This document shows, piece after piece, positions 1 to 64,000 of a DNA stretch of 64,000 nucleotides. Position numbers and translations under genes: made by a program. Positions within the stretch are counted from its first letter, which is position 1. Each line of letters starts with the position of its first letter. Origin of the DNA: an uncultured Phycisphaerae bacterium (GTDB taxonomy: Bacteria; Planctomycetota; Phycisphaerae; Phycisphaerales; UBA1924); contig CAMTWL010000031.1 of assembly GCA_947085435.1 (NCBI GenBank), forward strand, positions 76,278 to 140,277, in the 5' to 3' direction. The notes beneath the pieces were generated by a model. It was given only the letters and a program-made list of their open reading frames with translations. It had not been told where the DNA came from and ran no database searches.

Positions 1-545
1 CGGGAAACGAGCACTTGCTTACACCGCCAGCCGATGACGTTATCGCAACCAAGACCATCGCGGCGGTGCAAGGATTCATCGCGAATCACGATATTGAGTC
101 TTGGCTTAGCACAACCTGGGTGAGGGGGCTCGTTTGTATCTATTGGCAGAGACTGCAGGTTGCTGCCGACAAAATGGGAATCAACACAACAAGCCTGTTC
201 GTGCCCTGCTGCTGGCGACACGAGACACGCCGCGCCGAATTCGGTCGATTCCAGGAGGCGTGGTCTCGAGGGTTTCCCACAACGGCGGAGTCTCCGGTCA
301 CTCCGAGTCTACACACGATGCTGGACGCAAGAGCCGCTTTCACACCGCAACGGCTGGCGAACCGCCACCTTCGAACGAGCGGCACCCAGCGGTAGTCTTC
401 AACAGTCAACTTGAAATCAGCCACACCCGGCACGCCGCCAGCAACGTCAGCATCGGCTCCTCAACCGCGACACTCACCAAATCCAACTTCACTCCGAAGT
501 GGCGATGAGTGAGGTTGCCGGGCATTCCGAACGTGCTGGCCCGCC

Positions 546-887
546 TCAAACCACCCCCACCAAACTCAGCAACCACACAATCGCGATGAACTTCACCGCC
601 GCCGTCAAAAGCGCCAGCACCATCGCCTCCACCGCGTCCAACTCCATGAACTTCATGAGCAGCCCGACGTACGCCACAAAGATCAGCGCCTGCGTCAGGA
701 ACAGGATGAACACGATGGTGACGATCGACGACACCGCGTCCGCGAGCGCGTACACCGCCGCGAGGCGCAGGATCGTGATCCCCGCCGGATCGTCCGTGCC
801 GAACCACACCATCGCCAAGAGCGCGAACGCCAGATACCCCAGCGGCACCAGCGCCGCGTACTTCACGAGCGCGATGCCGACCCTCAT
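546..887 (-). CDS. hypothetical small integral membrane protein
   Basis: 113-aa ORF with ATG at 887 preceded by a GAAGGGGA SD-like motif. Three hydrophobic helices. No recognisable family. Confidence 0.4.
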   Translation of the reverse strand: MRVGIALVKYAALVPLGYLAFALLAMVWFGTDDPAGITILRLAAVYALADAVSSIVTIVFILFLTQALIFVAYVGLLMKFMELDAVEAMVLALLTAAVKFIAIVWLLSLVGVV

Positions 888-955
888 CGGTCCCCTTCAG
901 GGTGCCAAGATGGATTCAGGGCCGTTTCCCGGGGGCGGGTGCTTCAAACATCTTT

Positions 956-1095
956 GCACCCTGTAAGGGTGCAAGTGAGGGCCGCTCCGCCGGGGTGAAC
1001 GGACTCGGAACGCGCCCGCAGCATCGTGCGATTCACTGCGCAGTTAGCAATGGGATTTCGATTCGTAACGATCTTGCTGCACCCTTTCAGGGTGC
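956..1095. repeat. two GCACCCT-N4-AGGGTGC hairpins (family D); a third copy lies at about 14711
   Basis: gcaccctgtaagggtgc at 956-972 and gcaccctttcagggtgc at 1079-1095, read directly. Confidence 0.7.
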
Positions 1096-1120
1096 GGAAA
1101 GAGGGTGAATAGGTCAGTTT

Positions 1121-1187
1121 ACCGGCGGTTACGCTCGCAGACTCGCTAACCCCCGGCTACTAACTACCAGCCTTTCAGGCTGAAAAT
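1121..1187. repeat. family-B palindromic element copy (CCGGGGG...CAGCCTTTCAGGCTG core)
   Basis: ggttacgctcgcagactcgctaacccccggctactaactaccagcctttcaggctgaa matches copies at 14586, 25838, 28390, 29770, 34160, 45150 and 54845. Confidence 0.75.
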
Positions 1188-1197
1188 CCATGCACCC

Positions 1198-2979
1198 TCA
1201 CCTGAAAATCACCACCCGCGGCATCGCCAACAATACCGGCTCCTCACGCAACTGCAGCAGCGCCTGCATCGCGTCAGCGACCGCGTCCCACGCCTGCTCG
1301 CCCACCGCCGCGCGCAACGTCTCAACCGCTTCAACGCGAGGCGACGCCGCGCCGAACGGCAGCCCGTTCTCGAACATCTCCGCGAGCGTCATCGGTCCCG
1401 GATAATCCAGAACGTCGTACGAATCCTCCGGCAAACCCAGGCTCGCCGCCATGTCCACCACCGCATCGTCAAGCCCGCCGATCTCGTCGGCCATCTTGAG
1501 CGCGATCGCCTTGTCGCCCGTAAAAATCCGCCCCTCCGCCGTCTTCGACACATCGATCCCCTTCCGCCCCTTCGCCACGCGATCCACAAACTGGTCGTAG
1601 GTCCGCTTCATGCTCCGCGTGATCGCCCCGCGCTCCGCATCGGTCCACGGCGCCAGCCCGCTCATGATCCCGCCCAGCGGCCCGCGCGACCGAGGCACCG
1701 CATGAATGTGCAACTTCTCGTACAAACCGCCCAACGCCAGTTTTCCGCCGACCACGCCGATCGAACCCACGATCGACGACGGGTTCACATAGATCTTGTC
1801 GCCCGCCACCGCGATGTAATACCCGCCGCTCGCGGCCATGCTGCCCACGCTCACCCACACCGGCTTCTTTGTCTTTTCCGCGAGGCGGCGCAGCCCCACC
1901 CAGATGTTCTCGCTGGCGATCGCGCTCCCGCCCGGCGAGTTGACGCGCACGATCACGCCCTTCACAAAGTCGTCGTCCTCGATCTTCTTAAGTTGCTCGC
2001 GGATCGTCAGCGAGCCCACCGTCGCCCCGCCCAGGAAGGAGCCGTTGGACGACTTGCCGTCCATGATCGGCCCGTCGATATGCACCACCGCGATGGTGTC
2101 GCGCACCGTGCCGCCGCTCATGTCCTCGACGGCTTTCATGATCTCGGCGAAGGCCTCGAAGAGCCCCATCCGCGCGAAGTCCGGCTCGTCGCCGCCCGCG
2201 CCCAACCCGAGGTTCCACTTGAAATCCGCCCCGTACGCCGCCTTCAGATGATCGTCGAGGCTCAGCCGATCAACCTCCGCGTCAGCGATCTTGAACTTCA
2301 CCGCATCGCCCGGCTCCATGTACAACCCTTCGCTCATCGCCGCGTCGAGTTGCTGATCGTTGAGCCCGCGCCCCTCTTTGATGTGCGCACGCACATGCTC
2401 GTACATGCTGTCGAGCAACTGGTTCACGTTCTGGTCCCACTCGGGCGAGGGGGCGCTGTTGGCGAACATCTCCTTCGCCCCCTTGTAGTCGCCGATCTGC
2501 ACGAAGTCGGGAGTCACCCCCACCCACTTCAGCATGTCCGCGAGGAACATCTCCTCCATGTACACGCCGGTGAGGATCACCGCGCCGCCGGATTGCACGA
2601 TCACCTCGTCCGCGTACGAACCGAGCACGACGGTCGATTGGTCGTAGATCTCGGTGAAGAGATGGACCTTCTTCCCCGCCGCCCGGATGCGCTTGAACGC
2701 CGCGCCGATCTCCTCGACACGCGACAGCGAAAGTTTCGGCTCGACCAGCCGCACCACCACGCCGCTCATCTCCGGGTCCGCCGCCACGCCGTTCAACGTC
2801 CCGATCAGCCCGCGCAGGGTCAACTTGTCCGGCTTGGCGAAGAGGAACGGCGCCATCACCTCCCGCTCGGGAAGTTCCCCCTCGAGTTTGAGGTACCCCA
2901 CCGTCCGCGCGGCCGTCGCCGTGGACGCGATCATTACACAAACAAGAACGCTCATCGCACGTCGGGCAACGGTATTCAT
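1198..2979 (-). CDS. sppA: signal peptide peptidase SppA (protease IV, 67K type)
   Basis: 593 aa with a signal peptide and duplicated ClpP/crotonase-like S49 domains (the GSMAASGGYYIA motif). GGAGAA SD before ATG at 2979. Confidence 0.85.
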   Translation of the reverse strand: MNTVARRAMSVLVCVMIASTATAARTVGYLKLEGELPEREVMAPFLFAKPDKLTLRGLIGTLNGVAADPEMSGVVVRLVEPKLSLSRVEEIGAAFKRIRAAGKKVHLFTEIYDQSTVVLGSYADEVIVQSGGAVILTGVYMEEMFLADMLKWVGVTPDFVQIGDYKGAKEMFANSAPSPEWDQNVNQLLDSMYEHVRAHIKEGRGLNDQQLDAAMSEGLYMEPGDAVKFKIADAEVDRLSLDDHLKAAYGADFKWNLGLGAGGDEPDFARMGLFEAFAEIMKAVEDMSGGTVRDTIAVVHIDGPIMDGKSSNGSFLGGATVGSLTIREQLKKIEDDDFVKGVIVRVNSPGGSAIASENIWVGLRRLAEKTKKPVWVSVGSMAASGGYYIAVAGDKIYVNPSSIVGSIGVVGGKLALGGLYEKLHIHAVPRSRGPLGGIMSGLAPWTDAERGAITRSMKRTYDQFVDRVAKGRKGIDVSKTAEGRIFTGDKAIALKMADEIGGLDDAVVDMAASLGLPEDSYDVLDYPGPMTLAEMFENGLPFGAASPRVEAVETLRAAVGEQAWDAVADAMQALLQLREEPVLLAMPRVVIFR

Positions 2980-3204
2980 GGAACGATTCTCCGCGGGTGT
3001 GTGAGGCTGGGGGTCGGTGGGGACAGCACCGCCATCTTATTCCGGTTTGAGTGCCGGTGGTTTCGGCGCGATTCTCGCCAAGCGATCTCGCTGGAGCCGA
3101 CTCGGGAGTTGACGCTTTGAGGAGGGGTCAACCCTTATTGACCCATCCCGTGTCCCGTTGACACGAACCCGTCCAGGCTGCAACTGCCCGGACCAAGGAG
3201 TGTC

Positions 3205-3315
3205 ACGACGGCGAGGAAGGTCTATTCCGAAGAGTTCAAGAAGTCGGCGGTCGAACAGGTCATTGTCCAGCGGCACACCGTCAGCCCCGAACAGTTCGAG
3301 GCGAGCCGACGATGA
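3205..3315 (+). pseudogene. remnant of an IS3-family transposase OrfA N-terminus
   Basis: An in-frame stretch encodes TTARKVYSEEFKKSAVEQVIVQRH, matching the conserved RKxYSEEFKxxAVxLV start of IS3 OrfA. There is no start codon and it is truncated after about 36 codons. Confidence 0.35.
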
Positions 3316-3486
3316 GTACCGGTGTGTGTCAACCGTTTCTGGGTCAGGTCACAGGGTCATGATGTCGAGGGCGCTCCCTTTGCCGCCGACATGCCCCGTT
3401 TCAGTTTGGCAAAAACCGCCCGCCGCGGCGGGCCACCGCCAAACCGAACCGGTGCATCCCGCCGTCCAACCAAAGCAACAGGGCGT

Positions 3487-3954
3487 CTATTTCTTGACGC
3501 GATCCTGTTGGTGCGCTTCGACTTGCACTCGGACCTGCGTGAACTGGATCGTCGCCCCGCGCCCGATGCCCTCGCACTGACGCGAGAGTTTCTGCCAGGC
3601 GCGCGGCGATTCGAGATGCTCCGGCCAAAACGGGAACGTGCGGCACTGCGTCGGCCTGAGATCGTGGATGGAGCAGAGTGCCTTGCCCGGTTGCGTGGCG
3701 CGGTCGAGGAAGATGCAGTCGTGGCCTTGCTCGGTCTCGATTTCCTTGAAAGAGCGCGATCGGCCGGCGACTTTCGTTTTCAGATCGACGGTGTAGCGTT
3801 CGAGGAACTCGGGCATGGCGCAGCCGAGGCGTGCCGCGATCTTCGTGGCTTCTTCGTCGGTGAAGAGGACGTAGCCCGGCGCGCCCGAGCAGCATTGGCC
3901 GCACTGGGTGCATTCGAAGCGGAGGCCGTCGGAGTACCAGGGGAGTGGGGGCAT
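3487..3954 (-). CDS. YkgJ-family cysteine-cluster (Fe-S/zinc) protein
   Basis: 155 aa with the CTQCGQCC (CxxCxxCC) motif typical of PF03692. ATG at 3954. Confidence 0.7.
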   Translation of the reverse strand: MPPLPWYSDGLRFECTQCGQCCSGAPGYVLFTDEEATKIAARLGCAMPEFLERYTVDLKTKVAGRSRSFKEIETEQGHDCIFLDRATQPGKALCSIHDLRPTQCRTFPFWPEHLESPRAWQKLSRQCEGIGRGATIQFTQVRVQVEAHQQDRVKK

Positions 3955-3960
3955 GGGTGA

Positions 3961-4040
3961 GCGGTGATGGGGTGATGGGGTGATGGGGTGATGGGGAATT
4001 CCATATCTCCCGATCACCCCATCATCCCATCATCCCATTC
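3961..4040. repeat. tandem octamer (GGGGTGAT)x4 followed by its imperfect inverted complement; G-quadruplex motif plus long hairpin
   Basis: gcggtgatggggtgatggggtgatggggtgatgggg ... cgatcaccccatcatcccatcatcccattc fills the whole 84-bp spacer between the PP2C stop (4039) and the ykgJ-like start (3954). Confidence 0.85.
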
Positions 4041-5328
4041 ATTCCTCCACTTTCATCGCCACGAGTGTCTGGTCGTCCACTCGGTCGCGCGATCGGGTGT
4101 GGTCGAAGAGCCGTTGGTGGATGGACTCGATGACACAGTCCGGCTCTCCCGAGCAGGCGGCGAGGGCTTCGCGGAGCCGATTGGTGCCGAACATCTCGCG
4201 GTTCGGAGGCGGGCTGAAGGCCTCGGTGATGCCGTCGGTGTAGAGGACGAGCGTCTCGCCGGTGGTGAGCGGCGTGGTGGCGTTGCGATATTCCGGATTG
4301 TCCAGGATGCTGAGCGGGACGGAGGCAGCGCCTTCGAGCGCGACGGTCGCGCCGGTGCGCAGACGATGCTCGGGTCGGTTGTGGCCGGCGTTGGAGTAGG
4401 TGAGCGACCCGCGTTCGCGGTCGATGACGCCGATGAACGCGGTGACGAATGAAGACTCGATTCTTTTCCGGAGGAGTTCGCGGTTGGCGTGTTCGAGCAT
4501 CGCGGCCGGGCCTCTTGCGCGCTCCTGGTAGCCGTGGAGGATGGTCTGGAGCATCGCCATGACGGTCGCCGCCCCCGCGCCGTGGCCCGAGACATCCGCA
4601 ACAATCACGCCGAGTTGCCCCTTGCCCATGTCGAAGAAGTCGTAGTAATCGCCGCCGGACTCGTTGCTGGTGAGATAACTGGTCGCGATCGAGAGCCCCG
4701 GCACGTCGGGCAGACGATCGGGAAGGAGTGATCGTTGAATCTGCGCGATCTCTTCGAGTTGGGCGGTGAGTTTGGCGTTGAGTTCGCGGACCTGCTTGGC
4801 GACGACGAGGGTCTTGGTCATTCGGCCGATGATGTTGCCGCGAAGGAGGCCGGTGACGACGTCGTCCGCGGTGTAGCCCTCTGGATTGAGCCGGAATGTA
4901 AGGCTCCAGTTGAGCGCCTCGCCGTCGTCGTAGAGCGGGTTGACGAAGCACGAGCCGAAGCGCGCGAGGCGATCGCCCAGCGCGGGGTCGCGCGCGATGT
5001 TCATGTGCTGGATAATCTTCGGCTCGGGGGTCTCAATAACCTGCCCGATGAACCCGCCCGAGTGAGCCGCGATCGAGTCCCACTGCTGCCAGGGGTTGAT
5101 GGTGACGGTGCCTACGTCGTCGTCGAGGTTGAGGCGCGTGACTTTGTACTGACCCCGAGGCAGCCCACGAACGGAGACCGAGATCATCCCGTCGAACGAC
5201 CGCTCGAACCGAACCAGGTTGGCGAACTCGCGCTGCACGTCGGCGGGCTCGGTGTGCCGGCTGACGCGACGCAAAAGATCGACGTAGCGGCCGATCTTGG
5301 GATTGAGCGAGAGGTCGACGGGGCGCAT
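4039..5328 (-). CDS. PP2C-family (SpoIIE/RsbU-like) serine phosphatase with an N-terminal sensor domain
   Basis: 430 aa from ATG 5328. C-terminal GGDYYDFF...GVIVADVSGHGAGAATVMAML...YTDGITEA motifs of the PP2C/SpoIIE domain. The longer track ORF (to 5955) is antisense to the deaminase gene. Confidence 0.75.
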   Translation of the reverse strand: MRPVDLSLNPKIGRYVDLLRRVSRHTEPADVQREFANLVRFERSFDGMISVSVRGLPRGQYKVTRLNLDDDVGTVTINPWQQWDSIAAHSGGFIGQVIETPEPKIIQHMNIARDPALGDRLARFGSCFVNPLYDDGEALNWSLTFRLNPEGYTADDVVTGLLRGNIIGRMTKTLVVAKQVRELNAKLTAQLEEIAQIQRSLLPDRLPDVPGLSIATSYLTSNESGGDYYDFFDMGKGQLGVIVADVSGHGAGAATVMAMLQTILHGYQERARGPAAMLEHANRELLRKRIESSFVTAFIGVIDRERGSLTYSNAGHNRPEHRLRTGATVALEGAASVPLSILDNPEYRNATTPLTTGETLVLYTDGITEAFSPPPNREMFGTNRLREALAACSGEPDCVIESIHQRLFDHTRSRDRVDDQTLVAMKVEE

Positions 5329-5406
5329 CGAGGGGAGTGTATGAGAGGTGAAGGCCGGGCGCGGGTGAGTCGGCGAGGCCGGGGCAACCTCGCCACGCTT
5401 CACCGT

Positions 5407-5922
5407 GTGATTTTCCGATGCCTTCTCTACAATCCCGGCGTGCCCACCGACCCGTCCGTCGTGTTGACTTCCGCCGAGCGTGCGCTGCTTGACGCCGCGT
5501 ATGAAGAGGCGCTCGCCGGGTTGAAGGAGGGCGGCATCCCGATCGGCTCCGCGCTGATGACCCCCGACGGCACGATCGTTGCACGCGGACACAACCTCCG
5601 CGTGCAGACGGGCGACACCACGGCTCATGCCGAGGTCGCCTGCATCCGCAACGCGGGAAGGCGGCGGGACTGGCACACGCTCACGCTGGCGTCGTCGCTC
5701 TCGCCTTGCATCATGTGTACGGGGGCTTCGCTGCTGCATCGCATCCCGCGCGTGATCGTCGGCGAGAACCGCACGTTCATGGGAGCGGAGGAGTTGTTCA
5801 CATCGCGCGGCGTGCGGCTGGCCGTGGTGCAGGACCCGCGGTGCATCGCGCTGATGGAGAAGTTCATCCGTGATCGACCGGACCTGTGGAACGAGGACAT
5901 CGGCGTGCCTCAGGCGGTTTGA
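5407..5922 (+). CDS. CMP/dCMP-type zinc nucleoside deaminase (cytosine/guanine/tRNA-adenosine deaminase family)
   Basis: HAEV...PCIMC zinc-binding motifs. C-terminus resembles Fcy1-type cytosine deaminases (DLWNEDIG). Start is uncertain: GTG at 5407, 5440 or 5461. Confidence 0.65.
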   Translation: MIFRCLLYNPGVPTDPSVVLTSAERALLDAAYEEALAGLKEGGIPIGSALMTPDGTIVARGHNLRVQTGDTTAHAEVACIRNAGRRRDWHTLTLASSLSPCIMCTGASLLHRIPRVIVGENRTFMGAEELFTSRGVRLAVVQDPRCIALMEKFIRDRPDLWNEDIGVPQAV

Positions 5923-5936
5923 CCACGGAGAGGCGA

Positions 5937-6102
5937 AGACAAAGACATTGAACACAGAGGAAGACAGAGGAAAACAGAGTAGGGAGGTCAGAAGAGCGAT
6001 TCACTGGGCTTGCATGTGGCACGTTGATCGCCCCCTGCGGTCGATCCTTCTTTTCAGTCTCTGTTTATCTTTGTTTTCCTCTGTGTTCAATGCCTTTTTC
6101 CT
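5937..6102. repeat. family-A long inverted repeat (CACAGAGG-type arms) forming an intergenic hairpin
   Basis: gacattgaacacagaggaagacagaggaaaacagag ... ctctgtttatctttgttttcctctgtgttcaatgcc, between the deaminase stop and the LOG start. Confidence 0.8.
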
Positions 6103-6134
6103 ATCCGACGCACGAGGGCGGGTAGAATGATCCA

Positions 6135-6776
6135 ATGTCGAGGCTGGCCAACGTCACCGTGTATTGCTCGTCGAGCGAGGTGCTGCACGCCGATCATTTC
6201 GAGTCGGCGCGGCGGTTCGGCGCGTTGCTCGCGGCGTCGGGGCGAGAGTTGGTCTTCGGCGGCGGGCGCGTGGGGCTGATGGGCGAGATGGCGCGGGCCG
6301 TGCGCGCGGCGGGCGGCCGGACGCTCGGGATCATCACGCATCGATTGAAGGAAGCGGAGCAACTCGACGAGAGCAACAGCGAGAACATCGTCGTCGCCAC
6401 CATGCGCGAGCGCAAGGCGCTGCTCGAAGCACGCGGCGATGCGATGGTCGTCCTGCCCGGCGGGCTGGGCACGCTCGAAGAGTTCTTCGAGATCCTCGTC
6501 GGGCGGCTGCTGGGCGAGCACGACAAGCCGATCGTGATCCTGAACCCGCGCGACCCCGACGGGCCGGTGAACGGGAATGCGGGCGGGTTCTACGATCCGC
6601 TCATCGAGATGATCGAGCACATGATCCGCAGCCGATTCGCACGCGAAGGCGTGCGGCAGTTGTTCGATGTTCGGCCGACGCCCGAGTCGGTGGTCGCACG
6701 GTTGGATGAGTTGGAGCGCGAGCCGAGCGTTCGCCCGCCGCTGGATTCGCTGGTGCCGGCGGGAGCCAAGCGATGA
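6135..6776 (+). CDS. LOG-family cytokinin riboside 5'-monophosphate phosphoribohydrolase (TIGR00730)
   Basis: 213 aa with GGGRVGLMGEMA and PGGLGTLEEFFE signature motifs. Confidence 0.85.
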   Translation: MSRLANVTVYCSSSEVLHADHFESARRFGALLAASGRELVFGGGRVGLMGEMARAVRAAGGRTLGIITHRLKEAEQLDESNSENIVVATMRERKALLEARGDAMVVLPGGLGTLEEFFEILVGRLLGEHDKPIVILNPRDPDGPVNGNAGGFYDPLIEMIEHMIRSRFAREGVRQLFDVRPTPESVVARLDELEREPSVRPPLDSLVPAGAKR

Positions 6777-7669
6777 CGGCCGCGCTTCGCACCGCGCCGG
6801 TCGAGTTCGCCGTGCTGCCGGACCCGCCCGCGCCGCCGACGCCGATGGGGCTGATCGCGGGGGCGGGGCGGCTGCCGATCATGGTTGCGCAGGGAATGCG
6901 AAGGTTGGGCCATCCGGTCTTTGCGGTGGGGCTTTCCGGGCAATACGACGCGGAACTCCCCGCGATGTGCGACCAGTTTGTTCAAGTGGGCGTGCTGCGG
7001 CCCGGCTCCTGGGGCCGTGCGTTGCGGCGGATGGGTGCGCGGCACGCGGTGATGGTCGGCCGCGTCGATAAGGCGCGGATGCTCTACTCATGGAGCGTGA
7101 TTCTGCGTAACATGCCGGACCTGCGAGCGTGGCGGATGTATTTCCGCCTTCGGCGGGATCGGCGGTCGCATGTGATCCTGCTGAGCCTCGCCGAGGGGCT
7201 TTCCCAGGACGGAGTGGAACTCATCGACTCAACCGCGCACATCGCCGACCATCTTGCGCACGCCGGTGTGATGACCAATCGACAGCCGAGCGCCGCGCAG
7301 CGCTCCTCCGTCGCGCACGGGTGGGAGGTTCTGCGCGAGATGCTCCGGCTCGACATCGGGCAAGCGATCGCGGTGCGCGACCAGGACGTGATCGCGGTCG
7401 AGGCGATCGAGGGAACGGATCGGATGATCGCGCGCAGCGGCGAACTGTGTCGCTCGGGCGGGTGGTGCCTTCTTAAGGCGGCGCGGGCGGGGCACGATCG
7501 GCGCAGCGACGTGCCGACGGTCGGCCCGGACACGATCCGCAACATGCATGCGGCGAAGGGCAGCGTCCTGGCCCTCGCGGCGGGGGACGTGATCATCGTG
7601 GACAAGGCCGAGACGCTGGCGCTCGCGGATCGGCTGGGGATCGCGGTGGTGGGCGTGCCTTCAGCGTAA
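6773..7669 (+). CDS. lpxI: UDP-2,3-diacylglucosamine hydrolase LpxI (DUF1009)
   Basis: 298 aa with the N-terminal MGLIAGAGRLP motif and the C-terminal LpxI fold. ATGA overlap with the LOG stop. Confidence 0.65.
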   Translation: MTAALRTAPVEFAVLPDPPAPPTPMGLIAGAGRLPIMVAQGMRRLGHPVFAVGLSGQYDAELPAMCDQFVQVGVLRPGSWGRALRRMGARHAVMVGRVDKARMLYSWSVILRNMPDLRAWRMYFRLRRDRRSHVILLSLAEGLSQDGVELIDSTAHIADHLAHAGVMTNRQPSAAQRSSVAHGWEVLREMLRLDIGQAIAVRDQDVIAVEAIEGTDRMIARSGELCRSGGWCLLKAARAGHDRRSDVPTVGPDTIRNMHAAKGSVLALAAGDVIIVDKAETLALADRLGIAVVGVPSA

Positions 7670-7880
7670 GACATTCACCGCGGAGGCGCGGAGGACGCAG
7701 AGAAGCGAAGATAGTCGCCACAGATAAGCCCAGATGACCCCAGATGAAGACTCCGACAATCAACAGAGAATCGAAGTGCCGATCGACAGCGCTTCTTTCC
7801 TATCTGGGACCATCTGGGTCATCTGTGGCTGGTTTTTTTCCTTGATTCCTCCGTGCCCCTCCGTGTCTCCGTGGTGAATG
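7670..7880. repeat. family-A nested inverted repeats (outer CATTCACCGCGGAGG... arms, inner CCACAGATAAGCCCAGATGA arms)
   Basis: The outer and inner arms pair across about 120 bp. The right outer arm overlaps the first codons of the tlyA-like ORF. Confidence 0.8.
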
Positions 7881-8476
7881 ATCCCAAAGCATGCCCGTTC
7901 GTCGGTCGGGGCGGACTCAAACTCCGCCACGCCCTCGACACATTTGCGTTCGACGTGACCGGCCTCGCCTGCGCCGACTTCGGCTGCAACGTCGGCGGGT
8001 TCACAGACTGTCTCTTGAAAGTGGGTGCGTCGAAGGTCTTCGCGCTCGATACCGGCTACGGCACGCTCGCCTGGACGCTGCGACAAGACCCGCGCGTCGT
8101 CGTGATGGAACGCACGAACGCGCTGCACGCGGACCCGCCGGCAGAACTCGTCGATCTGGTCGTGATCGACATGGCCTGGACGCCGCAGAGGCTGTGCGTC
8201 CCGGCGGCGCTGCGCTGGTTGAAACCCGGCGGCCGCATCATCGCGCTCATCAAGCCGCATTACGAGGCCACGCACGGGCCGGAGAAGGATCGGGTGCGCG
8301 ACGGCGTGCTGGACGAGGCGGATGCACAGATTGTGCTGGACCGCGTCGTCGCGGAGTTGCCCTCGCTTGGCGTGAAGGTGATGGGTGTGACGCGCTCGCC
8401 GGTGGTGGGCGGGGCGGGGAAGAAGAACGCGCGGGGGAATGTGGAGTTCCTTGCGTTGCTCGCCCGCGCCCGCTGA
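7853..8476 (+). CDS. tlyA: TlyA-family rRNA 2'-O-methyltransferase (FtsJ-like, lacking an S4 domain)
   Basis: GRGGLKLRHAL...DFGCNVGGFTDCLL SAM-binding motifs. The true start is probably GTG at 7871/7874, inside the repeat arm. Confidence 0.7.
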   Translation: MPLRVSVVNDPKACPFVGRGGLKLRHALDTFAFDVTGLACADFGCNVGGFTDCLLKVGASKVFALDTGYGTLAWTLRQDPRVVVMERTNALHADPPAELVDLVVIDMAWTPQRLCVPAALRWLKPGGRIIALIKPHYEATHGPEKDRVRDGVLDEADAQIVLDRVVAELPSLGVKVMGVTRSPVVGGAGKKNARGNVEFLALLARAR

Positions 8477-8680
8477 TGATCCCAAGAATAGAGCAGGTCT
8501 CTGAGTTTGTTGGCTACTCAGTGGCTTGCCACAACCCTTCTTGAGCGGCTGAGCGCGGCCAGAAATGGTGCGTAGTTGAAGTTGCCCGCTGACGGGCACC
8601 TTCTCCAAGGAGCCCGTTCCGCCCGCCGCCGACGCGTTGTGTTCGCGTTCGGATCGGTGCCTACAATGCTCCGAGCCACC

Positions 8681-10405
8681 ATGAACACTCCACACAGTTC
8701 CGCGATCGCGCTCTTGCTCCTCGCCGCGCTCGCGGCCCCCACGCTCGGCCAGAACGCTCTCGACGCCGGGCAACAGAATCGGCCCGATCGCCCCGATCGT
8801 CGCGGCGGCCCGATCAAGCAGGAGACGATCACGACCCGAGGGCGAGCGCTCGACGCCAACTCACAGGTCGGCTCCTCGGGTTTCAACGCGCCAGTCGCCA
8901 ACTTCCAGCAGGAACTCGCGCTGCGCAACGCCGTGGTCACGGGAAACGTGGCCGGCGGCAAGGCATTCCGCGGCGACGTCGGCTACTCCGCCGCCGATGA
9001 CTTCCGCGCGGACACCGGCTCGGACGATCTCTTCGAGTTCCAGCGGGACTCCGCGTACTCCGGCCTCGCAACCCAGAGCATCCGCGGCATCACCCCGCTT
9101 CAGTTCCAACTCACCGAATCGACCGCCGGTCAGACCGACGGGATGCTCGGCAATCTGATCGTCCGCCGATCTTCCGCCGGCAACTCCTCGGCAAACGTCT
9201 CGGGTGCCCAGGCATCAAAGATCACCGTGGACCCGTACGGCAACCTCCGCGGATCGCTCCGATCCACCAGCGACTTTGTTCTCCGGAATGCTCGCTTTCC
9301 ATTCATCCTCGGGTCGATGGGCCGAGAGGAGGAGGGCGCGGCCCGGCTCTACATGGCTGCGAACCCCCTCATCGGCGTCAAGGCCCTCACGCTCGGCAAC
9401 TCCGCGTTCGCGACGCAGGAACGACCGGACCTCATGCTCGATGGAAAACTCTCGGGGGTCGGCAACAAGGAGATGGAGGACGCCAGGCGGGACGGCCTCT
9501 CCGCCCCCGTCGGCAAGCGCCTCGAACCGACCACCCCGCTCGATTCAATCCGCTCGGACCTCGCCAAGAGGGCGGGCGCCTTTCTCTCCAAGCGCTACGG
9601 CGAGAAACCGGAAAACGCCGGCGACCGCGGGACGGATGCCCGGCCCGGAGCCGAGGAACCCACTGAATCGATCGACCAGCGATTCGATCGGATGCTCGAG
9701 GAGGTGCGCAAGTCCTTCCGCCAGCGTCTCAAGACCATGGAGGAACAGTCGCCTCCCTCCGAAGAGCCGAGCAGCCTCGAGCCGGGGGCCGAGCAAGAAA
9801 AAATAGAAGACGCCGAGAAGAAAGCGGACGAAGGCAAGACGCTGACGCCGGAGGAGATTATCGCCCGCGCCCGGGCGCTCCTCGGCAACGGCGAGGTCCG
9901 TCTGCAGGCGCTCCTCGACAAGGAGGGCGTTGACGACCTGTATTCCTGGCACATGAAAAAGGGCGAAATCGCGCTCAAAGCGGACCGCTGGTTCGAGGCC
10001 GAGGAGCGATTCACCGCCGCCCTCCGTGCCAAGCCCGGCGACGCCATCGCCGCCTCCGCCCGCATCAACTCACAGATCGGCGGCAGCCTGTTCCTCTCGG
10101 CGGGGATCAACCTGCGGAACCTTTTCACCGCGTATCCTGAGCTCATCGCGGCGCGCTACGCCGGGGACCTTTTCCCCACCGGCAAGCGACTGGACGCCGT
10201 CCGCTTCATGCTGCGGGAACGGATGACGCGCGACACTCCGTTCGCCCGCGACGCCGCGCTGATCCTTGCCTACGTCGGCTGGCAGTCCCACACACCGGCC
10301 GACACCGCCGACGCCTTCGCGGCCCTCGAACAGTTCCACAAGAACGCGGGCGAAGCCCCGGGGGCGCTCGAACTGGTGCTCAAGGAAGTCTGGCTCAACA
10401 ACTAG
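8681..10405 (+). CDS. hypothetical secreted protein (signal peptide, C-terminal TPR-like helical region)
   Basis: MNTPHSSAIALLLLAALAAPTLGQ signal peptide. No family match. The stop is 1 nt from the next gene's start. Confidence 0.5.
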   Translation: MNTPHSSAIALLLLAALAAPTLGQNALDAGQQNRPDRPDRRGGPIKQETITTRGRALDANSQVGSSGFNAPVANFQQELALRNAVVTGNVAGGKAFRGDVGYSAADDFRADTGSDDLFEFQRDSAYSGLATQSIRGITPLQFQLTESTAGQTDGMLGNLIVRRSSAGNSSANVSGAQASKITVDPYGNLRGSLRSTSDFVLRNARFPFILGSMGREEEGAARLYMAANPLIGVKALTLGNSAFATQERPDLMLDGKLSGVGNKEMEDARRDGLSAPVGKRLEPTTPLDSIRSDLAKRAGAFLSKRYGEKPENAGDRGTDARPGAEEPTESIDQRFDRMLEEVRKSFRQRLKTMEEQSPPSEEPSSLEPGAEQEKIEDAEKKADEGKTLTPEEIIARARALLGNGEVRLQALLDKEGVDDLYSWHMKKGEIALKADRWFEAEERFTAALRAKPGDAIAASARINSQIGGSLFLSAGINLRNLFTAYPELIAARYAGDLFPTGKRLDAVRFMLRERMTRDTPFARDAALILAYVGWQSHTPADTADAFAALEQFHKNAGEAPGALELVLKEVWLNN

Positions 10406-10406
10406 A

Positions 10407-12152
10407 GTGGTTTCAGTGCATCTGGAGCGCCTGCCGGTGGGGCAGCCTTCCAGCCTGCCCGGTGTTTTTCCCACGAGCAGGCAGGTCGCCGCGGCGACTG
10501 CTCCACCCGAGTTGAAACCGCTCGGCGCGCCGCGCCTATCCTCTCCCCCCGTGCCCCGACCTCCCGGATCAATCACCGACTTTCTCACCGACGCCTCGGT
10601 CGTGCAACTCTGCGCCGCCCTCGCGGGCATCGCGCAGGCGCGGATCACCGTCCACGACGACCGAGGCCGGCGCATCGACTATACGGGCGGCACGCCCCCC
10701 TGGTCCGTTGCGCCGGAAGACGACGAGGCCCGCCGCATCTCGGACGCGCTGCATCACGGCCCAAACGAAGCCGTATCAGTGGACGGGCGGGTCGTGGAGC
10801 CGCTGGTTGTCGCCGCGAACGTCATCGGCGGCGTCGTCATCGACGCCGAGCCCGCGCGCCACGCCTCGGGCGAACTCGACGGGCTGCGCGCCATCGTTTC
10901 CAAACTCGTGCTGACCATCAACGAGTTCTGCGACCAGGACATGCTCCTCCGGCATCGCAACGCCGAACTCTCGCTGCTTTTCAGGCTTTCGTCGCTGCTC
11001 GTCGCCGCGCGGGACACCGACGAGGTGCTGACGATCGCTCTCCGCTCCGCGATCGAGATCCTGGGTGCCGACGCCGGATTGGTGCACCTGATCGACGCCG
11101 AGGGGCGTTCGGTGCTTCGCGCTGATATCAATCTTTCTGACTCGTTCCTTGATTCGCTCAAGCCTCTCGCCGCCGATTCGATCGCGTTCCGCGAAGCCCT
11201 CGCCGCCGAGGGATACCCCGGCATCATCGCCGGCTCGCTCTTCTTCAACGCGCGCTCGCTCGGCTCGCTCCGGCTCCTCTGGAAAAAACCGATCCTCCTT
11301 GAAGCCGAGGAACAGGCGTTGCTCCAGACCATCATCGAGCAGGTCTCCGCCGCCGTCGCCAGCGCGCGACTCATCGAAGCGCAGAGCAAGGCCCGCGCCA
11401 CGCAGCGCCAACTCCGCCTCGCGTCGGATGTCCAGCGCCGGATGCTGCCGCAGAGCCTGCCGAATATCCCGCGCTTCGACATCGACGCACGCTACGTCCC
11501 CACCATGGAACTCGGCGGCGATTTCTATGACCTCATCGATCTTTCGGGGCATTTGGGTTTGCTGATCGGCGATGTCGCGGGCAAGGGAGTGCCGGCGGCG
11601 CTCCTGATGGCGGCGGTCCGCGCCTCGCTCCGCGCCCACGCCTCGTCGCTCTATCACCTCGACGAGGTCATGTCCCGCGTCAACCGCGCCATGGTCCGCG
11701 ACACGCAGCCGAACGAGTTCGCCACCATTTTCTACGGCGTGATCGACCCCGTTTCGCTCCGGCTGACTTATTGCAACGCCGGGCACGACCCACCATTGCT
11801 TTTGAGGCGGGTGGATGGTCGGGGCGCCGAGGAACGCGACCTCTACGAACTCACCGCCGGCGGCATGGTCATCGGCGTCGATCCCGCGCAAATCTACGCG
11901 CGCGGCATGTTTGACCTCGCGCCGGGCGATACCCTCGTCGCCTACACCGACGGCATCGTGGACGCGATGAACTTCGAGTCCAAACGCTTCGGGCGGCCGC
12001 GGCTGAGGAAAGCGATTCTCGACGCGGCCAACACGCCGGGAGCGACGGCGAAATCGGTCGCCGACCACATCATCTGGGAAGTCCGCCGCTCGATCGGCCT
12101 GAATCCGCAGACGGACGACGAGACGCTGGTGGTGGTGAGGGTGAGGGAATGA
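10407..12152 (+). CDS. GAF-domain PP2C-family (SpoIIE/RsbU-like) serine phosphatase
   Basis: Two GAF-like regions, then TMELGGDFYDLIDL...GLLIGDVAGKGVPAALLMA...AYTDGIVDA PP2C motifs. GTG start directly after the upstream TAG. Confidence 0.75.
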   Translation: MVSVHLERLPVGQPSSLPGVFPTSRQVAAATAPPELKPLGAPRLSSPPVPRPPGSITDFLTDASVVQLCAALAGIAQARITVHDDRGRRIDYTGGTPPWSVAPEDDEARRISDALHHGPNEAVSVDGRVVEPLVVAANVIGGVVIDAEPARHASGELDGLRAIVSKLVLTINEFCDQDMLLRHRNAELSLLFRLSSLLVAARDTDEVLTIALRSAIEILGADAGLVHLIDAEGRSVLRADINLSDSFLDSLKPLAADSIAFREALAAEGYPGIIAGSLFFNARSLGSLRLLWKKPILLEAEEQALLQTIIEQVSAAVASARLIEAQSKARATQRQLRLASDVQRRMLPQSLPNIPRFDIDARYVPTMELGGDFYDLIDLSGHLGLLIGDVAGKGVPAALLMAAVRASLRAHASSLYHLDEVMSRVNRAMVRDTQPNEFATIFYGVIDPVSLRLTYCNAGHDPPLLLRRVDGRGAEERDLYELTAGGMVIGVDPAQIYARGMFDLAPGDTLVAYTDGIVDAMNFESKRFGRPRLRKAILDAANTPGATAKSVADHIIWEVRRSIGLNPQTDDETLVVVRVRE

Positions 12153-12299
12153 TTTGCGATTCTCGATTGAGACATTACCAGAGCGGCCCCAATCCATAGC
12201 GTTAGTGCAGCTCACCCACTATATTTGGTATCTCCGGCGAGTTTTTGGAACTTTATTCTGCAGCAACCGAAGCGAAGAAACCCGATATAGTTGAACAAG

Positions 12300-12752
12300 A
12301 TGGTCGTGTCAGCCCAACAAGCAGAATCTTCGCCCGGCAGTCTGGGCGTAACCCGATCGGTTGACCTGGCGAGCCCGAACGGTTTGGCTGCGCAGTCGCA
12401 TTTTGTTGACCAGTCAGAGTTCATTGTCCCTTGGTGGATTTCGTCTCTTTATTTTGCCGGCAGTGCGCGTCGGCCATTCTGGGTAGGAGTGGGAAGCGTC
12501 CTGAACTTTGTCCCTGTGAAAACACGACGTCAATTTGGCCGCGTCGGTGGCGAAAGCGATGCGGATGCCTTGGCTTTCGATTGGGCCGCAATTGGACGTG
12601 ATATTCAATCACAGATTCGTGTCACCCGAGGTATGATTGCTGCTCGTGAGCCAAGACCCGTCACACCGGAGAACGCCAGACCCCGACCAACCGTCACCGA
12701 GCGGCGTCGAATCAGGCAGCAATCCGGGGGTGGTTGGACGATCGTCTTCTGA
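12300..12752 (+). CDS. hypothetical protein (low-GC islet)
   Basis: ORF in a locally AT-richer region. No motif. May be spurious. Confidence 0.2.
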   Translation: MVVSAQQAESSPGSLGVTRSVDLASPNGLAAQSHFVDQSEFIVPWWISSLYFAGSARRPFWVGVGSVLNFVPVKTRRQFGRVGGESDADALAFDWAAIGRDIQSQIRVTRGMIAAREPRPVTPENARPRPTVTERRRIRQQSGGGWTIVF

Positions 12753-13236
12753 CGAGGCTTCCGCGAACGAGCCCATAATCCTGGGGCCCGGAGTCGTCGG
12801 CTCCATCCGCATCGAAGAATCGATCGGATCGGCTGAGATTATTCATCAATCGAGCCGTTGGATGGGTCCTTTGCCGCCCGCAGAGGTAATCGCATCCTAC
12901 GGTCGAATTGACCCCTCATTTCCGAATCGAATTGTGAGCATGGCGGAGGGCGAAGCCGCACACCGACGCAGTATTGAGAAGAAGTCGCTCGAAGCGTCGA
13001 TCGGTGACACCAAATCGCAAAGAACTGAAACACGGATCGGCCAAGTCTTCGGCCTTGTGATCGGATTGAGCGGACTTGCCGTGAGTTTGGTTGCGGCCGC
13101 ATGGGGGCAGCAGTGGTTCGCTTCGGTTGTCGGTGGAGGAACAATTCTGGGTTTGGTAAGTGTTTTTGTCACAGGCCGCCGAACAAAAAGCGATCAGAAG
13201 CACTCGGATTCAGGTGAGACCGATCGTGCCGAGTAA
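12637..13236 (+). CDS. DUF2335-domain membrane protein (often phage or mobile-element associated)
   Basis: MGPLPPAEVIASYGRIDPSFPNRIVSMAEGEAAHRRSIE matches the GPLPPPE...Y..I.P..A.RI..MAE.E..HR DUF2335 signature, with two C-terminal TM helices. The upstream start is uncertain (TTG at 12637). Confidence 0.55.
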   Translation: MLLVSQDPSHRRTPDPDQPSPSGVESGSNPGVVGRSSSDEASANEPIILGPGVVGSIRIEESIGSAEIIHQSSRWMGPLPPAEVIASYGRIDPSFPNRIVSMAEGEAAHRRSIEKKSLEASIGDTKSQRTETRIGQVFGLVIGLSGLAVSLVAAAWGQQWFASVVGGGTILGLVSVFVTGRRTKSDQKHSDSGETDRAE

Positions 13237-13280
13237 ACCCATCCTGCCTAAATACGCGGCAGCCCTAACTGAGAAAACCA

Positions 13281-14570
13281 ATGCCCTTCACCCTCAAACC
13301 CGACGAAGGCTTCGACGTTGATGTCGAATCCACCGACTACCTCAAGACCCACGTCGACACCGGCGACCGCTGGACGCTGAACTTCGGGCCGCAGCACCCG
13401 GCGACGCACACGACGCTGCGCATCGTGCTCGAGCTCGACGGCGAGCGGATCGCCCGCTGCACGCCGCACATCGGGTACCTGCACTCGGGGTTCGAGAAAC
13501 TCGCCGAGCACTTGGACTACAACCAGTATGTGACGATCGTGTCGCGCATGAACTATCTTTCGCCGATCGCCAACGATATCTGCTGGCACCACGCGGTGGA
13601 GACGCTGTTCGGGATCGACCTCACGCCGCGGTGCAAGGTGATCCGCACCATCATGGCGGAACTGGCGCGGATCCAGGACCACCTGTTGAGCGTGGGGGCG
13701 ACGGCGCTGGACCTCGGGGCGTTCACAGGGTTTTTGTACGGGTTCAACGCGCGGGAGCGGATCTACGACATCTGCGATTTCATTTCGGGGCAGCGTTTTC
13801 ACCCGGATTGGACACGCGTGGGCGGCGCGATGCAGGACCTCCCCGACGAGGAGACGTTCAAGAAGTTGGTGAGGTACTTCGTCAATGAGGACCTGCCGCG
13901 GGCGCTCGAGGATATTGAAGGGCTCCTCTGCCGCAACCGCATCTTCATCGACCGCACCGCGGGCATCGGCATCGTCTCAAAGGAAGACGCGATCGCGTGG
14001 TCGCTGTCGGGGCCGATGGCTCGCGGGTCGGGGGTTGTGCGCGATCTGCGGAAGGACGAGCCGTACCTCTGCTACGCGAACAACTGGGACGGCCAGGGAG
14101 CGAAAGCCGTCGAGTTCAAGGTGCCGGTCCACACCGACGGCGACGCCTACGCCCGCTTCCAGGTCCGCCTCGAGGAGATGAAGCAGTCGATCCACATCAT
14201 CCGCCAACTGATCGACAATATTCCGGGCGGGCCGATCGACACCTACGCCGACGGCAAGTACGTCAAGCCGCCGAAGTCCGACGTCTACGGCTCCATCGAA
14301 GGCCTGATCCAGCACTTCGAGATCATCATGAGCAACCGAGGCTGGAAGGCCCCGATCGCGGAGTGCTACGGCGCGAACGAGACCGCCAACGGCGAACTCG
14401 GGTTCTACATCGTGGCGGACGGTGGGCCGAGGCCGTGGCGCGTGCGGACGCGGCCGCCGAGTTTCATCAACTACTCGATCATGGCGAAACTCACCGAGGG
14501 TCACATGCTGGCGGACATCGTGGCGGTTTTGGGGTCGATTAATGTGGTGGCGGCGGAGTTGGATCGGTAG
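13281..14570 (+). CDS. nuoD: NADH-quinone oxidoreductase subunit D (49-kDa subunit)
   Basis: 429 aa, colinear with NuoD/Nqo4 (LNFGPQHPATHTTLRIVLELDGE ... RVRTRPPSFINY). No other nuo genes are adjacent. Confidence 0.9.
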   Translation: MPFTLKPDEGFDVDVESTDYLKTHVDTGDRWTLNFGPQHPATHTTLRIVLELDGERIARCTPHIGYLHSGFEKLAEHLDYNQYVTIVSRMNYLSPIANDICWHHAVETLFGIDLTPRCKVIRTIMAELARIQDHLLSVGATALDLGAFTGFLYGFNARERIYDICDFISGQRFHPDWTRVGGAMQDLPDEETFKKLVRYFVNEDLPRALEDIEGLLCRNRIFIDRTAGIGIVSKEDAIAWSLSGPMARGSGVVRDLRKDEPYLCYANNWDGQGAKAVEFKVPVHTDGDAYARFQVRLEEMKQSIHIIRQLIDNIPGGPIDTYADGKYVKPPKSDVYGSIEGLIQHFEIIMSNRGWKAPIAECYGANETANGELGFYIVADGGPRPWRVRTRPPSFINYSIMAKLTEGHMLADIVAVLGSINVVAAELDR

Positions 14571-14585
14571 GGGCTATTGATCTCT

Positions 14586-14700
14586 GCGCGGCCAAAGGCA
14601 CGCGCTCATGCCCACTGGTCTTCAGGCTGAAAGCCTGGTAGTTCGTAGCCGGGGGCAGAGCGAGGCTTTGGGAGCGCCGCCCCCGGAAAGAAGGCTCTTC
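14586..14700. repeat. family-B palindromic element copy
   Basis: cttcaggctgaaagcctggtagttcgtagccgggggcagagcgagg...cccccggaaag. Confidence 0.75.
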
Positions 14701-14716
14701 AACCATCTTGGCACCC

Positions 14717-14742
14717 TGCAAGTGTGCAAGTGTGCAAGTGTG
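14717..14742. repeat. tandem (GCAAGTGT)x3 adjacent to a GCACCCT hairpin half
   Basis: tgcaagtgtgcaagtgtgcaagtgtg, read directly. Confidence 0.8.
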
Positions 14743-15391
14743 AACCGCCGCCCCATTGTGGAATCTCCCGAAACACGCCCGGAAGTTTGCGCAGAGGTCA
14801 ATAGGTACGTTGGATCCGAAAGCGTCACCTATCCCGTGCCAACCGCTTGACTTCCTTTCGCCATTCGGAAAGAAGCCCCCGCTTATCGAGCTCTTCTTCT
14901 ATGACTTCAACAGCCAAGTCCGTCGCTTGATTGTTCTGCGTCACGCCGGTTTCAGCCCGGAGGCAGTGCATGCATAGGTCAACGAGATCAGCATCGGGAT
15001 TTGCCGAGAGCCATTCCTTCACACGTCACCACTATCTCGACCCAACAAGAAGTACCGGCATTCGACGAGGAGTTCACGGTCGGACCATTCAGGGTGAACT
15101 CGATGTGCTTTTTTCCAGCTCTGTGCCATCACGCGAGCGATTCCCCCGGCATTTCCCAGACGAAGCAGCCATTTTTGAAAACCCATGACAGCACCTATTT
15201 GAGCACAAGAGCGTCGGTATCCATACAGGGATTATACATTCAGTTGGATGTGGTCCGGCGCGTGGCAACGACCATGATGCTCCATGACCCGTGCCACCGG
15301 CGCGCCGGGTTCCTGAGCGGTCGGTGTCCGAGGTCTCCAAGCCGAACCAACCGTTCAAAGTCCCGGCGCGCCAGGATCGGAGTCGAATGGC

Positions 15392-15739
15392 TCAGCCGCG
15401 CGTCGCCGGCTCGACCAGAAGTTCCATCGCCTTGACCAGATCGGTATCCAGTATCGTGAGCGCCTTGCGTCCGCCGCCGGGCTTGCGAGTTCGTCTCGGC
15501 CCGATCTTCCGGCCCGAGGCCAACTCTTGAACCCCGCGCCGGATCGTGGTGTGAGCCAGCCCGGTCGCCCGCGCCACGGCGGCCACTCCACCGCGCCCCG
15601 CGGCCCGAGCCTCGGCGCCCGCCCACAGCCGTCGTGGCCGCTCATCGAACGCCGACGAAAGCGACCGGTACTTCGTGCAAATCATCCGCTCGAACGCCCG
15701 ATCCATCGCATCCGTGATCGGACCGAGCACCGATATCAA
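15392..15739 (-). pseudogene. truncated ISAzo13-like (IS630 superfamily) transposase N-terminal fragment
   Basis: DERPRRLWAGAEARAAGRGGVAAVARATGLAHTTIRRGVQEL...GGGRK...LVEPATRG matches the ISAzo13 transposase HTH region. It stops after 115 aa. The surrounding 14.6-15.7 kb is AT-richer with broken frames. Confidence 0.5.
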
Positions 15740-15769
15740 AGCAGTTATTTATTGCCGCGCCCTTCGCGG

Positions 15770-16153
15770 ATGTCCCGCATCAAGGACCGGGACACGGGTC
15801 CAGAACGCGCGGTTCGCGGTGCCCTTCGATCCTTGGGAATTCGGTTTGCCTGCGACCCGACGGGCGTGCTTGGTGTGCCGGACGTGGTCATGCGCAAGCA
15901 GCGCGCCGTGGTGTTTGTTCACGGCTGCTTCTGGCATCGTCACTCGTGTCGAAAGGGGAAGCGAACCCCGAAAACTCGCGTGCATTTCTGGTCTACGAAA
16001 CTGGAGGAGAATCGCAGGCGCGATGCGCGAACCACCCGAACACTCCGAACCGCCGGATGGCGAGTGGTCGTCATCTGGGAGTGTCAGACCAAGGACAAAG
16101 AAGCCCTTCAACGGCGACTCGCAAGACTTCTGAAAGCCCAACGCAAGCCGTGA
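15770..16153 (+). CDS. vsr: very-short-patch-repair endonuclease Vsr
   Basis: 127 aa with DTGPERAVRGALRSLGIRF...AVVFVHGCFWHRHSCRKGKRTPKT...FW..K...N..RD...LRTAGWRVVVIWECQ, colinear with Vsr. No dcm is nearby. Confidence 0.8.
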   Translation: MSRIKDRDTGPERAVRGALRSLGIRFACDPTGVLGVPDVVMRKQRAVVFVHGCFWHRHSCRKGKRTPKTRVHFWSTKLEENRRRDARTTRTLRTAGWRVVVIWECQTKDKEALQRRLARLLKAQRKP

Positions 16154-16280
16154 TACGAGATAGTCCTTCACCACCCCCGCTTGCACGCCCAAGGCACCAG
16201 CCCGAACCCCACCACAAACGCCGCCGCCCTTCGCCCGGCTCAGCCGGTAAAGTCCAATAAATCATATCTATCGTGATCTA

Positions 16281-16309
16281 TTGACAACAGATGTGATTTA
16301 CGCTACACT
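16281..16309 (+). promoter_or_regulatory. sigma70-like promoter for parDE
   Basis: TTGACA (16281-16286), a 17-bp spacer, then TACACT (16304-16309), about 18 bp before the parD ATG with a GAAAGGA SD. Confidence 0.5.
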
Positions 16310-16327
16310 GGTTGCGAAAGGACGGCC

Positions 16328-16594
16328 ATGCAGAACACCACCTTCAGCATCGTCATGCCCGAAGGCCTTCGCACCTTCGTCGAAGAGCGGATGAGGTCCA
16401 CCCACTTCGGCAACGTCAGCGAGTACTTCCGCCACCTCGTCCGCGAGGATCAAAAACAAGCCGCCCGCGACCGCCTCGAAACTCTCCTCCTCGAAGGCGA
16501 GGCCTCGGGCGCGCCAGTCACCGCCGACGACGAGTGGTGGGCGCGGAAGAAAGCGCAACTGCTCGCGCAAGCGAAGCGGGGCAAGGCATCGTGA
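16328..16594 (+). CDS. parD: ParD-family type II antitoxin (CopG/RHH)
   Basis: 88 aa with the SEYFRHLVREDQ motif. 4-nt overlap with the downstream toxin. Confidence 0.7.
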   Translation: MQNTTFSIVMPEGLRTFVEERMRSTHFGNVSEYFRHLVREDQKQAARDRLETLLLEGEASGAPVTADDEWWARKKAQLLAQAKRGKAS

Positions 16595-16920
16595 CCTGCC
16601 GCGTCGTCATCCGCCCACGCGCGGATGCGGACATCGATCACTACTTTTTGCACATCGAGCAGCACAGCCCGGATGCGGCCGTACGTTTTCTCGATGCGAT
16701 CCAGGCGACGTTCAACGCTATCGCCGAGTTCCCCGATTCCGGAACACCCAGAGACTTCGTTCACCCTTCACTGCAAGGGCTGAGATCGTGTCCGATCATC
16801 GGATTCCCCAACCATCTCCTCTTTTACCGAAGAGTGGACGAACAGAGTGTGACCGTCATCCGCCTGCTGCACGCCGCGATGGATTACCTGCCGATCGTTC
16901 AATCTGAAGGCTTGAACTGA
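16591..16920 (+). CDS. parE: ParE/RelE-family type II toxin
   Basis: 109 aa, GTG start overlapping the parD stop (GTGA). CRVVIRPRADADIDHYF...FPNHLLFYRRVDEQSVTVIRLLHAAMD. Confidence 0.7.
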   Translation: MTCRVVIRPRADADIDHYFLHIEQHSPDAAVRFLDAIQATFNAIAEFPDSGTPRDFVHPSLQGLRSCPIIGFPNHLLFYRRVDEQSVTVIRLLHAAMDYLPIVQSEGLN

Positions 16921-16949
16921 CATCCGTACGCGCACCGCCGTGACCTTTC

Positions 16950-17546
16950 TCACCACCCCCGCTTGCACGCCCAGGGCACCAGCCCGAACCCCACCACAAA
17001 CGCCGCCGCGCTCTTCACCACGTCCCCCGGTAAAAACGGCCACACGCCGCGCTCCAGCGCGGTTGCGAAGTCCCACTTCAGCCACAGCATCTGCCACAAA
17101 ACGCCGCAACCGAGGATCACCACGCTCCCCAGCACGAGCGACGCGAGCAACCCCTTCGCCCCGCCAAACGCCTTCCCGTTCCGCGCGCTGAGCGCCATCA
17201 CCGGTTGCGACACCAGGAACCCAATCAAATACCCGCCCGTCGCCCCCATGATCTCCGTCACGCCGCCGCCGCCCTTCGACAGCATCGGCAACCCCGCCGC
17301 CGCCGCTGCGATGTAGACCACCATGCTCACCGTGCCGAGCCGCGCCCCGAGCGTGAACGCCGCCAGCGTCACCGCCAAAGTCTGCAGCGTCATCGGCACC
17401 GGAGTCCCCGGCAGCGGCACCGCGACCTGCGCCGCCAGCCCCGTCAACGCCGCGAACCCAAGCACGCCGACCACCTTCAACAGAAAATCCGCCGTGTCCT
17501 TCGACACACCAAGCACAGGTGACGCGATCGTTGAAATCTGGTTCAT
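16950..17546 (-). CDS. bioY: biotin transporter BioY (ECF S-component)
   Basis: 198 aa, 5-6 TM helices, with the GGYLIGF and VPWACKRG-type motifs. Confidence 0.85.
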   Translation of the reverse strand: MNQISTIASPVLGVSKDTADFLLKVVGVLGFAALTGLAAQVAVPLPGTPVPMTLQTLAVTLAAFTLGARLGTVSMVVYIAAAAAGLPMLSKGGGGVTEIMGATGGYLIGFLVSQPVMALSARNGKAFGGAKGLLASLVLGSVVILGCGVLWQMLWLKWDFATALERGVWPFLPGDVVKSAAAFVVGFGLVPWACKRGW

Positions 17547-18003
17547 GTATTCCTCTCCTGGTTTCTTCGCCGCCGGCCTCTTTTCGGCGGCGGCGAAGGT
17601 GTTTGAGTCCGCGAGGCCAAGTATCCGTTGCGGGGCGGAAGGGGTTGCGGACTCGACAGCCTACCGCAGTCCGTCCGACTCTACCGGACGTCGGCCCAAG
17701 CCCGGTGATAACTTTGGTGGACGTCCCCAAGGGGCTTCCGCGAACGCCCAAGCCGAGAGTTCGACGCTGAGCGAGTCGCGTGCGCCGCAGCGGCACCCGC
17801 GGGCGCTCGAACCTCATGCTCCTGGCACAGTGATTCGACTCCCGATTTTCCGCGTCTTTCCCCGCAAACGTGGCGGACCGATATCGTGATCTCCGTGCGC
17901 AGCGGCCAACGAGGCCGATCGCCGACGGTCGCGGCTCCGTTGGGTGGCGAGAAAGCGCTTTGCTTGATCGAAGTGATGTTTGACGCGAAGTTGAGCGTGG
18001 CCC

Positions 18004-20046
18004 TCAGGGCTTTGTGAATGCGGGCATTCCCGGGATCTGCTCGCTCCCGGTGGGGATCGTGATGCTCGAGCCCTTGAAGTCGCCCCCGATCGGTTGATAG
18101 CGTCCGCCGATGTGTTCGGCGAGGAAAGCTTCGGCGACCGCGTTGAACGACGTGCGGTTCTCCGGCCGCGCAAAGCCGTGCCCCTCGTCGGGGTACAGCA
18201 CATAGGTCACGGGGATGTTCTTGTCCTTCATCGCCTTAACGATCTGGTCGGCCTCGGACTGCTTCACTCGCGGGTCGTTGGCGCCCTGGCCGATGAGCAG
18301 TGGTTTTTTGATGTTCCCGACTTTGGCCAGCGGCGAGCGCGATTCGAGGAACGCGCGGCCTTCTTCCGTCGTGTGGTCGCCGACGCGCTTCTTGAAGAGT
18401 TCGATCTGGGGCGCCCAATAGGGAGGGATGGTCTTCAGCAGGGTCGTGATGTTCGACGGGCCGACGATGTCCACACCCGCGGCGAACTTGTCGGGGGTGA
18501 AGGTGAGGCCGACGAGCGTGGCGTACCCGCCGTAGGAGCCTCCCATGATCGCGACGTTCTTGGGATCGGCGATGCCCTCGCGCACGGCCCAATCCACGGC
18601 GTCGATGAGGTCGTCGTGCATTTTGGCGGCCCACTGCATGTTGCCCGCGTTGATGAACGACTTGCCGAAGCCGGTGGAGCCGCGGAAGTTGACGCTCAGC
18701 ACGACATACCCGCGGTTCGAGAGCCACTGGTGCGAGGCGTTAAAGCCCCAGCCGTCGCGTGCCCAGGGGCCGCCGTGGACCAACAGCACCATCGGGAGGG
18801 CGGTGGTCGGCTTGCCGTCGCCGTCGGAATCGGACCAGATCGGGAGCGTGTAGTACGAAACGAGGCTCAGATCGTCGCGCGACTTGATGACGGTCGAGCG
18901 CATCTTCGCCAGCGGGAGTCCCTCGATCGACCTTCGATTGGTGAAGAGGAAGACCGCTCTCTTCTCTTCGCGGTCGTAGCGGTAGTAGCGGACGGGGCCG
19001 TCGTCCATGACATAGGAGACGATCCACTGCTTGTCGTCGAGCGTTCGGCTGCCGACGGAGAAGTCTCCGTCCGCGACCGTGCGCAGGTACGCGAAATCGC
19101 CGGCGATCGAATCGTCGAGGATCTTCCAGCGCTGGCGGTCGTAGGTGAACGAAACGGCCTGGATCGTGTTCTCGGTCGGATGCACCATCGCGCCGCCCGC
19201 GTCGGCCTTGGGGTCCTCCGCGACCAGCGTCTTGGCTTTGGTGTCGGTGTCGATCTTGACCAGCGCGCCCGTGTCGCGGCCTCGGCTGTCGATCGCGTAC
19301 GCAATCTTTCCCGTTTTGTCGAACCCGATCGGCTGCGTCGTGAGCGTGTCCTCCATCGGGACTTTGTCCCACTCTTCGGTCTGCCCGCCCGGCTTGACGC
19401 GGAGCCATTCGTTCCCGCCGTCGGCGCCGAACTTCATGGCGAAGCGCGGGACGAACTGGTCGTCCACGACGTAGCCGCTGAACCCGTCATTCTGAATGAC
19501 GAGCGCCATCTCACCGGTCTTGACGTTCAGGCGGTGCAGGTCGTGGAACTGCGGGTTGCGGTTGTTGAGGCCGACGATGATCTCGTCGGGGAAATGATGG
19601 CTCACCCCTTCGATATCGGCACGCACGCCATCAAACGGTGTCAGGTCGCGCTCCGCATTGCCGTTCTTCAGGTCGATGCTGTAGGCACGCCAGTTCTCGT
19701 CGCCCCCTTTGTCCTGGAGGTACACGATGTGCGTGTTGTTGTAGGCCCAGAAGTACTGGCGGACGCCGCGGTTGGTGTCCTTGGTGACGGGTTTCGCCGA
19801 GGCGGGATCGGTCGCGGGGCCGACCCACACATTCAGAACCGTCTTGCCAGGCTCGACTTCGACCGGCGCGATGAACGCCAGCATCGACCCGTCGGGGCTG
19901 AGTTGGGGAGAGGCGCGGTCAGGATTCCCGAAGAGCACCGATCGGTTGATGAGGGGGACGTCGTTGGGGTCCATGCCCGCCGCGAACGCGCCGCCGGAAG
20001 CCAAAGCCACGGCCGCGCTCGCCACCAATCTGCTCATACGGTTCAT
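18004..20046 (-). CDS. S9-family serine peptidase (prolyl oligopeptidase/acylaminoacyl peptidase family), secreted
   Basis: 680 aa with a signal peptide, a beta-propeller region, and a C-terminal alpha/beta hydrolase with GGSYGGY and DPRV...H catalytic motifs. Confidence 0.85.
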
Positions 20047-20187
20047 GCACGATCTCCTGGGGAAACTGTGGTTGTGGCTCGTCGGCGAACGGGCGCACAG
20101 CCTCGGCTGGTTCTCGCGCCAAGCGGAACGGTAGTTGTTCCGGAAAACAGCCCTTCCGGTTGCTTAACTGTCGAGTCTATCCGAATC

Positions 20188-20270
20188 GTGGCACGCCCTT
20201 TCCAGGGCGTGGAGCCAGCCGACACGGGCTGGTCTCCGCGGCGACTCTTCGAGAAAGCCCGTGCCACTTC
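20188..20270. repeat. family-C palindromic element (GTGGCACG...GTCTCCGCGGCGAC...CCGTGCCAC)
   Basis: gtggcacgccctttccagggcgtgg...cacgggctggtctccgcggcgactcttcgagaaagcccgtgccac. Copies at 36213, 41052, 43613, 48132 and 61761, with fragments at 22381, 29052, 36935 and 55717. Confidence 0.8.
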
Positions 20271-20916
20271 AGCAGGCGACCGAGCCCCGAAGGCTCTCGG
20301 AAATCCGGGTGATGCCGCGGAACATCTTCTCGGCCGAGGCGACGATCGCGTCGCATTCGGCGCTCGAAAAGACCGCCGCGTCCATCGCGTGCTTGAAGGC
20401 CTGCCAGATTCTCGGCTGGTCCTCTCCCCACGGGTCGAGGTACGAGACGCCCGCCTTTTCCAACCCGTACGCACGCCGCACGGGGCGCGCGATGAAGCGG
20501 CCGCCGTTGGTGCTGCCGAGGGTGACGTAGTGGAAGCCGAGGAGGGCGACGGGCTGACCGATGCGGGCCGTCGAGATTTCGTTCAGGAGTTCGACCACCG
20601 ACGGATCCGCCGGGCCGTCCGATTTTTCGCGGCCGAAATGGCGCAGGTCGTCACGCAGGTAAAGCGACTGATACTGCTCCGCTGAGAGAATTCCCCCAGC
20701 CCTCTCGTCGCTTTCCGCGAGTTGAGTGAGCCCGGCGTCGAGGGCGCGATGCACCGGCCACAGCCGTTCGAGGTAGGAAACGTAGGTTTCGAGCGGGAGC
20801 GTGCCCTGAGCCAGCGATCGTTGGATTGGGTGCGATTCGGCCTCCGTGTGGAGGGGGCGGGTGTGCTCCTTGAGGCGGAGCATGAGGCCTGGGGCTGTCG
20901 CGGCGGGTGTGTGCAT
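20269..20916 (-). CDS. heme oxygenase (HO/HmuO family, PF01126)
   Basis: 215 aa. The N-terminal LKEHTRPLHTEAESHPIQRSL resembles the proximal-His helix of heme oxygenases. Confidence 0.65.
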   Translation of the reverse strand: MHTPAATAPGLMLRLKEHTRPLHTEAESHPIQRSLAQGTLPLETYVSYLERLWPVHRALDAGLTQLAESDERAGGILSAEQYQSLYLRDDLRHFGREKSDGPADPSVVELLNEISTARIGQPVALLGFHYVTLGSTNGGRFIARPVRRAYGLEKAGVSYLDPWGEDQPRIWQAFKHAMDAAVFSSAECDAIVASAEKMFRGITRISESLRGSVAC

Positions 20917-21049
20917 GGTGATTGTCGCTTATGGATTCGAGCCGGGGGTCAACAGGTTCCAAGTTACGATGATTCCGGGGACGAGGAGCCACAAAAGCCC
21001 CTTCACCAGAAAAAAGATGAACGCCGCCCAACCGGCCTGCTTGATTCGT

Positions 21050-21081
21050 CGCATAGTTGAGACTGATTCTCAACTATGCGA
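21050..21081. promoter_or_regulatory. perfect 12-bp inverted repeat (GCATAGTTGAGA-ctgatt-TCTCAACTATGC), candidate operator upstream of the heme oxygenase
   Basis: An AT-rich perfect palindrome in GC-rich DNA, about 135 bp upstream of the heme oxygenase start (minus strand). Confidence 0.45.
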
Positions 21082-21111
21082 GCCCGGTTGTCAAACGGCC
21101 GGTGGCGGGCG

Positions 21112-21150
21112 CACAAAGAGGGGCCGATGGGTACACCCCTTCGGCCCCTG
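21112..21150 (-). terminator. rho-independent terminator candidate for the hsp20 pair
   Basis: The minus-strand RNA would form a GGGGCCGAAGGGG...CCCAUCGGCCCC stem followed by UCUUUGUG. Confidence 0.5.
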
Positions 21151-21215
21151 ACGCGGGGTGGAAATGCAGATGATTGTGTCAATTTTTTGCGCCGATTGAT
21201 GCCGATTGACGTGGG

Positions 21216-21602
21216 TTAGTTGGGAGTGATGGTGATGTGAACCTTCCGCTTTCTTGCGGCGTCCGATTTGGGGACGTTGATGGTCAGCACCCCGGCGGCG
21301 AACTCGGCTGTGGTCTTGTCGGGATCGATCGCCTCGTCGAAGCGGAAGGTGCGGCGGTAATCGCCAACCTGGTACTCCGCAAGGAGGGGTCTGGCGGTTT
21401 CGGGAGTCCTCGGAGTCGCCCGGGCCGTGAGGGTCAGCATGTTCTTGTCGAAGTCGAGGTCGATCGCGTCGGCGGATGCGCCGGGGACGTCGGCGATGAT
21501 GCGGAAGCCGGTGTCGCTCTCGAAGACGTCAACCGGCGGGCGGAAGTGCGCGACGGCCTTGGACGGGGTGCGGCATTCGTTCTGGGTGTTGCAGCATGAC
21601 AT
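21216..21602 (-). CDS. Hsp20/alpha-crystallin small heat-shock protein
   Basis: 128 aa from ATG 21602. ACD core VDVFESDTGFRIIADVPG...AEFAAGVLTINVPK. The longer track ORF is an artefact. Confidence 0.85.
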   Translation of the reverse strand: MSCCNTQNECRTPSKAVAHFRPPVDVFESDTGFRIIADVPGASADAIDLDFDKNMLTLTARATPRTPETARPLLAEYQVGDYRRTFRFDEAIDPDKTTAEFAAGVLTINVPKSDAARKRKVHITITPN

Positions 21603-21645
21603 GGGGATGATCCTTGTGAGTCGTGTAAGCGTGGATGGATCGAAC

Positions 21646-22086
21646 TCAGTTCGCGGTGACTCGGACCTTGCGCGGCTGGGCTTCCGCGGGCTTTGCGAGC
21701 GTGAGCGTAAGGACGCCGTTCTTGAAACTGGCGGTGGCCTTGTCGTTGGCGACGGGGAACGGGAGTCGGAAGGTGCGCTCGAAGGTGCCGCTGCCGCGTT
21801 CCTGGCGGATGGGCCGGGCACCTTCGGGTGCGTCAGGGATCGAGCGCGAGCCGCGGAGGGTGATCTCGTCGCTCTGGATAGTGATATCGAGACCCTCGGG
21901 CTTGAAGCCGGGGAGTTCCGCCTCGACGCGGACGGAAGCGTTGTCGTGCCAGAGGTTGACGGCGGGGAACCTGGGCGCGGAGCCGGCGCGGGGGATCGCA
22001 GTGTTGAACGCCGGGGCGAAAAACCCCTCGACGATCTGGTCCAGATCGGCGAAAGAAGACGGCGGGTTGCAGCGGATCGTGAGCAT
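21646..22086 (-). CDS. Hsp20/alpha-crystallin small heat-shock protein
   Basis: 146 aa. VNLWHDNASVRVEAELPGFKPEGLDI...ASFKNGVLTLTLAK. Confidence 0.85.
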   Translation of the reverse strand: MLTIRCNPPSSFADLDQIVEGFFAPAFNTAIPRAGSAPRFPAVNLWHDNASVRVEAELPGFKPEGLDITIQSDEITLRGSRSIPDAPEGARPIRQERGSGTFERTFRLPFPVANDKATASFKNGVLTLTLAKPAEAQPRKVRVTAN

Positions 22087-22530
22087 GAGTCAGTTCCTTT
22101 CGTGACGCGGGACGCGTCGTTGGTGTGCTGATGTGCGGACGGAGAGGGAATGGCAAGGTGCGTGCCACTCGCGTGTTGCGGCTCTCTAAGCGTCAGCGGG
22201 GCTGCAAAGGCGTGATAAAATCGTTGCGGCCTGCCAAAGTGGCAATCGCGCGGCGGGCATCGCGCGGGTTGGCATGTTGATGATGCGAACGGGGCGCGAA
22301 CGGTGGTGGTGAGGGGTTGGAGTTGGGGCATCGTGCTTGCAGTTGATGAGCGGAAGCAGATAGAGAATGGGTGCGCACGAGCGGGTCTCCGCGGCGACTC
22401 TTCGAGACGGCCGTGCGGCGCGAGGTAACGTGCGGTGTCCCTCCCCCGCCCTCGCCCCCGCCCCCGGGATGACTCGGGCACCCCCTCCCAGGGGGAGGGG
22501 GAGTTGATAAGACGAAGAGGAACCGAAGAC

Positions 22531-25158
<2,628 letters not shown>

Positions 25159-25165
25159 AGGCGAA

Positions 25166-25342
25166 TACATTCACCACAGAGACGCAGAGACACAGAGAAA
25201 GGCATGAGAACTGGGTTCAAGGCAGGAATACAGGCGCAGATGACACGGATGGATGCGGGGTAAGCGTTGTTCGCTTTTGTGCCCGTCCGCGCTTTCAGAC
25301 ACATTTGTTTTCTTCTCTGTGCCTCTGTGTCTCTGTGGTGAA
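25166..25342. repeat. family-A long inverted repeat between the convergent clpB and lipoprotein genes
   Basis: cattcaccacagagacgcagagacacagagaaagg ... ttcttctctgtgcctctgtgtctctgtggtgaaaactg. Confidence 0.85.
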
Positions 25343-25350
25343 AACTGATT

Positions 25351-25764
25351 TCACTGAGCCGGGCGAATCTGGAGGCGCCAATCGCGGGCGTTGGCATCCG
25401 GCGCGAAGCCCTCCATGAAAACCTGGCTGCGCGGCGGGAGTTTGACGAAGCGCCAGTCCGGGTCGGCGTCCAGCGGCGTGCCCTTCTCATCGAAGAAGAA
25501 GTAGCGGTACTGCACGTTCAGCACGTTCTTGTCCCACGTCGATCGCACGGCGGAGGTGATCGACATGGGCTTGGTGTCGGAGCCGGGGGTGACGTTCGCG
25601 CCGCTGACGACGAGGTGGGGCGAGAGGCCGCCGGCGGCTTCGACTTTGGGGTATTGGTCGGCGGGGAGCGGATCGACGCCCGCGGCGCCGGGGGAGCGGG
25701 TCCGGTCTTGCTGGCAGGCGGGAAGAGCGAGGGCGGCGAGGAGGATGAGTGTGGGGGTGCGCAT
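25351..25764 (-). CDS. small lipoprotein (YcfL/DUF1425-like)
   Basis: 137 aa. MRTPTLILLAALALPAC lipobox signal. Its size and context next to the LpoB-like gene suggest a YcfL-like protein. Confidence 0.45.
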   Translation of the reverse strand: MRTPTLILLAALALPACQQDRTRSPGAAGVDPLPADQYPKVEAAGGLSPHLVVSGANVTPGSDTKPMSITSAVRSTWDKNVLNVQYRYFFFDEKGTPLDADPDWRFVKLPPRSQVFMEGFAPDANARDWRLQIRPAQ

Positions 25765-25837
25765 GCGTGAGTGTCCCTATGTGAGTGAATGTGTTGATGC
25801 TTGGAAATGCCTTTCCCGGCGCGCCGGGATTCAGCCT

Positions 25838-25915
25838 GAAAGGCTGGTCGTTCGTAGCCGGGGGTTTAGCGAGTCTTCGAGCGTAACCCCCGGAAAGAGC
25901 CAAACCAACCCATCT
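25838..25915. repeat. family-B palindromic element copy
   Basis: ttcagcctgaaaggctggtcgttcgtagccgggggtttagcgagtcttcgagcgtaacccccggaaag. Confidence 0.75.
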
Positions 25916-25919
25916 TTTC

Positions 25920-27692
25920 CTATTTATTCCGCACGCTCCGGCCGCGCCTCTCTTCGATCGCGCGGATCGCGTCCGTGCTCTTCGGCACATACGGCGGATG
26001 CTCGCGACAGAAAAGCCTGACGAAACCTGTCGAGCCGGCTATGGGGGCTTCGAGCGAATCACCTCCGTCGAGAAGATGCCGCGGCGCGATAAGTTCTCGC
26101 GGGTCGGGGTTGAGGTTGATTCCTTCGGCTCGGTAAAGATTTTCGAGGTCGATAACACTGAAATCGAGGAGGTTTCCCGAGGCTTGATATCGACGGAGGA
26201 CTTCGAGCGAGGGTCTTTGCACGCAGCGCCCCCCGCCGCCGAGGATGTAGGGGAGGTCGTCGCCCGCGACGGCGCAATCGCAGGAGTCGTTCGAGTAGAG
26301 GACGCGGCCCGACTGACCCCATTGCGCGATCTCGCTGGACATCGGCATGCGGACGTAGTGGAGCGCGATGGAGTTTTGAGTCGGCGGATTGAGGCTGGGG
26401 AGCGCGAGGCGCGGGCCGCCGGCGATGGTGAGGGTGACGGTGGTGGTGGGCTGCGTGATGCTCGCGGCGGCGACGTAGACGCGATTCGGCAGGAGTTCGC
26501 AGTGGCGTGTGTCGGCGGCGGCGGTGAGTTTGCTGAAGAGGCCCGCGCCGATGAGCGAGAGGCCGACGATCTGGGCCGTTTGGTTGTCGGAGGATGCGGT
26601 GATGGCGCCGCCGAGGAGCATGGCGGTGCCGATGGAACTCTTGGCGGCGCGGAGGTCCTCGAAGTTGTTCCACATGTGATCCTGGGCGAGCGCGTTGAGG
26701 TCGGCGGCGACGGCGGAGGGGGAGGCGGAAGGCGGAGCCGAAGACACCGATTCCTTAAGGGAATCGGTGGCACGGGTTGGGGTGAATATTTCGAGGGTGA
26801 GTGGGCGTTGATTGTTTGCGAGGCGCGGGGCGAAGCGGGTGAGGGAGTTGTCGGGGCCGTAGCGGATCTTTTCGGGGCCGGGGCCGTAGTCGATGATGAA
26901 GACGGTGTTGGCCGAGTTGTTGAGGAGGGCGCTCGTGACCGGCGCGAGTGCTGGGATGAGCGTGTTGGCTTCGTTGAAGTTGTCTTGTGCTTCGTCGAGT
27001 CGTGCGGGGTCGCCTCCCGAGCGATGGAGCGCGAGGTTGGCGAGGCCGGACATGAAGTAGCCGAGGGCGAAGTTGGTTTTGGTGGGGGTGTAGCCCTTGT
27101 CGAGGTAGTCATCGAATGCGTCGTCGTTGTGCCGCGAACGCCCGACGGCGGTGCGGGCGATGTCTTCGGTGGTCTTGCGGCCGCCGCGCTCGTTCTCGCC
27201 GAAGTCTTTGAGGAGAAAGAGCGATGACTGTGCGGCGGCGCGTGCGTTGTCCCACTCGTTGAGGAGAGCCTTCTGCACCGCGATGTAGTGGAACATCATC
27301 GCCTGCTCGAAGGGCTCGCCTTTCCAGAAGATGACGTTGCCGTCGCCGAGGATCGCGGCGGCGATGGTCTTGTCGTCGTTGATGCCCTGGGTGCGGAGAA
27401 TCTCGAAGGTGCGGTTGATGATGGGTTCGGCGGCGGCGGGTCGGCCGTCGGCGAGGAGGGCGAGGCTGAGGCGCATGCGGTCGAGCATGTAGTCGCGGTT
27501 TGTGCGGTCCTCGGGGAGACGGGCGGCGATGCGCGAGGCGACGCGGGGGTATTCGCCGCGGTCGAAGAGGTCGCGGAGTGGGGTGTCGGTGGAGTGGGCG
27601 CAGGCTGTCAAGAGAAAGGCATTCACCGCAGAGACGCAGAGGACGCAGAGAAGGAATCGCTGGGATGAGTTGTTGTGAATCACTGCACCCAT
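25920..27692 (-). CDS. large lipoprotein of unknown function (COG3014-like neighbour of LpoB/YcfL)
   Basis: The ORF runs to 27707 (GTG). The likely ATG at 27692 gives MGAVIHNNSSQRFLLCVLCVSAVNAFLLTAC, a lipoprotein signal peptide whose coding sequence is a family-A repeat arm. Confidence 0.6.
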   Translation of the reverse strand: MGAVIHNNSSQRFLLCVLCVSAVNAFLLTACAHSTDTPLRDLFDRGEYPRVASRIAARLPEDRTNRDYMLDRMRLSLALLADGRPAAAEPIINRTFEILRTQGINDDKTIAAAILGDGNVIFWKGEPFEQAMMFHYIAVQKALLNEWDNARAAAQSSLFLLKDFGENERGGRKTTEDIARTAVGRSRHNDDAFDDYLDKGYTPTKTNFALGYFMSGLANLALHRSGGDPARLDEAQDNFNEANTLIPALAPVTSALLNNSANTVFIIDYGPGPEKIRYGPDNSLTRFAPRLANNQRPLTLEIFTPTRATDSLKESVSSAPPSASPSAVAADLNALAQDHMWNNFEDLRAAKSSIGTAMLLGGAITASSDNQTAQIVGLSLIGAGLFSKLTAAADTRHCELLPNRVYVAAASITQPTTTVTLTIAGGPRLALPSLNPPTQNSIALHYVRMPMSSEIAQWGQSGRVLYSNDSCDCAVAGDDLPYILGGGGRCVQRPSLEVLRRYQASGNLLDFSVIDLENLYRAEGINLNPDPRELIAPRHLLDGGDSLEAPIAGSTGFVRLFCREHPPYVPKSTDAIRAIEERRGRSVRNK

Positions 27693-27757
27693 GTCTTTAT
27701 CCGTCACAAGTCTCCCGTCTTCCTCTGCGTTCTCTGCGTCTCTGCGGTAAATATCTT
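27615..27757. repeat. family-A inverted repeat; left arm inside the lipoprotein coding sequence, right arm in its 5' UTR
   Basis: aaaggcattcaccgcagagacgcagaggacgcagagaagg (27615-27654) ... tcttcctctgcgttctctgcgtctctgcggtaaat (27716-27757). Confidence 0.85.
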
Positions 27758-27761
27758 CTCT

Positions 27762-28343
27762 TCAGTTGTAGGAACGCCCCGCGGCGGTGCGTTTCAGGAG
27801 GTATTCGCCGGTCCAGACGGTTTCACCGGATTCAAGAGCGGTGATGGAGTAGTGGGCGGCGTAGAGGTCGGTGCGATCGAGGGCGAACGAGCGGGTGATG
27901 TTGCGGAAAACCGCGGCGAGGACGTGGGTGGGCTTTCGTTCCTCGCCGATCGTGCGCTCGAAGCCGATGGCTTCCTTGAGGTTTTCCAGGCGTTCAGCCG
28001 GAACGATGAACCGGATGCGTCGCTCCCCGGCGAGGTCGCGGAGGTGGAACGAGTGGGTGATGCGGTCGATGAGGTACCACCGCTCGCCTTTGGTCATGAG
28101 GTCGCTCGTCAGATTCGTCGGCTCCCGCGAGGTGAGGAGAATCTCGGGAGATTCCGGGGTGCGCCCACTCAGGAAGTCCGACTCGCGCAGCGACGCGGCG
28201 ATCTCAACGACGATCGACTCGAAGTCGAGCGTCTGCAGTTGCGTGCTCCGCGAAGGATGGTTGCAGCCCGTCAGAAAAAAGGCATTCACCACGGAGACAC
28301 CGAGGCACAGAGAAGAGAGAAAGGTGTGGGTGGCGTGGGACAT
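27762..28343 (-). CDS. LpoB-like lipoprotein (candidate penicillin-binding-protein activator)
   Basis: 193 aa. MSHATHTFLSSLCLGVSVVNAFFLTGC lipobox signal. The C-terminal YSITALESGETVWTGEY resembles LpoB's LMLVQTGEIIWSGKG. The first 27 codons are a family-A repeat arm (28262-28343). Confidence 0.5.
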   Translation of the reverse strand: MSHATHTFLSSLCLGVSVVNAFFLTGCNHPSRSTQLQTLDFESIVVEIAASLRESDFLSGRTPESPEILLTSREPTNLTSDLMTKGERWYLIDRITHSFHLRDLAGERRIRFIVPAERLENLKEAIGFERTIGEERKPTHVLAAVFRNITRSFALDRTDLYAAHYSITALESGETVWTGEYLLKRTAAGRSYN

Positions 28344-28389
28344 GACGGGGTGGGTGATGAGATGCGGTGGCGGGGCGGATCGGTTGCGT

Positions 28390-28560
28390 CACGCGGAGCG
28401 TGGCACCCCTTGTATGTTCTTCGGGGTTCGGAAGAGGGTATAGGGGTATAGGGGGGGTTGGTTCCGGGGGTTACGCTTGGTTGCCGCGGCGACCGCTCAC
28501 CCCCGGCTACTGACTGCCAGCTCGTACACGGCGAGTCGAGGCGACCCTCCGGGCTTGAAA
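28390..28560. repeat. family-B element copy with a GTCGCCGCGGCGAC core
   Basis: ccccttgtatgttcttcggggttcggaagagggta...ggttccgggggttacgcttggttgccgcggcgaccgctcacccccggctactgactgccagc. Confidence 0.7.
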
Positions 28561-28612
28561 CGGGGGAAGTTCAACACCGCAACACATCACCTGTTTTGTC
28601 TCACGCGATGAC

Positions 28613-30412
28613 TCATTTTTCTTCGCTCTTCCTGTTCCAGACTGCGCCGCACGCCAGGATCGCCATCCCGGCAAAGCAGGTCCAGCCTACTCCGTTGCCG
28701 AACCTGGCATAGATCGTCATTCGGCGGGGTTGAACGTCGAAATCCGCGATGAGGACGCCGGGTTGCCTTGCCGGCAGGCTGGAAATCACCCGGCCGTCGG
28801 CGTCGATGGCGGCGCTGAGGCCGGTGTTGACGGCCCGGAGCATGGGGGTGCCGAGTTCCAGCGCCCGCCAGCGGCATTGGAGGACGAGGTTGTCGCGCCC
28901 GGCGTCGTACCACGCGAACCAGCCGTCGTTGGAGAGGTTGATGAAGAGGTCGGCCCGGCGCTCGCCGTTATTTTGCGCGAGGCGGCGCATGTGGCGGGAA
29001 TAGGTTGACTCGAAGCAGATGGGGGTGGCGATGCGGACGGTCTTTGGTGGGCCGGTCGCCGCGGCGACCGGGTCTGATTGGATTTCAAGGACCGTCGGAT
29101 TTTTTCCCGCTTCAAGATCGAACGTCAATCCGCGTCCGCCGAGCGCGAGGAGCTGCCTCTCCAGCCAATCCCAGTTGGAGATATAGGGCATGACCTCGCC
29201 GAAGGGCATGAGTTGCATCTTGTCGTAGCGTGTCTCTTCGACGACGCCGTTGCGGACCATGAAGGCGCTGTTGTAGAGGGCGTCCTGCTTGATGTTCACC
29301 TTGCCGTCCGGCGCAACGTCGATCCTTAGCCCCTCGGCGGCCGTCGCGCCGACGAGCATGGGGATGCCGATCTCTTTCTGGAGTTCGAGGATCGCGTCGT
29401 AGAAGACGGTGGTTGGGATGTTGCCGGGGTATGCGAGGCTGGCGGCGCGTTCGGCGGCGACGGCGCTGGGGTTGAGGGCGTAGCCGGGGAACATGGTTTC
29501 GGGCCAGACGATGAGGGACGGCTTCGGCGCTTGCTCGGCGGCCTCGCGGGTGAGGTTGCAGAAGTCGCGGAAGTCTTCGAGGCGCTGGTCGATTGTTTGG
29601 CTCGTGCGGTTGTCTTGAGATACGTTGGTTTGGATTGCGGTGATGCGGAGCGCGGGTGCATGGGCGACGGTGGGTGAAGTGCCGCGTGGGAAGAGGAACG
29701 CAAAGAGTGCGGTGAGGCACGCCGTCGCATATAGGATTCGGCGCACCGGTGCGATTGTCCGTGGCTGCGGAGCACCCCTTCGGGGTGCTGAAGAGGTTTG
29801 GGGGGACAGGTTTCCGGGGGTTACGCTCGAAGACTCGCTAGACCCCCGGCTACTGTAGATCAGCCCTTCGGGCTGAAGAAGGCGATGCGGGATGGAGGCC
29901 GTCACCACGGCGTTGACCAGAAGCCCAACGCCATAGATGCCAACAACCGGCGCGGCCCACGCGATCATCCGATCGATCAGCGGATGCGCGATCAGATACT
30001 GCGCATACCCATCCCACACCACTTCGCCGCGCAGCACTTCGAGTCCCGTCCAAAGAACCGGCGCGGCGAGGTACAGCGGCAGCCTCGGCGATCGGCGGTG
30101 GACGCGCGCCAGCATCCACACGAAGAGGCCGGGGTACAGCGCGAGGTAGAGGGAGAGCGGGACGAACGCGGCTTCGGTCATGGCCCAGGTGAACTGGTGG
30201 TGATACGCCCACATGGGGACGGTGCCGAGGGCCGCGCCGAGGGCGGCGCGGGCCGGTCGGTCAGCCCGGACGGCGGCGAGGATCAGCGGGATCGGCGCGA
30301 GGAGTGCGAGGAACCACCATCCGAAGGGTGGGAAGGCGAGGCCGAAGAGGACACCGTGGATGAGTCCGAGAAGCAAGCCGGCGCGGAGGGGATGGCGTTT
30401 GGTATCCGTCAC
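28613..30412 (-). CDS. lnt: apolipoprotein N-acyltransferase Lnt, carrying an in-frame repeat-element insertion
   Basis: 599 aa. N-terminal polytopic membrane domain, CN-hydrolase domain (E..K..C triad region: PETMFPGY...KMQLMPFGE...ATPICFES) and a final TM. A roughly 38-aa linker (LQPEGLIYSSRGSSESSSVTPGNLSPQTSSAPRRGAPQ) is encoded by the family-B element. Confidence 0.85.
   Translation of the reverse strand: MTDTKRHPLRAGLLLGLIHGVLFGLAFPPFGWWFLALLAPIPLILAAVRADRPARAALGAALGTVPMWAYHHQFTWAMTEAAFVPLSLYLALYPGLFVWMLARVHRRSPRLPLYLAAPVLWTGLEVLRGEVVWDGYAQYLIAHPLIDRMIAWAAPVVGIYGVGLLVNAVVTASIPHRLLQPEGLIYSSRGSSESSSVTPGNLSPQTSSAPRRGAPQPRTIAPVRRILYATACLTALFAFLFPRGTSPTVAHAPALRITAIQTNVSQDNRTSQTIDQRLEDFRDFCNLTREAAEQAPKPSLIVWPETMFPGYALNPSAVAAERAASLAYPGNIPTTVFYDAILELQKEIGIPMLVGATAAEGLRIDVAPDGKVNIKQDALYNSAFMVRNGVVEETRYDKMQLMPFGEVMPYISNWDWLERQLLALGGRGLTFDLEAGKNPTVLEIQSDPVAAATGPPKTVRIATPICFESTYSRHMRRLAQNNGERRADLFINLSNDGWFAWYDAGRDNLVLQCRWRALELGTPMLRAVNTGLSAAIDADGRVISSLPARQPGVLIADFDVQPRRMTIYARFGNGVGWTCFAGMAILACGAVWNRKSEEK
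29770..29885. mobile_element. family-B MITE-like element inserted in-frame within lnt
   Basis: ccttcggggtgctgaagaggtttggggggacaggtttccgggggttacgctcgaagactcgctagacccccggctactgtagatcagcccttcgggctgaag is a near-identical copy of the intergenic elements. It lies between the Lnt membrane and nitrilase domains and has no stop codon. Confidence 0.75.
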
Positions 30413-31045
30413 GGTGCGAGTCTAATGCGGATCGTCGGCGAAATTGGGAGGTGATGAGTGGACGCGGCAGGGGGCGTAGCACTGGCGGATCCCGGCGCGC
30501 CGGGACCAGTGGCACCTAACGCCGTGAACTGAATCATCCGCTTTCGTGCGATTCGCGTGCCCCGCTGGGGCACAAAAGACTGAAAATGCAGCCATTTCCA
30601 GACCCGCGCCGAAGACGGCGGGGTCTGGCAACACGCGCCCGCCGCGTTGCGGCGAAAACACCGAAAAATCCAGTGTCTTCGTGATGTTCTCGTTTGTTCG
30701 AGTTCACGGCGTTGGTTGGCACCTGAAATCCGACACTTCGCCCGGAGCGGCTCAGTGTCGACTTCTCAAATGTCAGGCGGTTTCCCTACCCAAACCCACA
30801 TTATCCGGACTATTTCTGACCTTTCTTCGCTTTTTGCCGATTTTACTTGCCTGAATCATGGTTCTGAGGCATGTTTGAGCGGTGAATGTCAGTGATCGGC
30901 TCGATTTTTCTGCCGTGGCGCGCCGGTTTGTGTCGGTTGCGTCGCTGACCCCTGCGGGAGTATCGGCTGTGCCCAGTGTCCCCTGGGCGGTCAGGTTCAA
31001 CGGCCGACAGAGTTTGAGAGTGAATCACCCAAGGAGTTTCGAGAA

Positions 31046-32113
31046 ATGAAGCGTAGTTTCAAGGCCGTCATCGCCGGCGCGTTCGCGGGTCTCGTGATCG
31101 CGGCGTCCGCATCCGCGCAACTTGTTCCCCTCCCGCTCGTCACCTGGAAGTACCAGCAGCCCTGGACCAAACCGTGGCACGCGTTCGTCTCCATCGTGCG
31201 TGACTGCCAAGGCAATCCCATGCAGTTCCCGGCCGGCGTGGCCCCCATCGCCGCCGACGACTGGATTTGCACGGCTTCCGGCCCCATCGTCCGCATCCAG
31301 TGGTGGGGCGTCTCGCCCCAGCCCTTGCAGACTCCCAATCGTCAGTTCCTCATCCGCATCTTCACTGACGCGAACTGCCGCCCGGCAAACCTCGTGTACT
31401 CGACCTGCGTCCTCGCCACGAACCAGTATGTGAACATCGATTGCCGTCAGCGCAGGGTGCATCGGTTCAGCGCGAACCTCCCGACCGGAGCGTTGGGCTT
31501 CAGCCAGGTCGCGGGCACGCACTACTGGCTCTCGATCGCCGAGGTTGACGGCGTCGCGGGCGCGATCCAGAGCCCGACGCTCAACGCAGTGGACTTCATG
31601 TGGTCCGCGCACCGGAACACGAAGAACTGCCCGGCTTTGCAGCGTCTCCCCGGCCCCGTGTTCATCCAGCCGCTCCTCGACGCCTGCGACCAACTCGAGG
31701 AAGACCTCTCCTTCGTGCTCTACCGCAGCGCGATCATCGTCAATGTGCCCAACAATCCCGCGGGCCTGATCGGCCTGCCGCGCCCGGTCTATGTCGCCGA
31801 GTTCCGCAAGCAGGGCGACCCGAACACCATCGAACACGTCGAGTGCTTCACCCCGGATAGCGACGGCTCCGCGAGCCTCCATCCCGAACTCGCCCCCGGC
31901 ATGTACCAGGTCGCGATCCGCGGCGGGTCGCGCCGCACCTCGTTCTTTGACATCTTTGTCGAAGTTTCCCTGCCCGGCGCTGCCGGCGGCGGCGGCGCGG
32001 CCGACTACTTCATCGACCTCGGCAACGTGGCCGGCCCCCCCGGCGACGTGGACGGCGACGGCGACACCGACTTCGCCGATCTCACCGGCGTCCTCGCCAA
32101 CTGGCGCCCGTAA
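31046..32113 (+). CDS. secreted protein of unknown function with a C-terminal dockerin-like tag (paralog A)
   Basis: 355 aa. AAGGAG SD and a signal peptide ending ASASAQ. C-terminus GDVDGDGDTDFADLTGVLANWRP (dockerin/EF-hand-like Ca-binding repeat). Confidence 0.7.
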   Translation: MKRSFKAVIAGAFAGLVIAASASAQLVPLPLVTWKYQQPWTKPWHAFVSIVRDCQGNPMQFPAGVAPIAADDWICTASGPIVRIQWWGVSPQPLQTPNRQFLIRIFTDANCRPANLVYSTCVLATNQYVNIDCRQRRVHRFSANLPTGALGFSQVAGTHYWLSIAEVDGVAGAIQSPTLNAVDFMWSAHRNTKNCPALQRLPGPVFIQPLLDACDQLEEDLSFVLYRSAIIVNVPNNPAGLIGLPRPVYVAEFRKQGDPNTIEHVECFTPDSDGSASLHPELAPGMYQVAIRGGSRRTSFFDIFVEVSLPGAAGGGGAADYFIDLGNVAGPPGDVDGDGDTDFADLTGVLANWRP

Positions 32114-32153
32114 CCCCGCGGCACCCGGCGAAGCCGTCCCAACTGATCGCCAA

Positions 32154-32179
32154 GGGGACCGAACAAACGTTCGGTCCCC
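32154..32179 (+). terminator. intrinsic terminator hairpin
   Basis: GGGGACCGAAC-aaac-GTTCGGTCCCC perfect 11-bp stem followed by TGATTCGTT, 40 bp after the paralog A stop. Confidence 0.6.
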
Positions 32180-32319
32180 TGATTCGTTGACGCCCGCGGC
32201 GCGCCGGATTTCAGCGCCGCCGACGCTTTCCAGACGGGAGAATCGGCCGCGCCCCCCGTTCCCAGGGGCACATGGTTCGGCGGCCGTCAGCATCATCGCC
32301 CACGCAAGGAGTTCTCTTT

Positions 32320-33342
32320 ATGTCTCGCAGCCTCAAGTCTCTCGCGTTCGCCGCGCTCGCAGGGCTGGTCTGTACGGTCTCGGCCTCGGCCCAGATCATC
32401 GGCATCCCGCTCGTGACCTGGAAGTACCAGCAGCCCTGGACCGCGCCGTGGCACTCGCACGATTCCGTCGTCCGCGATTGCAACGGCGGCCCGGTCCCGT
32501 TCGCACCCATCGCCATGGACGACTGGATCTGCACCGCCAGCGGTCCGATCATTCGACTCCGCTGGTGGGGCACGTCGCCCCAGCCGAACCAGGTGCCCAA
32601 CCGGCAGTTCCTGATCCGCATCTTCTCCGGGACCACCGCTTCGTGCCAGCCGGGCAACCTGCTCTATTCGGTGTGCGTCCTGGCGACCAATCAGCAGGTC
32701 GGGATCGACTGCCGCGACCGCCGCGTCATTCGCTTCCAGGCCAACCTCCCGACCCCCTTCACCCAGATCGCCGGCAACCGCTACTGGCTCCAGATCTCGG
32801 AGGTTGACGGCGTGGCCGGCGCCATGCAGAGCCCGACCCTGAACGCCGTGGACTTCAGGTGGTCCGCCCACCGCAACGTCAAGAACTGCCCGGCCCTCCA
32901 GCGCACACCCGCGGGCGTCTTCATCCAGCCTCTGCTCGATGCCTGCGACAACCTCCAGGACGATCTCGCGTTCGTTCTCTACCGCTCGACGATCGCCGTG
33001 GCTGTCCCGGCTCCGATCGTGAACCCGACCGCGGTCCTCCCGCGCCCCGTCTACATCGCGGAGTTCCGCAGGCAGAGCACCGGCCAGATGGAATGGAGCG
33101 AATGCTTCACCCCTGATGACGACGGCTCCGCGTCGCTCCAGCCCGAACTGGCCCCGGGCATGTACCAGGTTGCGATCCGCGGCGGATCGTTCCGCCCCGC
33201 CTTCTTCGACATCTTCGTGGACCTCGAAGGCAACTACATGTACAACCTCGGAAACGTGGCCGTGGCCGCCGGCGACGTTGACGGCGACGGCGACACCGAC
33301 TTCGCGGATCTCACCGGCGTGCTGGCCAACTGGCGTCCGTAA
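32320..33342 (+). CDS. secreted protein with a C-terminal dockerin-like tag (paralog B, about 75 % identical to A)
   Basis: 340 aa from ATG 32320 (AAGGAG SD). Shares the WKYQQPW, DDWICTASGPI..WWG motifs and an identical C-terminal 23 aa with paralog A. Confidence 0.7.
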   Translation: MSRSLKSLAFAALAGLVCTVSASAQIIGIPLVTWKYQQPWTAPWHSHDSVVRDCNGGPVPFAPIAMDDWICTASGPIIRLRWWGTSPQPNQVPNRQFLIRIFSGTTASCQPGNLLYSVCVLATNQQVGIDCRDRRVIRFQANLPTPFTQIAGNRYWLQISEVDGVAGAMQSPTLNAVDFRWSAHRNVKNCPALQRTPAGVFIQPLLDACDNLQDDLAFVLYRSTIAVAVPAPIVNPTAVLPRPVYIAEFRRQSTGQMEWSECFTPDDDGSASLQPELAPGMYQVAIRGGSFRPAFFDIFVDLEGNYMYNLGNVAVAAGDVDGDGDTDFADLTGVLANWRP

Positions 33343-33375
33343 GACCGTTTGTCGCTGATCCATGATTGCGTGTGC

Positions 33376-33409
33376 GAGGGCCGGACGAATGTCCGGCCCT
33401 CGCTTTTTC
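33376..33409 (+). terminator. intrinsic terminator
   Basis: GAGGGCCGGAC-gaat-GTCCGGCCCTC followed by GCTTTTTCG, 34 bp after the paralog B stop. Confidence 0.7.
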
Positions 33410-33538
33410 GTAACTCTTCAGCCCCCTGCGATGACCGGTGCCGGCAGCGCGGGCGCGATCGGCGCTTCGCCCGGAGGGCGCTCGCAACGAACGCGCGCCC
33501 AAGGGGCGAAAAGGCGTTGCAGACGGCTGAAGAGTTAC
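33410..33538. mobile_element. short MITE (129 bp) with 15-bp TIRs GTAACTCTTCAGCNN.../...GCTGAAGAGTTAC and a 7/8 target-site duplication
   Basis: TIRs read directly. Flanks are gctttttc | ... | gcttcttc. Inserted immediately after the terminator T-run. Confidence 0.75.
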
Positions 33539-33646
33539 GCTTCTTCTATTCGGGTGGTACGGCCGCGCACATTTCGCGCCGAAATATTCGTGTTCGTCGG
33601 CGAATAACCGTTGACGGACGGCGACATGGTTGAAGAGGGTGGTAAG

Positions 33647-33949
33647 ATGTTGCTCGTCATGAAGATCGACGGCCCGACCAACCCGTTCCACATCTCTCGC
33701 GCGTACGGCGTGCGGTTGCCGGCGCGGGCGATCGAGCCGCTCCGTGTCGGACCCGCTCCGGCGGCGAGCGTCGAAGTCAACAACGCGTCGCGGCTGGTTG
33801 CGGCGTCGGTGCCGGGTCGCGTGGATTTTTCGGGTGATGTGCCGAGGCCTTCGGACTCGGCGGCGATCCCGATGTACCGTCACCCGGCGGACCGCAACGC
33901 GGCGGCGACGGCGGTCACCGCCGGTCGCACCATCGACGTGCGCGGTTGA
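33647..33949 (+). CDS. hypothetical protein
   Basis: 100-aa ORF with a GAGGGTGG SD before ATG 33647. No family. Could be non-coding. Confidence 0.3.
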   Translation: MLLVMKIDGPTNPFHISRAYGVRLPARAIEPLRVGPAPAASVEVNNASRLVAASVPGRVDFSGDVPRPSDSAAIPMYRHPADRNAAATAVTAGRTIDVRG

Positions 33950-33955
33950 GCCCGA

Positions 33956-34030
33956 GCATTCACCACGGAGTCGCGGAGGACGCCGAGTAGAACACCGACA
34001 GCCACAGATGACCCAGATAAGCCCAGATAG
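33956..34030. repeat. family-A arm (outer plus inner arm) whose partner at 34330-34360 is separated by a MITE insertion
   Basis: cattcaccacggagtcgcggaggacgccgag...ccacagatgacccagataagcccagatagcgg, with partner ctcatctgggtccatctgggtcatctgtggc at 34330-34360. Confidence 0.7.
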
Positions 34031-34056
34031 CGGAGCAGGGCAACCAAGGGATTTCG

Positions 34057-34294
34057 TATCTCTTCAGCGGAATGCAACGGCTTCCAAGCCTTCCCCAAAC
34101 GGAAGCGTGTTTCTTGTTCCGATCGCGTGGCGCCCCTTCGGGGTTCGGAAGAGGGTTAGTGGGGTTGCTTTCCGGGGGTGTCGAATCCCGGCGCGCCGGG
34201 ACACCCCCGGCTACTCTAGACCAGCCCTTCGGGCTGAAGATCAATTCATCTCAACACAATACGAACCTCCGCTTGCAAACGGCTGAAGAGTCAC
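34057..34294. mobile_element. full-length MITE (about 238 bp): TIRs GTATCTCTTCAGCGG / CGGCTGAAGAGTCAC enclosing the family-B core; 7/8 TSD
   Basis: Flanks gggatttc | ... | ggcatttc. The internal sequence is colinear with the copies at 45058 and 54811. Confidence 0.75.
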
Positions 34295-34411
34295 GGCATT
34301 TCAAACCCCGAATCTGGATCACTCCGGTCTCATCTGGGTCCATCTGGGTCATCTGTGGCATCTCTTCCAACTCGGTCGCCTCCGTGGCGAAAGGGAAGGT
34401 ATTCTTGGCGG

Positions 34412-35626
34412 ATGCGAAGTGACCTCCCCACGCCGCGCTTCAGCGTGTACGCCAAGTCGTGGATCCTCGATCCGCAGGTGGTGTTCCTGAATCACGGGTC
34501 GTACGGGGCGTGCCCGCAGCGGGTGCTGGAGTTTCAGCGGCATATTCAAGAGAAGATGGAGCGCGAGCCGTTGCGGTTCATGGGGACCGAACTGGAGCCG
34601 ATGCTCGATGCTGCTCGCGCGGACCTCGCGGCGTTCGTGAACGCCGATCCCGAAGGACTCGCGTTTGTCCACAACGCGACCAGCGCCGTGAACGCCGTGT
34701 TCCGCTCGATCGAGTTCAAGCCCGGCGACGAGGTGCTGACCAACAACCACGAGTACAACGCCTGCAACAACGCGCTCCGGTGGGTGGTGGGGCGCGAGTG
34801 CGGCGGGCAGGTGAAGATCAATACTGCGGAGGTGCCGTTCCCGCTGAAGTCGGCGGACGAGGTGGTGAGCGCAATCATGGGCGCGGTCACGCCGAGGACG
34901 CGGCTGGTGATGATCAGCCATGTGACCAGCCCGACGGCGCTCGTCTTCCCGATCGAGCGGCTCGTGAAGGGACTCGCGGCGCTCGGCGTGGACACCCTGA
35001 TCGACGGCGCGCACGCGCCGGGGATGGTCCCGCTGGACCTGAAATCGCTGGGCGCGACCTATTACGTCGGCAACTGCCACAAGTGGATGTGCTCGCCGAA
35101 GGGTGCCGGGTTTTTATACGTTCACGATTCGGCGCGGCGCGAGACGACCTCGCCCGTGGTCATCTCGCACGGGTTGAACTCGACTCGGAAGGATCGCTCG
35201 CGGTATCGGCTGCTCTTTGATTGGACGGGGACCGACGATTACACGGCGTGGCTGAGCGTGCCGGAGGCCATCCGCGCGATCGGGTCGATGATGCCGGGCG
35301 GCTGGCCCGCGGTGCTGGAATCAAATCACCGCAAGGTGCTGGCGGGGCGGGACACGCTGCTGCGGGTGCTGGGGGTGCCGGGGGGCGAGGTGCAAGCACC
35401 TGACTCGATGCTGGGTTCGCTCGCCACGGTGCCGCTGCCGGACGCGGTGAATGCGGAGGGGCAGCCGGATGAGCAACTCAGGGACCTGTACACCGTCCAC
35501 AAGGTCCAAGTGCCGGTGATCTCGCGGTATCACCCGAAGCGTTGGGTGCGGCTGTCGGCGCAGTTGTACAACGATGCGTCGCAGTACGAGTACGCGGCGG
35601 CGGTGCTGAAGCAACTGGTTTTGTGA
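34412..35626 (+). CDS. class-V aminotransferase (isopenicillin-N epimerase/cysteine desulfurase-like PLP enzyme)
   Basis: 404 aa from ATG 34412. FLNHGSYGACP, the HNATSAVN...GDEVL region, and the PLP-lysine motif NCHKWMCSPKGAGFLYV. Confidence 0.8.
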   Translation: MRSDLPTPRFSVYAKSWILDPQVVFLNHGSYGACPQRVLEFQRHIQEKMEREPLRFMGTELEPMLDAARADLAAFVNADPEGLAFVHNATSAVNAVFRSIEFKPGDEVLTNNHEYNACNNALRWVVGRECGGQVKINTAEVPFPLKSADEVVSAIMGAVTPRTRLVMISHVTSPTALVFPIERLVKGLAALGVDTLIDGAHAPGMVPLDLKSLGATYYVGNCHKWMCSPKGAGFLYVHDSARRETTSPVVISHGLNSTRKDRSRYRLLFDWTGTDDYTAWLSVPEAIRAIGSMMPGGWPAVLESNHRKVLAGRDTLLRVLGVPGGEVQAPDSMLGSLATVPLPDAVNAEGQPDEQLRDLYTVHKVQVPVISRYHPKRWVRLSAQLYNDASQYEYAAAVLKQLVL

Positions 35627-35651
35627 GCGTGTCCGGGTCGGGCCGGGGCCG

Positions 35652-36116
35652 CTACTCCGGGACTTCGAGCGCGTGCAGCGCGACCGCCGCCTCGTCCCAA
35701 CGGTCGTTCACTTCCTGGATGCTGGCGTCCGCGTCGGCGGAAATCGCTGAGGTCGCCTCTGCGGGAGAGCCGTACTTGACCAGGCCGCGCAGGCCGTTGG
35801 TCTCGGTGGTGTCGATCTTCGCGCGCGTCACGTTGGCGTGGTTCATGCCCGTCGTGATCGACTTGGCGATGTACGCGTTGATCAGCTCGGCCGACTGGCC
35901 CTTGGCGACCATCTTCCCAACCTTGACGGCGCACTTGGCGGCCAGGCGGTCGATCTTCTTGTCGTAACTCAGCACGGTCTTGTCGTACTTCACGAGCGTC
36001 TTGGCGACGATCTTGGCGACCTTGGCTTCGTCCTGCGCGTGGACCGGCGCGGCAAGGAACGCGAGCGCGACGGCCGCGACCACAAGGGACATGAACGATC
36101 GGATGCTGAGACTCAT
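35652..36116 (-). CDS. small secreted alpha-helical protein of unknown function
   Basis: 154 aa from ATG 36116 (AAGGAG SD). MSLSIRSFMSLVVAAVALAFLAAPVHAQ signal peptide. Lys/Ala-rich helical repeats. Confidence 0.55.
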   Translation of the reverse strand: MSLSIRSFMSLVVAAVALAFLAAPVHAQDEAKVAKIVAKTLVKYDKTVLSYDKKIDRLAAKCAVKVGKMVAKGQSAELINAYIAKSITTGMNHANVTRAKIDTTETNGLRGLVKYGSPAEATSAISADADASIQEVNDRWDEAAVALHALEVPE

Positions 36117-36212
36117 CGGGGCTCTCCTTCGTGCGTCGGACGGTGCCTGTGCGGGGTCCGCGTCGGCGGGTTTATCGTAGGTCTGTTCGAGCGGAGCGTC
36201 CACCCGGTTCCG

Positions 36213-36285
36213 ACGTGGCACGCCCTTTCCAGGGCGTGGGGGCTAACCGACACGGGCTGGAAAGCCCGTGCCACTTCAAACTGGG
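36213..36285. repeat. family-C palindromic element
   Basis: gtggcacgccctttccagggcgtgggggctaaccgacacgggctggaaagcccgtgccacttcaaactggg. Confidence 0.8.
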
Positions 36286-36464
36286 ACGCAGCCGAGCCTT
36301 CGCTCGAAGACTCCCGCCGCGGCGGGCAGGCTGCTCAGACTCGGCTTCTAATCGAGAAGAACAGAAAAAAACGGCCGTCGGGGAGTGCCCGACGGCCGTC
36401 GCCCCGCAAGCGGTGTCGCGCCCGCACAAGCACGCGGCCGCCTGGGGGTCATTCCCTTCGGGTT

Positions 36465-36908
36465 TTAGGGCTCGATGCCCGCGTCAGAGAGGGCCTGGTC
36501 GAGGTCCGCGAGGCACTCCGTGAGGTGCTGGTCGATCCGCACCTCGACGCGGCGCGCGGTGAAGTCGAGGGCGAACATGATCGTGCCCGCGTTCTCGGCC
36601 GTGGCGAACTTCGCTTCGAGCGAGCCGTGCATCTTGTCGAGGCTTGCGTGCGCCTTGCTCGCGATGGACGCCAGTTGCGCGCGGGCACGATCCGCCGCGG
36701 CGACGGCCTTTTCCGTCTTGCCCTTCGCGGCGGCTTTGTCGATCGCAGCGTCGGCGGAGGCGACCGCTTTCTGGGAGCGAGCGAGGGCGGCGTCGCCGAT
36801 GCGGTTGAGTTTGCCGATCGGTGGCGACGGCACGGCGGCGAACGCCGACGTTGCGAGGACGAGGATGATCGCGGCGGAACGGACGAGGGTGGTGGTTGAA
36901 AAGGCCAT
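36465..36908 (-). CDS. small secreted alpha-helical protein of unknown function (weak paralog of 35652-36116)
   Basis: 147 aa from ATG 36908 (AGGAG SD). Signal peptide MAFSTTTLVRSAAIILVLATSAFA. Ala/Lys-rich helices. Confidence 0.55.
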   Translation of the reverse strand: MAFSTTTLVRSAAIILVLATSAFAAVPSPPIGKLNRIGDAALARSQKAVASADAAIDKAAAKGKTEKAVAAADRARAQLASIASKAHASLDKMHGSLEAKFATAENAGTIMFALDFTARRVEVRIDQHLTECLADLDQALSDAGIEP

Positions 36909-37286
36909 GGGATGCTCCTGTTGATCCGAGAACCCCGCCGAGCCGGTCGCCGCGGCGACCGGCGCGGCGGGCCGCCTCGTGGATCGACGGGCGAAGGGAG
37001 CACGTTCAAGCGTCGGCGCTTTCCGGGTTGAGCGGGGCGTTGGTGGCGCGGATGGGTGAAGGGGCAAGGATTGCGCCCGGGCTGATAAAGAGGCGAGTGC
37101 GGAGTATCGGGCGGGTGGTTCTCGGGGCAGGCCGGCACCGTTCCGCTCACTTCGTTCGGGGCTCGTATGAGGGGTCATTGCATTCTGCCGAACAATTAAA
37201 AGGATTCAAGGGTGATCGGTGAAAAGAAAAAAACCGCGCCCTCGGGGGCGCGGCTCGTTGCGATTCTTCGGATCGATCGAGGCGGA

Positions 37287-40200
37287 TCAGAGGCAGTTGG
37301 TGTTGAAGTTCGCCAGCGTGGTGGTGATGTCGTTGAAGTCAACATCGCCGTCGTCGTCGGTGTCGCCGAGGCCCGTGCCGGGCGTGGGGAGGTAGTTGTT
37401 GCCGAAGTTGGCGAGGGTCGTGGTGATGTCGTTGAAGTCGACGTCGAGGTCATCGTCGGCGTCGCCCGGGCACAGCGGCGGGGCGGTGGGCCGGACCACG
37501 CCGTTGATCTTCACGTCGTCGATGTTCCAGCCGTGAAGGACGACCGAGCCGTCGGTTGTCCCCAGGTACCAGCGCAGGTAGACGGTCGGCTGGTTGTCCG
37601 CGACGGCGGAGATGTCGAAGGTGTGGAAGGACCAGGCGGTCTCGTTGAGGGTCGATCCGGCGTGGGCATAGAGGGTCGTCCACGTCGTGCCGTTGTTGGA
37701 GATTTCGATGCCCGCGCGGTCGAAGACGGCGCTCTCGATGCCGAGCCATCGGCGGTAGTCCATGCTGGTGAAGTACTTTCCGGTGAGGTCGATGGCGGGG
37801 GTCGTGGCGTTGATGCGCGGGAGGTTGTTGGTGTAGTCGCCCGCGAGGTTGTAGCCGACGACGTTGGTGCCCGTGAATCCGGCGGCGGGGTCGCCGCTGA
37901 GTCCCTGGGGAACGCCGTAGGCCCAGCCCGCGCCGAGCGTCCAGCCCGGATTGGTGTCCATGTTCCAGTTCACGATGACCTGCGGGGTTCCCACCCTGAC
38001 GGTGACGGTGGCGGTGCCCGAGTCGGTGAAGTCGTTGCACTTGTAGGTGAAGGAATCGGGGCCGACGTAGAGGGCGTTGGGCTTGTAGTTCGCGACCGCG
38101 CCGCCCGAGAGGAGGACATAGGGGACGGCGCTGATGATCCCGCCGTTGGGATCGCGGACGGTTCCGTTGGCCGGGAGCGAGAGGATGGTGTAGGTGAGGG
38201 GCGAGTTAGTAGTCGAGACGCCCTGGAGCGTGATCGGCGAGATGATGGTGTCGGGGACGGTGGCGGCGAAGTTCTTCGCGGTGGGCGGGCATGGGGCACC
38301 GCTCTGGGCGATCTTGAGTTTCCACTGGTCGAGGGTGCCGACGTCCGCGCCCGCGAGGTCTTGGACGCGCATGGTCCAGATTCCCTGCGCTCCCTGGCCG
38401 TTGAAATCGTTGAGCGAGCCGGGGCCGTCGGGGTTGACGACGCCCTGGTCGTAGGTTTTGTGGATGTTGTCGGCGCTGCCTCCGGTGCGGTTGTGGAGGC
38501 GGACGATGGTGCCCGAGGGGGCGGTGAGTTCAACGACGAGGTCGCCGATGAAGGTGTGGGTGAGGTCGAGTTGGACGTCGATGTCCCCGATGCAGAAGGC
38601 GTCGGCGACGTTGAGGGTGCTCGTGATGCCGGGGTTCGGGCTGTCGGGGATGAAGATCGGGGGGCCGCCGTAGGTGTAGGTGTAGCGTCCGACATCGAGG
38701 GTGACGGGGCGTGTGGTGCCGCCGCTGCCGCCCGAATCGTTGGTGAAGTTCACCGTTCCGATAGAGAGGCCCGCGCCGAGGGCGTTGGCGGCGGCGGAGA
38801 ACCCGGCGATGACAACGCGCGCATCGCCCGTTCCCGTAAGGGTGAACGACGAAGAGGCGAGGCCGTCGGCGGCGATCCACGGGGCGCTGCCCGCGACCGT
38901 GACGTTGACGGGTGTGGGCTTGGTGCTGGTGACGATGTAGGCCTGGGTTGCGGAGAAGGGTCCGCCGACGGGTCCGCCGCCGAGGAGGCCGGTCGCAGGC
39001 GTGACCGAGATTCCGGTGGTTCCGGCGTCGATGGAGTGATTGCGGGTGAACGGGATGCCGTTGGTCGTGTCCTGGAAGAGGACGGTGGTGAGGTAGAAGC
39101 CGGCGGGGAGCGACGAGGCCGAGGCATCAACCGCGATCGTGACCATCGTCGAGGTCATGCCGGCGAGCGTGCCCATCACGGGGCCTGCGCCGCCGTTCAT
39201 GGTGAGCGGGGCCGTGCCGCCGGGGACGAAGGAGACGCTGTAGTTGACGGGGGTGGGTGTGCTGTTGTTGAGGACATAGATGACGGAAGAAGGCGAGAAG
39301 GGACCGCCGAGAAGGCCGAGGTGGTTGGTGTCGCCGGCGGGGGCGACGTCGAGGCCCTTGCCGAGGGTGTCGACGAACATGGCACCGGTGCTGGTGGGGT
39401 CGAGCCAGTCGGAGAGTCGGGTGGCGGATGTGCCGCCGCCGATCCACGATCGGCTGACCCGGCCGTAGCAGTCCGAACGGTTTGCGCCGGTCTGCGAGCA
39501 GGCCGAAGGCCCGCCGTGGAGTTGTCCGATGATGCGTTGGTTGTTGTCGTAGAGGGGCGAGCCTGACGAGCCGGGCTCGGTGACGCCGAGCGACCAGTAA
39601 ACGCTGATGTGTGAGTTATCGCCGGGGCCGGGGGCGGCGCTGCAGCCCCACGATGAGCCGTGCGACGGCGCGAAGGAGCCGCCGAAGGTGTCGTAGAAGG
39701 AGATTCTTTTTTCGGCGACCTGCGGGTGATGGATGGCCGCGCCGCTGGCGGGGTTCAGCCCCTCGCGGCTCCAGCCCGCGAAGGTGACGCCCCACGCCGC
39801 GTTCGGCGCGGTGTTCACCTGCACGAGGCAGAAGTCGGAGACGGCGACCGCGGCGCGGAACGTCGCGCCGGAAGAGAACTGCGCGAGCGAGCCGTCGCCC
39901 GCGCCGCCGCTGTCGCCCGAGCCGGGGATGCGGCAGTAGGAGTTCTGGAAGTTCCAGTAGATGACCATGGTGCCCGCGTCGCCCGCGTCGATGCCGCAGT
40001 GGTTGGCGGTCAGGAAGTAAGGCGTCCGGTTGTTCGACGTGTTGTTGACCATCGAGCCGGAGCAGGTGTCCGAGCCGTTGAGCGTGTACGCGCCCGCGGC
40101 GTCGATCTCGTCCGCCCAGGGGTTGCCTTCCGGGCATTCGACATCGACGTTGCACGAGCCGGAGGTGCCGCGCTCATCGTCGGGTGCGGCGCTCGAACCA

Positions 40201-40802
40201 AATCGACGGAATCCCGAGCCGATCTGTCCCAGGCGCAGGCGCATCTCGGCGATCCGCTTCTCGGGGATCAGCACCTCGATGACGACCTCGTCCGAGTTCA
40301 GGATGGGAGTCCAGAGTTGGCTCGCCGGGGTGTTGTCGGCGGAGGTGAAGGGGCGGATGACCTCCGCGCCGTCGGGCGTCAGGATGGTCATCGACGCGCC
40401 GGGAGGCATGTGATAGTCGGTGAAGCCGAGGTTGATCGAGAGCGCGCCGTCCGAGCCGACGCGGAGGCGCCACATGTGGGTGCCGTCTTTCAGAACTTCC
40501 CAGGTGCCGGCGTTCTCGGGCGAGTAGTTGACGCGGACGGGGATCGCAAAGCGCAGGGGGAGGCCGACCTCGACATTGCGGTTGGATTGCTCCATCGCGG
40601 CGGCGAAGTCGAGTTCGTCGGTCTGCACCTTGTCCACGTCCTTGAGCCCCCGGACATCCTCCGAGAGCGACATCGGGCGCGCTTCGGGGCTGACGCCGAC
40701 GGAGGCATACGGCTGCTCCGCCCAGGTCACGCCCGACAGCAAGGCCACCACCGCTGCGGATGAGCACACGCGGCGCCACGCACGAGAAACACTTTGCATC
40801 AC
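37287..40802 (-). CDS. secreted multidomain serine endopeptidase: trypsin-like S1 domain plus proprotein-convertase P-domain, with two C-terminal dockerin-like repeats
   Basis: 1171 aa with a signal peptide. The catalytic-His motif LTANHCG and catalytic-Ser motif EPGSSGSPLYD of lysyl-endopeptidase-like S1 peptidases. P-domain (FIGDLVVELTAPSGT...WTMRVQD). C-terminal DxDVDFNDITTTLANF repeated twice. Confidence 0.8.
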   Translation of the reverse strand: MMQSVSRAWRRVCSSAAVVALLSGVTWAEQPYASVGVSPEARPMSLSEDVRGLKDVDKVQTDELDFAAAMEQSNRNVEVGLPLRFAIPVRVNYSPENAGTWEVLKDGTHMWRLRVGSDGALSINLGFTDYHMPPGASMTILTPDGAEVIRPFTSADNTPASQLWTPILNSDEVVIEVLIPEKRIAEMRLRLGQIGSGFRRFGSSAAPDDERGTSGSCNVDVECPEGNPWADEIDAAGAYTLNGSDTCSGSMVNNTSNNRTPYFLTANHCGIDAGDAGTMVIYWNFQNSYCRIPGSGDSGGAGDGSLAQFSSGATFRAAVAVSDFCLVQVNTAPNAAWGVTFAGWSREGLNPASGAAIHHPQVAEKRISFYDTFGGSFAPSHGSSWGCSAAPGPGDNSHISVYWSLGVTEPGSSGSPLYDNNQRIIGQLHGGPSACSQTGANRSDCYGRVSRSWIGGGTSATRLSDWLDPTSTGAMFVDTLGKGLDVAPAGDTNHLGLLGGPFSPSSVIYVLNNSTPTPVNYSVSFVPGGTAPLTMNGGAGPVMGTLAGMTSTMVTIAVDASASSLPAGFYLTTVLFQDTTNGIPFTRNHSIDAGTTGISVTPATGLLGGGPVGGPFSATQAYIVTSTKPTPVNVTVAGSAPWIAADGLASSSFTLTGTGDARVVIAGFSAAANALGAGLSIGTVNFTNDSGGSGGTTRPVTLDVGRYTYTYGGPPIFIPDSPNPGITSTLNVADAFCIGDIDVQLDLTHTFIGDLVVELTAPSGTIVRLHNRTGGSADNIHKTYDQGVVNPDGPGSLNDFNGQGAQGIWTMRVQDLAGADVGTLDQWKLKIAQSGAPCPPTAKNFAATVPDTIISPITLQGVSTTNSPLTYTILSLPANGTVRDPNGGIISAVPYVLLSGGAVANYKPNALYVGPDSFTYKCNDFTDSGTATVTVRVGTPQVIVNWNMDTNPGWTLGAGWAYGVPQGLSGDPAAGFTGTNVVGYNLAGDYTNNLPRINATTPAIDLTGKYFTSMDYRRWLGIESAVFDRAGIEISNNGTTWTTLYAHAGSTLNETAWSFHTFDISAVADNQPTVYLRWYLGTTDGSVVLHGWNIDDVKINGVVRPTAPPLCPGDADDDLDVDFNDITTTLANFGNNYLPTPGTGLGDTDDDGDVDFNDITTTLANFNTNCL

Positions 40803-41051
40803 ATCAATCTCCCGGTCGAGCGCGGCGTGCCCGGGGTGAACAACACCCCAAGCCCGGCCCGACCCGTTCCAAAATAAATCCCTTCCTCAAGGCAGCCAGA
40901 CCGCCCGTCCGCCTTCCGTCCGGTGTTCAGTATGCAGCGGATTGGCCGATATGCAACGGCGGAAAGGCCGGATAGCGGTCGAAACTCAACTTTTTTGACC
41001 CAATTTCGGGCGGAGGTCGTCACCCAGTGTCAGCCCCGGTCGCATTTTTGG

Positions 41052-41168
41052 TGGTGTCTCAGTTTGGAGTGGCACGGGCTTTCTCGGAGAGTCGCCGCGG
41101 AGACCAGACCGTGTCGGCTCGCCTCACGGTCGCCGCGGCGACCGTGCCACATTCAAACTGAGAAACCA
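41052..41168. repeat. family-C element with TIR-like ends GGTGTCTCAGTTTGGAGTGGCAC / GTGCCACATTCAAACTGAGAAACC
   Basis: Read directly. The internal palindrome core is GAGAGTCGCCGCGGAG...GTCGCCGCGGCGACC. Confidence 0.8.
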
Positions 41169-41300
41169 CCTGCGCCGACGCGTGCTTCTCCGCCCAGGCC
41201 AATGGTTATGGGCCGCCCCCGCGATCTCCAGAGCGAACCGGAGCCGGAGAGGGCGACCGCTCCGGCCCCCCGGGGGCACCGGGGCGCTGCGCGATGGCGA

Positions 41301-41460
41301 GATCGGTGGGCACCCATTCCGTGAACTCGTGCCGGTGCCAGGAGTGCGGGGAACACCGATTTCGCAAAGCCGGAATCGGTGGCACGGGGAAATACAATCG
41401 GAGCCACCCGCCGAGACCGCACCACCGACCCGCGGCGGGATCGGTGGTGGCACCCATCGG
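41301..41460. repeat. three spaced direct repeats of ATCGGTGGNCACSC in the upstream region of the protease gene
   Basis: gatcggtgggcacccattcc (41301), aatcggtggcacggggaaat (41374) and gatcggtggtggcacccatcgg (41438), spaced about 70 bp apart. Confidence 0.5.
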
Positions 41461-41522
41461 GACTGACCGCCCCCGGGGGTTCCACCCCACGACGCACGCA
41501 CGAGTTTCACCGGGGATGCGTC

Positions 41523-42290
41523 TCAGTCCGGAAGAAGCAGATCGTCCTCTTCCTCGCTGAAGAACCGCAGGTGCGTGTCGAGGGTGTGCGGCGTGACGCT
41601 TGTGCCGTCGCGGATTTCGTCGGCTCCTTCGCCGTCGCCGTTCTCGCCGTATTCGTTGTGGTGATAGATGTTCGGATCGCTCTGATCGGCGACCGATCGT
41701 GTTTTCCAGAAGAGGGCGTGGCCGTCGGTCCAGGCGAGGCACTGGCCGAGGCCGTTCCACGCGGCGGACATGGTCTTTCCATCGGAGTAGTTGGCGCGGT
41801 CGCCCATGAAGACGCGGGCGCGGGTGCTCCGATCGCGCTTCGGATCGTTGTCGTAGGAGAACGAGCAGTGCCACATGACGGAGGCGATGTTCTGGGGGCC
41901 GATCTCGGTTTCCGGATGCACTTCCTGTTCGAGGAGGCGCACGAGCAGCGGCCGCCCTTTGGAGTCGAAGAACTTTGACGGCTCATCGGTGGTGGCGGGG
42001 TTGACGAATGCATCGCTCGGGACATCGTTGTATTTGGCGAGAACGCTCAGGCCCAGCACGGCCTTCTCCTCGGGATCGTCGCGCACGGGCGGCACGCCGC
42101 GGAAGTCGTTCGCGTAGGCCTGCACGCCGACGCTCAGGTCGCGGAGATTCGAGAGCGTGGCGGTGATGCGGGCGGAGAGGCGCGCGCGGCCGAGTGCGGG
42201 GAGCAGGACGGCGATGAGGATGGCGATGATCGCGATGACGACGAGGAGTTCGATGAGGGTGAACCCGCGTCCGCGCCGATCGGATTCCAT
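41523..42290 (-). CDS. DUF1559/prepilin-type N-terminal cleavage-methylation domain protein (pseudopilin-like, planctomycete-type)
   Basis: 255 aa from ATG 42290, starting [34 protein letters not shown]-terminal DGH...DG region. Confidence 0.75.
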   Translation of the reverse strand: MESDRRGRGFTLIELLVVIAIIAILIAVLLPALGRARLSARITATLSNLRDLSVGVQAYANDFRGVPPVRDDPEEKAVLGLSVLAKYNDVPSDAFVNPATTDEPSKFFDSKGRPLLVRLLEQEVHPETEIGPQNIASVMWHCSFSYDNDPKRDRSTRARVFMGDRANYSDGKTMSAAWNGLGQCLAWTDGHALFWKTRSVADQSDPNIYHHNEYGENGDGEGADEIRDGTSVTPHTLDTHLRFFSEEEDDLLLPD

Positions 42291-42412
42291 GCGGCGGCCG
42301 CTTGTGACACCGATTGGTACATGCAACATGAGTGCATTATTGGCCCCGGCGGATCGTCTGTCAACCCGAGGCCGCGAGAGAGGCCGTTACAATCATCGGG
42401 CCGGTAGGATGA

Positions 42413-43537
<1,125 letters not shown>

Positions 43538-43606
43538 ACTTCGGCGGAGCTGCGGCGTTTTGGCGGCAGTCGATCGGCGGACCAGGTTGGCGCACAACTT
43601 TGAGTG

Positions 43607-43734
43607 GTTGACGTGGCACGGGCTTTCCAGCCCGTGTCTTCGGTGGTACGGGCTTTCTCGGAGAGTCGCCGCGGCGACCGTGACGCGGGGGACACGGGCT
43701 AGAAAGCCCGTGCCACATTCAAACTGAGACACCA
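43607..43734. repeat. family-C element flanked by 14-bp direct repeats CACAACTTTGAGTG
   Basis: Direct repeats at 43593-43606 and 43735-43748. The internal sequence is gtggcacgggctttccagcccgtg...gagagtcgccgcggcgaccg...gtgccacattcaaactgagacac. Confidence 0.8.
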
Positions 43735-43811
43735 CACAACTTTGAGTGTTCGGGTCTTGGTGAACACGATTTTCATCTATTCGCAAATATTTTCTGAAAA
43801 TGACTTGACAG

Positions 43812-43839
43812 CCCCCCCCCCCCCCGGGGTAGGGGGGGG
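43812..43839. repeat. homopolymeric C14-GGGG-TA-G8 tract immediately downstream of a perfect TTGACA -35 hexamer
   Basis: ttgaca g cccccccccccccc gggg ta gggggggg c atagaaaggag, with ATG at 43858. Confidence 0.85.
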
Positions 43840-43857
43840 CATAGAAAGGAGACTTTC

Positions 43858-44172
43858 ATGAACAAGTCTCAGTCTTCAGCGTGGTTGTTCTCGCGTGGGT
43901 TGCCGGCGGCGGTCGTCGTCTTCTCGGTGGGTTCGATGGGCATGTCGCTGTCGAGCGATCCCTTCATGCCGGTGGACGAGGTGGTGGCAGCCGATGACTG
44001 CTCTTTCTGCTTCACGGAGGGTGAGTTCACCGCGTGCCACACGAAGACCGGCGGGTGCGCGTCGAACGAAGTCTGCAGCGGCACGGGCGGACGGCTTCCC
44101 AATGGAATGCCTTGGGCTGAGGCGAGATGCGTTCCCAGGCCGACTGAACACATGCCCGTCGTCGGGGGTTAG
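43858..44172 (+). CDS. small secreted Cys-rich protein (6 Cys), unknown function
   Basis: 104 aa, AAAGGAG SD, N-terminal hydrophobic signal. Cys/Ser/Thr/Gly-rich core DDCSFCFTEGEFTACHTKTGGCASNEVCSGTGG. Confidence 0.5.
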   Translation: MNKSQSSAWLFSRGLPAAVVVFSVGSMGMSLSSDPFMPVDEVVAADDCSFCFTEGEFTACHTKTGGCASNEVCSGTGGRLPNGMPWAEARCVPRPTEHMPVVGG

Positions 44173-44256
44173 ACGGTGTGTGCGCGAGCCCCTTCTCGCG
44201 AGCGATCCGCATCGAAGGTTGCGCGCTGCTCACTCGAATCATCCTCGGAGCATTTG

Positions 44257-45027
44257 ATGAAAGCCAAGGGCAGGCTGACAGCGATCATCGTTGGCATATG
44301 CGTGGTCGGAGCGGTTTATTACTTTCTCCGCGGACGAGCGGCCGTGCCCTCCCCCGTTGCGCACGCTCCGACACCGGGCGTCGAAACACATCTTCTCGGT
44401 TCCGCCAACATCATCGAGCCGTACGATGAGCAGGAGGTTCCCGACCTCGTTTTGCAGTTCCGAGTCTCCTGCCTCGCGTCCTGCCGAGACCTGATCGGCG
44501 AGGCTCGGCTCGACAGCGCTTCGATGGAATCCTTCTGCGACGCCGCTTCGGAACGCCTCCGTCTGTATCTGGCCCCTTCCTATGATGCCTACCGAGAGTA
44601 TGTCAAGCGCCTGACGGGGCGCGATCCGGAAGGCTCGGGCGCGACGAATATCTTCTCCAAGCGGGGGGACTTCGAGGGGATGACGAGCGGCATGAGGCTG
44701 CTGCCGTTCGACCCCGCGAGCGTTCATGTCCGGGCGGTCTTCATCGGAGGCCGCTCCGTCGCTCCGCTGACCGCCGACGCGTCGTACACCCCTGATTCCG
44801 GCCTTTTTTTCAGCGCCGTCGGTCAGGAGCCCAAGAAGGCCCGGGCCACGATCTATGAAGTTCTCGTTCCGGTGGAAGCACGCGATCCGTTCCATCCCGA
44901 CACTCGGTTTTCACTCGTCCTCGGCATGGCCTTTGTCCGCGAGTTGGACGGGCGGTGGAAGCCATGGCAGATGTCGTTCCACGATCCGAGCGGCGTGAAG
45001 CGGATCACTGGTTCGCCCTGGCTGTGA
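44257..45027 (+). CDS. N-terminally membrane-anchored hypothetical protein
   Basis: 256 aa from ATG 44257. LTAIIVGICVVGAVYYFL single TM. No family. Confidence 0.45.
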   Translation: MKAKGRLTAIIVGICVVGAVYYFLRGRAAVPSPVAHAPTPGVETHLLGSANIIEPYDEQEVPDLVLQFRVSCLASCRDLIGEARLDSASMESFCDAASERLRLYLAPSYDAYREYVKRLTGRDPEGSGATNIFSKRGDFEGMTSGMRLLPFDPASVHVRAVFIGGRSVAPLTADASYTPDSGLFFSAVGQEPKKARATIYEVLVPVEARDPFHPDTRFSLVLGMAFVRELDGRWKPWQMSFHDPSGVKRITGSPWL

Positions 45028-45057
45028 CCGGAGGGGATCATGAAGCACGCGCTCCCT

Positions 45058-45301
45058 GTAACTCTTCAGCGGAATGCAACGACCGTTTCTCCAAACGGGC
45101 CTGTGGTGTTTGGTTCCGATCGAGTGGCACCCCTTCGGGGTTCGGAAGAGGGTGCGTGGGGTTGCTTTCCGGGGGTGTCGCGGACTCCACCCCCGGCTAC
45201 TGTAGACCAGCCCTTCGGGCTGAAAACAAAGGCATTTCAAGAGCGCACGAACCTCGGGTCGCCGCAGCGACTCGTAGATTTGCAACCGGCTGAAGAGTTA
45301 C
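45058..45301. mobile_element. full-length MITE (244 bp, TIR GTAACTCTTCAGCGG...CCGGCTGAAGAGTTAC)
   Basis: Colinear with 34057-34294, and inverted relative to the copy at 54811-55032. Flanks cgctccct | ... | ctctccct (7/8 TSD). Confidence 0.8.
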
Positions 45302-45309
45302 CTCTCCCT

Positions 45310-46231
<922 letters not shown>

Positions 46232-46239
46232 TCTGAGGT

Positions 46240-46310
46240 ATTCACCACGGAGTCAAAGATCCGCCGCGGCGGGGCACGGAGAGCACGGAGTAATACAGAT
46301 CACACTTCGA
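46240..46310. repeat. family-A arm (solo)
   Basis: ggtattcaccacggagtcaaagatccgccgcggcggggcacggagagcacggag. Confidence 0.6.
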
Positions 46311-46324
46311 CCCCGCGCGAGGTC

Positions 46325-46412
46325 GTGATCGGAGCGTCGGTAGCCGACGCCCCCTCCGCCCTCGAAGACTCGGGCACCTCCCCCGCTGGGAGCGGGGGAG
46401 GAGGCTCAGACA
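46325..46412. repeat. direct repeat copy 1 (about 90 bp, with CTCCCCCGC-tggga-GCGGGGGAG hairpin) upstream of the flotillin gene
   Basis: cgtcggtagccgacgccccctccgccctcgaagactcgggcacctcccccgctgggagcgggggaggaggctcagacaccgcgcgagg, with a second copy at 48257-48360. Confidence 0.8.
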
Positions 46413-46484
46413 CCGCGCGAGGAACAACTGGGATTCGTGTAAGATGGTGAGGTTCAGTTCTCCGGCGGGGAAAGGGGCTTGGCC

Positions 46485-48116
46485 ATGGGCTATATCTCGA
46501 TTGTCATCGGCGCGTTGGTCGCGGGGGCGCTGCTCAGCACTGTTCAGCGGCTCCCGACCTCGAGCGCCCGCGGGGCCGTCGCGGGGTTGTCTCTCCTTGT
46601 CTTTGCGCTCGGCGTGCTTCTCTCGTCGATCCGCTACGTTCCCGACGATCGAATGGGGGTGGTCAGCAAGAACGCGCTCGGGCCGCAACTTCCGCCCGAG
46701 AAGATCATCGCGACGTCGGGCGAGATGGGGCCTCAGGCGCGGGTTCTCCCGCCGGGCTGGCACCTCTGGTACTGGCCCGTCATCTTCGACATCGAGACCC
46801 ACTCGGTCACCGTGATCGACGCGGGGCAACTGGGCCTCATCAAGACAAGCGACGGCCTGCCGCTCCCGGAGGGGCAGATTTACGCGCCGGAATGGGACCC
46901 CGCGACGTTCCAGCAGATGCTTGATGCGCAGCATTTTCTGACGGCGGGGAAGGGGTTCAAGGGCCCGCAGGCCGCCGTCCTGACGCCCGGAACCTACCGC
47001 CTCAACCCCAGACTGTACGAGATCAAGAAGGTCCCGGTGACGAATATCTCCCCCGCGAGCGTGGGGGTGGTCAAGGCGAACGTAGGAGAGACGCCGCCGG
47101 CGGATCGTCAGGGGCACGGGCTGCTGGTGGACAAGGGGCAGCGGGGGGTGTGGCGCGAGCCGTTGTCGCCGCAGCAGTACTACCTCAACAGCGAGGCGTA
47201 CGAGGTGACGGTGATCTCGACGAAGGCGCACGTCGTTGAATACACGGCCCAGCGCGGCCCGGCGAACCAGCGCGAGATGGGCGGCGAGATCGGCGAACGC
47301 GAGATACAGGTCCGTTCCGCCGACGGGTTCACCTTCCCCGTGGACGTGCGGGTCGAGTACCTGATCGACACGCAGAACGCGCCGCTGGTGGTGGCGACGC
47401 TGAAGGACGATCAGGATTCGTTGCAGCAGGTGCTGAACTCCGCAGTGCGCGCGATCTTCCGCAACTCGGCGGAGCGCGTGAAGGCCCTCGACTATGTGCA
47501 GCAGCGGTCGCAGCAGGAGAAGCAGGCCCTCGAAGCCCTCTCGAAGGAGATGAGCAAGTACGGCGTGACCGTCGCCGCCGTCCGCATCGGCAACATCGGC
47601 GATGAGCAGAGCCTCGGCCTGCTGCTCAAAACCCAGACTGATCGCGAGATCGCGCAGCAGGAGCAGCGGACGTTCCAGGAGCAGCAGAAGGCCGCGGAGC
47701 AGAAGAAGGCGCTGACCCGCACCGTTCAGGAAGCGGAGGAAGAGAAGCGTCTGGCGACGGCCAACTACCAGACCAAGATCGCCGAGCAGGAGAAGATCAG
47801 GAAGATCATCGAGGCGAACGCGGAGGCGGAGTCCATTCTGGTCAAGGCGGAGGCGCAGTCGAAGGCGTTTGCGTCGATCGCGAAGGAGATCGGGCGGAGC
47901 AACTCCGCGTTGCTCGAACTGATGAAGATCGTGGGCGAGCGCGGGATCCAGATCACGCCGAGGGTGATGATCTCGGGGCAGGTGGCCGGGGGGCAATCGC
48001 CGGAGACGGTGGCGCTGATCGGGACGATGCTGGACTCGATGATGGATCGCGCGCCCGCGGACCCGGGGTTGCCGGCGGCGGCGGGGACGGCTCCCGCCGG
48101 GCCGAAGCAACCGTAG
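46485..48116 (+). CDS. SPFH/band-7 flotillin-like protein (YqiK/FloT family)
   Basis: 544 aa. N-terminal TM, SPFH domain, and a long Glu/Gln/Ala/Lys-rich coiled-coil 'flotillin' region. Confidence 0.75.
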   Translation: MGYISIVIGALVAGALLSTVQRLPTSSARGAVAGLSLLVFALGVLLSSIRYVPDDRMGVVSKNALGPQLPPEKIIATSGEMGPQARVLPPGWHLWYWPVIFDIETHSVTVIDAGQLGLIKTSDGLPLPEGQIYAPEWDPATFQQMLDAQHFLTAGKGFKGPQAAVLTPGTYRLNPRLYEIKKVPVTNISPASVGVVKANVGETPPADRQGHGLLVDKGQRGVWREPLSPQQYYLNSEAYEVTVISTKAHVVEYTAQRGPANQREMGGEIGEREIQVRSADGFTFPVDVRVEYLIDTQNAPLVVATLKDDQDSLQQVLNSAVRAIFRNSAERVKALDYVQQRSQQEKQALEALSKEMSKYGVTVAAVRIGNIGDEQSLGLLLKTQTDREIAQQEQRTFQEQQKAAEQKKALTRTVQEAEEEKRLATANYQTKIAEQEKIRKIIEANAEAESILVKAEAQSKAFASIAKEIGRSNSALLELMKIVGERGIQITPRVMISGQVAGGQSPETVALIGTMLDSMMDRAPADPGLPAAAGTAPAGPKQP

Positions 48117-48131
48117 TGCGGCCTCGGTTCA

Positions 48132-48188
48132 GGTGGAGCAGGCATCTCGAAGAGTCGCCGCGGAGACTCTTCGAGATGCCTGCACCAC
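48132..48188. repeat. near-perfect 57-bp palindrome (family-C core)
   Basis: ggtggagcaggcatctcgaagagtcgccgcggagactcttcgagatgcctgcaccac. Confidence 0.85.
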
Positions 48189-48256
48189 ACCGAACCGCGG
48201 CACATGAACTGATACGGATTCCATTTCGATCATGCGCGAAGTTGTGATTGAAGCGT

Positions 48257-48360
48257 GCGGCCGCCGACGCCCCCTCCGCCCTCGCAGACTCCCGCCGCGG
48301 CGGGTGAACTTGCACCTCCCCCGCTGGGAGCGGGGGAGGAGGCTCCAACACCGCGCGGGG
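48257..48360. repeat. direct repeat copy 2 downstream of the flotillin gene
   Basis: gccgccgacgccccctccgccctcgcagactc...cacctcccccgctgggagcgggggaggaggctccaacaccgcgcgggg. Confidence 0.8.
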
Positions 48361-48671
48361 ACTATTTGGATTCCGTATGAATCCGCTCCATGGATCAAGG
48401 AGACTTACCGCGGGTACGTTGCGGGTGGCAAGTCCACGGGATGCTCGTTGCGCATCCTGAGCGTGTGGGGTTCGGAGGTGGTTGGGTGTTGGTTTGGTAG
48501 TTCTCGGGCGTTGGGGTCAGATTGAATCGCATTCTTGGCGGGAGGGTTGGAACTGTCCGTTGGCTCCCAGCGAAAGGACTGGGTGGCCCCCACTAAACGG
48601 AGGCCGAGAAGGGACGAGGCGACCGCTCGCGTGCCGGTTGTTCGCTGCTGCCTTTCCGCAGCATTTGGTAT

Positions 48672-50204
48672 ATGAGCACCTTGAAGAGTCAACCATCGAC
48701 CGCCGCTCGATTGCCTGCGTTGACAGGTGGGAGCGGGGGGTCTAGTTTGGCCTCGGGTGCAGTGACCGATTCTCCAACTCCATCGCGGCCGGGCGTGAAC
48801 GCGACTTCGCAGAGCGAGGAGTCGCGGTTGCCTTTGCCGGGCGAATCCGCGTCGGCGGCGTCGGCGGTGCCCGGAGCGGGTGGGAAACGACCAAACGCGG
48901 GCGACACCGCCGAGATCGTCACGGGGAAGCAAGGTCAGAAAGCGGATGAGAAGTCGGGCGGCTCCAACGGGGGCTCGATGATCGACAGCATCGTGGGCCG
49001 GTTGGTGGTCGAGCAGGGGCTGGCGACTCGGGATGAGGTGGAGTCGATCCGCAAGCGGAAGGCCGTCGAGACGAATGAGCGGTCGTTCTCCCAGGCGCTC
49101 GTCGATGAGCGCCTCGTCACCGAGCGGCAGTTGTCACGGCTTCGTTCGATGGTCGAGCAGGAACGTTCCGGCTCGACGATCCCGGGCTACAAAGTTTTGG
49201 AGAAGTTGGGTGCCGGGGCGATGGCGACCGTGTTCAAGGCGAAGCAGTTGAGCCTGGACCGGATGGTGGCGATCAAGATTCTGCCGCGGAAGTTCTCGAG
49301 CAACCCGCAGTTCATCGAGCGTTTCTACGCCGAGGGGCGGGCGGCGGCGCAGTTGAACCATCCGAACATCGTGCAGGCGTTCGACGTCGGCCAAGCCGGT
49401 GAGTTCCACTACTTCGTGATGGAGTATGTGGAGGGCCAGACGGTGCACGACCTGATCGTCGCGAACAAGCGGTTCAACGAGCAGGAAGCGCTGGACATCG
49501 CAATCAGCGTGGGCGAGGCGATGGACCATGCGCACATGAAGGGGCTGATTCACCGCGATATCAAGCCGAAGAACATCATGTTCACGCCTCAGGGTGTGGT
49601 GAAGGTGGCGGACCTGGGTCTCGCGCGGGCGATCGGCGACAAGGAAGCGGCGGAGGCGGAGCAGGGCAAGGCCTACGGCACGCCGTACTACATCTCGCCC
49701 GAGCAGATCCGGGGCGAGATGAACATCGGTCCTCAGGCGGATATTTATTCGCTCGGGGCGACGATGTACCACATGGTGACGGGGAGCGTGCCGTTCAACG
49801 GCAAGAACCCCGGCGAGGTGATGCAGAAGCACCTGAAGGCGCCGCTGATCCCGCCGGACCATGCGAACCCCAAGTTGAAGGCGGGGATCAGCGAGGTGAT
49901 CGAGCGGATGATGGCCAAGAGCCGCAAGGATCGCTACAAGAACTGCCAGGAGTTATTGATCGACCTGCGTGCGGTGCGTCGGGGCGAGCCGCCGCCGATT
50001 GCGCACCGGGAAGCGCCGGCGTCGGCGGTGCTGGAGGCGTTGAAGACGTCCGAGGCGTTGCCGGGGGCGATCCCCGAGGATCGGTCGCAGCGCGGGGTTC
50101 AGACCAAGACCAATCCGATCATCGTGTATGTGCTGGTCGGTGTGGTGTGCTACGCGTTCATCATGACGATCATGTTCATTTTGAGCCTGATGACGAAGCG
50201 ATAA
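48672..50204 (+). CDS. Hanks-type Ser/Thr protein kinase with N-terminal GspE-N-like domain and C-terminal TM anchor
   Basis: 510 aa. Kinase subdomains GAGAMATVFKA, AIK, HRDIKPKNIMF, DLG, and the SPEQ activation loop. C-terminal hydrophobic helix. Confidence 0.8.
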   Translation: MSTLKSQPSTAARLPALTGGSGGSSLASGAVTDSPTPSRPGVNATSQSEESRLPLPGESASAASAVPGAGGKRPNAGDTAEIVTGKQGQKADEKSGGSNGGSMIDSIVGRLVVEQGLATRDEVESIRKRKAVETNERSFSQALVDERLVTERQLSRLRSMVEQERSGSTIPGYKVLEKLGAGAMATVFKAKQLSLDRMVAIKILPRKFSSNPQFIERFYAEGRAAAQLNHPNIVQAFDVGQAGEFHYFVMEYVEGQTVHDLIVANKRFNEQEALDIAISVGEAMDHAHMKGLIHRDIKPKNIMFTPQGVVKVADLGLARAIGDKEAAEAEQGKAYGTPYYISPEQIRGEMNIGPQADIYSLGATMYHMVTGSVPFNGKNPGEVMQKHLKAPLIPPDHANPKLKAGISEVIERMMAKSRKDRYKNCQELLIDLRAVRRGEPPPIAHREAPASAVLEALKTSEALPGAIPEDRSQRGVQTKTNPIIVYVLVGVVCYAFIMTIMFILSLMTKR

Positions 50205-50315
50205 CCCGATTTGGGCCTGCGTGGCCGCGATTCGGGTCTAATCTTCTCGAACTCTACAATCCTAACGGCCGATAAAAGGATCGGTACCCCACCCGCTGTT
50301 CAAGGAGGCATCGCA

Positions 50316-50963
50316 ATGGAACTGTACATCGACACCGCGAATCTGGATGAGATCAAGCAGGCCGTGGACATGGGCGTGCTCGACGGCGTGACGACGAACC
50401 CGTCGCTGATCGCGAAGGAGAAGGTTGACTACGGCAAGCGGCTGTCGCAGATCTGCGAGGTGGTCGAGGGGCCGGTGTCGGCGGAGGTGATCGCCATCGA
50501 TTACGCGGGGATGATGAAGGAAGGGCGCGAGCGCGCCAAGATCGCCGACAACATCGTGGTGAAGCTGCCCTGCACGGTGGACGGCGTGAAGGCGTGCAAG
50601 GCGTTCACGGATGAGGGGGTGCGGACGAATCTGACGCTGTGCTTCCAGCCGCTGCAGGCGCTGCTGGTGGCCAAGGCGGGTGCGTTCCTGGTCAGCCCGT
50701 TCATCGGGCGCGTGGACGACATCGCGGAGGACGGGATGGACCTCATCCGCCGCATCCGGCAGATCTACGACAACTACGGGTACGAGACGAAACTGCTCGC
50801 GGCCAGCGTTCGGCACCCGAAGCACATCGTTGACTGCGCGCTGGCGGGGGCCGACGCGTGTACGGTGCCGTTCAACGTGATCCAGCAGATGATGAAGCAC
50901 CCGCTGACGGATTCGGGGCTGGAGAAGTTTGTGGCGGATTACAAGAAGGCGTTCGGGGGCTGA
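50316..50963 (+). CDS. fructose-6-phosphate aldolase/short transaldolase (TalC/FsaA family)
   Basis: 215 aa from ATG 50316 (AAGGAGG SD). MELYIDTANLDEI, GVTTNPSL, and the Schiff-base Lys region VVKLP. Confidence 0.85.
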   Translation: MELYIDTANLDEIKQAVDMGVLDGVTTNPSLIAKEKVDYGKRLSQICEVVEGPVSAEVIAIDYAGMMKEGRERAKIADNIVVKLPCTVDGVKACKAFTDEGVRTNLTLCFQPLQALLVAKAGAFLVSPFIGRVDDIAEDGMDLIRRIRQIYDNYGYETKLLAASVRHPKHIVDCALAGADACTVPFNVIQQMMKHPLTDSGLEKFVADYKKAFGG

Positions 50964-50994
50964 AGCCGACGATGCTGCCGGCGGGCGATGGCAC

Positions 50995-51300
50995 TCACTC
51001 GCTCGCCGTTGGGAAAGCGTGCTGGATGTCGCGTGCCGTATGCAGAATACGAGCGATGCTGAGAGGTCGTGTGTCTTCGTAGAAAAGATAATACGAATGG
51101 ACCCTCCAGACCCGGAACGGTTCTGGGGCGAGGTCGGTTCGGTGTGACCCCATCCTCGGCGATGAGGTCAGCCGGACTATTTCATCGTGGATATCCGCAA
51201 GAATCCGATCGGCGACCGCCCACCCCGCGACCGTTGCGAGGTAGGACCATATCTCGTGCAGATCGGCCTCCGCATCGCGCGAGAGGACAAAGCCAGTCAC
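50995..51300 (-). CDS. parE: ParE/RelE-family type II toxin
   Basis: 101 aa. A..DL.EIW.Y....W...A.R....I...I..L...P..G....DL....RVWRVHSYYLFYE...PLSIARILHTARD. Confidence 0.7.
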   Translation of the reverse strand: MTGFVLSRDAEADLHEIWSYLATVAGWAVADRILADIHDEIVRLTSSPRMGSHRTDLAPEPFRVWRVHSYYLFYEDTRPLSIARILHTARDIQHAFPTASE

Positions 51301-51575
51301 GATGCGGCCCGGCGGAACTCGGGGCTTCGAGCCCGGATTTCGTCGAAAACCTTCTCGCCTTCCACGATCTCGCCACGGCGTATTTGTTCGATGCCGTGGG
51401 CGATTTTGGCTCGGACTTCCGCCAGCGCCGACTTCCGCTCATCTTCTTGAGAGCGCAGGACGCGGAGCGCGTCGCTGACAACCTCGCTGGCGTTGACGTA
51501 GCGACCCTTTCGCAGTTGCTCGTCAACGAACTGTTGCCATTCAGGTGCCAGGTTGACTTGCATAAGCGTCTCCAA
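51297..51575 (-). CDS. parD: ParD-family type II antitoxin
   Basis: 92 aa. NASEVVSDALRVLRSQE RHH motif. 4-nt overlap with parE. Confidence 0.7.
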   Translation of the reverse strand: METLMQVNLAPEWQQFVDEQLRKGRYVNASEVVSDALRVLRSQEDERKSALAEVRAKIAHGIEQIRRGEIVEGEKVFDEIRARSPEFRRAAS

Positions 51576-51628
51576 CGCGGGGCGAGTAAACGATAGGGGC
51601 TCTGGAGGCGCCCGACCACTGATGACCG

Positions 51629-52099
51629 TTATTCGACCTCAAAGATAAACTCCACCTCCACCGGCGCCCCCAGCGGCAGGCTCGGTGCTCCCACGGCGGC
51701 GCGGACGTGCTTGCCGGCTTCTCCCAGGAGCGCAACAAGGAGATCGCTGGCGCCGTTGGCGACTTTGGAGTGCTCGGTGAAGCCGTGCTCGCAGGCGACG
51801 AAGACGCCGAGGCGGACGACGCGACGGATCTTGGCGAGGTCGCCGATCTCCGCTTCGAGGGCGGCCAGTCCGTTGAGCACGCACTGGCGGGCGCATTCCT
51901 GCGCTTGTTCCAGAGTGACGGCGTTGGGGACGGTGCCGGCGGCGATGAGCGAGCCGTCGCGGAAGGGAACCTGGCCGGCGATGAAGACGAGGCGCGAGGC
52001 GGGGCCGACCGAGACGGCGGGGATGTACGAGGCGACTGGTTTGGCAGGTTTGGGAAATGTCAGGTTCAATTTAGCGAGTTGCTCGCGGACGGTGGGCAT
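51629..52099 (-). CDS. ridA: RidA/YjgF-family reactive-intermediate deaminase
   Basis: 156 aa from ATG 52099. YIPAVSVGPASRLVFIAGQVP...IRRVVRLGVFVA...VEVEFIFEV. The longer track ORF upstream is an artefact. Confidence 0.8.
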   Translation of the reverse strand: MPTVREQLAKLNLTFPKPAKPVASYIPAVSVGPASRLVFIAGQVPFRDGSLIAAGTVPNAVTLEQAQECARQCVLNGLAALEAEIGDLAKIRRVVRLGVFVACEHGFTEHSKVANGASDLLVALLGEAGKHVRAAVGAPSLPLGAPVEVEFIFEVE

Positions 52100-52481
52100 G
52101 GTGGTGTTCCGTTTGGGTGAAAATTTTGACGGGTGTTGGGAACCGTGGGGATTGACATTCGTAGAGTGGTTGATATCGTAGTGATATCGAGATGGTGAGC
52201 GCGGGCCGGAAATCCTTTCCGACCGATCACATGCACTGATTCCCATATTTCCGTTATCCGGAAAGGGAAGAGGTCCGCCGCAAGCCGACAACCTGTTCAA
52301 GACGCCTGCGTGGCTTGGTTGGCCATGTGTCGGTGTCGGCCCCCCGGACAATCTGGAGCGGTTTTCCTTGATGGTTCTCGTCGAAGGAGGCTCTCGTGTC
52401 CGCCGTGAGGCTCGTTGAATGTGCTTGTCGATCCGGTCCCGGGAAAGGGGCCGGTGTGGACGTTTTTTACGGAGACTCGCC

Positions 52482-53528
52482 ATGAAGACCGGTCGGAATC
52501 GCGGCTTTACGCTGATCGAGTTGTTGGTGGTCATTGCGATCATCGCGCTGCTCGTCGGCATCCTCCTGCCCGCACTGGGCAAGGCCCGCAAGAACGCTCA
52601 GCAACTGAAGGACGGCACGCAGGTGCGCGGCATCATGCAGGCGATGACGAGCTGGGCGTCGGACAACCGGCAGAAGTTCCCGGTCCCAAGCGCCGCCGAC
52701 GCCAACAACCAGACGGTTGTGAGTAACTTCAAGAACCGCACCGGCAGCATCCTCTCTCTGATGATCTGGAACCAGACCATTACGCCCGAGTTGTGCGTGA
52801 GTCCGGCCGAGGCCGGCAAGTCGGTGCCGTACACCGACTACCAGTATTCCAGCCCCGCCGGCTCGCAGCAGTTACGCGAAGGCAAGTACGCGGTGTACGA
52901 CCCCCGTTTCCTCGGCTCCCCTCAGGACAACCTGGATATCGAAGGCGTGATGAACGCCCCGCCTGCGGTCGGTGCGCCGCCGTCGCGCACGGCCCACAAC
53001 TCCTACGCCCACAACTGCATCGAGGGCGCCCGCAAGACCAACTGGAGCAGCACGCTGAACGCTTCGCAGGCGGTGGTCGGCAACCGAGGGCCTCTCTATG
53101 TGGAGGTCGCCACCCCGAACTTCGCGGCCAACCAAACATGGACGCTCACGACCGCACAGCTCACGCGGTACGGAGCGTCGTCCGAAACGCTCTTCATCCA
53201 CGGCTCCGAGAACAAGTGGGAGGGCAACGTCGCGTTCGGCGACGTCCACGTCGAGTTCCAACTTCAGCCCGACCCCGAGACCGCGACCTTCGTCGATCGA
53301 CAGGGGCAGACGAATCCGGTCAACGAGCGTGACAACCTCTTCGTCGATGAGACGAACGAGGGGACCGATCCCGCGTCGTTCCAGACGCGCAAGAACGCCT
53401 TGCTCCGCATCTGGAAGCAGGGCATCCCCGTCCCGACCGTTCCGAACACGCCGAGCATCCCCTTTACCGAAGATTTCGTCACGCTCATGCAGGGCAGCAG
53501 CGAGTACATCTGGATCGACGGGCAGTAA
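52482..53528 (+). CDS. DUF1559/prepilin-type N-terminal domain protein
   Basis: 348 aa from ATG 52482, starting [37 protein letters not shown]-terminal H-X9-DG-like motif (HGSENKWEGNVAFGDVHV). Confidence 0.75.
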   Translation: MKTGRNRGFTLIELLVVIAIIALLVGILLPALGKARKNAQQLKDGTQVRGIMQAMTSWASDNRQKFPVPSAADANNQTVVSNFKNRTGSILSLMIWNQTITPELCVSPAEAGKSVPYTDYQYSSPAGSQQLREGKYAVYDPRFLGSPQDNLDIEGVMNAPPAVGAPPSRTAHNSYAHNCIEGARKTNWSSTLNASQAVVGNRGPLYVEVATPNFAANQTWTLTTAQLTRYGASSETLFIHGSENKWEGNVAFGDVHVEFQLQPDPETATFVDRQGQTNPVNERDNLFVDETNEGTDPASFQTRKNALLRIWKQGIPVPTVPNTPSIPFTEDFVTLMQGSSEYIWIDGQ

Positions 53529-53600
53529 GCCGTTCCTAACCGAAGCGACACCCCCGCCGCCGGCTTCCGCCGGGGCGGTGCGAAAGGAGTTCGACGAACC

Positions 53601-54680
53601 ATGACTCACACGAATCGAAGGGGCTTCACGCTCATCGAGCTGCTGGTGGTGATCTCGATCATCGCGCTGCTGATCGGGCTGCTCCTCCCCGCGCTCGGCA
53701 AGGCCCGGCGGAACGCGCAGCAGATCAAGGACTCGACGCAGGTCCGAGGGCTGCACCAGGGCTGCATGGGCTGGGCCCAGGACAACAGGGAGCGGTACCC
53801 GCTCCCATCGGTCCTCGACATGAACAACCTGACGGAACTCAAGCCGGTCGGCAGCGGTTCACCGAGCAAGAACCGAACCGGCAACATCCTCTCTTTGATG
53901 CTCTTCAACAAGATCATCTCGCTCGAACTGTGCGTGAGCCCCTCGGAATCGTCCAACCGCATCCAGGCGATGACGGACAACGAGTATGACTTCCGGAACC
54001 CCGACGGCGCGGTGACCTATGCCCCGGTGGGCACCCGGGCATCGGTGGCGGTGTACGACCCCGACTTCCGCGGCTCGCCCAAGGAACAAGACGATCGCAC
54101 CTTTGGCATTCATACCGGCGGCGACAAGAGCCTGGGCAACAACTCGTATGCTCATAACGCGCTCGCCGGCCAGCTGCGCCTCGAGGCCTGGTCTTCGATT
54201 TACCAGGTCTCGACGGTGCCGGTCTGGGCCAACCGTGGCCCGGTGTACGTCGTCTCCCCCCGTCCGCTTCCGGGCAGCGACGGCGAATGGATACTCGTGG
54301 CGGGCCCGACCGGCTTGGAATCGAACACGCTCCTCATCCACGGCAGCAAGGACGCCTGGGAGGGCAACGTGGCGTACAACGACGGCCACGTCGTCCTGGA
54401 GGACAGGCCGAATCCCAAGGAACTCTCCTACGAGGTTCAGGGGGCGGTCAGCGCCTTCGACAAGGACAACCTCTTCGTTGACGACGCGAACGAGCACGCC
54501 GGGACCAGCGACTCCACGCCGGACATCGAGGAGCGCCGCAACGCGCTCTTCCGCATCTGGCGTCAGGGCATCCCCGACCCGCTGACTCAGGAGAACGCCG
54601 CACTCCTCGGCGACCAGCACCTCGGCGGGAACACCGGCAACGGAACCGGGCCGTGGGTCTGGGTTGATGGGCAGCCCTGA
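53601..54680 (+). CDS. DUF1559/prepilin-type N-terminal domain protein (paralog of 52482-53528)
   Basis: [51 protein letters not shown], then [18 protein letters not shown]. Confidence 0.75.
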
Positions 54681-54810
54681 GTTTCGAGCGATCGTAAGAT
54701 TCGGCACCTGATGCGGCGGCCTTCGAGGTCGCCGCTTTTTTTCATCGAATCGCGAGGAGGAGTGTTCGACACTTCGCCCAGAGCGGCTCGGTGTCGGCTC
54801 TTCGATCCTT

Positions 54811-55032
54811 GTAACTCTTCAGCCGTTTGCAAACCGAGGTTCGTGCTCTATTGAAATGCCTTTGTTTTCAGCCCGAAGGGCTGGTCGTTCGTAGCCGGGG
54901 GTGGAGTCCGCGACACCCCCGGAAAGCAACCCCACGCACCCTCTTCCGAACCCGAAGGGGTGCCATGTGATCGGAACGAGTTACTACGGGCCCGTTTGGA
55001 GAAGAGGTCTTTGCATTCCGCTGAAGAGTTAC
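54811..55032. mobile_element. MITE copy (222 bp) with a perfect 8-bp target-site duplication CGATCCTT
   Basis: ...ttcgatcctt|GTAACTCTTCAGCCG...CGCTGAAGAGTTAC|cgatccttcaacg. Inverted orientation relative to 45058-45301. Confidence 0.85.
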
Positions 55033-55153
55033 CGATCCTTCAACGAAAAAAGTCTGGCGGAGGATTCTTTCCGCGGGCGTTGGTTCCGAGGTGGGGGGAT
55101 GTTCCTTCGCTTGCGCGAAGGGCTCGTATTGCGCGAAGGGCTCGTATCGAGTT

Positions 55154-55648
<495 letters not shown>

Positions 55649-55716
55649 TGTGAAACTCCTTTGGCTCATCCACCCGCCGCTCTTTGAAGCGGCGGATCAT
55701 CTGTTCACCCCGAGTG

Positions 55717-55736
55717 CCGGGTCGCCGCGGCGACCG
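55717..55736. repeat. GTCGCCGCGGCGAC core palindrome in the rpsL-rpsG spacer
   Basis: ccgggtcgccgcggcgaccg. Confidence 0.6.
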
Positions 55737-55788
55737 TTTCGGGATTACTTGCCTGAAATGTCACGGGGCACAGCGCCCCGCGTGCGAT

Positions 55789-56193
55789 TTACTTCTTCGG
55801 TGCGGCCTTGGCGCCGGCGCCGCCCTTGCCTCGTTTGGCACCGTACTTTGAGCGGCCCTTCTTGCGGCCTTCGACGCCGAGACAGTCCAGCGAGCCTCGG
55901 ACGACGTGGTAGCGCACGCCGGGAAGGTCTCGCACGCGGCCGCCGCGGACGAGGACGATCGAGTGCTCCTGCAGGTTGTGCCCTTCGCCGCCGATGTAGG
56001 CGGTGATCTCCTTGCCGTTTGAGAGTCGGACGCGGGCGACCTTGCGGAGGGCCGAGTTCGGCTTCTTCGGCGTGACCGTGCGGACCTGGAGGCACACGCC
56101 GCGCTTCTGAGGCGACATGGCAAGGTCCTTGACCTTGTTCAGTTTGAACTGAGGCGTGCGCGGGTTGCGGACGAGTTGGTTGATGGTCGGCAT
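55789..56193 (-). CDS. rpsL: 30S ribosomal protein S12
   Basis: 134 aa. [12 protein letters not shown]...[37 protein letters not shown]. Confidence 0.95.
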
Positions 56194-56370
56194 GCGGTTC
56201 GGTCTGAGTGAAGAGGCGAGTGGAGCCGCGCCGGGCTGGTCCCGGCAGGCAAATGGATCATTGGGAACTCTGGCCGCCCACCAGACGGCGAGTCGGAGAG
56301 TGTAACGAGTACCGAATGGAACGCAACCCTCTCGGCAGAGGACGGGTCAGGTCGAGTTGGAGTTTGGCTT

Positions 56371-58704
56371 ATGGACGGATTGCCTCGCGCGGGGCGACTG
56401 ATCTCAGCCAATGGTGTAGATTGGCGCCTCTTGCGAGGGCTATTTCCCGTGGATCCGCTCGATCAAGCCGGCGCGGAAACAAAAGAGTTGCAACCTGGCG
56501 CGCGAACGGCCGGGGCGCGAAGCGGGGGCGTTGCGCGCCGGGTTCCGAGCATCCCGGGATACGCGATCACGCGGTTGATCGGCAGCGGCGGGATGGGCGA
56601 GGTGTTCGAGGCGAGGAAGAACTTCCCGGATTTAGGGAAGGAACTCACGGTCGCGTTGAAAGTTTTGAGCCGGTTCAACGCGGGCGATCGGGCGGCCGAG
56701 CGATTCTTGAATGAATGCCGCATCCTGATCTCGCTCCAGGATGTCCCCGGGATCGCACGTCTGTACGACGCCGGGATGTTTAACGACGGCGGGGTGCCGA
56801 GGCCTTTCTACGCGATGGAGTATGTGCGCGGCGAGCGGACGCTCGAGCAGTGGCTGCGCGAGGATCAGAGGGGCGTCCGCGAGATGCTGCGATTCATGGC
56901 GGACGTGTGCGACGCGGTTCACTCGGCGCACATGCTCGGGGTGTGCCACCTCGATCTGAAGCCGGTGAACATCCTGTGCGACGTGCTGGGGTCGCCCAAG
57001 GTGATCGACTTCGGCGTGTCGCGGTCGTCCGAGCGCGAAGGGGAAGTCGAGCGGGCGCTGCTAGGCACGCCGGAATACATGGCGCCGGAGCAGGCGGAGC
57101 CGCGCCGACCGGTGGATGCACGGAGCGATGTGTACGCGATCGGCGTGATCCTGTACGAGGTGGTGACGGGTCGGCGGCCATACCCGGTTGATCGCGGCAC
57201 GCGAGAAAAACTGCTGGCGTCGATTGTCCACGCGGAGATCGAGCGGCCGAGGCGTCGCGACGGCGTGCCGGTGCCGGAGCGGCTGGCCCGGATCATCCTG
57301 AAGGCGATGGAGAAAGACCCGGCGCGGCGCCACGCGACGGCGCTGGAGTTAGCGAAGGAGTTGCGCGGATACCTGATCGGATCGGCGTCTCTGGGACGCG
57401 GCGCGTGGGGATGGTCAGCGCTCGCGGGGCTGGCGGCGTGTACGGCGGCGGTGTTCGCGTGGGAAAAGGCGCTGCCGCCGCTGACAAACAGGTTTGTCCA
57501 TGCGCCCTACTCCCAGTGGGTGATGCTGAACCTTCCGTTCGCGTCGTCGACGGGGCTGGCGGATCGCGTGCGCGTCGTGTCGTTCGACGATGAGACGAGC
57601 TTTGCGGCGCTCGGCGAGGCGTATGGGATCGAAGGGGTTCGAGATAACGTGCCGTGGACTCGGCGAAGCGTGTTCGCGCTGGCGCTCGATCGGCTGCGCG
57701 GGGCGGGCGCTCGCGCGGTGGGGTTTGATCTCAACTTCAAGGCGAATCCGGACGCGGCGGAGGCGGACGCGCTCTTGGCGCAGTCCATTCGAGAACTCTC
57801 GGCGGTAAAAACGCCGGTGGTGGTCGCGTGTACGGAGTGCGTGCCGATGGGCGGGCCGGGGCTGCCGCAGATCAGCGAGGTGATCGTCACGGCCGCGCGC
57901 CGCTGGGGCGATGTTGACTTCAGCCCCGACTGGTTCATGCCGCTCGCGATCTCCGAGTCGCCCGACGCGCCCTTTGCGAGGCTGAGCCTCCCGCTGATGT
58001 GCGTGCTGTCGGCGGAGCGTCCGGACGAGTTCCCGCGCGGGCGGTTCGATCCCGACACGCAGACGTTGACCTATTGGTGGGAGGCCGGCGGGCGAAGCGG
58101 GCTGACGCAGCCGACCACGAGCGCGCGGGCGATGCGGCTGAAGACCCAGCGTGTGAGCCCGCCGGGCGGCGAGGGGGAATCGCCGCGCGTGGACGGGATC
58201 ATTTTGCTGGTGGACATGCCGGCGATGCGGGAGTTGGATTCGGCGACGATCCGGATCGACGACTACCTTGCGGCTTCACCCGCGCAGTTGAAGTCGTGGT
58301 GCGGCGGACGGTTTATTCTGTTCGGCAATACGCGGAGTGATGCGGCCGACCTGTTCGACCATCCTCGGGGCGACAAGATTCATGGCGTCTACGCCCACGC
58401 GGCGGCGATTGACCGCCTCGTCACGGGGAGGTATGCGCGCCTGCCGTCGGCCCTCGGGGACGACGTGATGTACGCGACCGCCGGTGTGGGCGCGATGGGG
58501 CTTTTTTTTCCGGCGTTTGGGGGTCTTCTCCGTCGAGCGGGGCTGATCGCATTGCTCTCGGTGTTGTGCGTGTCCGCCGGTCTCTTGACGTACCTGATCG
58601 CGGGATGGATTATTGACGTGCCCGGTCTGGTGTTTGTCACGATGGTGACCGGCGTGCTGGGGCTGGGGTGGCATGTGTTTGTGCGTCGTGAGATCGGGCT
58701 GTAG
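56371..58704 (+). CDS. Hanks-type Ser/Thr kinase fused to a CHASE2 extracytoplasmic sensor domain and a C-terminal multi-TM region
   Basis: 777 aa. Kinase motifs GSGGMGEVFEA, LKV, HLDLKPVNIL, DFG, APEQ. A CHASE2-like region (VVSFDDETSFAALGE...FDLNF) after a TM helix, and 3 C-terminal TM helices. Confidence 0.8.
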   Translation: MDGLPRAGRLISANGVDWRLLRGLFPVDPLDQAGAETKELQPGARTAGARSGGVARRVPSIPGYAITRLIGSGGMGEVFEARKNFPDLGKELTVALKVLSRFNAGDRAAERFLNECRILISLQDVPGIARLYDAGMFNDGGVPRPFYAMEYVRGERTLEQWLREDQRGVREMLRFMADVCDAVHSAHMLGVCHLDLKPVNILCDVLGSPKVIDFGVSRSSEREGEVERALLGTPEYMAPEQAEPRRPVDARSDVYAIGVILYEVVTGRRPYPVDRGTREKLLASIVHAEIERPRRRDGVPVPERLARIILKAMEKDPARRHATALELAKELRGYLIGSASLGRGAWGWSALAGLAACTAAVFAWEKALPPLTNRFVHAPYSQWVMLNLPFASSTGLADRVRVVSFDDETSFAALGEAYGIEGVRDNVPWTRRSVFALALDRLRGAGARAVGFDLNFKANPDAAEADALLAQSIRELSAVKTPVVVACTECVPMGGPGLPQISEVIVTAARRWGDVDFSPDWFMPLAISESPDAPFARLSLPLMCVLSAERPDEFPRGRFDPDTQTLTYWWEAGGRSGLTQPTTSARAMRLKTQRVSPPGGEGESPRVDGIILLVDMPAMRELDSATIRIDDYLAASPAQLKSWCGGRFILFGNTRSDAADLFDHPRGDKIHGVYAHAAAIDRLVTGRYARLPSALGDDVMYATAGVGAMGLFFPAFGGLLRRAGLIALLSVLCVSAGLLTYLIAGWIIDVPGLVFVTMVTGVLGLGWHVFVRREIGL

Positions 58705-58713
58705 CGCGGCCTT

Positions 58714-59430
58714 ATGGGCCGGGAAAGGGACTTTGAAATGACGTGGACCAAGGGAACGTGGGCGATCTACGCGAGCGTGATGATCGGCGGGAACATGAAC
58801 GGGTGCTGCTGCAAGAATTGTTTCTCCCAGGACGCGAAGGAGTACATGGTTGAGGACAATCGAGAGGACAAGCCCTCCGCGAATGTCTATCCGCTCAACC
58901 CGACGCCCCTCGAAGCAAACGCGGGCACGTTCGAGAACTCGCAGAACAACAGGCTGGTGCGGATCCGCGGGAAGTCGCCGGGCGGAGAGCCGCGTGAGTT
59001 TGATGTGTTCTTCGGGCCGGGCGAGTCGGACCTGGCGACGAGCGCCCCGGGCAAAGGGCGGTTTACCAACGCCGACCCCGGCTGGCAGTGCACGCAGGGG
59101 TACGCGATCCTGAGGGGCATCCGACCGTCGGGCTCGACGCAGTATGTGAAGGCGTCCTCCGACAGCACGACGATCATCCTCCTCGTCGATAAATCAACGA
59201 ACGAGGAGCGGGTCATGGTGACTCAGGGGAAAGACGCGAAGGTGTGGGCCGTGGGACAGGCGGAGCCAAATGCGCCGAACATTCTCAAGGGTCAGGTGAT
59301 TGTCGCGAAGATCAGCGGCGGAATCGCGACGCTCGCCAGCCCGGTGGACTACAACACCGACAAGGTGAGCACCGACCTGCTCGCCTATCTTAAGAAGGTG
59401 AAGGGCGGTAAAGACATCGGGTTGGAGTAG
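58714..59430 (+). CDS. hypothetical protein (possible N-terminal membrane anchor or lipobox)
   Basis: 238 aa. WAIYASVMIGGNMNGCCC. No family match. Confidence 0.4.
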   Translation: MGRERDFEMTWTKGTWAIYASVMIGGNMNGCCCKNCFSQDAKEYMVEDNREDKPSANVYPLNPTPLEANAGTFENSQNNRLVRIRGKSPGGEPREFDVFFGPGESDLATSAPGKGRFTNADPGWQCTQGYAILRGIRPSGSTQYVKASSDSTTIILLVDKSTNEERVMVTQGKDAKVWAVGQAEPNAPNILKGQVIVAKISGGIATLASPVDYNTDKVSTDLLAYLKKVKGGKDIGLE

Positions 59431-59442
59431 CACCCGCTTGGG

Positions 59443-61266
59443 TTACTCCACCGTCACGCTCTTGGCCAGGTTTCTCGGCTTGTCCACGTCGTGCCCGCGC
59501 AGTTTCGCCGCGTGGCAGGCGAGCAGTTGCAGCGGGATCACCGTCAGCAGCGGGCTGAGCGCGTCGGAGATGTCGGGGATGTAGAAGACATCGTCGGCGT
59601 GCCGCTTGATGTTCTGGTCGCCTTGGGTGGCGACGGCGATGACGCGCCCGCCTCGGGCTTTCACCTGCTCGATGTTGAGCATGACCTTGTCGTACTGAGG
59701 CCCCTTGTTGGCGATGAACACCGCGGGCATCCCGTCGTTGATGAGGGCGATCGGGTCGTGCTTGATCTCGGCGGCGGGCATCCCCTCCGCGTGGATGTAC
59801 GAAATTTCCTTGAGTTTGAGCGCGCCTTCGAGCGCGACGGGGTAGTTGTACCCGCGCCCCAGGAAGAGCCAGTTCTCGTTGCGGCAGTATTTTTCCGCGA
59901 CGCGCTTGATGTGGTCGTTCTCGGCGAGCGCCGTCTCGATCATGTCGGGGACGCGCGCGAGTTCTTCGAGCATGACCTCGCAGGCATCGACGGACATGAA
60001 GCGGCGGCGGGCCAGAAAAAGGCTGATGAGCGAGAGGACCATGACCTGCCCGGTGAAGGCTTTGGTGGACGCGACGCCGATCTCGGGGCCGACGCGGAGG
60101 TAGACGCCGGCGTCGGTCTCGCGGGCGATGGATGAGCCGACGACGTTGACCGCGCCCATGGTGAGCGCGCCGCGCTCCTTGGCTTCGCGGAGCGCGGCGA
60201 GCGTGTCCGCGGTCTCCCCCGATTGGCTCACCGCGATCAGCACCGTCCCTTCGACGATGATCGGGTTGCGATAGCGGAACTCGCTGGCGTACTCGACTTT
60301 CGCTGGGATTTTGGCGAGGTCTTCGATCAGGTACTGGCCGATCATCGCGGCGTGGTACGCGGTCCCCTGCCCGGTCAGCACGATCTGGCGGGCGCGGACG
60401 AGTTCGCGCGCGTAGTTGCCGACGCCTCCCAGGACCACCTGACCCGCGTGCTCGTCGATCCGGCCCCGCATCGTGGTGCGGAGAGCCTCGGGCTGCTCGA
60501 AGATTTCCTTCATCATGAAGGTCTCGAACGCGCCGAGTTCGATCTGCTCGAGTTCCATCTCGAGTTGTCGGATCTTGGGGGTGACGGGGACGTTGTCGAG
60601 GGTGCTGGTTCGGAAGTCGTCGCGGGTGAGTTTGCAGACCTGGTAATCGTCGAGCTCGAAGACCTGCGTGGTGTGGGCGACGATGGCGCTGCCGTCGGAG
60701 GCGACGATGAACTCCTTGTCGCCGATGCCGATGATGAGCGGCGAGCCTTTGCGCGCGACGACGAGGGTGTTGGGCTCCTTCTCGCAGATGACGGCGATGG
60801 CGTAGGCCCCGCGGATCTCGCGGAGGGCGCTCTGCACGGCGCGTTCGAGATCGCCGTCGTAAAGTTCGCTCACGAGCATCGCCAGGACCTCGGTGTCGGT
60901 GTCGCTGGTGAAGCGGTGGCCCTTTTCCTGGAGGTAGGTTTTGAGCGGCGCGTAGTTTTCGATGGTGCCGTTGTGGATGATGGCGATGCCGTGCTTGTCG
61001 TCGCGGTGGGGGTGGGCGTTGCGCTCGGAGACATCGCCGTGGGTCGCCCAGCGGGTGTGCCCCATGCCGAGCGAGCCGGTGAGCGGCTTGCGCGCCACGG
61101 CCTCTTCCAGCATCGCGACGCGGCCGACGGCTCGGGTGATGATGAGGCGGTCGCCGAGGATCGCGAGTCCGGCGGAGTCGTAGCCCCGGTATTCGAGGCG
61201 CTTGAGTCCTTCGAGGAGAAGTGATTGGGCCGGCTTGTTTCCGATGTATGCCACGATGCCGCACAT
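59443..61266 (-). CDS. glmS: glutamine--fructose-6-phosphate aminotransferase
   Basis: 607 aa. MCGIVAYIG Ntn start, two SIS domains, C-terminal KSVTVE. Confidence 0.95.
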   Translation of the reverse strand: MCGIVAYIGNKPAQSLLLEGLKRLEYRGYDSAGLAILGDRLIITRAVGRVAMLEEAVARKPLTGSLGMGHTRWATHGDVSERNAHPHRDDKHGIAIIHNGTIENYAPLKTYLQEKGHRFTSDTDTEVLAMLVSELYDGDLERAVQSALREIRGAYAIAVICEKEPNTLVVARKGSPLIIGIGDKEFIVASDGSAIVAHTTQVFELDDYQVCKLTRDDFRTSTLDNVPVTPKIRQLEMELEQIELGAFETFMMKEIFEQPEALRTTMRGRIDEHAGQVVLGGVGNYARELVRARQIVLTGQGTAYHAAMIGQYLIEDLAKIPAKVEYASEFRYRNPIIVEGTVLIAVSQSGETADTLAALREAKERGALTMGAVNVVGSSIARETDAGVYLRVGPEIGVASTKAFTGQVMVLSLISLFLARRRFMSVDACEVMLEELARVPDMIETALAENDHIKRVAEKYCRNENWLFLGRGYNYPVALEGALKLKEISYIHAEGMPAAEIKHDPIALINDGMPAVFIANKGPQYDKVMLNIEQVKARGGRVIAVATQGDQNIKRHADDVFYIPDISDALSPLLTVIPLQLLACHAAKLRGHDVDKPRNLAKSVTVE

Positions 61267-61760
61267 GTACGGAGTCCTTTAGGATATGCTGGTCGTGAAG
61301 TTGACCACGCCAAGGATAGTTCGGCCAGCCGATGAGGGTACGCCCATTTGAAAGCCGCGGTTCGGCAACGGTTATTGTTGGTGTGGGTAATCAATGTTGA
61401 CCCTGGAACCCCGCCCGCAAGGAAGGGGGTTCGGCGGAAGCGTTACCAAGAGCCAAAGCGTGCCGTGCGCTCGGTGAGCCCATACAAATATTAATCGTCG
61501 GCCCCGAACCCCGCTCGCTTGCGCTCGGGGTTCCAGCGCAACTGCGGTGGCGGAAGCGCTTCAATGCCCCGCGTGATTCCATCGCCTGCGTCCGCGTTTC
61601 CATCGGGTCGTTGCCGAGGATGTGGCGGGCGCGGTCGAGGGCTTCTTCGAGGGTTCCGAGGAGGTTGTCGTCGCCGAAGATGTCGAGGAGGCCGGAGCGG
61701 ACGAGTTCCTGGACGGGCTTGGCGCGGACGCGGTGAGGATGAGGCCGACGGCTGCGGGCA

Positions 61761-61822
61761 CTGGTTCACTTTGACGAAAACCGCACGGGCTAGAAGCCCG
61801 TGCCACCGTCAAAGTGAACCAG
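61761..61822. repeat. palindromic element (CTGGTTCACTTTGACG...CGTCAAAGTGAACCAG with a GCACGGGCT-agaa-GCCCGTGC core)
   Basis: Read directly. Lies in the glmS/rarA divergent region. Confidence 0.8.
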
Positions 61823-61870
61823 TGCCCGGCCGCGAGCGACCGATCACCCGATCACCTCTATTATCCGGCG

Positions 61871-63274
61871 ATGTCCGACCTCTGGTCCCCCAATCGAGAG
61901 AAGGCGCGAGCCGGCGTTGAGCCGTTGGTGGTGCGGATGCGCCCGCGGACGCTGGCGGAGTTCGCGGGGCAGGATCATCTGCTGGGCGACCGAAGTTCCA
62001 AGGCGGAGCGTCCCCTGCTCCGCCGGATGCTCGAGTCGGGCACCATGACGTCGATCATCCTGCACGGCCCGCCGGGGACCGGGAAGACCACGCTCGCGCG
62101 GCTCATCGCGGGCGAGACCGGGCGGCTCTTTGTCCGCGAGAACGCCGCAAACGTCTCCGTGAAACGGATACGCGAGGTCATCGACGAGGCGACGCGGCGG
62201 ATCGAAAGCGGCGGCGGCAAGACCGTCTTGTTCCTCGACGAGATCCACCGCTTCTCGCGCTCGCAGCAGGACGTGCTGCTCGACGATGTGGAGCGTGGGC
62301 TGGTGACGCTGATCGGGGCCACGACGGAGAACCCGATGTTCGCGGTGAACTCGGCGCTCGTCAGCCGGAGCACGGTGCTGAGGCTCGAAGTGCTGAGTAC
62401 GGACGACGTTCTCGGCGTGCTTCGGCGTGCGATCGCGGACGCCGAGCGAGGGTACGGGCGGCTGGAACTTCGAGTGAGCGAGGCGGCGCTCGGGCATTGG
62501 GCGAAAGCGTGCGAGGGTGACGCGCGGCGGGCGCTGAACGCGCTGGAAGTGGCGGTACTCTCCTCAAAAGACGCCGACTCCCAGGCCTCAGGCCCTCAAG
62601 CCCCCAGGCCCATCTCCATCGACCTGGCCGCCGCCGAGCAGTCGATCCAGCGGAAGATGATCTCGTACGACCACACGGGCGACGAGCACTACGACACGAT
62701 CAGCGCGTTTATCAAGAGCGTGCGAGGGAGCGACCCCGACGCGGCGGTCTACTGGCTCGCGGTCATGCTCGAAGCGGGCGAAGACCCGCGATTCATCGCG
62801 CGGAGGCTGGCGATCCTGGCGAGCGAGGACATCGGCAACGCCGACCCGCGCGGGATCATGGTCGCGGAGGCCGCGTGGAGCCTGACGGAGCGCGTCGGGA
62901 TGCCCGAGTGCCGGATCATTCTTTCGCAGGCGACAACGTACCTTTCGCTCGCGCCCAAGAGCAACGCCGCGTACCTGGCGATCGACGAGGCGCTGGCGGA
63001 TGTACGTTCCGAGCGGGTGGTCCCCGTGCCGATGTTCCTGCGCGATCCGCACAAGTCGGCGAGCGCCGGCTCGGAGGCTCAGGGGAAGGGGTACGAGTAC
63101 GCGCACGACAGCCAGACGCAAACCAGCCTCGGCGGCGTGACGGGGCAATCGTACCTGGGGGTTGAAAAATCGTACTACCGACCGAAGGACGTCGGCGCGG
63201 AGAAGATGCTTAAAGAAGGGCTGGAAGAGGTGCGGCGGGCGCGGCGCGAGGGGCCGGGCGGCGTCCAAAGGTGA
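61871..63274 (+). CDS. rarA: replication-associated recombination protein A (RarA/MgsA AAA+ ATPase)
   Basis: 467 aa from ATG 61871. GPPGTGKTTLA Walker A, LFLDEIHRF Walker B, and C-terminal MgsA helical domains. Confidence 0.9.
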   Translation: MSDLWSPNREKARAGVEPLVVRMRPRTLAEFAGQDHLLGDRSSKAERPLLRRMLESGTMTSIILHGPPGTGKTTLARLIAGETGRLFVRENAANVSVKRIREVIDEATRRIESGGGKTVLFLDEIHRFSRSQQDVLLDDVERGLVTLIGATTENPMFAVNSALVSRSTVLRLEVLSTDDVLGVLRRAIADAERGYGRLELRVSEAALGHWAKACEGDARRALNALEVAVLSSKDADSQASGPQAPRPISIDLAAAEQSIQRKMISYDHTGDEHYDTISAFIKSVRGSDPDAAVYWLAVMLEAGEDPRFIARRLAILASEDIGNADPRGIMVAEAAWSLTERVGMPECRIILSQATTYLSLAPKSNAAYLAIDEALADVRSERVVPVPMFLRDPHKSASAGSEAQGKGYEYAHDSQTQTSLGGVTGQSYLGVEKSYYRPKDVGAEKMLKEGLEEVRRARREGPGGVQR

Positions 63275-63299
63275 TCGCGGGAATCGGGGCCATCCGCCT

Positions 63300-63815
63300 T
63301 CACTCCTTAGTTTCGTCGGCAGACAGAACGGAAGAAATTGTCTCAAGTATCCAGTACCCGCCGCATTCTGAGCAAACAGACCAAGCAGAACCGGTCGCCG
63401 GATTCAGCGAATAGCCGCAAGCAGGACATCGTTTCAACCGGAGCATGACGGTCTTTATGTGCGGCCAGTTAGCCAGGGTAATCGGAGGGCCGCCTCGACG
63501 AAGGTGTAATATCAAGGACACAATGAACCAAACCCCTCCAAGTGCAATGAGCATCTTCGATGATGTAACAACGCCGACTATCGCAACGCCGGCAAACCCG
63601 ACCAGCATGAGTGCCGCGGAAACAGGCGACAAATACCGCCTCGTCGATCCGAGAGCTTCAAGCAGTTTTTCGTGGTCACTCCCCTGTAACTCGTACCCGG
63701 CGGTAGCGCGCACCATCGAGTAACGAGTTCCAAGCGGTAGTTTCTTGCCTCGATCGTCAGTAATATTTGGATGGAACATAGTCGCGTTAGGGAAGCGGTT
63801 GATCCGCCCAACCAT
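63300..63815 (-). CDS. hypothetical membrane protein with a C-terminal zinc-ribbon (CPACG...CSECG)
   Basis: 171 aa in a locally AT-richer segment next to the IS5-like end. Two TM helices. Confidence 0.35.
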   Translation of the reverse strand: MVGRINRFPNATMFHPNITDDRGKKLPLGTRYSMVRATAGYELQGSDHEKLLEALGSTRRYLSPVSAALMLVGFAGVAIVGVVTSSKMLIALGGVWFIVSLILHLRRGGPPITLANWPHIKTVMLRLKRCPACGYSLNPATGSAWSVCSECGGYWILETISSVLSADETKE

Positions 63816-63860
63816 TCACACAGTTTTCGTAGTTGATCCGAGCAGCCTCTTCTTCTTGGG

Positions 63861-64000
63861 CTAGGCTCTGTCTGAAAACAGCAGTTTGAGGTATCGGCGG
63901 ATCATGGCCAGTTGGAGCATGCCATGAAAGTGAACGGCCAGCTTCTCGAATCGGGTGCCGATGCGTCGGCTTTCCTTGAGCCAGCCGACACACTGTTCGA
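63861..64000 (-). mobile_element. C-terminal end of an IS5-family (DDE_Tnp_1) transposase, running off the window
   Basis: The minus strand translates to ...EQCVGWLKESRRIGTRFEKLAVHFHGMLQLAMIRRYLKLLFSDRA*, the conserved C-terminus of IS5/IS4-superfamily transposases. Stop codon at 63861-63863. Confidence 0.55.

Follow-up and report, generated by a model that had tools for sequence, protein, structure and literature searches.

The two adjacent lipoprotein genes analysed here raise the question of whether a palindromic repeat can supply the signal peptides of the genes beside it and, at the same time, control their translation. The genes lie in a 64-kb window (the whole stretch of DNA that was analysed) from a Phycisphaerae-like planctomycete, for which a sequence-only reading had proposed a mobile palindromic element recruited as a portable lipoprotein export signal, possibly with a built-in translational-control hairpin. 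The inverted repeat that this reading had placed at 27615-27757 was present and consisted of two 40-nt arms, 85% complementary, separated by a 62-nt loop. On the minus strand, the downstream (3′) arm of this element, which we assigned to a family termed A, occupied 27616-27655 and lay inside the 595-aa lipoprotein ORF, as had been claimed. The loop (27656-27717) contained the candidate start codons and the n-region codons (…SSQR), and the upstream (5′) arm (27718-27757) was non-coding and filled the intercistronic spacer, beginning 4 nt past the LpoB-like stop codon (27762-27764), again in agreement with the earlier description. Both arms were recognised by an HMM built from the arms of the window (27612-27655, E 2.2e-9, for the downstream arm; E 8e-8 for the upstream one), and an arm 20-mer had five matches at up to three mismatches when shuffled sequences gave 0.00 expected. 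The fold that had been suggested, with the start codon in the loop and the signal-peptide codons in the stem, was also recovered: the ATG (27690-27692) and the GTG (27705-27707) from which the 595-aa ORF might start were both in the loop, and the predicted hairpin (-78.3 kcal/mol, z -6.2) had a stem with the upstream stop codon at one end and the lipobox codons at the other. Scans of 25000-28800 for sigma-70 promoters and intrinsic terminators returned nothing.

The downstream gene (25920-27692, minus strand) encodes a conserved, TPR-like lipoprotein without a Pfam assignment, which has 261 homologues and is widespread in Phycisphaerae and Planctomycetota. The complete ORF (25920-27707, minus strand) yields 595 aa from the GTG at 27707, and the NCBI database copy of the protein (P0012, 590 aa) starts at the ATG at 27692. 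Read in the gene frame, the arm gives FLLCVLCVSAVNAF, the h-region of a signal peptide, followed by the lipobox L-T-A-C (codons TTG ACA GCC TGC, 27600-27611, minus strand; Cys codon at 27600-27602). The lipobox codons are outside the repeat consensus proper, and the extended stem reaches them. The segment FLLCVLCVSAVNAFL-LTAC matched the pattern [LVI][ASTVI][GAS]C, and the 10 residues ahead of the lipobox are free of D, E, R and K. Lipoproteins carry a K or R near the N-terminus, within the n-region (PROSITE rule PS51257), and the only such charge in this protein would be R12 if translation starts at the ATG, or K4 if it starts at the GTG, which places the Cys at position 36; its n-region is weak by this rule. 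The arm-encoded signal peptide was borne out by conservation, since the lipobox Cys (C31) was invariant in 44/44 aligned homologues of the 595-aa protein (42-78% identity). Furthermore, a strict signal-peptide-plus-lipobox test was passed by 98 of 120 homologues, and most of those that failed it still had the Cys, together with a miscalled start. In more than 100 homologues with ordinary signal peptides, the conserved mature sequence (C-x-x-x-D-x-x-L-R…RGEY) started at the lipobox Cys. The conserved mature region directly after the Cys excludes a start downstream of the arm such as M-70, the alternative that the earlier reading had raised against itself. There were no in-frame start codons between the arm and the Cys.

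The neighbouring LpoB-like lipoprotein gene (27762-28343, minus strand, 193 aa) starts in a similar manner. A solo family-A arm (28277-28316, minus strand; arm HMM E 2.6e-9) encodes the h-region SSLCLGVSVVNAF, directly followed by the lipobox L-T-G-C (codons CTG ACG GGC TGC, 28263-28274, minus strand). The ORF thus reads FLSSLCLGVSVVNAFF and then L-T-G-C, with the Cys codon at 28263-28265, and FLSSLCLGVSVVNAFF-LTGC conformed to the lipobox pattern, again preceded by 10 residues lacking D, E, R and K. C27 was invariant in 11/11 members of the family, and arm-like LCxSxV N-termini were found in 8/10 of the other members. Six of the 11 matched PF13036 (LpoB) within an E limit of 1 (lowest E 4.3e-7), the window protein itself giving no match, and a PDB profile search with the family returned nothing relevant. 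Ahead of the h-region, this protein lacks both K and R, where its homologues do have an Arg; its n-region, too, is weak by PS51257, and no in-frame start exists further upstream. The gene lies in a cluster with lnt (TIGR00546, E 1e-60), which is directly upstream in the same orientation, a context that would agree with the cleavage and lipidation of lipoproteins. The proposal of a second arm-coded h-region with its own lipobox held for this gene, but its extension to a partner arm in the 5′ region did not, as none was recognisable in 28343-28613.

Because the lipobox Cys is invariant in both families, translation must begin upstream of the arm in each case. On comparative sequence grounds, the coding use of the arm in both lipoproteins is real; the export and lipidation of the two proteins, and the start codon used, are presumed. 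We consider it probable that the arm of a REP/MITE-like repeat was co-opted as the signal-peptide core of two neighbouring lipoprotein genes, with the hairpin being incidental. A REP/MITE-like element sits in the spacer between the LpoB-like and 595-aa lipoprotein genes, and one of the three frames of its downstream arm reads as an uninterrupted stretch of Leu, Cys, Val, Ser and Ala. According to this explanation, that arm was taken over to form the hydrophobic core of a type II (lipoprotein) signal peptide. In the 595-aa gene, translation would start in the loop, at ATG 27692 or GTG 27707, and proceed through the arm to a host-derived lipobox LTAC, and the solo arm would serve the LpoB-like gene in like manner. 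The co-opted arms would then be maintained by their coding function and the non-coding partner would decay, and the strong hairpin at this locus would be a by-product of the element structure and not a conserved regulator.

The repeat itself was not restricted to these two genes. The arm HMM identified 12 family-A arms in the window, and the three intergenic copies already proposed were genuine. The first was a diverged element (5938-6100), located 15 nt past the stop codon at 5920-5922, with the next gene starting from 6135. The second (7670-7880) came directly after the stop codon at 7667-7669, its right arm overlapping the start of an FtsJ/TlyA-like ORF, and the third (25166-25342) filled the spacer of the convergent ClpB and DUF1425 genes. 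Additional copies were a composite element (33956-34393), with outer arms degenerate on one side and nested inner repeats plus a GTAG-type REP in its loop, and a solo arm (46235-46259, minus strand; arm HMM) right at the stop codon of a plus-strand GAPDH-like gene. Regarding the tlyA-like ORF (7853-8476), the arm did overlap it in the same frame, but a signal-peptide use could not be upheld: the FtsJ domain runs from residue 16, so the arm merely overlaps the start codon.

Overall, the family was found at no fewer than 120 loci in at least 8 phyla. Its elements have the termini TTCACC…GGTGAA, arms of 30-40 nt made of tandem CRGAGRC-type units of 8-9 nt, and a variable loop of 60-300 nt. All the listed paired copies ended sharply at TTCACC…GGTGAA, that is, they had no GTAG/CGTC tag, and a genuine GTAG-type REP family coexisted in the same window. 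Among 53 paired elements, chosen by these termini, the arms co-varied, with 18.0/20 positions common within the same element and 15.3±0.3 between elements. When placement was considered, 42 of 106 element ends were at most 30 nt from the stop codon of an ORF with 100 or more codons, compared to 6.9±2.6 under random placement. The claim of mobility fitted a presence/absence polymorphism: the ClpB/DUF1425 spacer, 192 nt and filled in the window, was an empty 5-nt spacer at the orthologous site of L003, although no target-site duplication was recognisable between the filled and empty sites. The element combines terminal inverted repeats, small size, absence of coding capacity and insertion polymorphism. 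No autonomous copy appeared among about 240 loci, and neither a transposase nor another mobilising function was identified; three arm pairs 1.1-1.4 kb apart enclosed ordinary genes, and the only pairs more than 300 nt apart enclosed a CPBP-like protease and a dehydrogenase beta-subunit gene, with no transposase. Searches for a previous description gave no Rfam match at the gathering threshold (up to E 1, only spurious miRNA-hairpin matches far below it), unrelated primers or nothing for arm 12- and 15-mers in the literature, and no arm sequence in the supplements of PMC3733652. The element is a REP/MITE-like palindromic repeat, generally a hairpin at gene 3′ ends and not a signal-peptide cassette, and the manner of its spread is something we infer.

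Further comparison of orthologous loci showed that, at 71% and 63% identity, arms were located at the same two gene starts. In L001, the arms at 1722-1761 and 2403-2442 were coding and intact (arm HMM E 4e-8 each) and the non-coding partner arms were nearly gone, while L003 carried arms at 199-230, 751-786 and 878-900. In the closest relative, L002 (81% identity), the region aligned as an arm relic, in which 10-nt and 5-nt insertions restore the frame, and presented no clear arm. Both co-options are old, since they are common to orthologues down to about 50-63% identity. These loci do not distinguish a single ancestral insertion from several insertions into one site or gene conversion there; the loops could not be aligned between the window, L001 and L003, and L002 is without a clear arm. 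Between orthologues, the arm-coded h-regions were more conserved than the mature proteins (10/13 versus 52% identity and 10/11 versus 57%), which hints at an extra constraint at the DNA or RNA level that an incidental hairpin leaves unexplained. Two further measures of a DNA-level constraint were discarded. Third-codon-position identity ranged from 6/10 to 8/10 in the arms versus 45-72% in the background and was rejected, as it was not significantly above the GC3-driven background, and the nucleotide identity of the h-region versus the mature coding sequence (72% versus 67%) was unremarkable.

The conservation of the h-region leaves some room for a broader explanation, which we put forward tentatively and regard as possible rather than likely: the element would be an undescribed cross-phylum repeat whose arm is held near-constant by a trans-acting factor or by a function at the DNA or RNA level. 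The phyla involved may comprise Acidobacteriota, Planctomycetota, Chloroflexota, Armatimonadota, Verrucomicrobiota, Pseudomonadota, Desulfobacterota and Cyanobacteria, among others. Such a repeat would recurrently seed or replace signal peptides, since one arm frame constitutes a ready-made hydrophobic helix, and the co-opted arms would stay under DNA-level constraint or concerted evolution with the genomic copies, so that their h-regions are more conserved than the mature proteins.

The hairpin could also be read as a selected device controlling the translation or mRNA stability of the 595-aa gene, for example if the stem, which lies 4 nt from the LpoB-like stop codon, were melted by termination there and the translation of both genes thereby coupled. 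The very high stability of the stem described above, the family-wide co-variation of the arms and the conservation of the h-region relative to the mature protein would agree with such a role, as would the view that REPs near stop codons act post-transcriptionally (PMC3733652). However, the control hairpin proposed by the sequence-only reading was not conserved. Compared to z -6.2 in the window, the orthologous spacers gave z values of -2.65, -1.2 and +1.8, meaning that the stem was weak or absent at this position in orthologues still possessing both the gene and its signal peptide. In L001, it was the non-coding arm that had decayed while the coding arm persisted. In addition, the 62-nt loop with the start codons is big enough for 30S binding with the stem unmelted, and the solo arm of the LpoB-like gene formed no hairpin (z -1.8). 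Taken together, we consider a regulatory role of this hairpin unlikely.

We counted the frames in which arms from many phyla enter downstream ORFs. Among 161 arms, 63 ORFs of at least 50 codons used the hydrophobic frame and 56 the GGT-GAA control frame, and a second sample of 122 pattern matches, with contamination by chance hits, gave the same picture (39 versus 26). No enrichment of a reading frame appeared across about 280 arms, and only about 5 convincing co-options (about 1-2%) were found among them. One of these was provided by the M1-peptidase orthologues L043 and L170 of Terriglobia (56% identical), both starting with …VLCASVVNAF(A/S)|LDRE, which by their N-terminal sequences would represent an independent co-option; another independent arm-coded case was L119. 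A phmmer search with a 32-aa N-terminus, a query too short and hydrophobic for the purpose, gave 0 matches at E up to 0.001 against 1.84 billion representatives, and a word-indexed search with a 42-aa N-terminal query returned no candidates.

These counts bear on the idea that the repeat exists or spreads as a portable secretion-signal module, with in-frame arms as its main state. It is true that one arm frame is fully hydrophobic, that the 3′ extension found in this lineage (AATGCCTTTCTCTT) adds NAFLL, and that two adjacent genes use the arm, with independent cases in Terriglobia and L119. But the absence of frame enrichment and the scarcity of convincing cases do not support an export signal as the general role of the element, most elements lie 3′ of genes, also between convergent genes where there is no downstream gene, and a second arm frame has a TGA, all of which makes a dedicated module very improbable. 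Finally, that the arms are non-coding and the signal peptides mere over-extensions of ORFs with true starts downstream is the least probable reading and is effectively refuted, by the sequences compared here: over-extension is common elsewhere, the real start following the arm in most hydrophobic-frame ORFs of other loci (e.g. EF-Ts in L070 and L098) and the tlyA-like ORF being another case, and a REP at the 5′ end of an ORF is frequently not codogenic (PMC3733652), but the invariant Cys, the mature sequence conserved directly after it in more than 100 homologues with ordinary signal peptides and the lack of an in-frame start codon from arm to Cys contradict it.

Co-option of a REP/MITE-like arm by both lipoprotein genes, the explanation we favour, would be an unusually clean comparative case of conserved genes obtaining a working protein-sorting signal from a selfish or structural DNA repeat: the invariant lipobox Cys fixes the need for a signal peptide, and the core of that peptide is copied from a repeat present throughout the genome. 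For genome annotation in these phyla, ORFs running into arms are usually over-extended, because an upstream-oriented arm is open in 3/3 frames and a downstream-oriented one in 2/3, and occasionally they are truly coding. The element family merits its own description, given its cross-phylum sequence conservation, stop-codon adjacency, arm co-variation and lack of a sequence match in Rfam or the literature.

In terms of known systems, the signal peptides resemble other type II signal peptides (Lgt/LspA/Lnt) in their n-region, hydrophobic h-region and lipobox (L-T-[AG]-C, Cys conserved), but their h-region, instead of being idiosyncratic, copies a DNA repeat that occurs across the genome. Similarly to REP/BIME sequences, the imperfect, high-copy palindromes near stop codons that form the GTAG- and CGTC-tagged superfamilies (Di Nocera et al. 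2013, PMC3733652), the element follows stop codons at a distance below 20-30 nt, in spacers of convergent or unidirectional genes, and is occasionally intragenic. Unlike them, it ends in TTCACC/GGTGAA and not GTAG/CGTC, and its long variable loops are more TIR- or foldback-like; no RAYT association was seen in the three arm pairs spaced 1.1-1.4 kb. Rickettsia palindromic elements are also found in frame in protein genes and translated, with N-terminal RPE-1 copies being expressed (Ogata et al. 2000, in PMC2229807 and PMC3733652); as the cited passages describe them, they are restricted to Rickettsia and mostly add surface segments inside proteins, with no export role ascribed. The likeness is functional only, as the sequences are unrelated and the host here is a Phycisphaerae-like planctomycete, so that our element is not a member of the RPE family. 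In the accounts cited, the Yersinia 168-bp MITE YPAL/RU-2 is fused to ORFs (e.g. YPO1552) and ERIC/IRU elements form intragenic fusions (Delihas 2007; reviewed in PMC2229807). As in YPAL, the start of a gene is joined in frame to a palindromic intergenic repeat that has an open, hydrophobic frame, so that the repeat encodes part of the predicted signal peptide, and the fusion is kept between related species. In contrast, the repeat family and the phylum are different. The YPAL products are hypothetical proteins whose signal peptides are predicted only, whereas the recipients described here are conserved lipoprotein families whose need for a signal peptide is evident from the invariant Cys and from more than 100 homologues, and co-option occurs in three protein families from two phyla. 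Altogether, the route from repeat to coding sequence was already known from the Yersinia YPAL MITE and the Rickettsia RPEs, and the Phycisphaerae case adds a well-documented new example.

The cluster at 25351-30412 on the minus strand consists of lnt (28613-30412; TIGR00546, E 1e-60), an LpoB-like lipoprotein gene of 193 aa (27762-28343), a 595-aa ORF for a TPR-like lipoprotein (25920-27707) and a YcfL/DUF1425-like lipoprotein gene (25351-25764). Synteny of the three lipoprotein genes was kept in the orthologous loci L001 and L003, and in L001 a different gene stood upstream of them in the place of lnt. Six out of 11 members of the LpoB-like family matched Pfam LpoB, and the 595-aa family, which has hundreds of members, was without Pfam or NCBIfam assignment. 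The junction of the 193-aa and 595-aa genes holds an inverted repeat of family A, whose 40-nt arms (27616-27655 and 27718-27757) are 85% complementary and separated by 62 nt, and a solo arm lies at 28277-28316 (arm HMM, E 2.6e-9). A separate 17-nt inverted repeat (28353-28369 and 28575-28591; 88% complementary, arms 205 nt apart) flanks the spacer between lnt and the LpoB-like gene: it extends from just past the lnt stop to immediately ahead of the LpoB-like ATG and encloses a GTAG-tagged REP.

As proposed by the sequence-only reading, the family-A arm supplies the signal-peptide codons of both adjacent lipoprotein genes. The downstream arm reads F-L-L-C-V-L-C-V-S-A-V-N-A-F in the 595-aa ORF and is followed by the lipobox L-T-A-C (27600-27611), while the 193-aa ORF reads F-L-S-S-L-C-L-G-V-S-V-V-N-A-F-F and then L-T-G-C. 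Of the three frames in which this arm can be read, a single one is hydrophobic throughout; another has a TGA, and the remaining frame gives SLRLCGE(C). Candidate starts of the 595-aa ORF, ATG 27692 (the start of the NCBI copy, P0012, 590 aa) and GTG 27707, both fall within the loop. We found 261 homologue matches of the 595-aa protein in Phycisphaerae and other Planctomycetota, and nearly all full-length homologues carried an ordinary, unrelated signal peptide followed by the Cys and a conserved mature start (C-x-S-x-P-D-x-x-L-R…G-E-Y). A strict test for an h-region plus lipobox was passed by 98 out of 120; most of those that failed kept the Cys and had their start called too far downstream. 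The lipobox C31 was among the invariant columns in an alignment of 44 homologues (42-78% identity), and C27 was invariant in 11 out of 11 sequences of the 193-aa family. Because the Cys and the mature start are conserved, translation of the 595-aa protein must begin upstream of 27602, where only arm and loop are available, and homology thus predicts that the arm is truly translated. The same two features exclude the M-70 start, which the sequence-only reading had given as a refuting case.

Comparison of orthologues indicates that the co-option is old, being common to relatives down to about 50-60% identity. Arm-like N-termini (…LCLCVSVVN…, …LCASVVNAL…, …ALCVSAVN…) were present in 8 of the 10 other LpoB-like members (46-65% identity), P0002 and P0011 having N-termini that were not arm-like. 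In L001, whose 595-aa homologue is 71% identical, each of the two genes began with an arm (1722-1761 and 2403-2442, E 4e-8 each), and L003 (63%) had arms at 199-230, 751-786 and 878-900. The closest relative, L002 (81%), showed an ordinary-looking signal peptide without an arm HMM match; its spacer aligned to that of the window as an arm relic with insertions of 10 nt and 5 nt that jointly restore the frame, an alignment that is no more than suggestive. Arm-like signal peptides in the 595-aa family were confined to the subclade above 60% identity, indicating that in one lineage the arm took the place of a previous, ordinary signal peptide.

The sequence-only reading had also placed the partner arm in the 5′ UTR. 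This held for the 595-aa gene, whose partner (27718-27757) begins 4 nt past the 193-aa stop codon, and failed for the LpoB-like gene, since no partner arm was found upstream of it in the window. The transcript 27590-27775 folded into a single long stem that extends from the stop codon of the 193-aa gene as far as the lipobox codons (-78.3 kcal/mol, z -6.2; 0 out of 200 shuffles folded as well). A conserved translational-control switch was nevertheless unsupported: the equivalent 186-nt orthologue spacers gave z -2.65 (L003), -1.2 (L001) and +1.8 (L002), and in L001 the coding arms were intact while their non-coding upstream partners had decayed to remnants. Together with the solo LpoB-like arm, these weak stems and decayed partners indicate that selection kept the peptide and not the stem. 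The hairpin may act locally in this genome, for instance by coupling the 595-aa gene to termination at the LpoB-like stop codon.

An HMM made from the window arms detected 12 arms in 64 kb, and the arm 20-mer gave 5 matches at ≤3 mismatches (0 expected). The consensus towards the outer end was TTCTCTGYG(T)YCTCYGYGTCTCYGYGGTGAATGYCTTT. The intergenic copies named previously were recovered as inverted pairs at 5938-6100, 7670-7880 and 25166-25342, and the arm HMM added a composite copy (33956-34393) and a solo arm (46235-46259). Some elements contained a nested inner inverted repeat of CCACAGATGACCCAGATGG-type units (7700-7830, 33990-34360 and L118:2600-2680), so composite palindromes exist. Other repeats were also present. 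A GTAG-tagged REP-like palindrome, GTAGCCGGGGGT…AACCCCCGG, often flanked by CTTCAGCCCGAAGGGCTG and CCTCTTCCGAACCCCGAAGG, had 14 matches in the window at ≤2 mismatches (2.15 expected), with copies near 1148, 25854, 28498, 34202, 45188 and 54891; a composite copy (29790-29880) lies in frame inside lnt and encodes …QPEGLIYSSRGSSESSSVTPGNLSP… between the LNT_N and CN_hydrolase domains. Palindromes unrelated to family A were found at 3965-4038 ((GGGGTGAT)n-based), 43613-43716 (39-nt arms) and 48133-48188 (28 nt, perfect spacing).

Beyond the window, scanning one genome per species with the pattern CTCYGYGYCTCYGYGGTGAA yielded at least 120 loci (L004-L123), of which isolated single matches may be chance (a few tens expected across the whole collection, by our own estimate); a metagenome scan provided L124-L243. 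The loci listed were mostly from Acidobacteriota, with Planctomycetota, Chloroflexota, Armatimonadota, Verrucomicrobiota, Pseudomonadota, Desulfobacterota, Cyanobacteria, Bacteroidota and one archaeal MAG, placing the arm (TTCACC-RCRGAG…) in at least eight bacterial phyla. Both scans together recovered 53 inverted pairs, which cannot be chance; those listed had sharp TTCACC…GGTGAA ends and unrelated loops. In these 53 pairs, selected on such termini, the arms of one element shared 18.0/20 positions versus 15.3±0.3 between different elements (maximum of 2000 shuffles, 16.5/20), indicating that palindromy is maintained element by element. In 42 out of 106 cases an element end followed the stop codon of an ORF of ≥100 codons within 30 nt, versus 6.9±2.6 under random placement; REP elements typically occupy this position (PMC3733652). 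The spacer between ClpB and DUF1425 measured 5 nt in L003 versus 192 nt, filled by the element, in the window, and is a presence/absence polymorphism. Rfam returned no family, a literature search for the arm sequence no match, and no transposase was found between distant arms. Described REP superfamilies carry GTAG or CGTC tags, from which the family-A termini differ; family A appears to be a palindromic element that is very widespread and has so far gone undescribed.

Signal-peptide use is not the general role of this element. Downstream ORFs of ≥50 codons at 161 arms used the hydrophobic frame in 63 cases, the GGT-GAA frame in 56 and the TGA frame in none, and on inspection most hydrophobic-frame ORFs truly start past the arm (e.g. 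EF-Ts in L070). A second sample of 122 matches, which includes chance ones such as the GyrB motif GASVVNALS, showed the same pattern. The sequence-only reading is thus partly supported: recruitment of the arm is real, and its portable export signal and control hairpin are unsupported. Co-option was convincing in both window genes with their orthologues and in two Terriglobia M1-peptidase-like orthologues, L043:2424-4211(-) and L170:2099-3853(-), which are 56% identical, begin with a signal peptide encoded by the arm (…VLCASVVNAF(A/S)|LDREAFTFT) and have no partner arm upstream. The latter is an independent co-option in another phylum, and an 810-codon ORF in L119 probably co-opted an arm as well. 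Co-option is thus rare, at about 1-2% of arms, yet recurrent across phyla. Because none of the three frames of the upstream-oriented arm is closed (FTAETQR, SPQRRR, IHRRDAE), mechanical ORFs traverse elements at many loci, such as 24513-25490(-) and 27675-28451(+), with spurious peptides (HRDTEAQRR, SLRLCGE); these probably feed junk "hypothetical proteins" into MAG annotations.

The arm-coded h-region was more conserved than the mature protein, both between the window and L001 LpoB-like proteins (10/13 vs 52%) and between L043 and L170 (10/11 vs 57%). Signal peptides usually behave in the opposite way. Third-position identity in coding arms was not significantly raised, the numbers being too small to claim DNA-level constraint, which is left as a possible reading. 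The most novel possible reading concerns this unusual conservation of co-opted arms and the cross-phylum element itself.

Recruitment of repeats into coding sequence is already known. Rickettsia RPE are palindromic repeats translated in frame (cited in PMC2229807), and in Yersinia, according to Delihas, YPAL/RU-2 and ERIC copies have fused with ORFs such as YPO1552, so that the repeat encodes part of a predicted signal peptide or transmembrane segment (PMC2229807). Family-A co-option works in the same way as these Yersinia fusions, but it involves another repeat family in other phyla, is kept down to about 50-60% identity, and its recipients belong to conserved lipoprotein families whose homology proves the need for a signal peptide. 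What is new here is a well-supported further case of this recruitment.

Follow-up and report, generated by a model that had tools for sequence, protein, structure and literature searches.

A dispersed palindromic repeat carried in frame, probably as a tolerated insertion, by the lnt gene of an uncultured Phycisphaerae bacterium

The window analysed here, a 64-kb stretch (64,000 nucleotides) of a contig from an uncultured Phycisphaerae bacterium, contains an intact gene for the apolipoprotein N-acyltransferase Lnt, an enzyme of lipoprotein maturation on which E. coli and most other well-studied Gram-negatives depend for viability. As the original prediction had it, lnt is continuous for 599 amino acids and includes the quoted peptide (Table 1). 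Pfam searches with the 599-aa protein identified an LNT_N domain (residues 20-169) and a CN_hydrolase domain (286-561); in a homologue alignment the triad E305, K398 and C466 falls in invariant columns and every invariant Lnt residue is kept. The protein thus combines the LNT_N membrane domain and the CN_hydrolase domain with E-K-C triad that define the Lnt family, and a PDB sequence search also returned Lnt matches. An AlphaFold model (pLDDT 91.5, pTM 0.91) found its best Foldseek structural matches in the solved E. coli and P. aeruginosa Lnt (E 3e-24 for E. coli Lnt). The model, these matches and the established topology of eight transmembrane (TM) helices, with cytoplasmic N- and C-termini and a periplasmic domain that bridges H7-H8 (PMC5500888), agree on a fold of eight TM helices in which H7 and H8 flank the periplasmic domain. 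A second lnt may exist elsewhere in the genome, outside the 64-kb window.

Within this gene lies a copy of a repeat, antisense to lnt. All local alignments of the lnt copy with the other window copies start at 29772, apart from two partial ones (29778 and 29811), and the full-length alignments stop at 29877-29879, giving a unit of 106-108 nt; the nhmmer span is 29763-29884 (E 9e-34). The insertion had been described as a multiple of three and free of stops, and it is: 108 nt, 36 codons, with the lnt frame open. A six-frame check of the copy found a single stop-free frame, that of lnt. GC content by codon position is 0.58/0.68/0.61 in the insert versus 0.65/0.48/0.82 in the rest of lnt; the low third-position value and the one open frame in six point to a non-coding origin. 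The insert contributes about 36 extra residues, rich in Ser, Pro, Gly and Arg. A search for other translated copies in a 5.8-billion-protein database with the 45-aa insert peptide returned 0 candidates and is uninformative, the query being too short or too simple in composition for the word index; metagenome_contigs contained no match to a 27-mer specific for the junction.

Table 1. Features of the window that bear on the repeat and its lnt copy
Feature	Position	Strand	Details
lnt, apolipoprotein N-acyltransferase	28613-30412	minus	599-aa intact ORF, GTG start
Three-hairpin repeat unit, 108 nt = 36 codons	29772-29879	plus	in frame, antisense to lnt
Hairpin 1	29771-29789	plus	AGCACCCC-TTC-GGGGTGCT; inverted-repeat search
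Hairpin 2 + CTAC tag	29814-29853	plus	CCGGGGGT ... ACCCCCGG; inverted-repeat search
Hairpin 3	29860-29876	plus	TCAGCCC-TTC-GGGCTGA; read from sequence
Peptide from the lnt insert	residues ~179-214		LQPEGLIYSSRGSSESSSVTPGNLSPQTSSAPRRGA
Predicted tryptic peptides bearing on translation of the insert			LLQPEGLIYSSR, GSSESSSVTPGNLSPQTSSAPR
Intergenic copy without TIRs	1068-1197	plus	abuts stop codon of minus-strand gene 1198-3036
Intergenic copy without TIRs	14607-14736	minus	downstream of gene 13269-14570
Intergenic copy, hairpin 1 degenerate	25818-25951	minus	blastn, nhmmer
Copy 67 nt past lnt stop codon	28418-28546	plus	orientation as in the intragenic copy; hairpin 3 diverged
IS66-type MITE	34056-34294	plus	core 34119-34253; TIR GTATCTCTTCAGC/GCTGAAGAGTCAC; flanks GGGATTTC, GGCATTTC
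IS66-type MITE, 244 bp	45058-45301	plus	core 45115-45239; 13-bp TIR; 8-bp flanks CGCTCCCT, CTCTCCCT
IS66-type MITE	54811-55032	minus	core 54852-54975; perfect 8-bp duplication AAGGATCG
Coreless MITE, 129 bp	33410-33538	plus	same TIRs, different interior; flanks GCTTTTTC, GCTTCTTC

The unit consists of a hairpin, a GC-rich palindrome followed by CTAC, and a further hairpin, and is a dispersed, REP-like repeat. Hairpin 2 and its CTAC, which in reverse complement read as GTAG plus the palindrome, are invariant in all eight window copies. Across 50 copies, both-sided changes occurred in four of the seven pairs of hairpin 1 and in five of the six pairs of hairpin 3. In a covariation test 93% of cells were paired, compared with 30-52% in slid controls, and compensatory cells numbered 59 versus 14 in shuffles. 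A-C/C-A cells outnumber G-T cells because of the loop-closing pairs, so wobble pairs do not distinguish an RNA from a single-stranded DNA structure.

Eight copies of this short, non-coding unit, including that in lnt, are present in the 64 kb. Both blastn and nhmmer matched the seven other copies listed in the original prediction, at 1121, 14586, 25838, 28390, 34160, 45150 and 54845 (blastn with the lnt segment, E 7e-4 to 1e-19; nhmmer E for window copies, 1e-19 to 3e-34). The lnt copy is just 69-88% identical to them, too divergent for the 'near-identical' copy that had been proposed. The 11-mer CCCCCGGCTAC is invariant and occurs eight times, versus 0.03 occurrences expected per window from shuffles. 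On a crude GC3-based gene map, seven of the eight copies are extragenic, none lies between divergent genes, and the copies show no uniform orientation towards their neighbours. Similar units are found in MAGs whose labels span six or more phyla, and the three hairpins, with compensatory changes, recur in more than 100 copies from other phyla; cross-genome copies were sampled via the hairpin 2 motif, whose invariance there is therefore not independent evidence. The lnt copy is the one copy among 137 surveyed that is intragenic with coding signal on both sides. All-against-all clustering of the ORFs around 117 element-bearing loci turned up no recurrent transposase; the neighbours were ordinary genes (for kinases, oxidoreductases and secretion ATPases).

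Comparison with homologues located the insert within the Lnt fold. The segment is absent from all 107 aligned Lnt homologues, including 22 close ones, bearing out the idea that orthologues lack it. The loop between the IPHRL and APVRR anchors spans 42 aa here versus 0-18 aa (median 7) in these homologues, and subtracting 36 aa leaves 6 residual residues. The closest named homologues come from Phycisphaerae and Planctomycetota MAGs; the nearest orthologue is 71% identical, and its 13-aa loop is unrelated in sequence to the residual residues. When the DNA of the loop was aligned with that of the nearest three lnt loci (L001-L003, 65-71% protein identity), its divergence was too great to define an empty site, and on sequence grounds the event may have been a simple insertion or an insertion plus a deletion. 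No direct repeat that could represent a target duplication is evident at the lnt junctions, as judged from the filled site. In the AlphaFold model, helix 149-172 is followed by the insert, helix 222-240 and then the nitrilase domain. Modelling had been suggested to see whether the insert is a surface loop; in the model, the longest low-confidence stretch (~181-220; 10-residue block means 69, 56, 51 and 67) lies between the two helices. Lnt outside the insert is modelled at high confidence, apart from a C-terminal tail that is also low-confidence. The insert had been placed precisely where the TM block meets the periplasmic domain, as a linker between membrane and nitrilase domains; this placement does not hold, as TM helix 222-240 still follows it. 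Instead, in the model the insert enlarges the loop between TM helices 6 and 7, across the membrane from the active site. This loop is cytoplasmic because the eight-TM topology has cytoplasmic termini and its periplasmic domain between H7 and H8 (PMC5500888). The ~36 insert residues are probably disordered.

Some copies of the core are embedded in longer mobile elements. IS66-type TIRs (GTAACTCTTCAGC) bound three core-bearing window copies and one coreless element, and the two sides of the 8-bp duplications of these TIR-bounded copies agree at seven or all eight positions. TIRs of the GTAACTCTTCAGC type also flank a DDE_Tnp_IS66 transposase in locus L157. TIRs are missing from five window copies out of eight and from all 129 found in other genomes; the core thus spreads in their absence. 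No IS66-type TIR was found in the Weinberg seed alignment including flanks, and the MITE link is therefore not universal. The term 'MITE-like' in the original prediction consequently suits the three long-form copies and not the lnt copy, which is a bare 108-nt core and no MITE in the strict sense because it has neither TIRs nor a detectable target duplication. No IS66-type TIR was found within 160 nt of it, and the best inverted repeat in the lnt flanks scores 8, versus a shuffled-control maximum of 10. The lnt copy could instead descend from a complete IS66-mobilised MITE that later lost its arms and TIRs by deletion and was reduced to the 108-nt core. This scenario assumes an element of ~244 bp plus an 8-bp duplication, and the resulting 252 bp (84 codons) are divisible by three; in its favour too, MITEs with 13-bp TIRs and 8-bp duplications enclose the core in three of its eight window copies, and those TIRs are the ends of an IS66-family IS. 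It needs two precise in-frame deletions, however, and the lnt flanks retain no TIR trace, as is true of most window copies and every copy from other genomes. We regard it as unlikely.

A second in-frame copy had been proposed to precede a DUF1559 gene, a claim that was not sustained. The ORF at 45040-46074 exists, but its sole Pfam match is N_methyl, a pilin-type motif for N-terminal methylation, at residues 98-118, and no Pfam match to DUF1559 was found in it. Since N_methyl must sit near the N-terminus, we read the 45040-45310 stretch as an upstream ORF extension; most likely, the element precedes the true start of a pilin-like gene. A likely TTG start lies at 45310, and the MITE ends 8 nt earlier. 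N-terminal 'intragenic' REPs are often start-codon artefacts (PMC3733652), a caution raised for GTAG-tagged REPs that fits the pilin-like gene here.

We consider it very probable that 29772-29879 is a copy of the dispersed palindromic repeat, carried in frame in the H6-H7 loop of lnt as a tolerated passenger. A repeat copy would have landed antisense in the lnt codons for a short cytoplasmic loop, and lnt would have stayed open because the unit is 108 nt long and its sole stop-free frame coincides with that of lnt. Judged from the alignment and the model, Lnt with the insert is most likely still functional, because the H6-H7 loop is short, variable in length among orthologues and across the membrane from the active site. 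The insert is most likely a neutral passenger rather than an adaptation. By analogy, the GTAG-tagged palindrome suggests that mobilization might proceed by HUH/Y1 (RAYT-type) handling of single-stranded hairpins. A tblastn search of the window with an approximate E. coli YafM sequence and with the Y1_Tnp protein of locus L058 gave no match; as no RAYT-type gene was found within the 64 kb, this route is unsupported here. The L058 gene, which encodes Y1_Tnp and DnaA_C and is the single Y1_Tnp gene close to an element, was considered as a RAYT partner and rejected, as it is near an element but not flanked by elements.

Could lnt be dead or mis-assembled, with a chance open frame in a decaying pseudogene or an error of MAG assembly? 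The source is apparently metagenome-assembled, and the identical protein is one NCBI record with its nearest relative at 71%. About 27% of element frames are open, from which we infer that ~1 in 11 random insertions would keep the ORF. Against this, both lnt halves are in the right order and frame, each with a normal coding signature (GC3 = 0.83); all invariant residues are present, and the protein outside the insert models well. The 108-nt repeat is also shorter than a typical read, and a chimera would not rejoin the same gene. These observations make a dead or mis-assembled lnt highly improbable. There is an equally slim chance that the insert has been co-opted, with hairpins in the lnt mRNA or an antisense RNA regulating lnt, or with a functional new loop. 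In the lnt copy each of the three hairpins is perfectly intact, and the folding energy of the 122-nt stretch that contains it is about -50 kcal/mol for both strands. The same-orientation copy 67 nt beyond the lnt stop and the sRNA annotation of an Rfam relative, RF01687, also fit co-option. The insert, however, is unique among the 107 homologues and not coding-like in composition, its peptide is of low confidence in the model, and promoter-like or terminator-like sites were not found in or adjoining it. Moreover, it is the sole intragenic copy of those surveyed, in a family of mixed orientation to neighbours. The notion of an ancestral Lnt linker specific to this lineage, with the intergenic copies derived from it or similar by chance, has the open reading frame alone in its favour and is effectively refuted by homologue loop lengths, the hairpins shared through compensatory changes by the window copies and those of other phyla, and the chance expectation for the 11-mer.

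The repeat also resembles a catalogued RNA family. The Acido-Lenti-1 RNA motif occurs in multiple copies per genome in Acidobacteria and Lentisphaerae (Weinberg et al. 2010, PMC2864571), and its model, RF01687, is annotated in Rfam as an sRNA gene, not a mobile repeat. Window copies align over the full length of the model (positions 1-46) with its two-hairpin architecture, scoring 30.8, 30.0 (match at 45169-45222), 25.2 and 23.9 bits, below the gathering threshold of 37; metagenome MITEs with the window's TIR pass the model at 37-55 bits. The first RF01687 hairpin and its GGCUA align to hairpin 2, and the second RF01687 hairpin to hairpin 3. Both have a hairpin, GGCUA(C), a 7-9-nt linker and a CCUUCGG-type hairpin; the window copies differ in a longer first-hairpin loop and an extra 5' hairpin. 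By its alignment, the unit is a distant relative of Acido-Lenti-1, suggesting that this 'sRNA' family is part of a widely dispersed repeat found also in IS66-type MITEs, which bears on its annotation. More tentatively, and at less than even likelihood, the three-hairpin unit could be a mobile module in its own right, common to PVC bacteria, Acidobacteriota, Hydrogenedentota and Sumerlaeota and with Acido-Lenti-1 as its core, that spreads alone and as IS66-MITE cargo and at times writes new loops into essential proteins such as Lnt. If so, the process would parallel that of the Rickettsia RPEs, but across phyla. The lnt copy also offers a natural experiment, in which an essential-type membrane enzyme would have accepted 36 residues, marking the H6-H7 loop as a candidate permissive site for tags or engineering.

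The in-frame insertion is real and probably tolerated, a fresh example of a known phenomenon that adds a Phycisphaerae case to a short list of translated palindromic repeats. Three window copies resemble IS66-family MITEs in their TIRs and 8-bp duplications, whereas the lnt copy has no TIRs and no evident duplication. As a difference from REP-RAYT systems, no RAYT was linked to the unit in the sequence covered here. GTAG-tagged REPs are known in the PVC group, from Opitutus terrae and Planctomycetes, and their in-frame copies are reported to encode stretches of 20-30 aa and, in clusters, up to 43-82 aa (PMC3733652). The unit shares with them a GC-rich palindrome flanked on one side by an unpaired GTAG (CTAC in the complementary strand) and many copies, mainly extragenic between unidirectional or convergent genes, with an occasional in-frame copy. 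It differs in being a fixed three-hairpin mosaic of ~108 nt, not a single 20-40-bp repeat. Rickettsia palindromic elements (RPEs; Ogata et al. 2000) are described as palindromic repeats found in frame in housekeeping genes and translated as an added surface or loop segment with the fold kept, others being intergenic (summarised in PMC10969869 and PMC3733652), and first reported in R. conorii, where nearly half of 44 copies in ten families lie in ORFs (PMC10969869). The original prediction's analogy with RPEs is apt; its point that the phylum differs is less new, because in-frame REPs outside Rickettsia, including those of the PVC bacterium Opitutus terrae, were already catalogued (Di Nocera et al. 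2013, PMC3733652). The host here is a Phycisphaerae MAG rather than Rickettsia, and frequent in-frame insertion is not a trait of this family, with one intragenic copy in eight in the window and one in 137 surveyed. The likeness is one of behaviour: as with RPEs, a short palindromic repeat lies in frame in a housekeeping gene, lnt, and adds an extra loop segment, while its other copies are intergenic.

The lnt gene is one continuous open reading frame (ORF) encoding an apolipoprotein N-acyltransferase of 599 aa, with Pfam domains LNT_N (residues 20–169) and CN_hydrolase (286–561), and a dispersed repeat unit sits in frame within a variable cytoplasmic loop of the otherwise intact protein. Its matches include the sequences of solved Lnt structures; the columns of E305, K398 and C466 are invariant in alignments of 23 and 108 sequences, and it is less likely that the gene is dead or mis-assembled. 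The closest proteins are 71, 68 and 65% identical, and homologues with a named source come, by their annotation, from Phycisphaerae or Planctomycetota MAGs. Upstream lies a gene for a DUF7901 protein (30896–32113, Pfam E 1e-11); the ORF directly downstream (27762–28343) has no Pfam match. Another of the window's repeat copies (28418–28546), oriented as in lnt, lies 67 nt past the lnt stop, where two relatives (loci L002 and L003) have an overlapping HEAT-repeat gene instead.

Blastn with the lnt region recovered seven further copies at the positions originally listed, at 69–88% identity (E 7e-4 to 1e-19) rather than near identity. A profile built from the window copies gave exactly eight strong matches in the window (E 1e-19 to 3e-34), and the invariant core CCCCCGGCTAC occurs 8 times versus 0.03 expected, so both the family and its intragenic copy are real. 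Seven of the eight copies fall outside genes and, by a crude gene map, no copy separates a divergent gene pair; their orientation with respect to adjacent genes is mixed. All of these are features of a dispersed repeat and not of a cis-regulator. Other long hairpins or palindromes (43611–43718, 3966–4039, 5945–6094 and 48137–48184), with sub-threshold matches to microRNA-precursor models (on both strands for the first two), are probably further palindromic repeat families.

Coordinates of the gene and repeat features (window positions unless a locus is named)
Feature	Position	Strand	Remark
lnt ORF	28613–30412	-	599-aa product, ORF list
Repeat copy	1068–1197	+	profile match
Repeat copy	14607–14736	-	profile match
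Repeat copy	25818–25951	-	profile match
Repeat copy	28418–28546	+	profile match
Repeat copy (in lnt)	29763–29884	+	profile match
Repeat copy core	34119–34253	+	profile match
Repeat copy core	45115–45239	+	profile match
Repeat copy core	54852–54975	-	profile match
MITE	34056–34294		13-bp TIR (GTAACTCTTCAGC), 8-bp target duplication; carries core
MITE	45058–45301		13-bp TIR (GTAACTCTTCAGC), 8-bp target duplication; carries core
MITE	54811–55032		13-bp TIR (GTAACTCTTCAGC), 8-bp target duplication; carries core
Fourth unit, 129 bp	33410–33538		same TIR ends, 8-bp duplication, different interior
Acido-Lenti-1 unit	L133 1071–1115		single, short contig
Acido-Lenti-1 units	L156 440–484, 619–664		inverted pair
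Acido-Lenti-1 units	L163 931–976, 1072–1117		inverted pair
Acido-Lenti-1 units	L171 253–297, 432–476		inverted pair
Acido-Lenti-1 units	L178 779–824, 959–1003		inverted pair

Local alignments of the lnt region with the other copies all start at 29772, apart from two partial matches (29778 and 29811), and the full-length ones stop at 29877–29879, delimiting an insert of 106–108 nt, or 36 codons; the peptide first noted spans residues 179–216. As anticipated, the insert is a multiple of three and stop-free: one of its six frames is open, the frame used by lnt (13 of 48 are open over the eight window copies). Its GC per codon position (0.58/0.68/0.61 versus 0.65/0.48/0.82 in the remaining lnt) shows that it retains a non-coding composition, and its co-option is less likely. 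Only the window Lnt carries the segment in the alignments of 23 and 108 sequences, in keeping with the expectation that orthologues lack it: the IPHRL and APVRR anchors are 42 residues apart, versus 0–18 (median 7) in the 107 others. An ancestral Lnt linker is the less likely reading of the segment. Subtracting 36 residues leaves six, unrelated to the 13-aa loop of the nearest relatives, and the loop is too diverged for the empty site to be reconstructed from their DNA; the data fit a simple insertion, and insertion plus deletion may be an alternative.

An AlphaFold model based on the 108-sequence alignment was confident overall (pLDDT 91.5, pTM 0.91), with E. coli and P. aeruginosa Lnt as top structural matches. 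Confidence was low for the C-terminal tail and for residues ~181–220 (10-residue block means 69, 56, 51 and 67). The modelled order is helix 149–172, insert, helix 222–240, first nitrilase strand at 255 and last helix 574–591. The original prediction had placed the insert exactly at the membrane–nitrilase junction, which the intervening helix 222–240 rules out. Lnt has eight TM helices, cytoplasmic N- and C-termini and a periplasmic domain bridging H7 and H8 (PMC5500888), a topology that makes the H6–H7 loop cytoplasmic. The insert enlarges this cytoplasmic turn, across the membrane from the active site.

The MITE-like character first proposed applies to three other copies (34, 45 and 54 kb), which lie within longer units with ends GTAACTCTTCAGC...GCTGAAGAGTTAC and flanking 8-bp duplications matching at 8/8, 7/8 and 7/8 positions. 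A TIR scan of metagenomes yielded at least 120 loci; in one (L157, 68–1633) the same TIRs enclose an IS of 1566 bp with just one ORF, encoding DDE_Tnp_IS66 plus zf-IS66, and this transposase is present in 60 of 120 TIR loci, which identifies the long forms as IS66-derived MITEs. Many metagenome contigs (for example many Ga0307432 contigs) stop 100–125 nt into the IS66 element, just past the TIR, suggesting that short-read assemblies break at an IS present in multiple copies. The lnt copy, by contrast, has neither an IS66-type TIR nor a flank inverted repeat above background, and the TIR is likewise missing from four other window copies and from 129 of 129 copies in other genomes. What entered lnt is the core alone; a trimmed IS66 MITE is less likely. 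No Y1/HUH or IS66 transposase was found within the 64-kb window, and no transposase recurred beside elements in 117 loci. A contig of a Verrucomicrobia MAG also bearing the unit (L058) encodes a 347-aa Y1_Tnp (IS200-like) protein (1321–2364, minus strand), without a flanking unit, with a weak C-terminal DnaA helix-turn-helix match (21.5 bits, under the Pfam cut-off of 31.5) and a truncated second copy of its C-terminus at 362–511.

The core is made up of three hairpins. The first reads GCACCCC-TTC-GGGGTGC, the second CCGGGGGT..ACCCCCGG with a trailing CTAC, and the third CAGCCC-TTC-GGGCTG. Scanning one genome per species with TTCCGGGGG-N10-36-CCCCCGGCTAC matched more than 117 loci, with Planctomycetota, Verrucomicrobiota, Lentisphaerota, Acidobacteriota, Hydrogenedentota and Sumerlaeota in the record titles; the window-derived profile matched 96, mostly over all three hairpins. 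Across these MAGs, labelled with six phyla, the unit is conserved in sequence, hairpins 1 and 3 are identical in many copies (CTGGCACCCCTTCAGGGTG), and some loci hold tandem copies (L038, 3685–3780 and 3806–3903). Over 50 copies, 93% of cells were paired (slid controls, 30–52%) and 59 cells changed on both sides, versus 14 in shuffles; hairpin 3 covaried at 5/6 pairs, and hairpin 2 invariance is an artefact of the scan pattern. Wobble pairs were of no use for assigning the strand: the A-C/C-A excess over G-T cells stems from loop-closing pairs.

Window copies had no Rfam match at the gathering threshold. Run in E-value mode, the search aligned hairpins 2 and 3 end to end with RF01687 Acido-Lenti-1 (30.8, 30.0, 25.2 and 23.9 bits; threshold 37), which Weinberg et al. 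regarded as a likely sRNA and for which they gave 89 representatives from Acidobacteria and Lentisphaerae (PMC2864571). The original seed alignment of that family has no IS66-type TIR in its flanks. Metagenome MITEs with the same IS66 TIR (L133, L156, L163, L171 and L178) contain Acido-Lenti-1 units of 37–55 bits, paired in all except L133 with at least one unit per pair above 37 (the weaker L171 unit, at 33.7 bits, falls under the gathering score); the 8-bp duplication of the L156 MITE is perfect. As RF01687 units form the interior of these MITEs, the annotated 'sRNA' is at least sometimes a mobile-element module.

A second in-frame copy had been proposed before a DUF1559 gene. ORF 45040–46074 does run through the element, but no DUF1559 match was obtained; its sole Pfam match is an N-terminal methylation motif at residues 98–118. 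Type IV pilin-like proteins have this motif behind a short leader sequence. Since a candidate TTG start at 45310 follows the MITE end at 45301, the element most likely lies upstream of a pilin-like gene, outside its coding part. The preceding ORF (44176–45027) has no Pfam match. This case agrees with published caution on N-terminal intragenic REPs (PMC3733652).

Among 137 profile hits in the window and 117 loci, only the lnt copy had an ORF of at least 80 codons and a coding GC signature on each side, and the survey thus added no further in-frame copy. With one third of lengths in phase and ~27% of frames open, a unit of this kind landing at random would preserve the reading frame in only about 1 in 11 cases, so the surviving event probably reflects selection against disruptive insertions, the gene being assumed essential. 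The in-frame unit adds residues to a variable cytoplasmic loop, and we infer that Lnt works and carries the insert as a tolerated passenger.

The likeness to Rickettsia palindromic elements (RPEs) holds for the in-frame palindromic insertion but not for its frequency, as nearly half of RPEs were reported within ORFs (PMC10969869), compared with 1/137 here. The signature of GTAG-tagged REPs, GTAG plus palindrome, corresponds to hairpin 2 on the opposite strand (PMC3733652). In-frame REP and RPE insertions are known from several phyla, including a PVC bacterium (PMC3733652); the lnt insert adds to these documented insertions and is not a first.

Follow-up and report, generated by a model that had tools for sequence, protein, structure and literature searches.

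Short, probably IS66-derived MITEs in a Phycisphaerales genome and the three-hairpin repeat inside their longer lineage

Introduction

Four short, similar elements recur in a 64,000-nucleotide stretch of DNA from an uncultured Phycisphaerae bacterium, which in its full length is referred to here as the window. The window was assigned to Phycisphaerales. The elements raise the question of what kind of mobile DNA they are, which element supplied their ends, and whether the repeat inside three of them and the 9.5 kb of genes between two of them belong to the same mobile unit. A first-pass annotation had read them as non-autonomous MITEs of an insertion sequence (IS) family that makes 8-bp duplications. 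We find that they are real, but an ordinary kind of mobile DNA: very probably they are short non-coding "hitch-hiker" MITEs of the IS66 family, ISBst12 group. This bears out the central point of that annotation, full-length relatives identifying IS66, one of the three families it had named, as parent.

Results

Ends and flanking duplications

The four elements were found where they had been annotated, except that the second starts at 34056 and not at 34057. The three long ones have a core of repeat family B in common, as had been claimed:

33410–33538, plus strand: short MITE of 129 bp, without B core
34056–34294, plus strand: long MITE of 239 bp, B core at 34125–34246
45058–45301, plus strand: long MITE of 244 bp, B core at 45122–45232
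54811–55032, minus strand: long MITE of 222 bp, B core at 54859–54968

All four end in imperfect terminal inverted repeats (TIRs), which extend past the annotated 15 bp to about 22 bp (GTAACTCTTCAGCSGNNTGCAA). Scanning the window for this 22-mer with up to 3 mismatches returned exactly 8 matches against 0.00 expected, and these are both ends of each of the four elements. The left and right 22-bp ends within each element are identical at 17–19 of 22 positions. The ends of the 33410 MITE read GTAACTCTTCAGCCCCCTGCGA and, as reverse complement, GTAACTCTTCAGCCGTCTGCAA; the 45058 MITE has the variant left end GTAACTCTTCAGCGGAATGCAA and the right end GTAACTCTTCAGCCGGTTGCAA (reverse complement). With the 15-mer GTAACTCTTCAGCSG and up to 2 mismatches 9 matches were obtained against 0.08 expected. 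The ninth, at 61432, is not recovered by the 22-mer scan and lacks a partner, and was therefore treated as chance.

The flanking 8-bp duplications also agree with the annotation, one being perfect and three matching at seven of eight positions:

33402–33409 GCTTTTTC and 33539–33546 GCTTCTTC: duplication of the 33410 MITE, 7/8
34048–34055 GGGATTTC and 34295–34302 GGCATTTC: duplication of the 34056 MITE, 7/8
45050–45057 CGCTCCCT and 45302–45309 CTCTCCCT: duplication of the 45058 MITE, 7/8
54803–54810 and 55033–55040, both CGATCCTT: duplication of the 54811 MITE, perfect 8/8

The computed chance of a flank match of at least 7/8 is 3.8e-4 per element. The elements thus have the hallmarks of MITEs, with a length below about 500 bp, no transposase coding, inverted repeats and a duplication of fixed length (8 bp), and they share their ends with autonomous IS copies in related Planctomycetota MAGs. 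A tblastn search with IS66 transposase detected no full-length IS or transposase in the 64-kb window, in agreement with the earlier statement that the parental IS is absent from it.

The window MITEs fall into two lineages, the 129-bp form, which has only the terminal 22–24 bp or so in common with the IS, and the 222–244-bp form, which has one variant end (GCGGAATGCAA) and a family-B copy as its interior. The long copies are only 84–93% alike, differing by 7–16% plus indels, and therefore look like old insertions. This divergence, together with the mismatch in three of the duplications, suggests that the window copies may have lost mobility.

Full-length IS copies in related genomes

A genome-wide scan for the repeat yielded at least 98 stretches; about 91 of the matches listed came from Planctomycetota MAGs (loci outside the window carry L numbers). 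An autonomous IS with matching ends, as the annotation had called for, was found in these related MAGs. Its ends lie 1520–1640 bp apart (1.52–1.64 kb) and enclose a single ORF of 489–526 aa, a layout without tnpA/tnpB seen in L053, L056, L033 and L070. The ORF matches Pfam DDE_Tnp_IS66 (PF03050; 133–137 bits, cut-off 23.1), zf-IS66 (PF13005; about 30 bits, cut-off 27.3) and NCBIfam transpos_IS66 (NF033517; 264 bits, cut-off 180). Three complete copies (L043, L094, L051) are flanked by perfect 8-bp duplications, and seven more insertions rebuilt across contig breaks all show perfect 8-bp duplications against 0.03 expected. At complete copies in the MAG contigs L053, L056, L070 and L006 the flanks do not match, possibly because copies have recombined or the assembly is chimeric. 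In one Phycisphaera MAG 14 left and 10 right IS ends have the same sequence over 75 nt, and this suggests an IS that is multicopy and was active recently.

GTAA ends together with duplications of 8–9 bp define the IS66 family in the ISfinder description. The IS found in the relatives begins with 5'-GTAA, makes an 8-bp duplication and belongs to the ISBst12 group; single-ORF elements of this kind are common in Phycisphaerae and other Planctomycetota. MITEs and parent IS have only the terminal 22–24 bp or so in common. MITEs with the same ends were also found in L071 (172 bp), L039 and L050 (235 bp), L093 (403 bp) and L102 (272 bp); the duplications of MITEs in other loci are 8/8 three times and 7/8 twice. 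Metagenomes and a further Phycisphaeraceae MAG also contain the chimeric, B-carrying lineage.

Insertion sites in the window

The 33410 MITE had been placed in the T-run of a terminator, and the stem-loop was indeed found next to it:

33374–33403, plus strand: intrinsic-terminator stem-loop with a 13-pair stem, whose T-run is the target of the 33410 MITE

Nesting of the second element in a family-A hairpin could likewise be verified. The 34056 MITE sits in the loop of a long hairpin with arms at about 33948–34041 and 34310–34380, and the loop is of normal length after subtracting the MITE and one duplication. The 34056 MITE itself carries an extra 16-bp palindrome (34186–34201) in the loop of B hairpin 2.

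The 45058 MITE lies inside a gene:

45040–46074, plus strand: DUF1559 / prepilin-type N-methyl gene, leader codons interrupted by the 45058 MITE, read-through ORF of 344 aa

Together, MITE and one duplication add 252 bp behind codon 6 of the ORF and preserve the reading frame, so that the NCBI-sourced DUF1559 protein carries 84 MITE-encoded residues. The reconstructed pre-insertion protein has 260 aa. All seven nearest homologues found by BLASTP (254–263 aa, 55–72% identical) are without the 84 residues and may, on protein sequence, represent an empty site. Translation might alternatively start at a TTG at 45310. The whole 45058 MITE is predicted to fold more stably than shuffled versions (z = -3.2), and we found no sigma-70-like promoter or terminator in it.

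Family B as an independent repeat

The B model finds 5–6 TIR-less copies in the window, and more copies outside TIR pairs in other MAGs:

1074–1192, plus strand: TIR-less family-B copy, between convergent genes
14613–14732, minus strand: TIR-less family-B copy, found with the B model
25822–25934, minus strand: TIR-less family-B copy, 5' end truncated, adjoining 16-bp palindrome at 25814–25829
28398–28566, plus strand: TIR-less family-B copy, insertions in hairpins 1–3
29767–29885, plus strand: TIR-less family-B copy with three hairpins, within the coding sequence of lnt (lnt on the minus strand)

The 29767 copy is not a MITE and forms an in-frame stretch of about 40 aa in lnt. Paired cells make up 94% of the family-B alignment compared with 32–54% in slid controls, and both partners vary in 11 of the 18 pairs, a strong covariation. 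Each of the eight window copies has GGCTAC, which is GTAGCC on the opposite strand, directly next to hairpin 2; among the B copies aligned across genomes the CTAC tag is present in only about 14 of 24. Compared with Rfam RF01687 (Acido-Lenti-1) B copies scored 30.8 (the lnt copy at 29767), 30.0, 25.2 and 23.9 bits, all below the gathering score of 37. No Y1_Tnp (RAYT) match was obtained among 10 ORFs tested, including B-adjacent ones.

Discussion

Alternative readings of the B core and of the 9.5-kb block

Family B is an independent three-hairpin, REP-like repeat, which the long MITE lineage would have captured. The first-pass annotation had instead regarded B as the MITE's own core and the scattered TIR-less copies as MITEs with decayed ends. 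In all three long MITEs B does point the same way with respect to the variant end, and this is also true of the MITEs in L039, L050 and L077. No repeat-like remnant was found within 200 nt of the TIR-less copies even at 5/15 mismatches, however, and the MITE interior outside B is missing from them, BLAST similarity being confined to query positions 55–154. The three best-preserved TIR-less copies score 97–124 bits compared with 112–120 for MITE-borne B (the other two 61–85), which would require decay to have been restricted to the ends. TIR-less copies also occur in other MAGs, five of them in L090, where they lie in both orientations on a stretch of about 1 kb, and two tandem B copies lie inside the L077 MITE. 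Short MITEs have the same ends without B (33410 in the window, L071, L089), and a similar hairpin-GGCUA-hairpin architecture, the Rfam Acido-Lenti-1, is known from other phyla. The decayed-end explanation is therefore very unlikely, and we retain B as an independent repeat. Its persistence in the long MITEs might still reflect host use of the structured module, as RNA stabiliser, terminator, protein-binding site or new start/leader for DUF1559, rather than their being merely selfish relics. The covariation of B is typical of a selected structure, but a DNA hairpin that a REP-type transposase recognises would be expected to show it just as much. The stable fold of the 45058 MITE and its open frame in the DUF1559 gene, like the persistence of B in frame inside lnt, would fit such a use; set against this, an 84-codon open frame arises by chance roughly once in ten cases at this GC (rough estimate), the search of the 45058 copy gave no sigma-70-like promoter or terminator, and the orientation of B relative to neighbouring genes is inconsistent. 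We consider a host role unlikely.

The 45058 and 54811 copies are in inverted orientation, as annotated, and it had been proposed that the 9.5-kb block between them could invert or move. We saw no sign that it has done so, although future movement is possible in principle. That the pair and the intervening DNA form, or once formed, a composite transposon or invertible segment would be consistent with the 93% identity of the two inverted copies over aligned columns, the intact outer ends of both, and a 6/8 match between the outer flanks CGCTCCCT and CGATCCTT. Both MITEs of the pair still have a duplication of their own (7/8 at 45058, 8/8 at 54811), however, which argues against movement or inversion of the block as one piece: an inversion through recombination of the two copies would have split the halves of each duplication, and composite transposition would have left a duplication on the outer flanks only, where six of eight positions agree. 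GC content (0.61–0.65) and skew of the block are the same as in its flanks, its genes are ordinary chromosomal ones (kinase, transaldolase-family aldolase, ParD, RidA, DUF1559), and the internal order is the same in Logan contig L099, which derives from the same genome and breaks inside the 54811 MITE. We therefore regard a composite or invertible block as highly improbable.

Comparison with known systems

The closest known counterpart of the parent IS is the ISBst12 group of the IS66 family, with ISBst12 and ISDge4 of Deinococcus geothermalis as examples. ISDge4 has a single ORF, the ends GTAACTGCTCAGCA and an 8-bp direct repeat, and its transposition was demonstrated experimentally (PMC12898284). 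The ends of the IS in the Planctomycetota relatives match it at 11 of 14 bases. This IS resembles the ISBst12 group in its single ORF with DDE_Tnp_IS66 and zf-IS66, its GTAA ends, 8-bp duplication and size of about 1.5–1.6 kb; it differs in that the stop codon of the transposase ORF falls within the right end (...GCAAACGGCTGA|AGAGTTAC), and the window holds only non-coding derivatives. Like the bacterial MITEs RUP, Correia/NEMIS, ERIC, Nezha and MITEPsy, the window elements are short, non-coding and multicopy, with folding interiors, IS-matching inverted repeats and a fixed-length duplication, and are located between genes or at gene ends. Unlike in these families, the parent here is an IS66 element (ISBst12 group) and what fills the long lineage is no IS remnant but an independent repeat that it captured. 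In the literature consulted we found no report of MITEs from the IS66 ISBst12 group, nor of any MITE family in Planctomycetota.

The B cargo is reminiscent of GTAG-tagged REPs/BIMEs (Di Nocera et al. 2013, PMC3733652): read from the opposite strand, hairpin 2 shows GTAG and then a GC-rich stem-loop, and the copies lie scattered, in some cases as clusters with both orientations. B differs from a REP (20–40 bp) as a three-hairpin composite of about 119 nt, and from GTAG-tagged REPs in the incomplete presence of the tag and in the RAYT result given above. As with the RPEs of Rickettsia, one copy lies in frame inside a gene, and the layout hairpin-GGCUA-12 nt-hairpin matches that of Acido-Lenti-1 at the sub-threshold scores reported.

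Proposed route of mobilization

We infer that a full-length IS copy would supply its IS66-type DDE transposase in trans to the MITEs. The enzyme would recognise the terminal inverted repeats of about 22 bp (GTAACTCTTCAGCCGTnTGCAA) and join the element to a target whose two strands are cut 8 bp apart; repair of this stagger would give rise to the 8-bp duplication. Targets would tend to be AT-richer than the genome, such as the T-runs of terminators.

A wider reading, which we offer tentatively and hold to be rather doubtful, is that the long MITE is a working chimera, in which an IS66-type DDE transposase mobilises a structured, REP-like module normally spread by another route. Family B and the Rfam "Acido-Lenti-1 sRNA" would then form a single ancient class of REP-like DNA repeats with a GTAG tag, seen from opposite strands, common to the PVC superphylum and Acidobacteria, and tolerating in-frame insertion into proteins (lnt, DUF1559). 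If this were true, the MITE would be a second vehicle carrying the B module between genomes.

Four short elements with common ends and 8-bp duplications

The four short non-coding elements which the first-pass annotation had described as MITEs are all present, the second starting at 34056, one base earlier than had been given. In the list each is named by its start and followed by its flanking 8-mers.

MITEs in the window
33410-33538, 129 bp, inverted repeats at both ends; flanks GCTTTTTC / GCTTCTTC
34056-34294, 239 bp, inverted repeats at both ends; flanks GGGATTTC / GGCATTTC
45058-45301, 244 bp, inverted repeats at both ends; flanks CGCTCCCT / CTCTCCCT
54811-55032, 222 bp, orientation opposite to the other three; flanks CGATCCTT / CGATCCTT, identical

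The 15-mer initially taken as the terminal inverted repeat (TIR) gave 9 matches in the window with up to 2 mismatches, compared to 0.08 expected. It is part of a longer inverted repeat of about 22 bp, GTAACTCTTCAGCSGNNTGCAA, and with up to 3 mismatches this 22-mer matched 8 times, exactly at the two ends of each MITE (0.00 expected). The ninth 15-mer match, at 61432, has no partner, drops out with the 22-mer and was taken as chance. At least 7 of 8 flanking bases match by chance with p = 3.8e-4 for each MITE. The duplications (n = 18) have an average GC content of 0.47 in comparison to 0.64 in the window, suggesting that AT-richer targets are preferred for insertion.

The three long MITEs could be aligned end to end (MAFFT), with 84–93% identity over aligned columns and 19–43 columns gapped. 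In each of them one end is canonical and the other is the GCGGAATGCAA variant, reading GTAACTCTTCAGCGGAATGCAA. The 129-bp MITE at 33410 has one canonical and one diverged end, and its GC-rich interior is unlike any other sequence.

An IS66-family insertion sequence as parent

As had been noted from the sequence, the parental IS is absent from the window: tblastn with the transposase of L053, a locus with matching ends in another genome, found nothing better than E = 0.4. In a scan that took a single genome for each species, the 21-mer GTAACTCTTCAGCSGNNTGCA was found in at least 98 stretches, about 91 of them from Planctomycetota MAGs, mostly Phycisphaerae. Among the matches listed, 10 loci showed facing pairs of ends 1520–2236 bp apart (9 of the 10 at 1520–1640 bp). 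At the four loci with ORFs listed (L053, L056, L033 and L070) one ORF of 489–526 aa fills the interval between the ends. Pfam recognizes DDE_Tnp_IS66 and zf-IS66 domains in it, and its score with NCBIfam transpos_IS66 is 264 bits (cut-off 180); its stop codon lies within the right end. Since the interval leaves no space for tnpA/tnpB, the parent is a single-ORF IS of the ISBst12 group, IS66 family. IS66 was one of three candidate families proposed earlier, and the autonomous IS with matching TIRs for which a search had been recommended does exist in relatives, with an IS66 transposase ORF and 8-bp duplications.

Complete copies at L043, L094 and L051 are flanked by perfect 8-bp duplications. 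In two fragmented MAGs 7 pairs of left-end and right-end contigs carry reverse-complementary 8-mers (0.03 expected by chance), from which seven further insertions with perfect duplications were rebuilt. One Phycisphaera MAG contains 14 left and 10 right ends, all identical over 75 nt; the IS is therefore multicopy in this genome and probably recently active there. Among L001–L098, dozens of contigs of CAZYEX and CAZJTP (Phycisphaera(ceae) MAGs) terminate 30–140 bp inside the IS, which makes it a major source of assembly breaks in both. Transposition has been demonstrated experimentally for ISDge4 of the same group, which has a single 449-aa transposase and an 8-bp direct repeat; its ends, GTAACTGCTCAGCA, share 11 of 14 bases with the ends described here (PMC12898284).

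Both IS ends read GTAACTCTTCAGCCGTnTGCAA, and the sequence common to MITEs and IS is limited to the terminal 22–24 bases. A Phycisphaeraceae MAG has 235-bp MITEs (L039, L050) that combine the variant end, the core repeat B and the right-hand segment found in the window; their duplications are perfect. Two metagenome contigs carry related variant-end MITEs, one of 272 bp with a 7/8 duplication (L102) and one of 303 bp in which B is degenerate (L103). Because it is found at these other loci as well, the chimeric lineage combining variant end and B either predates the genome of the window or has passed between genomes. We conclude that MITEs of an ISBst12-group IS66-family IS are indeed present in Phycisphaerales, as the main reading of the first-pass annotation had it. 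Our literature search, with ISfinder outside its range, located no description of either IS66-derived MITEs or Planctomycetota MITE families.

Two further arrangements were observed. At L105 (Ga0209181_10406543, 249-1068) a related MITE is represented by its variant-end half, repeated four times head-to-tail at about 183 bp spacing, with CATTTTT[A/C] and a GTAG-tagged hairpin after each copy; this is a tandem array and not a set of single insertions. At L103 (Ga0105046_10219773) related MITEs at 358 and 1792-2094 flank a DUF1559-type gene, and the L104 MITE also adjoins one; this proximity may simply reflect the abundance of such genes in Planctomycetota.

A repeat also found on its own forms the core of the long MITEs

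B, the core repeat of the long MITEs, is REP-like, spans about 119 nt and folds into three hairpins. Ten copies were used to build a covariance model, which detected 8 strong copies in the window, 3 within MITEs and 5 without inverted repeats, and one further weak copy.

B copies without inverted repeats (covariance model)
1074-1192, plus strand
14613-14732, minus strand
25822-25934, minus strand
28398-28566, plus strand
29767-29885, plus strand, inside the lnt ORF

At other loci the model found 16 copies, many of them not within a TIR pair, including a cluster of five in both orientations (L090, 1175-2098) and two in tandem within one MITE (L077). B was also seen in L093, and it is spread across Phycisphaerae. 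In an alignment of 24 copies 94% of cells were paired and both sides had changed in 11 of 18 pairs, compared to only 32–54% paired in slid controls; the alignment had been fitted to the model and is thus somewhat biased towards structure. The copies without TIRs had been regarded as decayed MITEs, but they have neither repeat-like remnants nearby nor MITE-specific interior, and short MITEs with the same ends do not contain B. We conclude that B is an independent repeat that was captured by one MITE lineage, and not a decayed MITE. Its orientation relative to genes follows no consistent direction, and the Y1 transposase domain of a RAYT was absent from the 10 ORFs tested, neighbors of B copies included.

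No Rfam family matched at the gathering threshold. Hairpins 2 and 3 of B scored 23.9–30.8 bits with Acido-Lenti-1, below its gathering score of 37, and share its layout of hairpin, GGCUA, 12-nt linker and second hairpin. Acido-Lenti-1 is itself a motif with multiple copies to which no function has been assigned (PMC2864571 supplement). On the opposite strand hairpin 2 of B is a stem-loop preceded by GTAG, as is characteristic of the GTAG-tagged REPs reported from the PVC superphylum (PMC3733652), and by our own reading the Acido-Lenti-1 seed sequences likewise show a GTAG-tagged stem-loop there. As both read this way on the reverse strand, the Acido-Lenti-1 'sRNA' of Rfam may be a REP-like DNA repeat instead of an sRNA. 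We take both likenesses of B as leads only, not as membership. Rfam 'microRNA' matches at the E-value threshold were generic long hairpins of other repeat families and were rejected.

A 16-bp palindrome, TCCCGGCGCGCCGGGA, occurs three times in the window (25814-25829, 30490-30505 and 34186-34201), once in the hairpin 2 loop of B in the 34056 MITE and once immediately adjoining the 25822 copy of B. Very small as it is, this palindrome may be mobile or recombinogenic.

Insertion sites and neighboring repeats

The 33410 MITE lies, as had been proposed, within the T-run of a terminator, which has 13 pairs and keeps a run of five Ts. The proposed nesting of the 34056 MITE in the loop of a long family-A hairpin is likewise borne out: minus the MITE and one duplication this loop measures about 53 nt, like that of the copy at 7620-7860. 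Family A comprises intergenic hairpins of about 150–200 nt with CAGAG/CTCTG-rich and CCCAGAT-rich arms and variable loops. Rfam scoring of a third, palindromic family as 'mir-3160' was spurious.

Other hairpin repeats in the window
Family A: 5938-6100, 7647-7831, 25143-25342, 27595-27757, 28258-28316, 33948-34380 (hosts the 34056 MITE)
Third family, palindromes GTGGCACGGGCTTTC...GAGTCGCCGCGG: 20208-20271, 22376-22412, 36249-36279, 41065-41128, 43611-43718, 48132-48168

The 54811 MITE is located between a DUF1559 gene and rpsG, which converge on it. A 6.5-kb Logan contig from run ERR3478710, on which genes of the window recur, ends within this MITE. The 54811 MITE stands in opposite orientation to the 45058 MITE, as had been seen, and the 9.5-kb block between the two had been thought able to invert or move as a composite. 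We found no sign of past movement or inversion. Each MITE retains its own duplication, the halves of which would have been parted by recombination between the copies; composite transposition would have left a duplication on the outer flanks only, where the match is 6/8. The genes of the block are ordinary, and a foreign origin was rejected, GC content and skew being the same as in the flanks. Future recombination of the pair (93% identity over about 220 bp) is possible but not favored.

In-frame insertions in coding sequences

The 45058 MITE together with one duplication amounts to 252 bp, or 84 codons, and interrupts a DUF1559 / prepilin-type gene (45040-46074) behind its sixth codon; the reading frame of the gene stays open through the MITE. 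The NCBI-sourced protein P0001 is the read-through product. Its 7 nearest homologues (254–263 aa, 55–72% identity by BLASTP) all lack the 84-residue stretch and have 8–22 leader residues ahead of the (A/G)FTLIELLV motif; at the protein level they would represent the empty site. Translation may start either at ATG 45040 with a 98-residue leader or at TTG 45310 with the leader MGHHPRLA. Scanning the 45058 MITE for promoters and terminators found none.

The last ~100 nt of gap (GAPDH, 43430-43530) are repeated 2.69 kb downstream directly after the DUF1559 gene (46121-46221, 92% identity). The 2.7 kb between the repeats (two small ORFs, MITE and DUF1559) could represent an old insertion or the scar of a duplication. 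The B copy at 29767-29885 lies in frame within lnt (apolipoprotein N-acyltransferase, ORF 28613-30412, minus strand), where it codes for about 40 residues, HRLLQPEGLIYSSRGSSESSSVTPGNLSPQTSSAPRRGAPQ, located between LNT_N and CN_hydrolase. Solved Lnt structures are about 45 residues shorter at this position. In this respect the copy is similar to the palindromic elements that lie in frame in Rickettsia genes.

Significance

The accepted view of how such elements work is unchanged. A modest twist is the cargo of the dominant MITE lineage, a structured repeat of REP-like type. P0001 is revealed as a prediction artefact, with 84 of its 344 residues MITE-derived. The MITEs are a rare case of derivation from the little-studied ISBst12 group, and a repeat which breaks many Phycisphaerae assemblies can now be placed in a family (IS66, ISBst12 group), with a proposed mechanism.

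Follow-up and report, generated by a model that had tools for sequence, protein, structure and literature searches.

The window, which is the whole stretch of 64,000 nucleotides analysed here (64% GC), belongs to a metagenome-derived genome of an uncultured Phycisphaerae bacterium. Its gap gene encodes a GAPDH that is 81-86% identical to the GAPDHs of Phycisphaerales MAGs, which are its nearest relatives. Between gap and a gene of the Band_7/SPFH family lies an operon of three genes, all with intact reading frames, and ahead of this operon a promoter region that contains a run of 14 C and a run of 8 G (Table 1). The first-pass annotation had placed two genes for secreted or envelope proteins downstream of these runs. 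Both genes are indeed present and conserved in relatives, and their products have a signal-like segment and a transmembrane (TM) helix, respectively.

Table 1. Features of the promoter, the operon and the adjoining genes, in window coordinates
Feature	Position	Strand	Description
gap (GAPDH)	42494-43537		5' neighbour of the block
Left direct repeat, ~101 nt	43430..43530	+	present gap 3' end; GC3 0.70; ends ...KDGA*
REP-like palindrome cluster	43600..43735	.	between gap and promoter; probable gap terminator/insulator; inverted repeat I1, repeats common to 41050-41170
AT-rich stretch TTCGCAAATATTTTCTGAAAATGAC	43780..43804	+	UP-element-like, upstream of the -35; sequence reading
TTGACA	43805..43810	+	-35-like hexamer; matches TTGACA in L003/L004, TTGACT in L008, TTG(CCC) in L005
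Single G	43811	+	between TTGACA and the C run; sequence reading
C14 homopolymer	43812..43825	+	putative hypermutable promoter spacer; longest C run in the window
GGGG	43826..43829	+	remainder of the 19-bp TTGACA-to-TA stretch; predicted hairpin partner of the C run
TA	43830-43831	+	sequence reading
TAGGGG	43830..43835	+	degenerate -10-like hexamer, 22 nt before the ATG, as TATGGT in L005
G8 homopolymer	43832..43839	+	overlaps the -10-like position; longest G run in the window; complementary to C14
Shine-Dalgarno (SD) AGAAAGGAG	43843..43851	+	6 nt before ATG 43858
Gene 1	43858..44172	+	104-aa small secreted Cys-rich protein; signal-like N-terminus, ~50-aa six-Cys beta domain
Gene 2	44257..45027	+	256-aa membrane-anchored protein of an uncharacterised family; N-terminal TM helix
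Gene 3	45040..46074	+	prepilin-type protein, N-terminal cleavage/methylation motif; PF07963 and TIGR02532 both above cut-offs
Insertion in gene 3	45073-45324	+	in-frame, 84 codons, in the leader; residues 12-95, missing in relatives
Right direct repeat	46121..46221	+	orphaned ancestral gap 3' end; GC3 0.89; ends ...KDGVR*; frame to stop 46231
Band_7/SPFH gene	46479-48116		3' of the block

The product of the first gene begins with a hydrophobic, signal-like segment and has six conserved cysteines. In alignments with its homologues (P0011-P0018) the cysteines are invariant, and the family shares the motif CASNxVCSGxGG...PWAxAxC. Structure modelling gives four beta strands with a pLDDT of about 90 over residues 50-95, by which a four-strand disulfide-rich domain is predicted with confidence. 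No Pfam match was found for this protein, and a match to TIGR04117 is weak and far below the cut-off. The second gene belongs to a family for which a profile search returned 145 representative clusters among 1.84 billion proteins and which has no match in Pfam or NCBIfam. Its model (pLDDT 82) consists of the N-terminal TM helix, a helical region and then a beta sheet, with weak fold resemblances to NTF2-like and VirB8-like proteins (E at least 0.04). Neither the first nor the second model had a match in the PDB at E < 0.01. The third protein is 42-70% identical to its counterparts in four relatives, none of which contains the additional 84 codons. A 22-nt inverted repeat (45058-45079 / 45280-45301) marks the borders of this insertion, within which a REP-like palindrome is found. 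The signal, TM and prepilin features lead us to infer an envelope or surface location for the products. As to the surface or secreted products expected in phase variation by simple sequence repeats (SSR), the operon thus offers a signal-like six-Cys protein, a TM-anchored second protein and a protein with a prepilin motif.

The promoter and the three genes form a 2.69-kb block that is bracketed by direct repeats of 92% identity, both corresponding to the 3' end of gap. In 11 of 12 comparisons with relatives, the right copy matches their gap 3' ends more closely than the left one does, and its ...KDGVR* ending is that of the relatives. The right copy therefore looks ancestral, and the left copy, to which gap is now attached, came with the insert. 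The block also has a lower GC content than its flanks. The flanking gap repeats, the lower GC and the non-ancestral 3' copy of gap together show that the cassette was acquired horizontally. No ORF for an integrase or recombinase was found in 43538-46120, and no regulator gene lies adjacent. Since direct repeats are present but an integrase is not, the insertion is islet-like and cannot be filed as an integrative element. In L003, L094 and L002, three relatives with the cassette, no flanking direct repeats were detected, and the gap-repeat signature is thus specific to this genome. At the GAPDH-anchored loci of 30 Phycisphaerales MAGs both the cassette and a Band_7 gene 3' of gap are absent, and no paralogue of the cassette was found elsewhere in the 64-kb window. 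The REP-like family of which a cluster separates gap from the promoter is over-represented in the window, with 10 matches against 0.14 expected, and 23 against 2.

Read directly from the sequence, the order from 43805 onwards is TTGACA, G, C14, GGGG, TA, G8, CAT, AGAAAGGAG, ACTTTC and ATG. This is the layout given in the first-pass annotation, except that the C run does not follow TTGACA directly, as the G at 43811 intervenes. The GC content around the AT-rich stretch is only 0.56-0.59, compared with 64% for the window. TTGACA by itself is unremarkable, as the window contains 13 copies of it against 17 expected and hence no enrichment; its weight comes from the conservation at the homologous site in relatives. 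The distance from TTGACA to the TAGGGG hexamer is 19 nt (G, C14 and GGGG). When compared by eye, TAGGGGGGGG of the window aligns with TATGGTGGT of the relative L005, which indicates that G8 occupies the -10 position and that the critical last T is absent there; in L005 the counterpart of G8 is the interrupted TGGTGG. The -10 region reads TAGGGGGGGG as opposed to a TATGGTGG-like alternative. A sigma-70 consensus scan of 43400-46400, with a consensus that may not be that of Planctomycetota themselves, found no promoter, because no acceptable -10 hexamer follows TTGACA at 16-18 bp. Owing to the TAGGGG hexamer and the 19-bp spacer, the window allele is predicted to be weak or off, unless bases in this hard-to-sequence stretch were miscalled. 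A promoter 5' of the tract, with GAAAAT or TATTTT as -10, was considered as well and rejected by eye, as it has no -35.

The claim that a run of 14 C is extremely unusual is confirmed. C14 and G8 are the only C or G runs above 7 in the window, and a C run of at least 14 is expected 0.002 times per window under an i.i.d. model. In 30 Phycisphaerales genomes, the 229 kb of sequence surrounding gap are free of homopolymers of at least 9, and G/C runs of at least 9 are absent from a 291 kb control that combines these gap regions with the remaining 62 kb of the window. Six G/C runs in this control have a length of exactly 8. The cassette DNA, 18.7 kb in all, has seven G/C runs of at least 8, and four of these are at least 12 long, all of them located at one promoter site. 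The enrichment of runs of at least 8 in the cassette over the control has a Poisson P of 3e-7. For hypermutability a G/C mononucleotide run of about 8-9 or more was taken as the threshold, a range that includes C14 and G8 as well as the C18, G14 and G12 of the relatives described below. Scanned over its whole length, the window gave no match to an Rfam family and no tRNA or tmRNA gene, so that the tract does not lie within a known RNA or a tRNA-linked island.

The comparative data were all taken from Logan contigs, which derive from other sequencing runs, and from one NCBI contig that was reached by protein look-up. The order of the small Cys protein, the 256-aa family and the prepilin-like protein, often followed by Band_7, is repeated in independent Logan assemblies, and eight homologues of the second gene have 43-58% identity. 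No relatives of the second gene were found in GTDB representative genomes, JGI metagenome contigs or IMG/VR, and none of L008-type small proteins in JGI metagenome contigs. In L005 the hexamer TTGCCC is followed by a spacer of 22 nt (C15 and ACGCTGG) and by TATGGT, with TGG before it, 22 nt before the ATG; the tract is C18 (SRR24472965). L008 has TTGACT, a 16-nt spacer made up of AT, G12 and TA, and GATTAT (the sequencing runs with G12 are SRR32481249, SRR34348346 and SRR34348347). The consensus scan scored this arrangement as a promoter (TTGACT-16-GATTAT, 9/12), in which G12 lies wholly within the spacer. A location of the tract between -35 and -10 is plausible for L005 and L007 as well. For L011 and L007 the -35 is outside the contig: that of L011 starts with GG, the visible part of a tract of at least G2, and has TAGATTAT at the -10, and that of L007 starts with GAA, followed by G14 and TAAACT (SRR12908307). 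L003/L004 possess no tract, and their TTGACA and TACTCT are separated by 16 nt. Thus, in a between-lineage comparison, the tract lengths are 14, 18, 14 and 12, or there is none. Further elements of the leader are shared: AT-rich stretches that resemble that of the window (AAATATTTT / GAAAAT) precede TTGAC or TTG in L003 and L005, and an SD of the form AGAAAGGAG, AGAAAGGAAG, CAAAGGAG or AGAGAAAGG is kept ahead of the start codon in L005, L007, L008, L011 and L003.

The long G/C tracts at the homologous site, the fit of G12 into the L008 spacer, the normal spacer of the tract-free relative and the rarity of such runs in the control are together what a contingency locus would be expected to show in a comparison of lineages, and they favour promoter spacing as the mechanism. 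We think that C14 is probably a hypermutable homopolymeric spacer in a sigma-70-type promoter, composed of the AT-rich upstream stretch, the TTGACA -35, the tract and a -10 of the TAnnnT type, and that it would confer transcriptional phase variation on the operon of the small Cys-rich secreted protein, the membrane-anchored 256-aa protein and the type-IV-pilin-like protein. Slipped-strand mispairing at replication would add or remove C's, and the altered number would change the distance between -35 and -10 and thereby raise or lower the transcription of the operon, an effect that would be heritable yet reversible. On this basis the length would be expected to fluctuate within populations and the tract to control transcription, and the products would be surface structures whose variable expression is advantageous, e.g. 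against phage or grazers. The spacing mechanism put forward in the first-pass annotation accordingly finds its backing in the comparison, namely in the 16-bp spacer that is filled by G12 in L008 and kept at 16 bp in the tract-free relative, but not in the window, which has a 19-bp spacer and no usable -10. Similarly, the status as a phase-variation candidate is supported by C18, G14 and G12 at the homologous promoter position, while the scan of the window itself argues against it.

A second mechanism that had been proposed is a hairpin between C14 and the two G runs, the stability of which would depend on tract length. Folding of the RNA indeed predicts such a hairpin (-36 kcal/mol, z = -3.2) that ends 8 nt before the SD, and ordinary stem-loops just 5' of the SD are seen in L007, L008/L011 and L010, which makes a 5'-UTR hairpin a recurring feature of these leaders. 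One could thus imagine a fixed structural regulator, in which C14 and G4+G8 act as cruciform, i-motif, G-quadruplex or RNA hairpin in the 5' UTR and influence transcription, the stability of the mRNA or the access of ribosomes, with no need for the length to change. However, the pairing of the tract with a complementary run is specific to the window. The G14, G12 and C18 tracts of L007, L008 and L005 have no complementary partner run, and the L008 fold is no better than those of shuffled sequences (z = +0.78), for which reason the idea of a conserved hairpin was rejected. Moreover, the tract on the coding strand consists of C in two lineages and of G in three, while the orientation of -35, -10 and SD remains constant; as the polarity varies and the promoter elements keep their orientation, the common property is the length and not an RNA structure. 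In L008 and L007 the tract lies 5' of the -10-like hexamer and would not even be transcribed. A structural role of this kind is in our view quite improbable, and promoter spacing remains the mechanism that we prefer.

The predicted weak or off state of the window allele and the insertion in the leader of the third gene make decay of the locus a real rival of the spacer hypothesis. In that case the operon would be silent or dying, and the homopolymers would be inert products of neutral slippage, the promoter having lost its constraint. Several observations fit this picture: the -10 is TAGGGG in the window as opposed to TATGGT, TAGATT/GATTAT, TAAACT or TACTCT in the relatives, the 19-bp spacer goes along with the failure of the scan to find a promoter, and the block is a horizontally acquired insert of lower GC. 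The 22-bp spacer of L005 is likewise off the optimum, so that, of the three tract-bearing alleles that can be seen in full, two are predicted to be off. On the other hand, the three ORFs are intact, the insertion of 84 codons is in frame, and the Cys pattern and the sequences of the second and third genes are conserved across lineages. The promoter of L008 is compatible with the consensus and uses the tract as its spacer. Decay would also leave it unexpected that uninterrupted runs of 12-18 nt are found at one site in four lineages and in both orientations, when none occurs in 291 kb of control DNA. We therefore consider a mere relic unlikely, and a functional spacer tract the better account of these promoters.

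Inverted C/G repeats are a context prone to Illumina errors, and the exact bases and lengths in the C/G inverted repeat of the window may be wrong. Taken to the extreme, C14-GGGG-TA-G8, or its length or bases, would have arisen from poly-G/poly-C read errors or from a chimeric join in the MAG. The source genome and its nearest relatives by GAPDH are metagenome-derived, and a 140-kb NCBI contig likewise encodes the identical protein of the second gene. The strain has a single further, independent assembly, the Logan contig L001 (ERR3478710, 1313 nt), which is 100% identical to the window over 43847-45153 and carries the small protein and the second gene, both identical in sequence. L001 ends 7 nt downstream of G8. 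At this upstream end the contig reads CGATCT, and we take the reverse complement, AGATCG, to be the start of Illumina adapter read-through. With this adapter-like end at 43847, the tract is not crossed in that assembly. Several Logan contigs of relatives also break at the tract, compared with contigs from lineages without a promoter tract, which extend more than 680 nt further. Length heterogeneity would explain these breaks, and so, no less well, would technical failure or a promoter module present in repeated copies. The tract marks a site at which short-read assembly of these genomes is systematically interrupted. Against an artefact it must be held that single unitigs from other runs cross the homologous tract in L005 and L008. 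As these unitigs span the tract with AT-rich sequence and TTG(AC) on the 5' side and the -10-like hexamer, SD and ATG on the 3' side, the junction is genuine. Furthermore, G14 of L007 is preceded by GAA, a context not expected of dark-cycle poly-G at read ends. To judge from these assembled sequences, it is unlikely that the tract is an assembly artefact wholesale, and we attach very little probability to errors as the general explanation, an idea that can still hold for the exact length and for the T-to-G differences in the -10 region. Of the two parts of the objection that had been anticipated, that the run is an artefact or that its length is fixed at exactly 14, the first is thus answered for the junction by the L005 and L008 unitigs, but the length of exactly C14 may be miscalled, and L001 stops short of the tract.

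The breaks of the contigs can also be read as a sign of multiple copies. In that case the tract would sit at the edge of a promoter module, which would either pass between paralogous cassettes or serve as the target of a recombinase. L008 and L011, which are found in the same runs, indeed have nearly the same 5' UTR at a protein identity of only about 40-50%, P0018 looks like a chimera of the two small proteins, and the window block itself is an insert between direct repeats. However, the block contains no recombinase and the 64-kb window no second cassette, and an exchange of modules would leave a homopolymer of 12-18 nt unexplained. We regard a recombination junction as the origin of the tract as highly improbable; in addition, the idea is compatible with phase variation by a variable spacer and not opposed to it.

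Homopolymer-driven phase variation is textbook biology of mucosal pathogens. To our knowledge only few cases are known in environmental lineages, and in the literature searched we found no relevant studies on phase variation, homopolymers or promoters in Planctomycetota. It is possible, but a more tentative proposition than the spacer role of C14, that the cassette represents a true contingency locus of free-living Planctomycetota. It would be a small, horizontally mobile cassette. Several uncultured Phycisphaerales lineages would have gained or retained long poly-G or poly-C tracts in one and the same promoter spacer, others would have tracts within the operon instead, and the outcome would be a stochastic on/off expression of a surface structure, e.g. 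as bet-hedging against phage. If this is true, SSR phase variation is used by environmental bacteria with large genomes and not only by host-adapted pathogens. The locus offers a cross-lineage example of one promoter position that carries C14, C18, G14, G12 or no tract. For three uncharacterised protein families, among them a new six-Cys domain and the membrane family of 145 clusters, it suggests how they are likely to be regulated, and it points to a variable surface structure.

The closest parallels come from Neisseria, where fetA/frpB (poly-C), porA (poly-G) and opc (poly-C) have tracts of about 10-14 nt in the spacers of sigma-70-type promoters of surface proteins, and where the length varies by strain and sets the level of transcription. 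In gonococcal fetA, poly-C of C10 to C14 lies between -35 and -10 (PMC5320596). L008 has the same layout, with G12 in the spacer of TTGACT-16-GATTAT. In contrast to the small-genome, host-adapted pathogen, we are dealing here with an uncultured environmental member of the Phycisphaerales of 64% GC; the products are an unrelated, uncharacterised trio, their switching is a proposal from sequence, and in the window allele the -10 is unrecognisable and a second, complementary G run follows. The fimbrial promoters of Bordetella are comparable as well. Their C-stretches (fim2, fim3, fimX and fimN) range from 7 to 22 and differ between species (PMC1891110), and orthologous tracts include interrupted forms, with 13, 22 or C6TC3 for fim3 and 12, 20 or C9TC8 for fim2 (PMC1891110). 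As in our case, promoter poly-C precedes pilus- or fimbria-type genes in a high-GC organism, lengths vary in the manner of C14, C18, G14 and G12, and interrupted versions of the tract occur, as in the window. The fim tract differs in that it spaces the BvgA activator site from the -10, whereas the conserved element in our case is a plain -35 hexamer, and in that here the polarity changes between G and C among lineages. In Mycoplasma hyorhinis, each member of the vlp family of surface-protein genes has poly-A in the spacer between -35 and -10. This is a possible parallel to the paralogous cassettes L008 and L011 that share a leader, but the vlp tract is an A/T tract in a low-GC organism and belongs to lipoprotein genes.

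Homopolymers are also found within the operon. The P0017 lineage has no promoter tract and instead carries a poly-C three codons before the stop of the second gene; the second gene of the window has no such run. This poly-C is C8 in three otherwise identical samples and C9 in a strain that is about 1% diverged, i.e. two alleles in four samples (SRR7755065, SRR22250831, SRR29398966, SRR31912325), and C8 versus C9 is the only indel among 37 differences between the two strains. C9 leads to the canonical end of a 249-aa protein, and C8 to a product of 283 aa whose reading frame extends across the start of the prepilin-like gene. For gonococci, a category of 'C-terminal phase variation' has been described that includes the fusion with a downstream gene (PMC5320596). 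The P0017 tract resembles the intragenic homopolymers of Neisseria, Helicobacter and Campylobacter in that the change between C8 and C9 would switch the C-terminus of the second protein and read over the start of the third gene, but it is short (8-9), represented by two alleles in four samples and located outside the window. A further C8 lies between the first and the second gene in L002.

The promoter and the three genes behind it form a block that is flanked by direct repeats of about 101 nt, both corresponding to the 3' end of the GAPDH gene gap and 92% identical to each other. The right copy, an orphan, has a GC3 of 0.89, ends in ...KDGVR* and is nearer to the relatives; the left copy has a GC3 of 0.70 and ends in ...KDGA*. 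As judged from these features, the right copy looks ancestral, and the left copy arrived together with the insert. The GC content of the block is lower than that of its flanks, and no integrase is found within the block. Together with the flanking gap repeats, we read this combination as a signature of horizontal acquisition, for which homology-facilitated illegitimate recombination would be an example of a route.

Location of features in the window and in contigs of relatives carrying the same operon (L-numbers)
Feature	Location	Strand
Block, promoter and three genes	window 43427-46117	
Direct repeat, left copy, gap 3' end	window 43430-43530	
Direct repeat, right copy, orphan gap 3' end	window 46121-46221	
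Inverted repeat (22 nt) bounding the gene-3 insertion	window 45058-45079 / 45280-45301	
REP-like palindromes	window 20188-20267, 36215-36274, 41050-41170, 43600-43735, 61792-61806, others	
Shared leader	L008 1-78; L011 1-59; L009 1-34	
Poly-C at the gene-2 3' end	L094 4495-4502; L095 1969-1977; L096 and L097 1961-1968	
Secreted trypsin-like/P-domain protease, 1171 aa	window 37287-40802	-
Second prepilin-type protein	window 41523-42329	-

Within the block, 84 codons (window 45073-45324) are inserted in frame into the leader of gene 3, the prepilin-like gene; four relatives lack this insertion. With a REP-like palindrome inside it and a 22-nt inverted repeat at its bounds, it has the look of a MITE/REP insertion. 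The TTG at 45280 is a candidate internal start that could give back a leader of normal length. The REP-like family itself, of the form GTGGCACGGGCTTTC ... GTCGCCGCGGCGAC, is strongly over-represented in the window (10 hits vs 0.14 expected; 23 vs 2), and the majority of its copies lie between ORFs according to our own comparison against the ORF list.

Among the relatives, two cassettes have in common a near-identical leader, TAGATTATC[T/G]GAGCGAGATGTCCTCGCAAAGGAG, and encode proteins that are only about 40-50% identical. Both are present in the same sequencing runs, and in P0018, a homologue of the gene-1 small protein, the signal peptide is that of one of the two small proteins and the mature portion that of the other. 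These cassettes may be paralogues that exchange modules.

A further poly-C is located three codons before the gene-2 stop in a related lineage that lacks the promoter tract. Three samples have C8 there, and a strain diverged from these by about 1% has C9; this is the sole indel among the 37 differences between those strains. The change alters the C-terminus of gene 2 (249 vs 283 aa) and carries its reading frame across the start of the pilin-like gene. In another relative, a C8 run follows the small gene and precedes the probable true start of gene 2 (L002 179-186), which brings to three the positions at which this operon family has a G/C run.

On the 3' side of the small gene, a GC-rich stem-loop was read by eye in the window (44173-44256), and a scan returned a terminator-like site in a relative (L003 1049-1079). 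Such a structure might act as a partial terminator, by which gene 1 would be kept at a high ratio relative to genes 2 and 3.

L001, the Logan contig from the same strain, ends exactly 7 nt after the G8 run of the promoter tract (boundary at window 43847), and its positions 1-6 read CGATCT, whose reverse complement AGATCG is the start of Illumina adapter read-through. This suggests that sequenced fragments terminate at that point; the C/G structure may have caused breakage or stopped a polymerase, or the ends may fall there by chance.

Many envelope and secreted proteins are encoded in the neighbourhood of the block; the 1171-aa protease has, by eye, dockerin-like C-terminal repeats.
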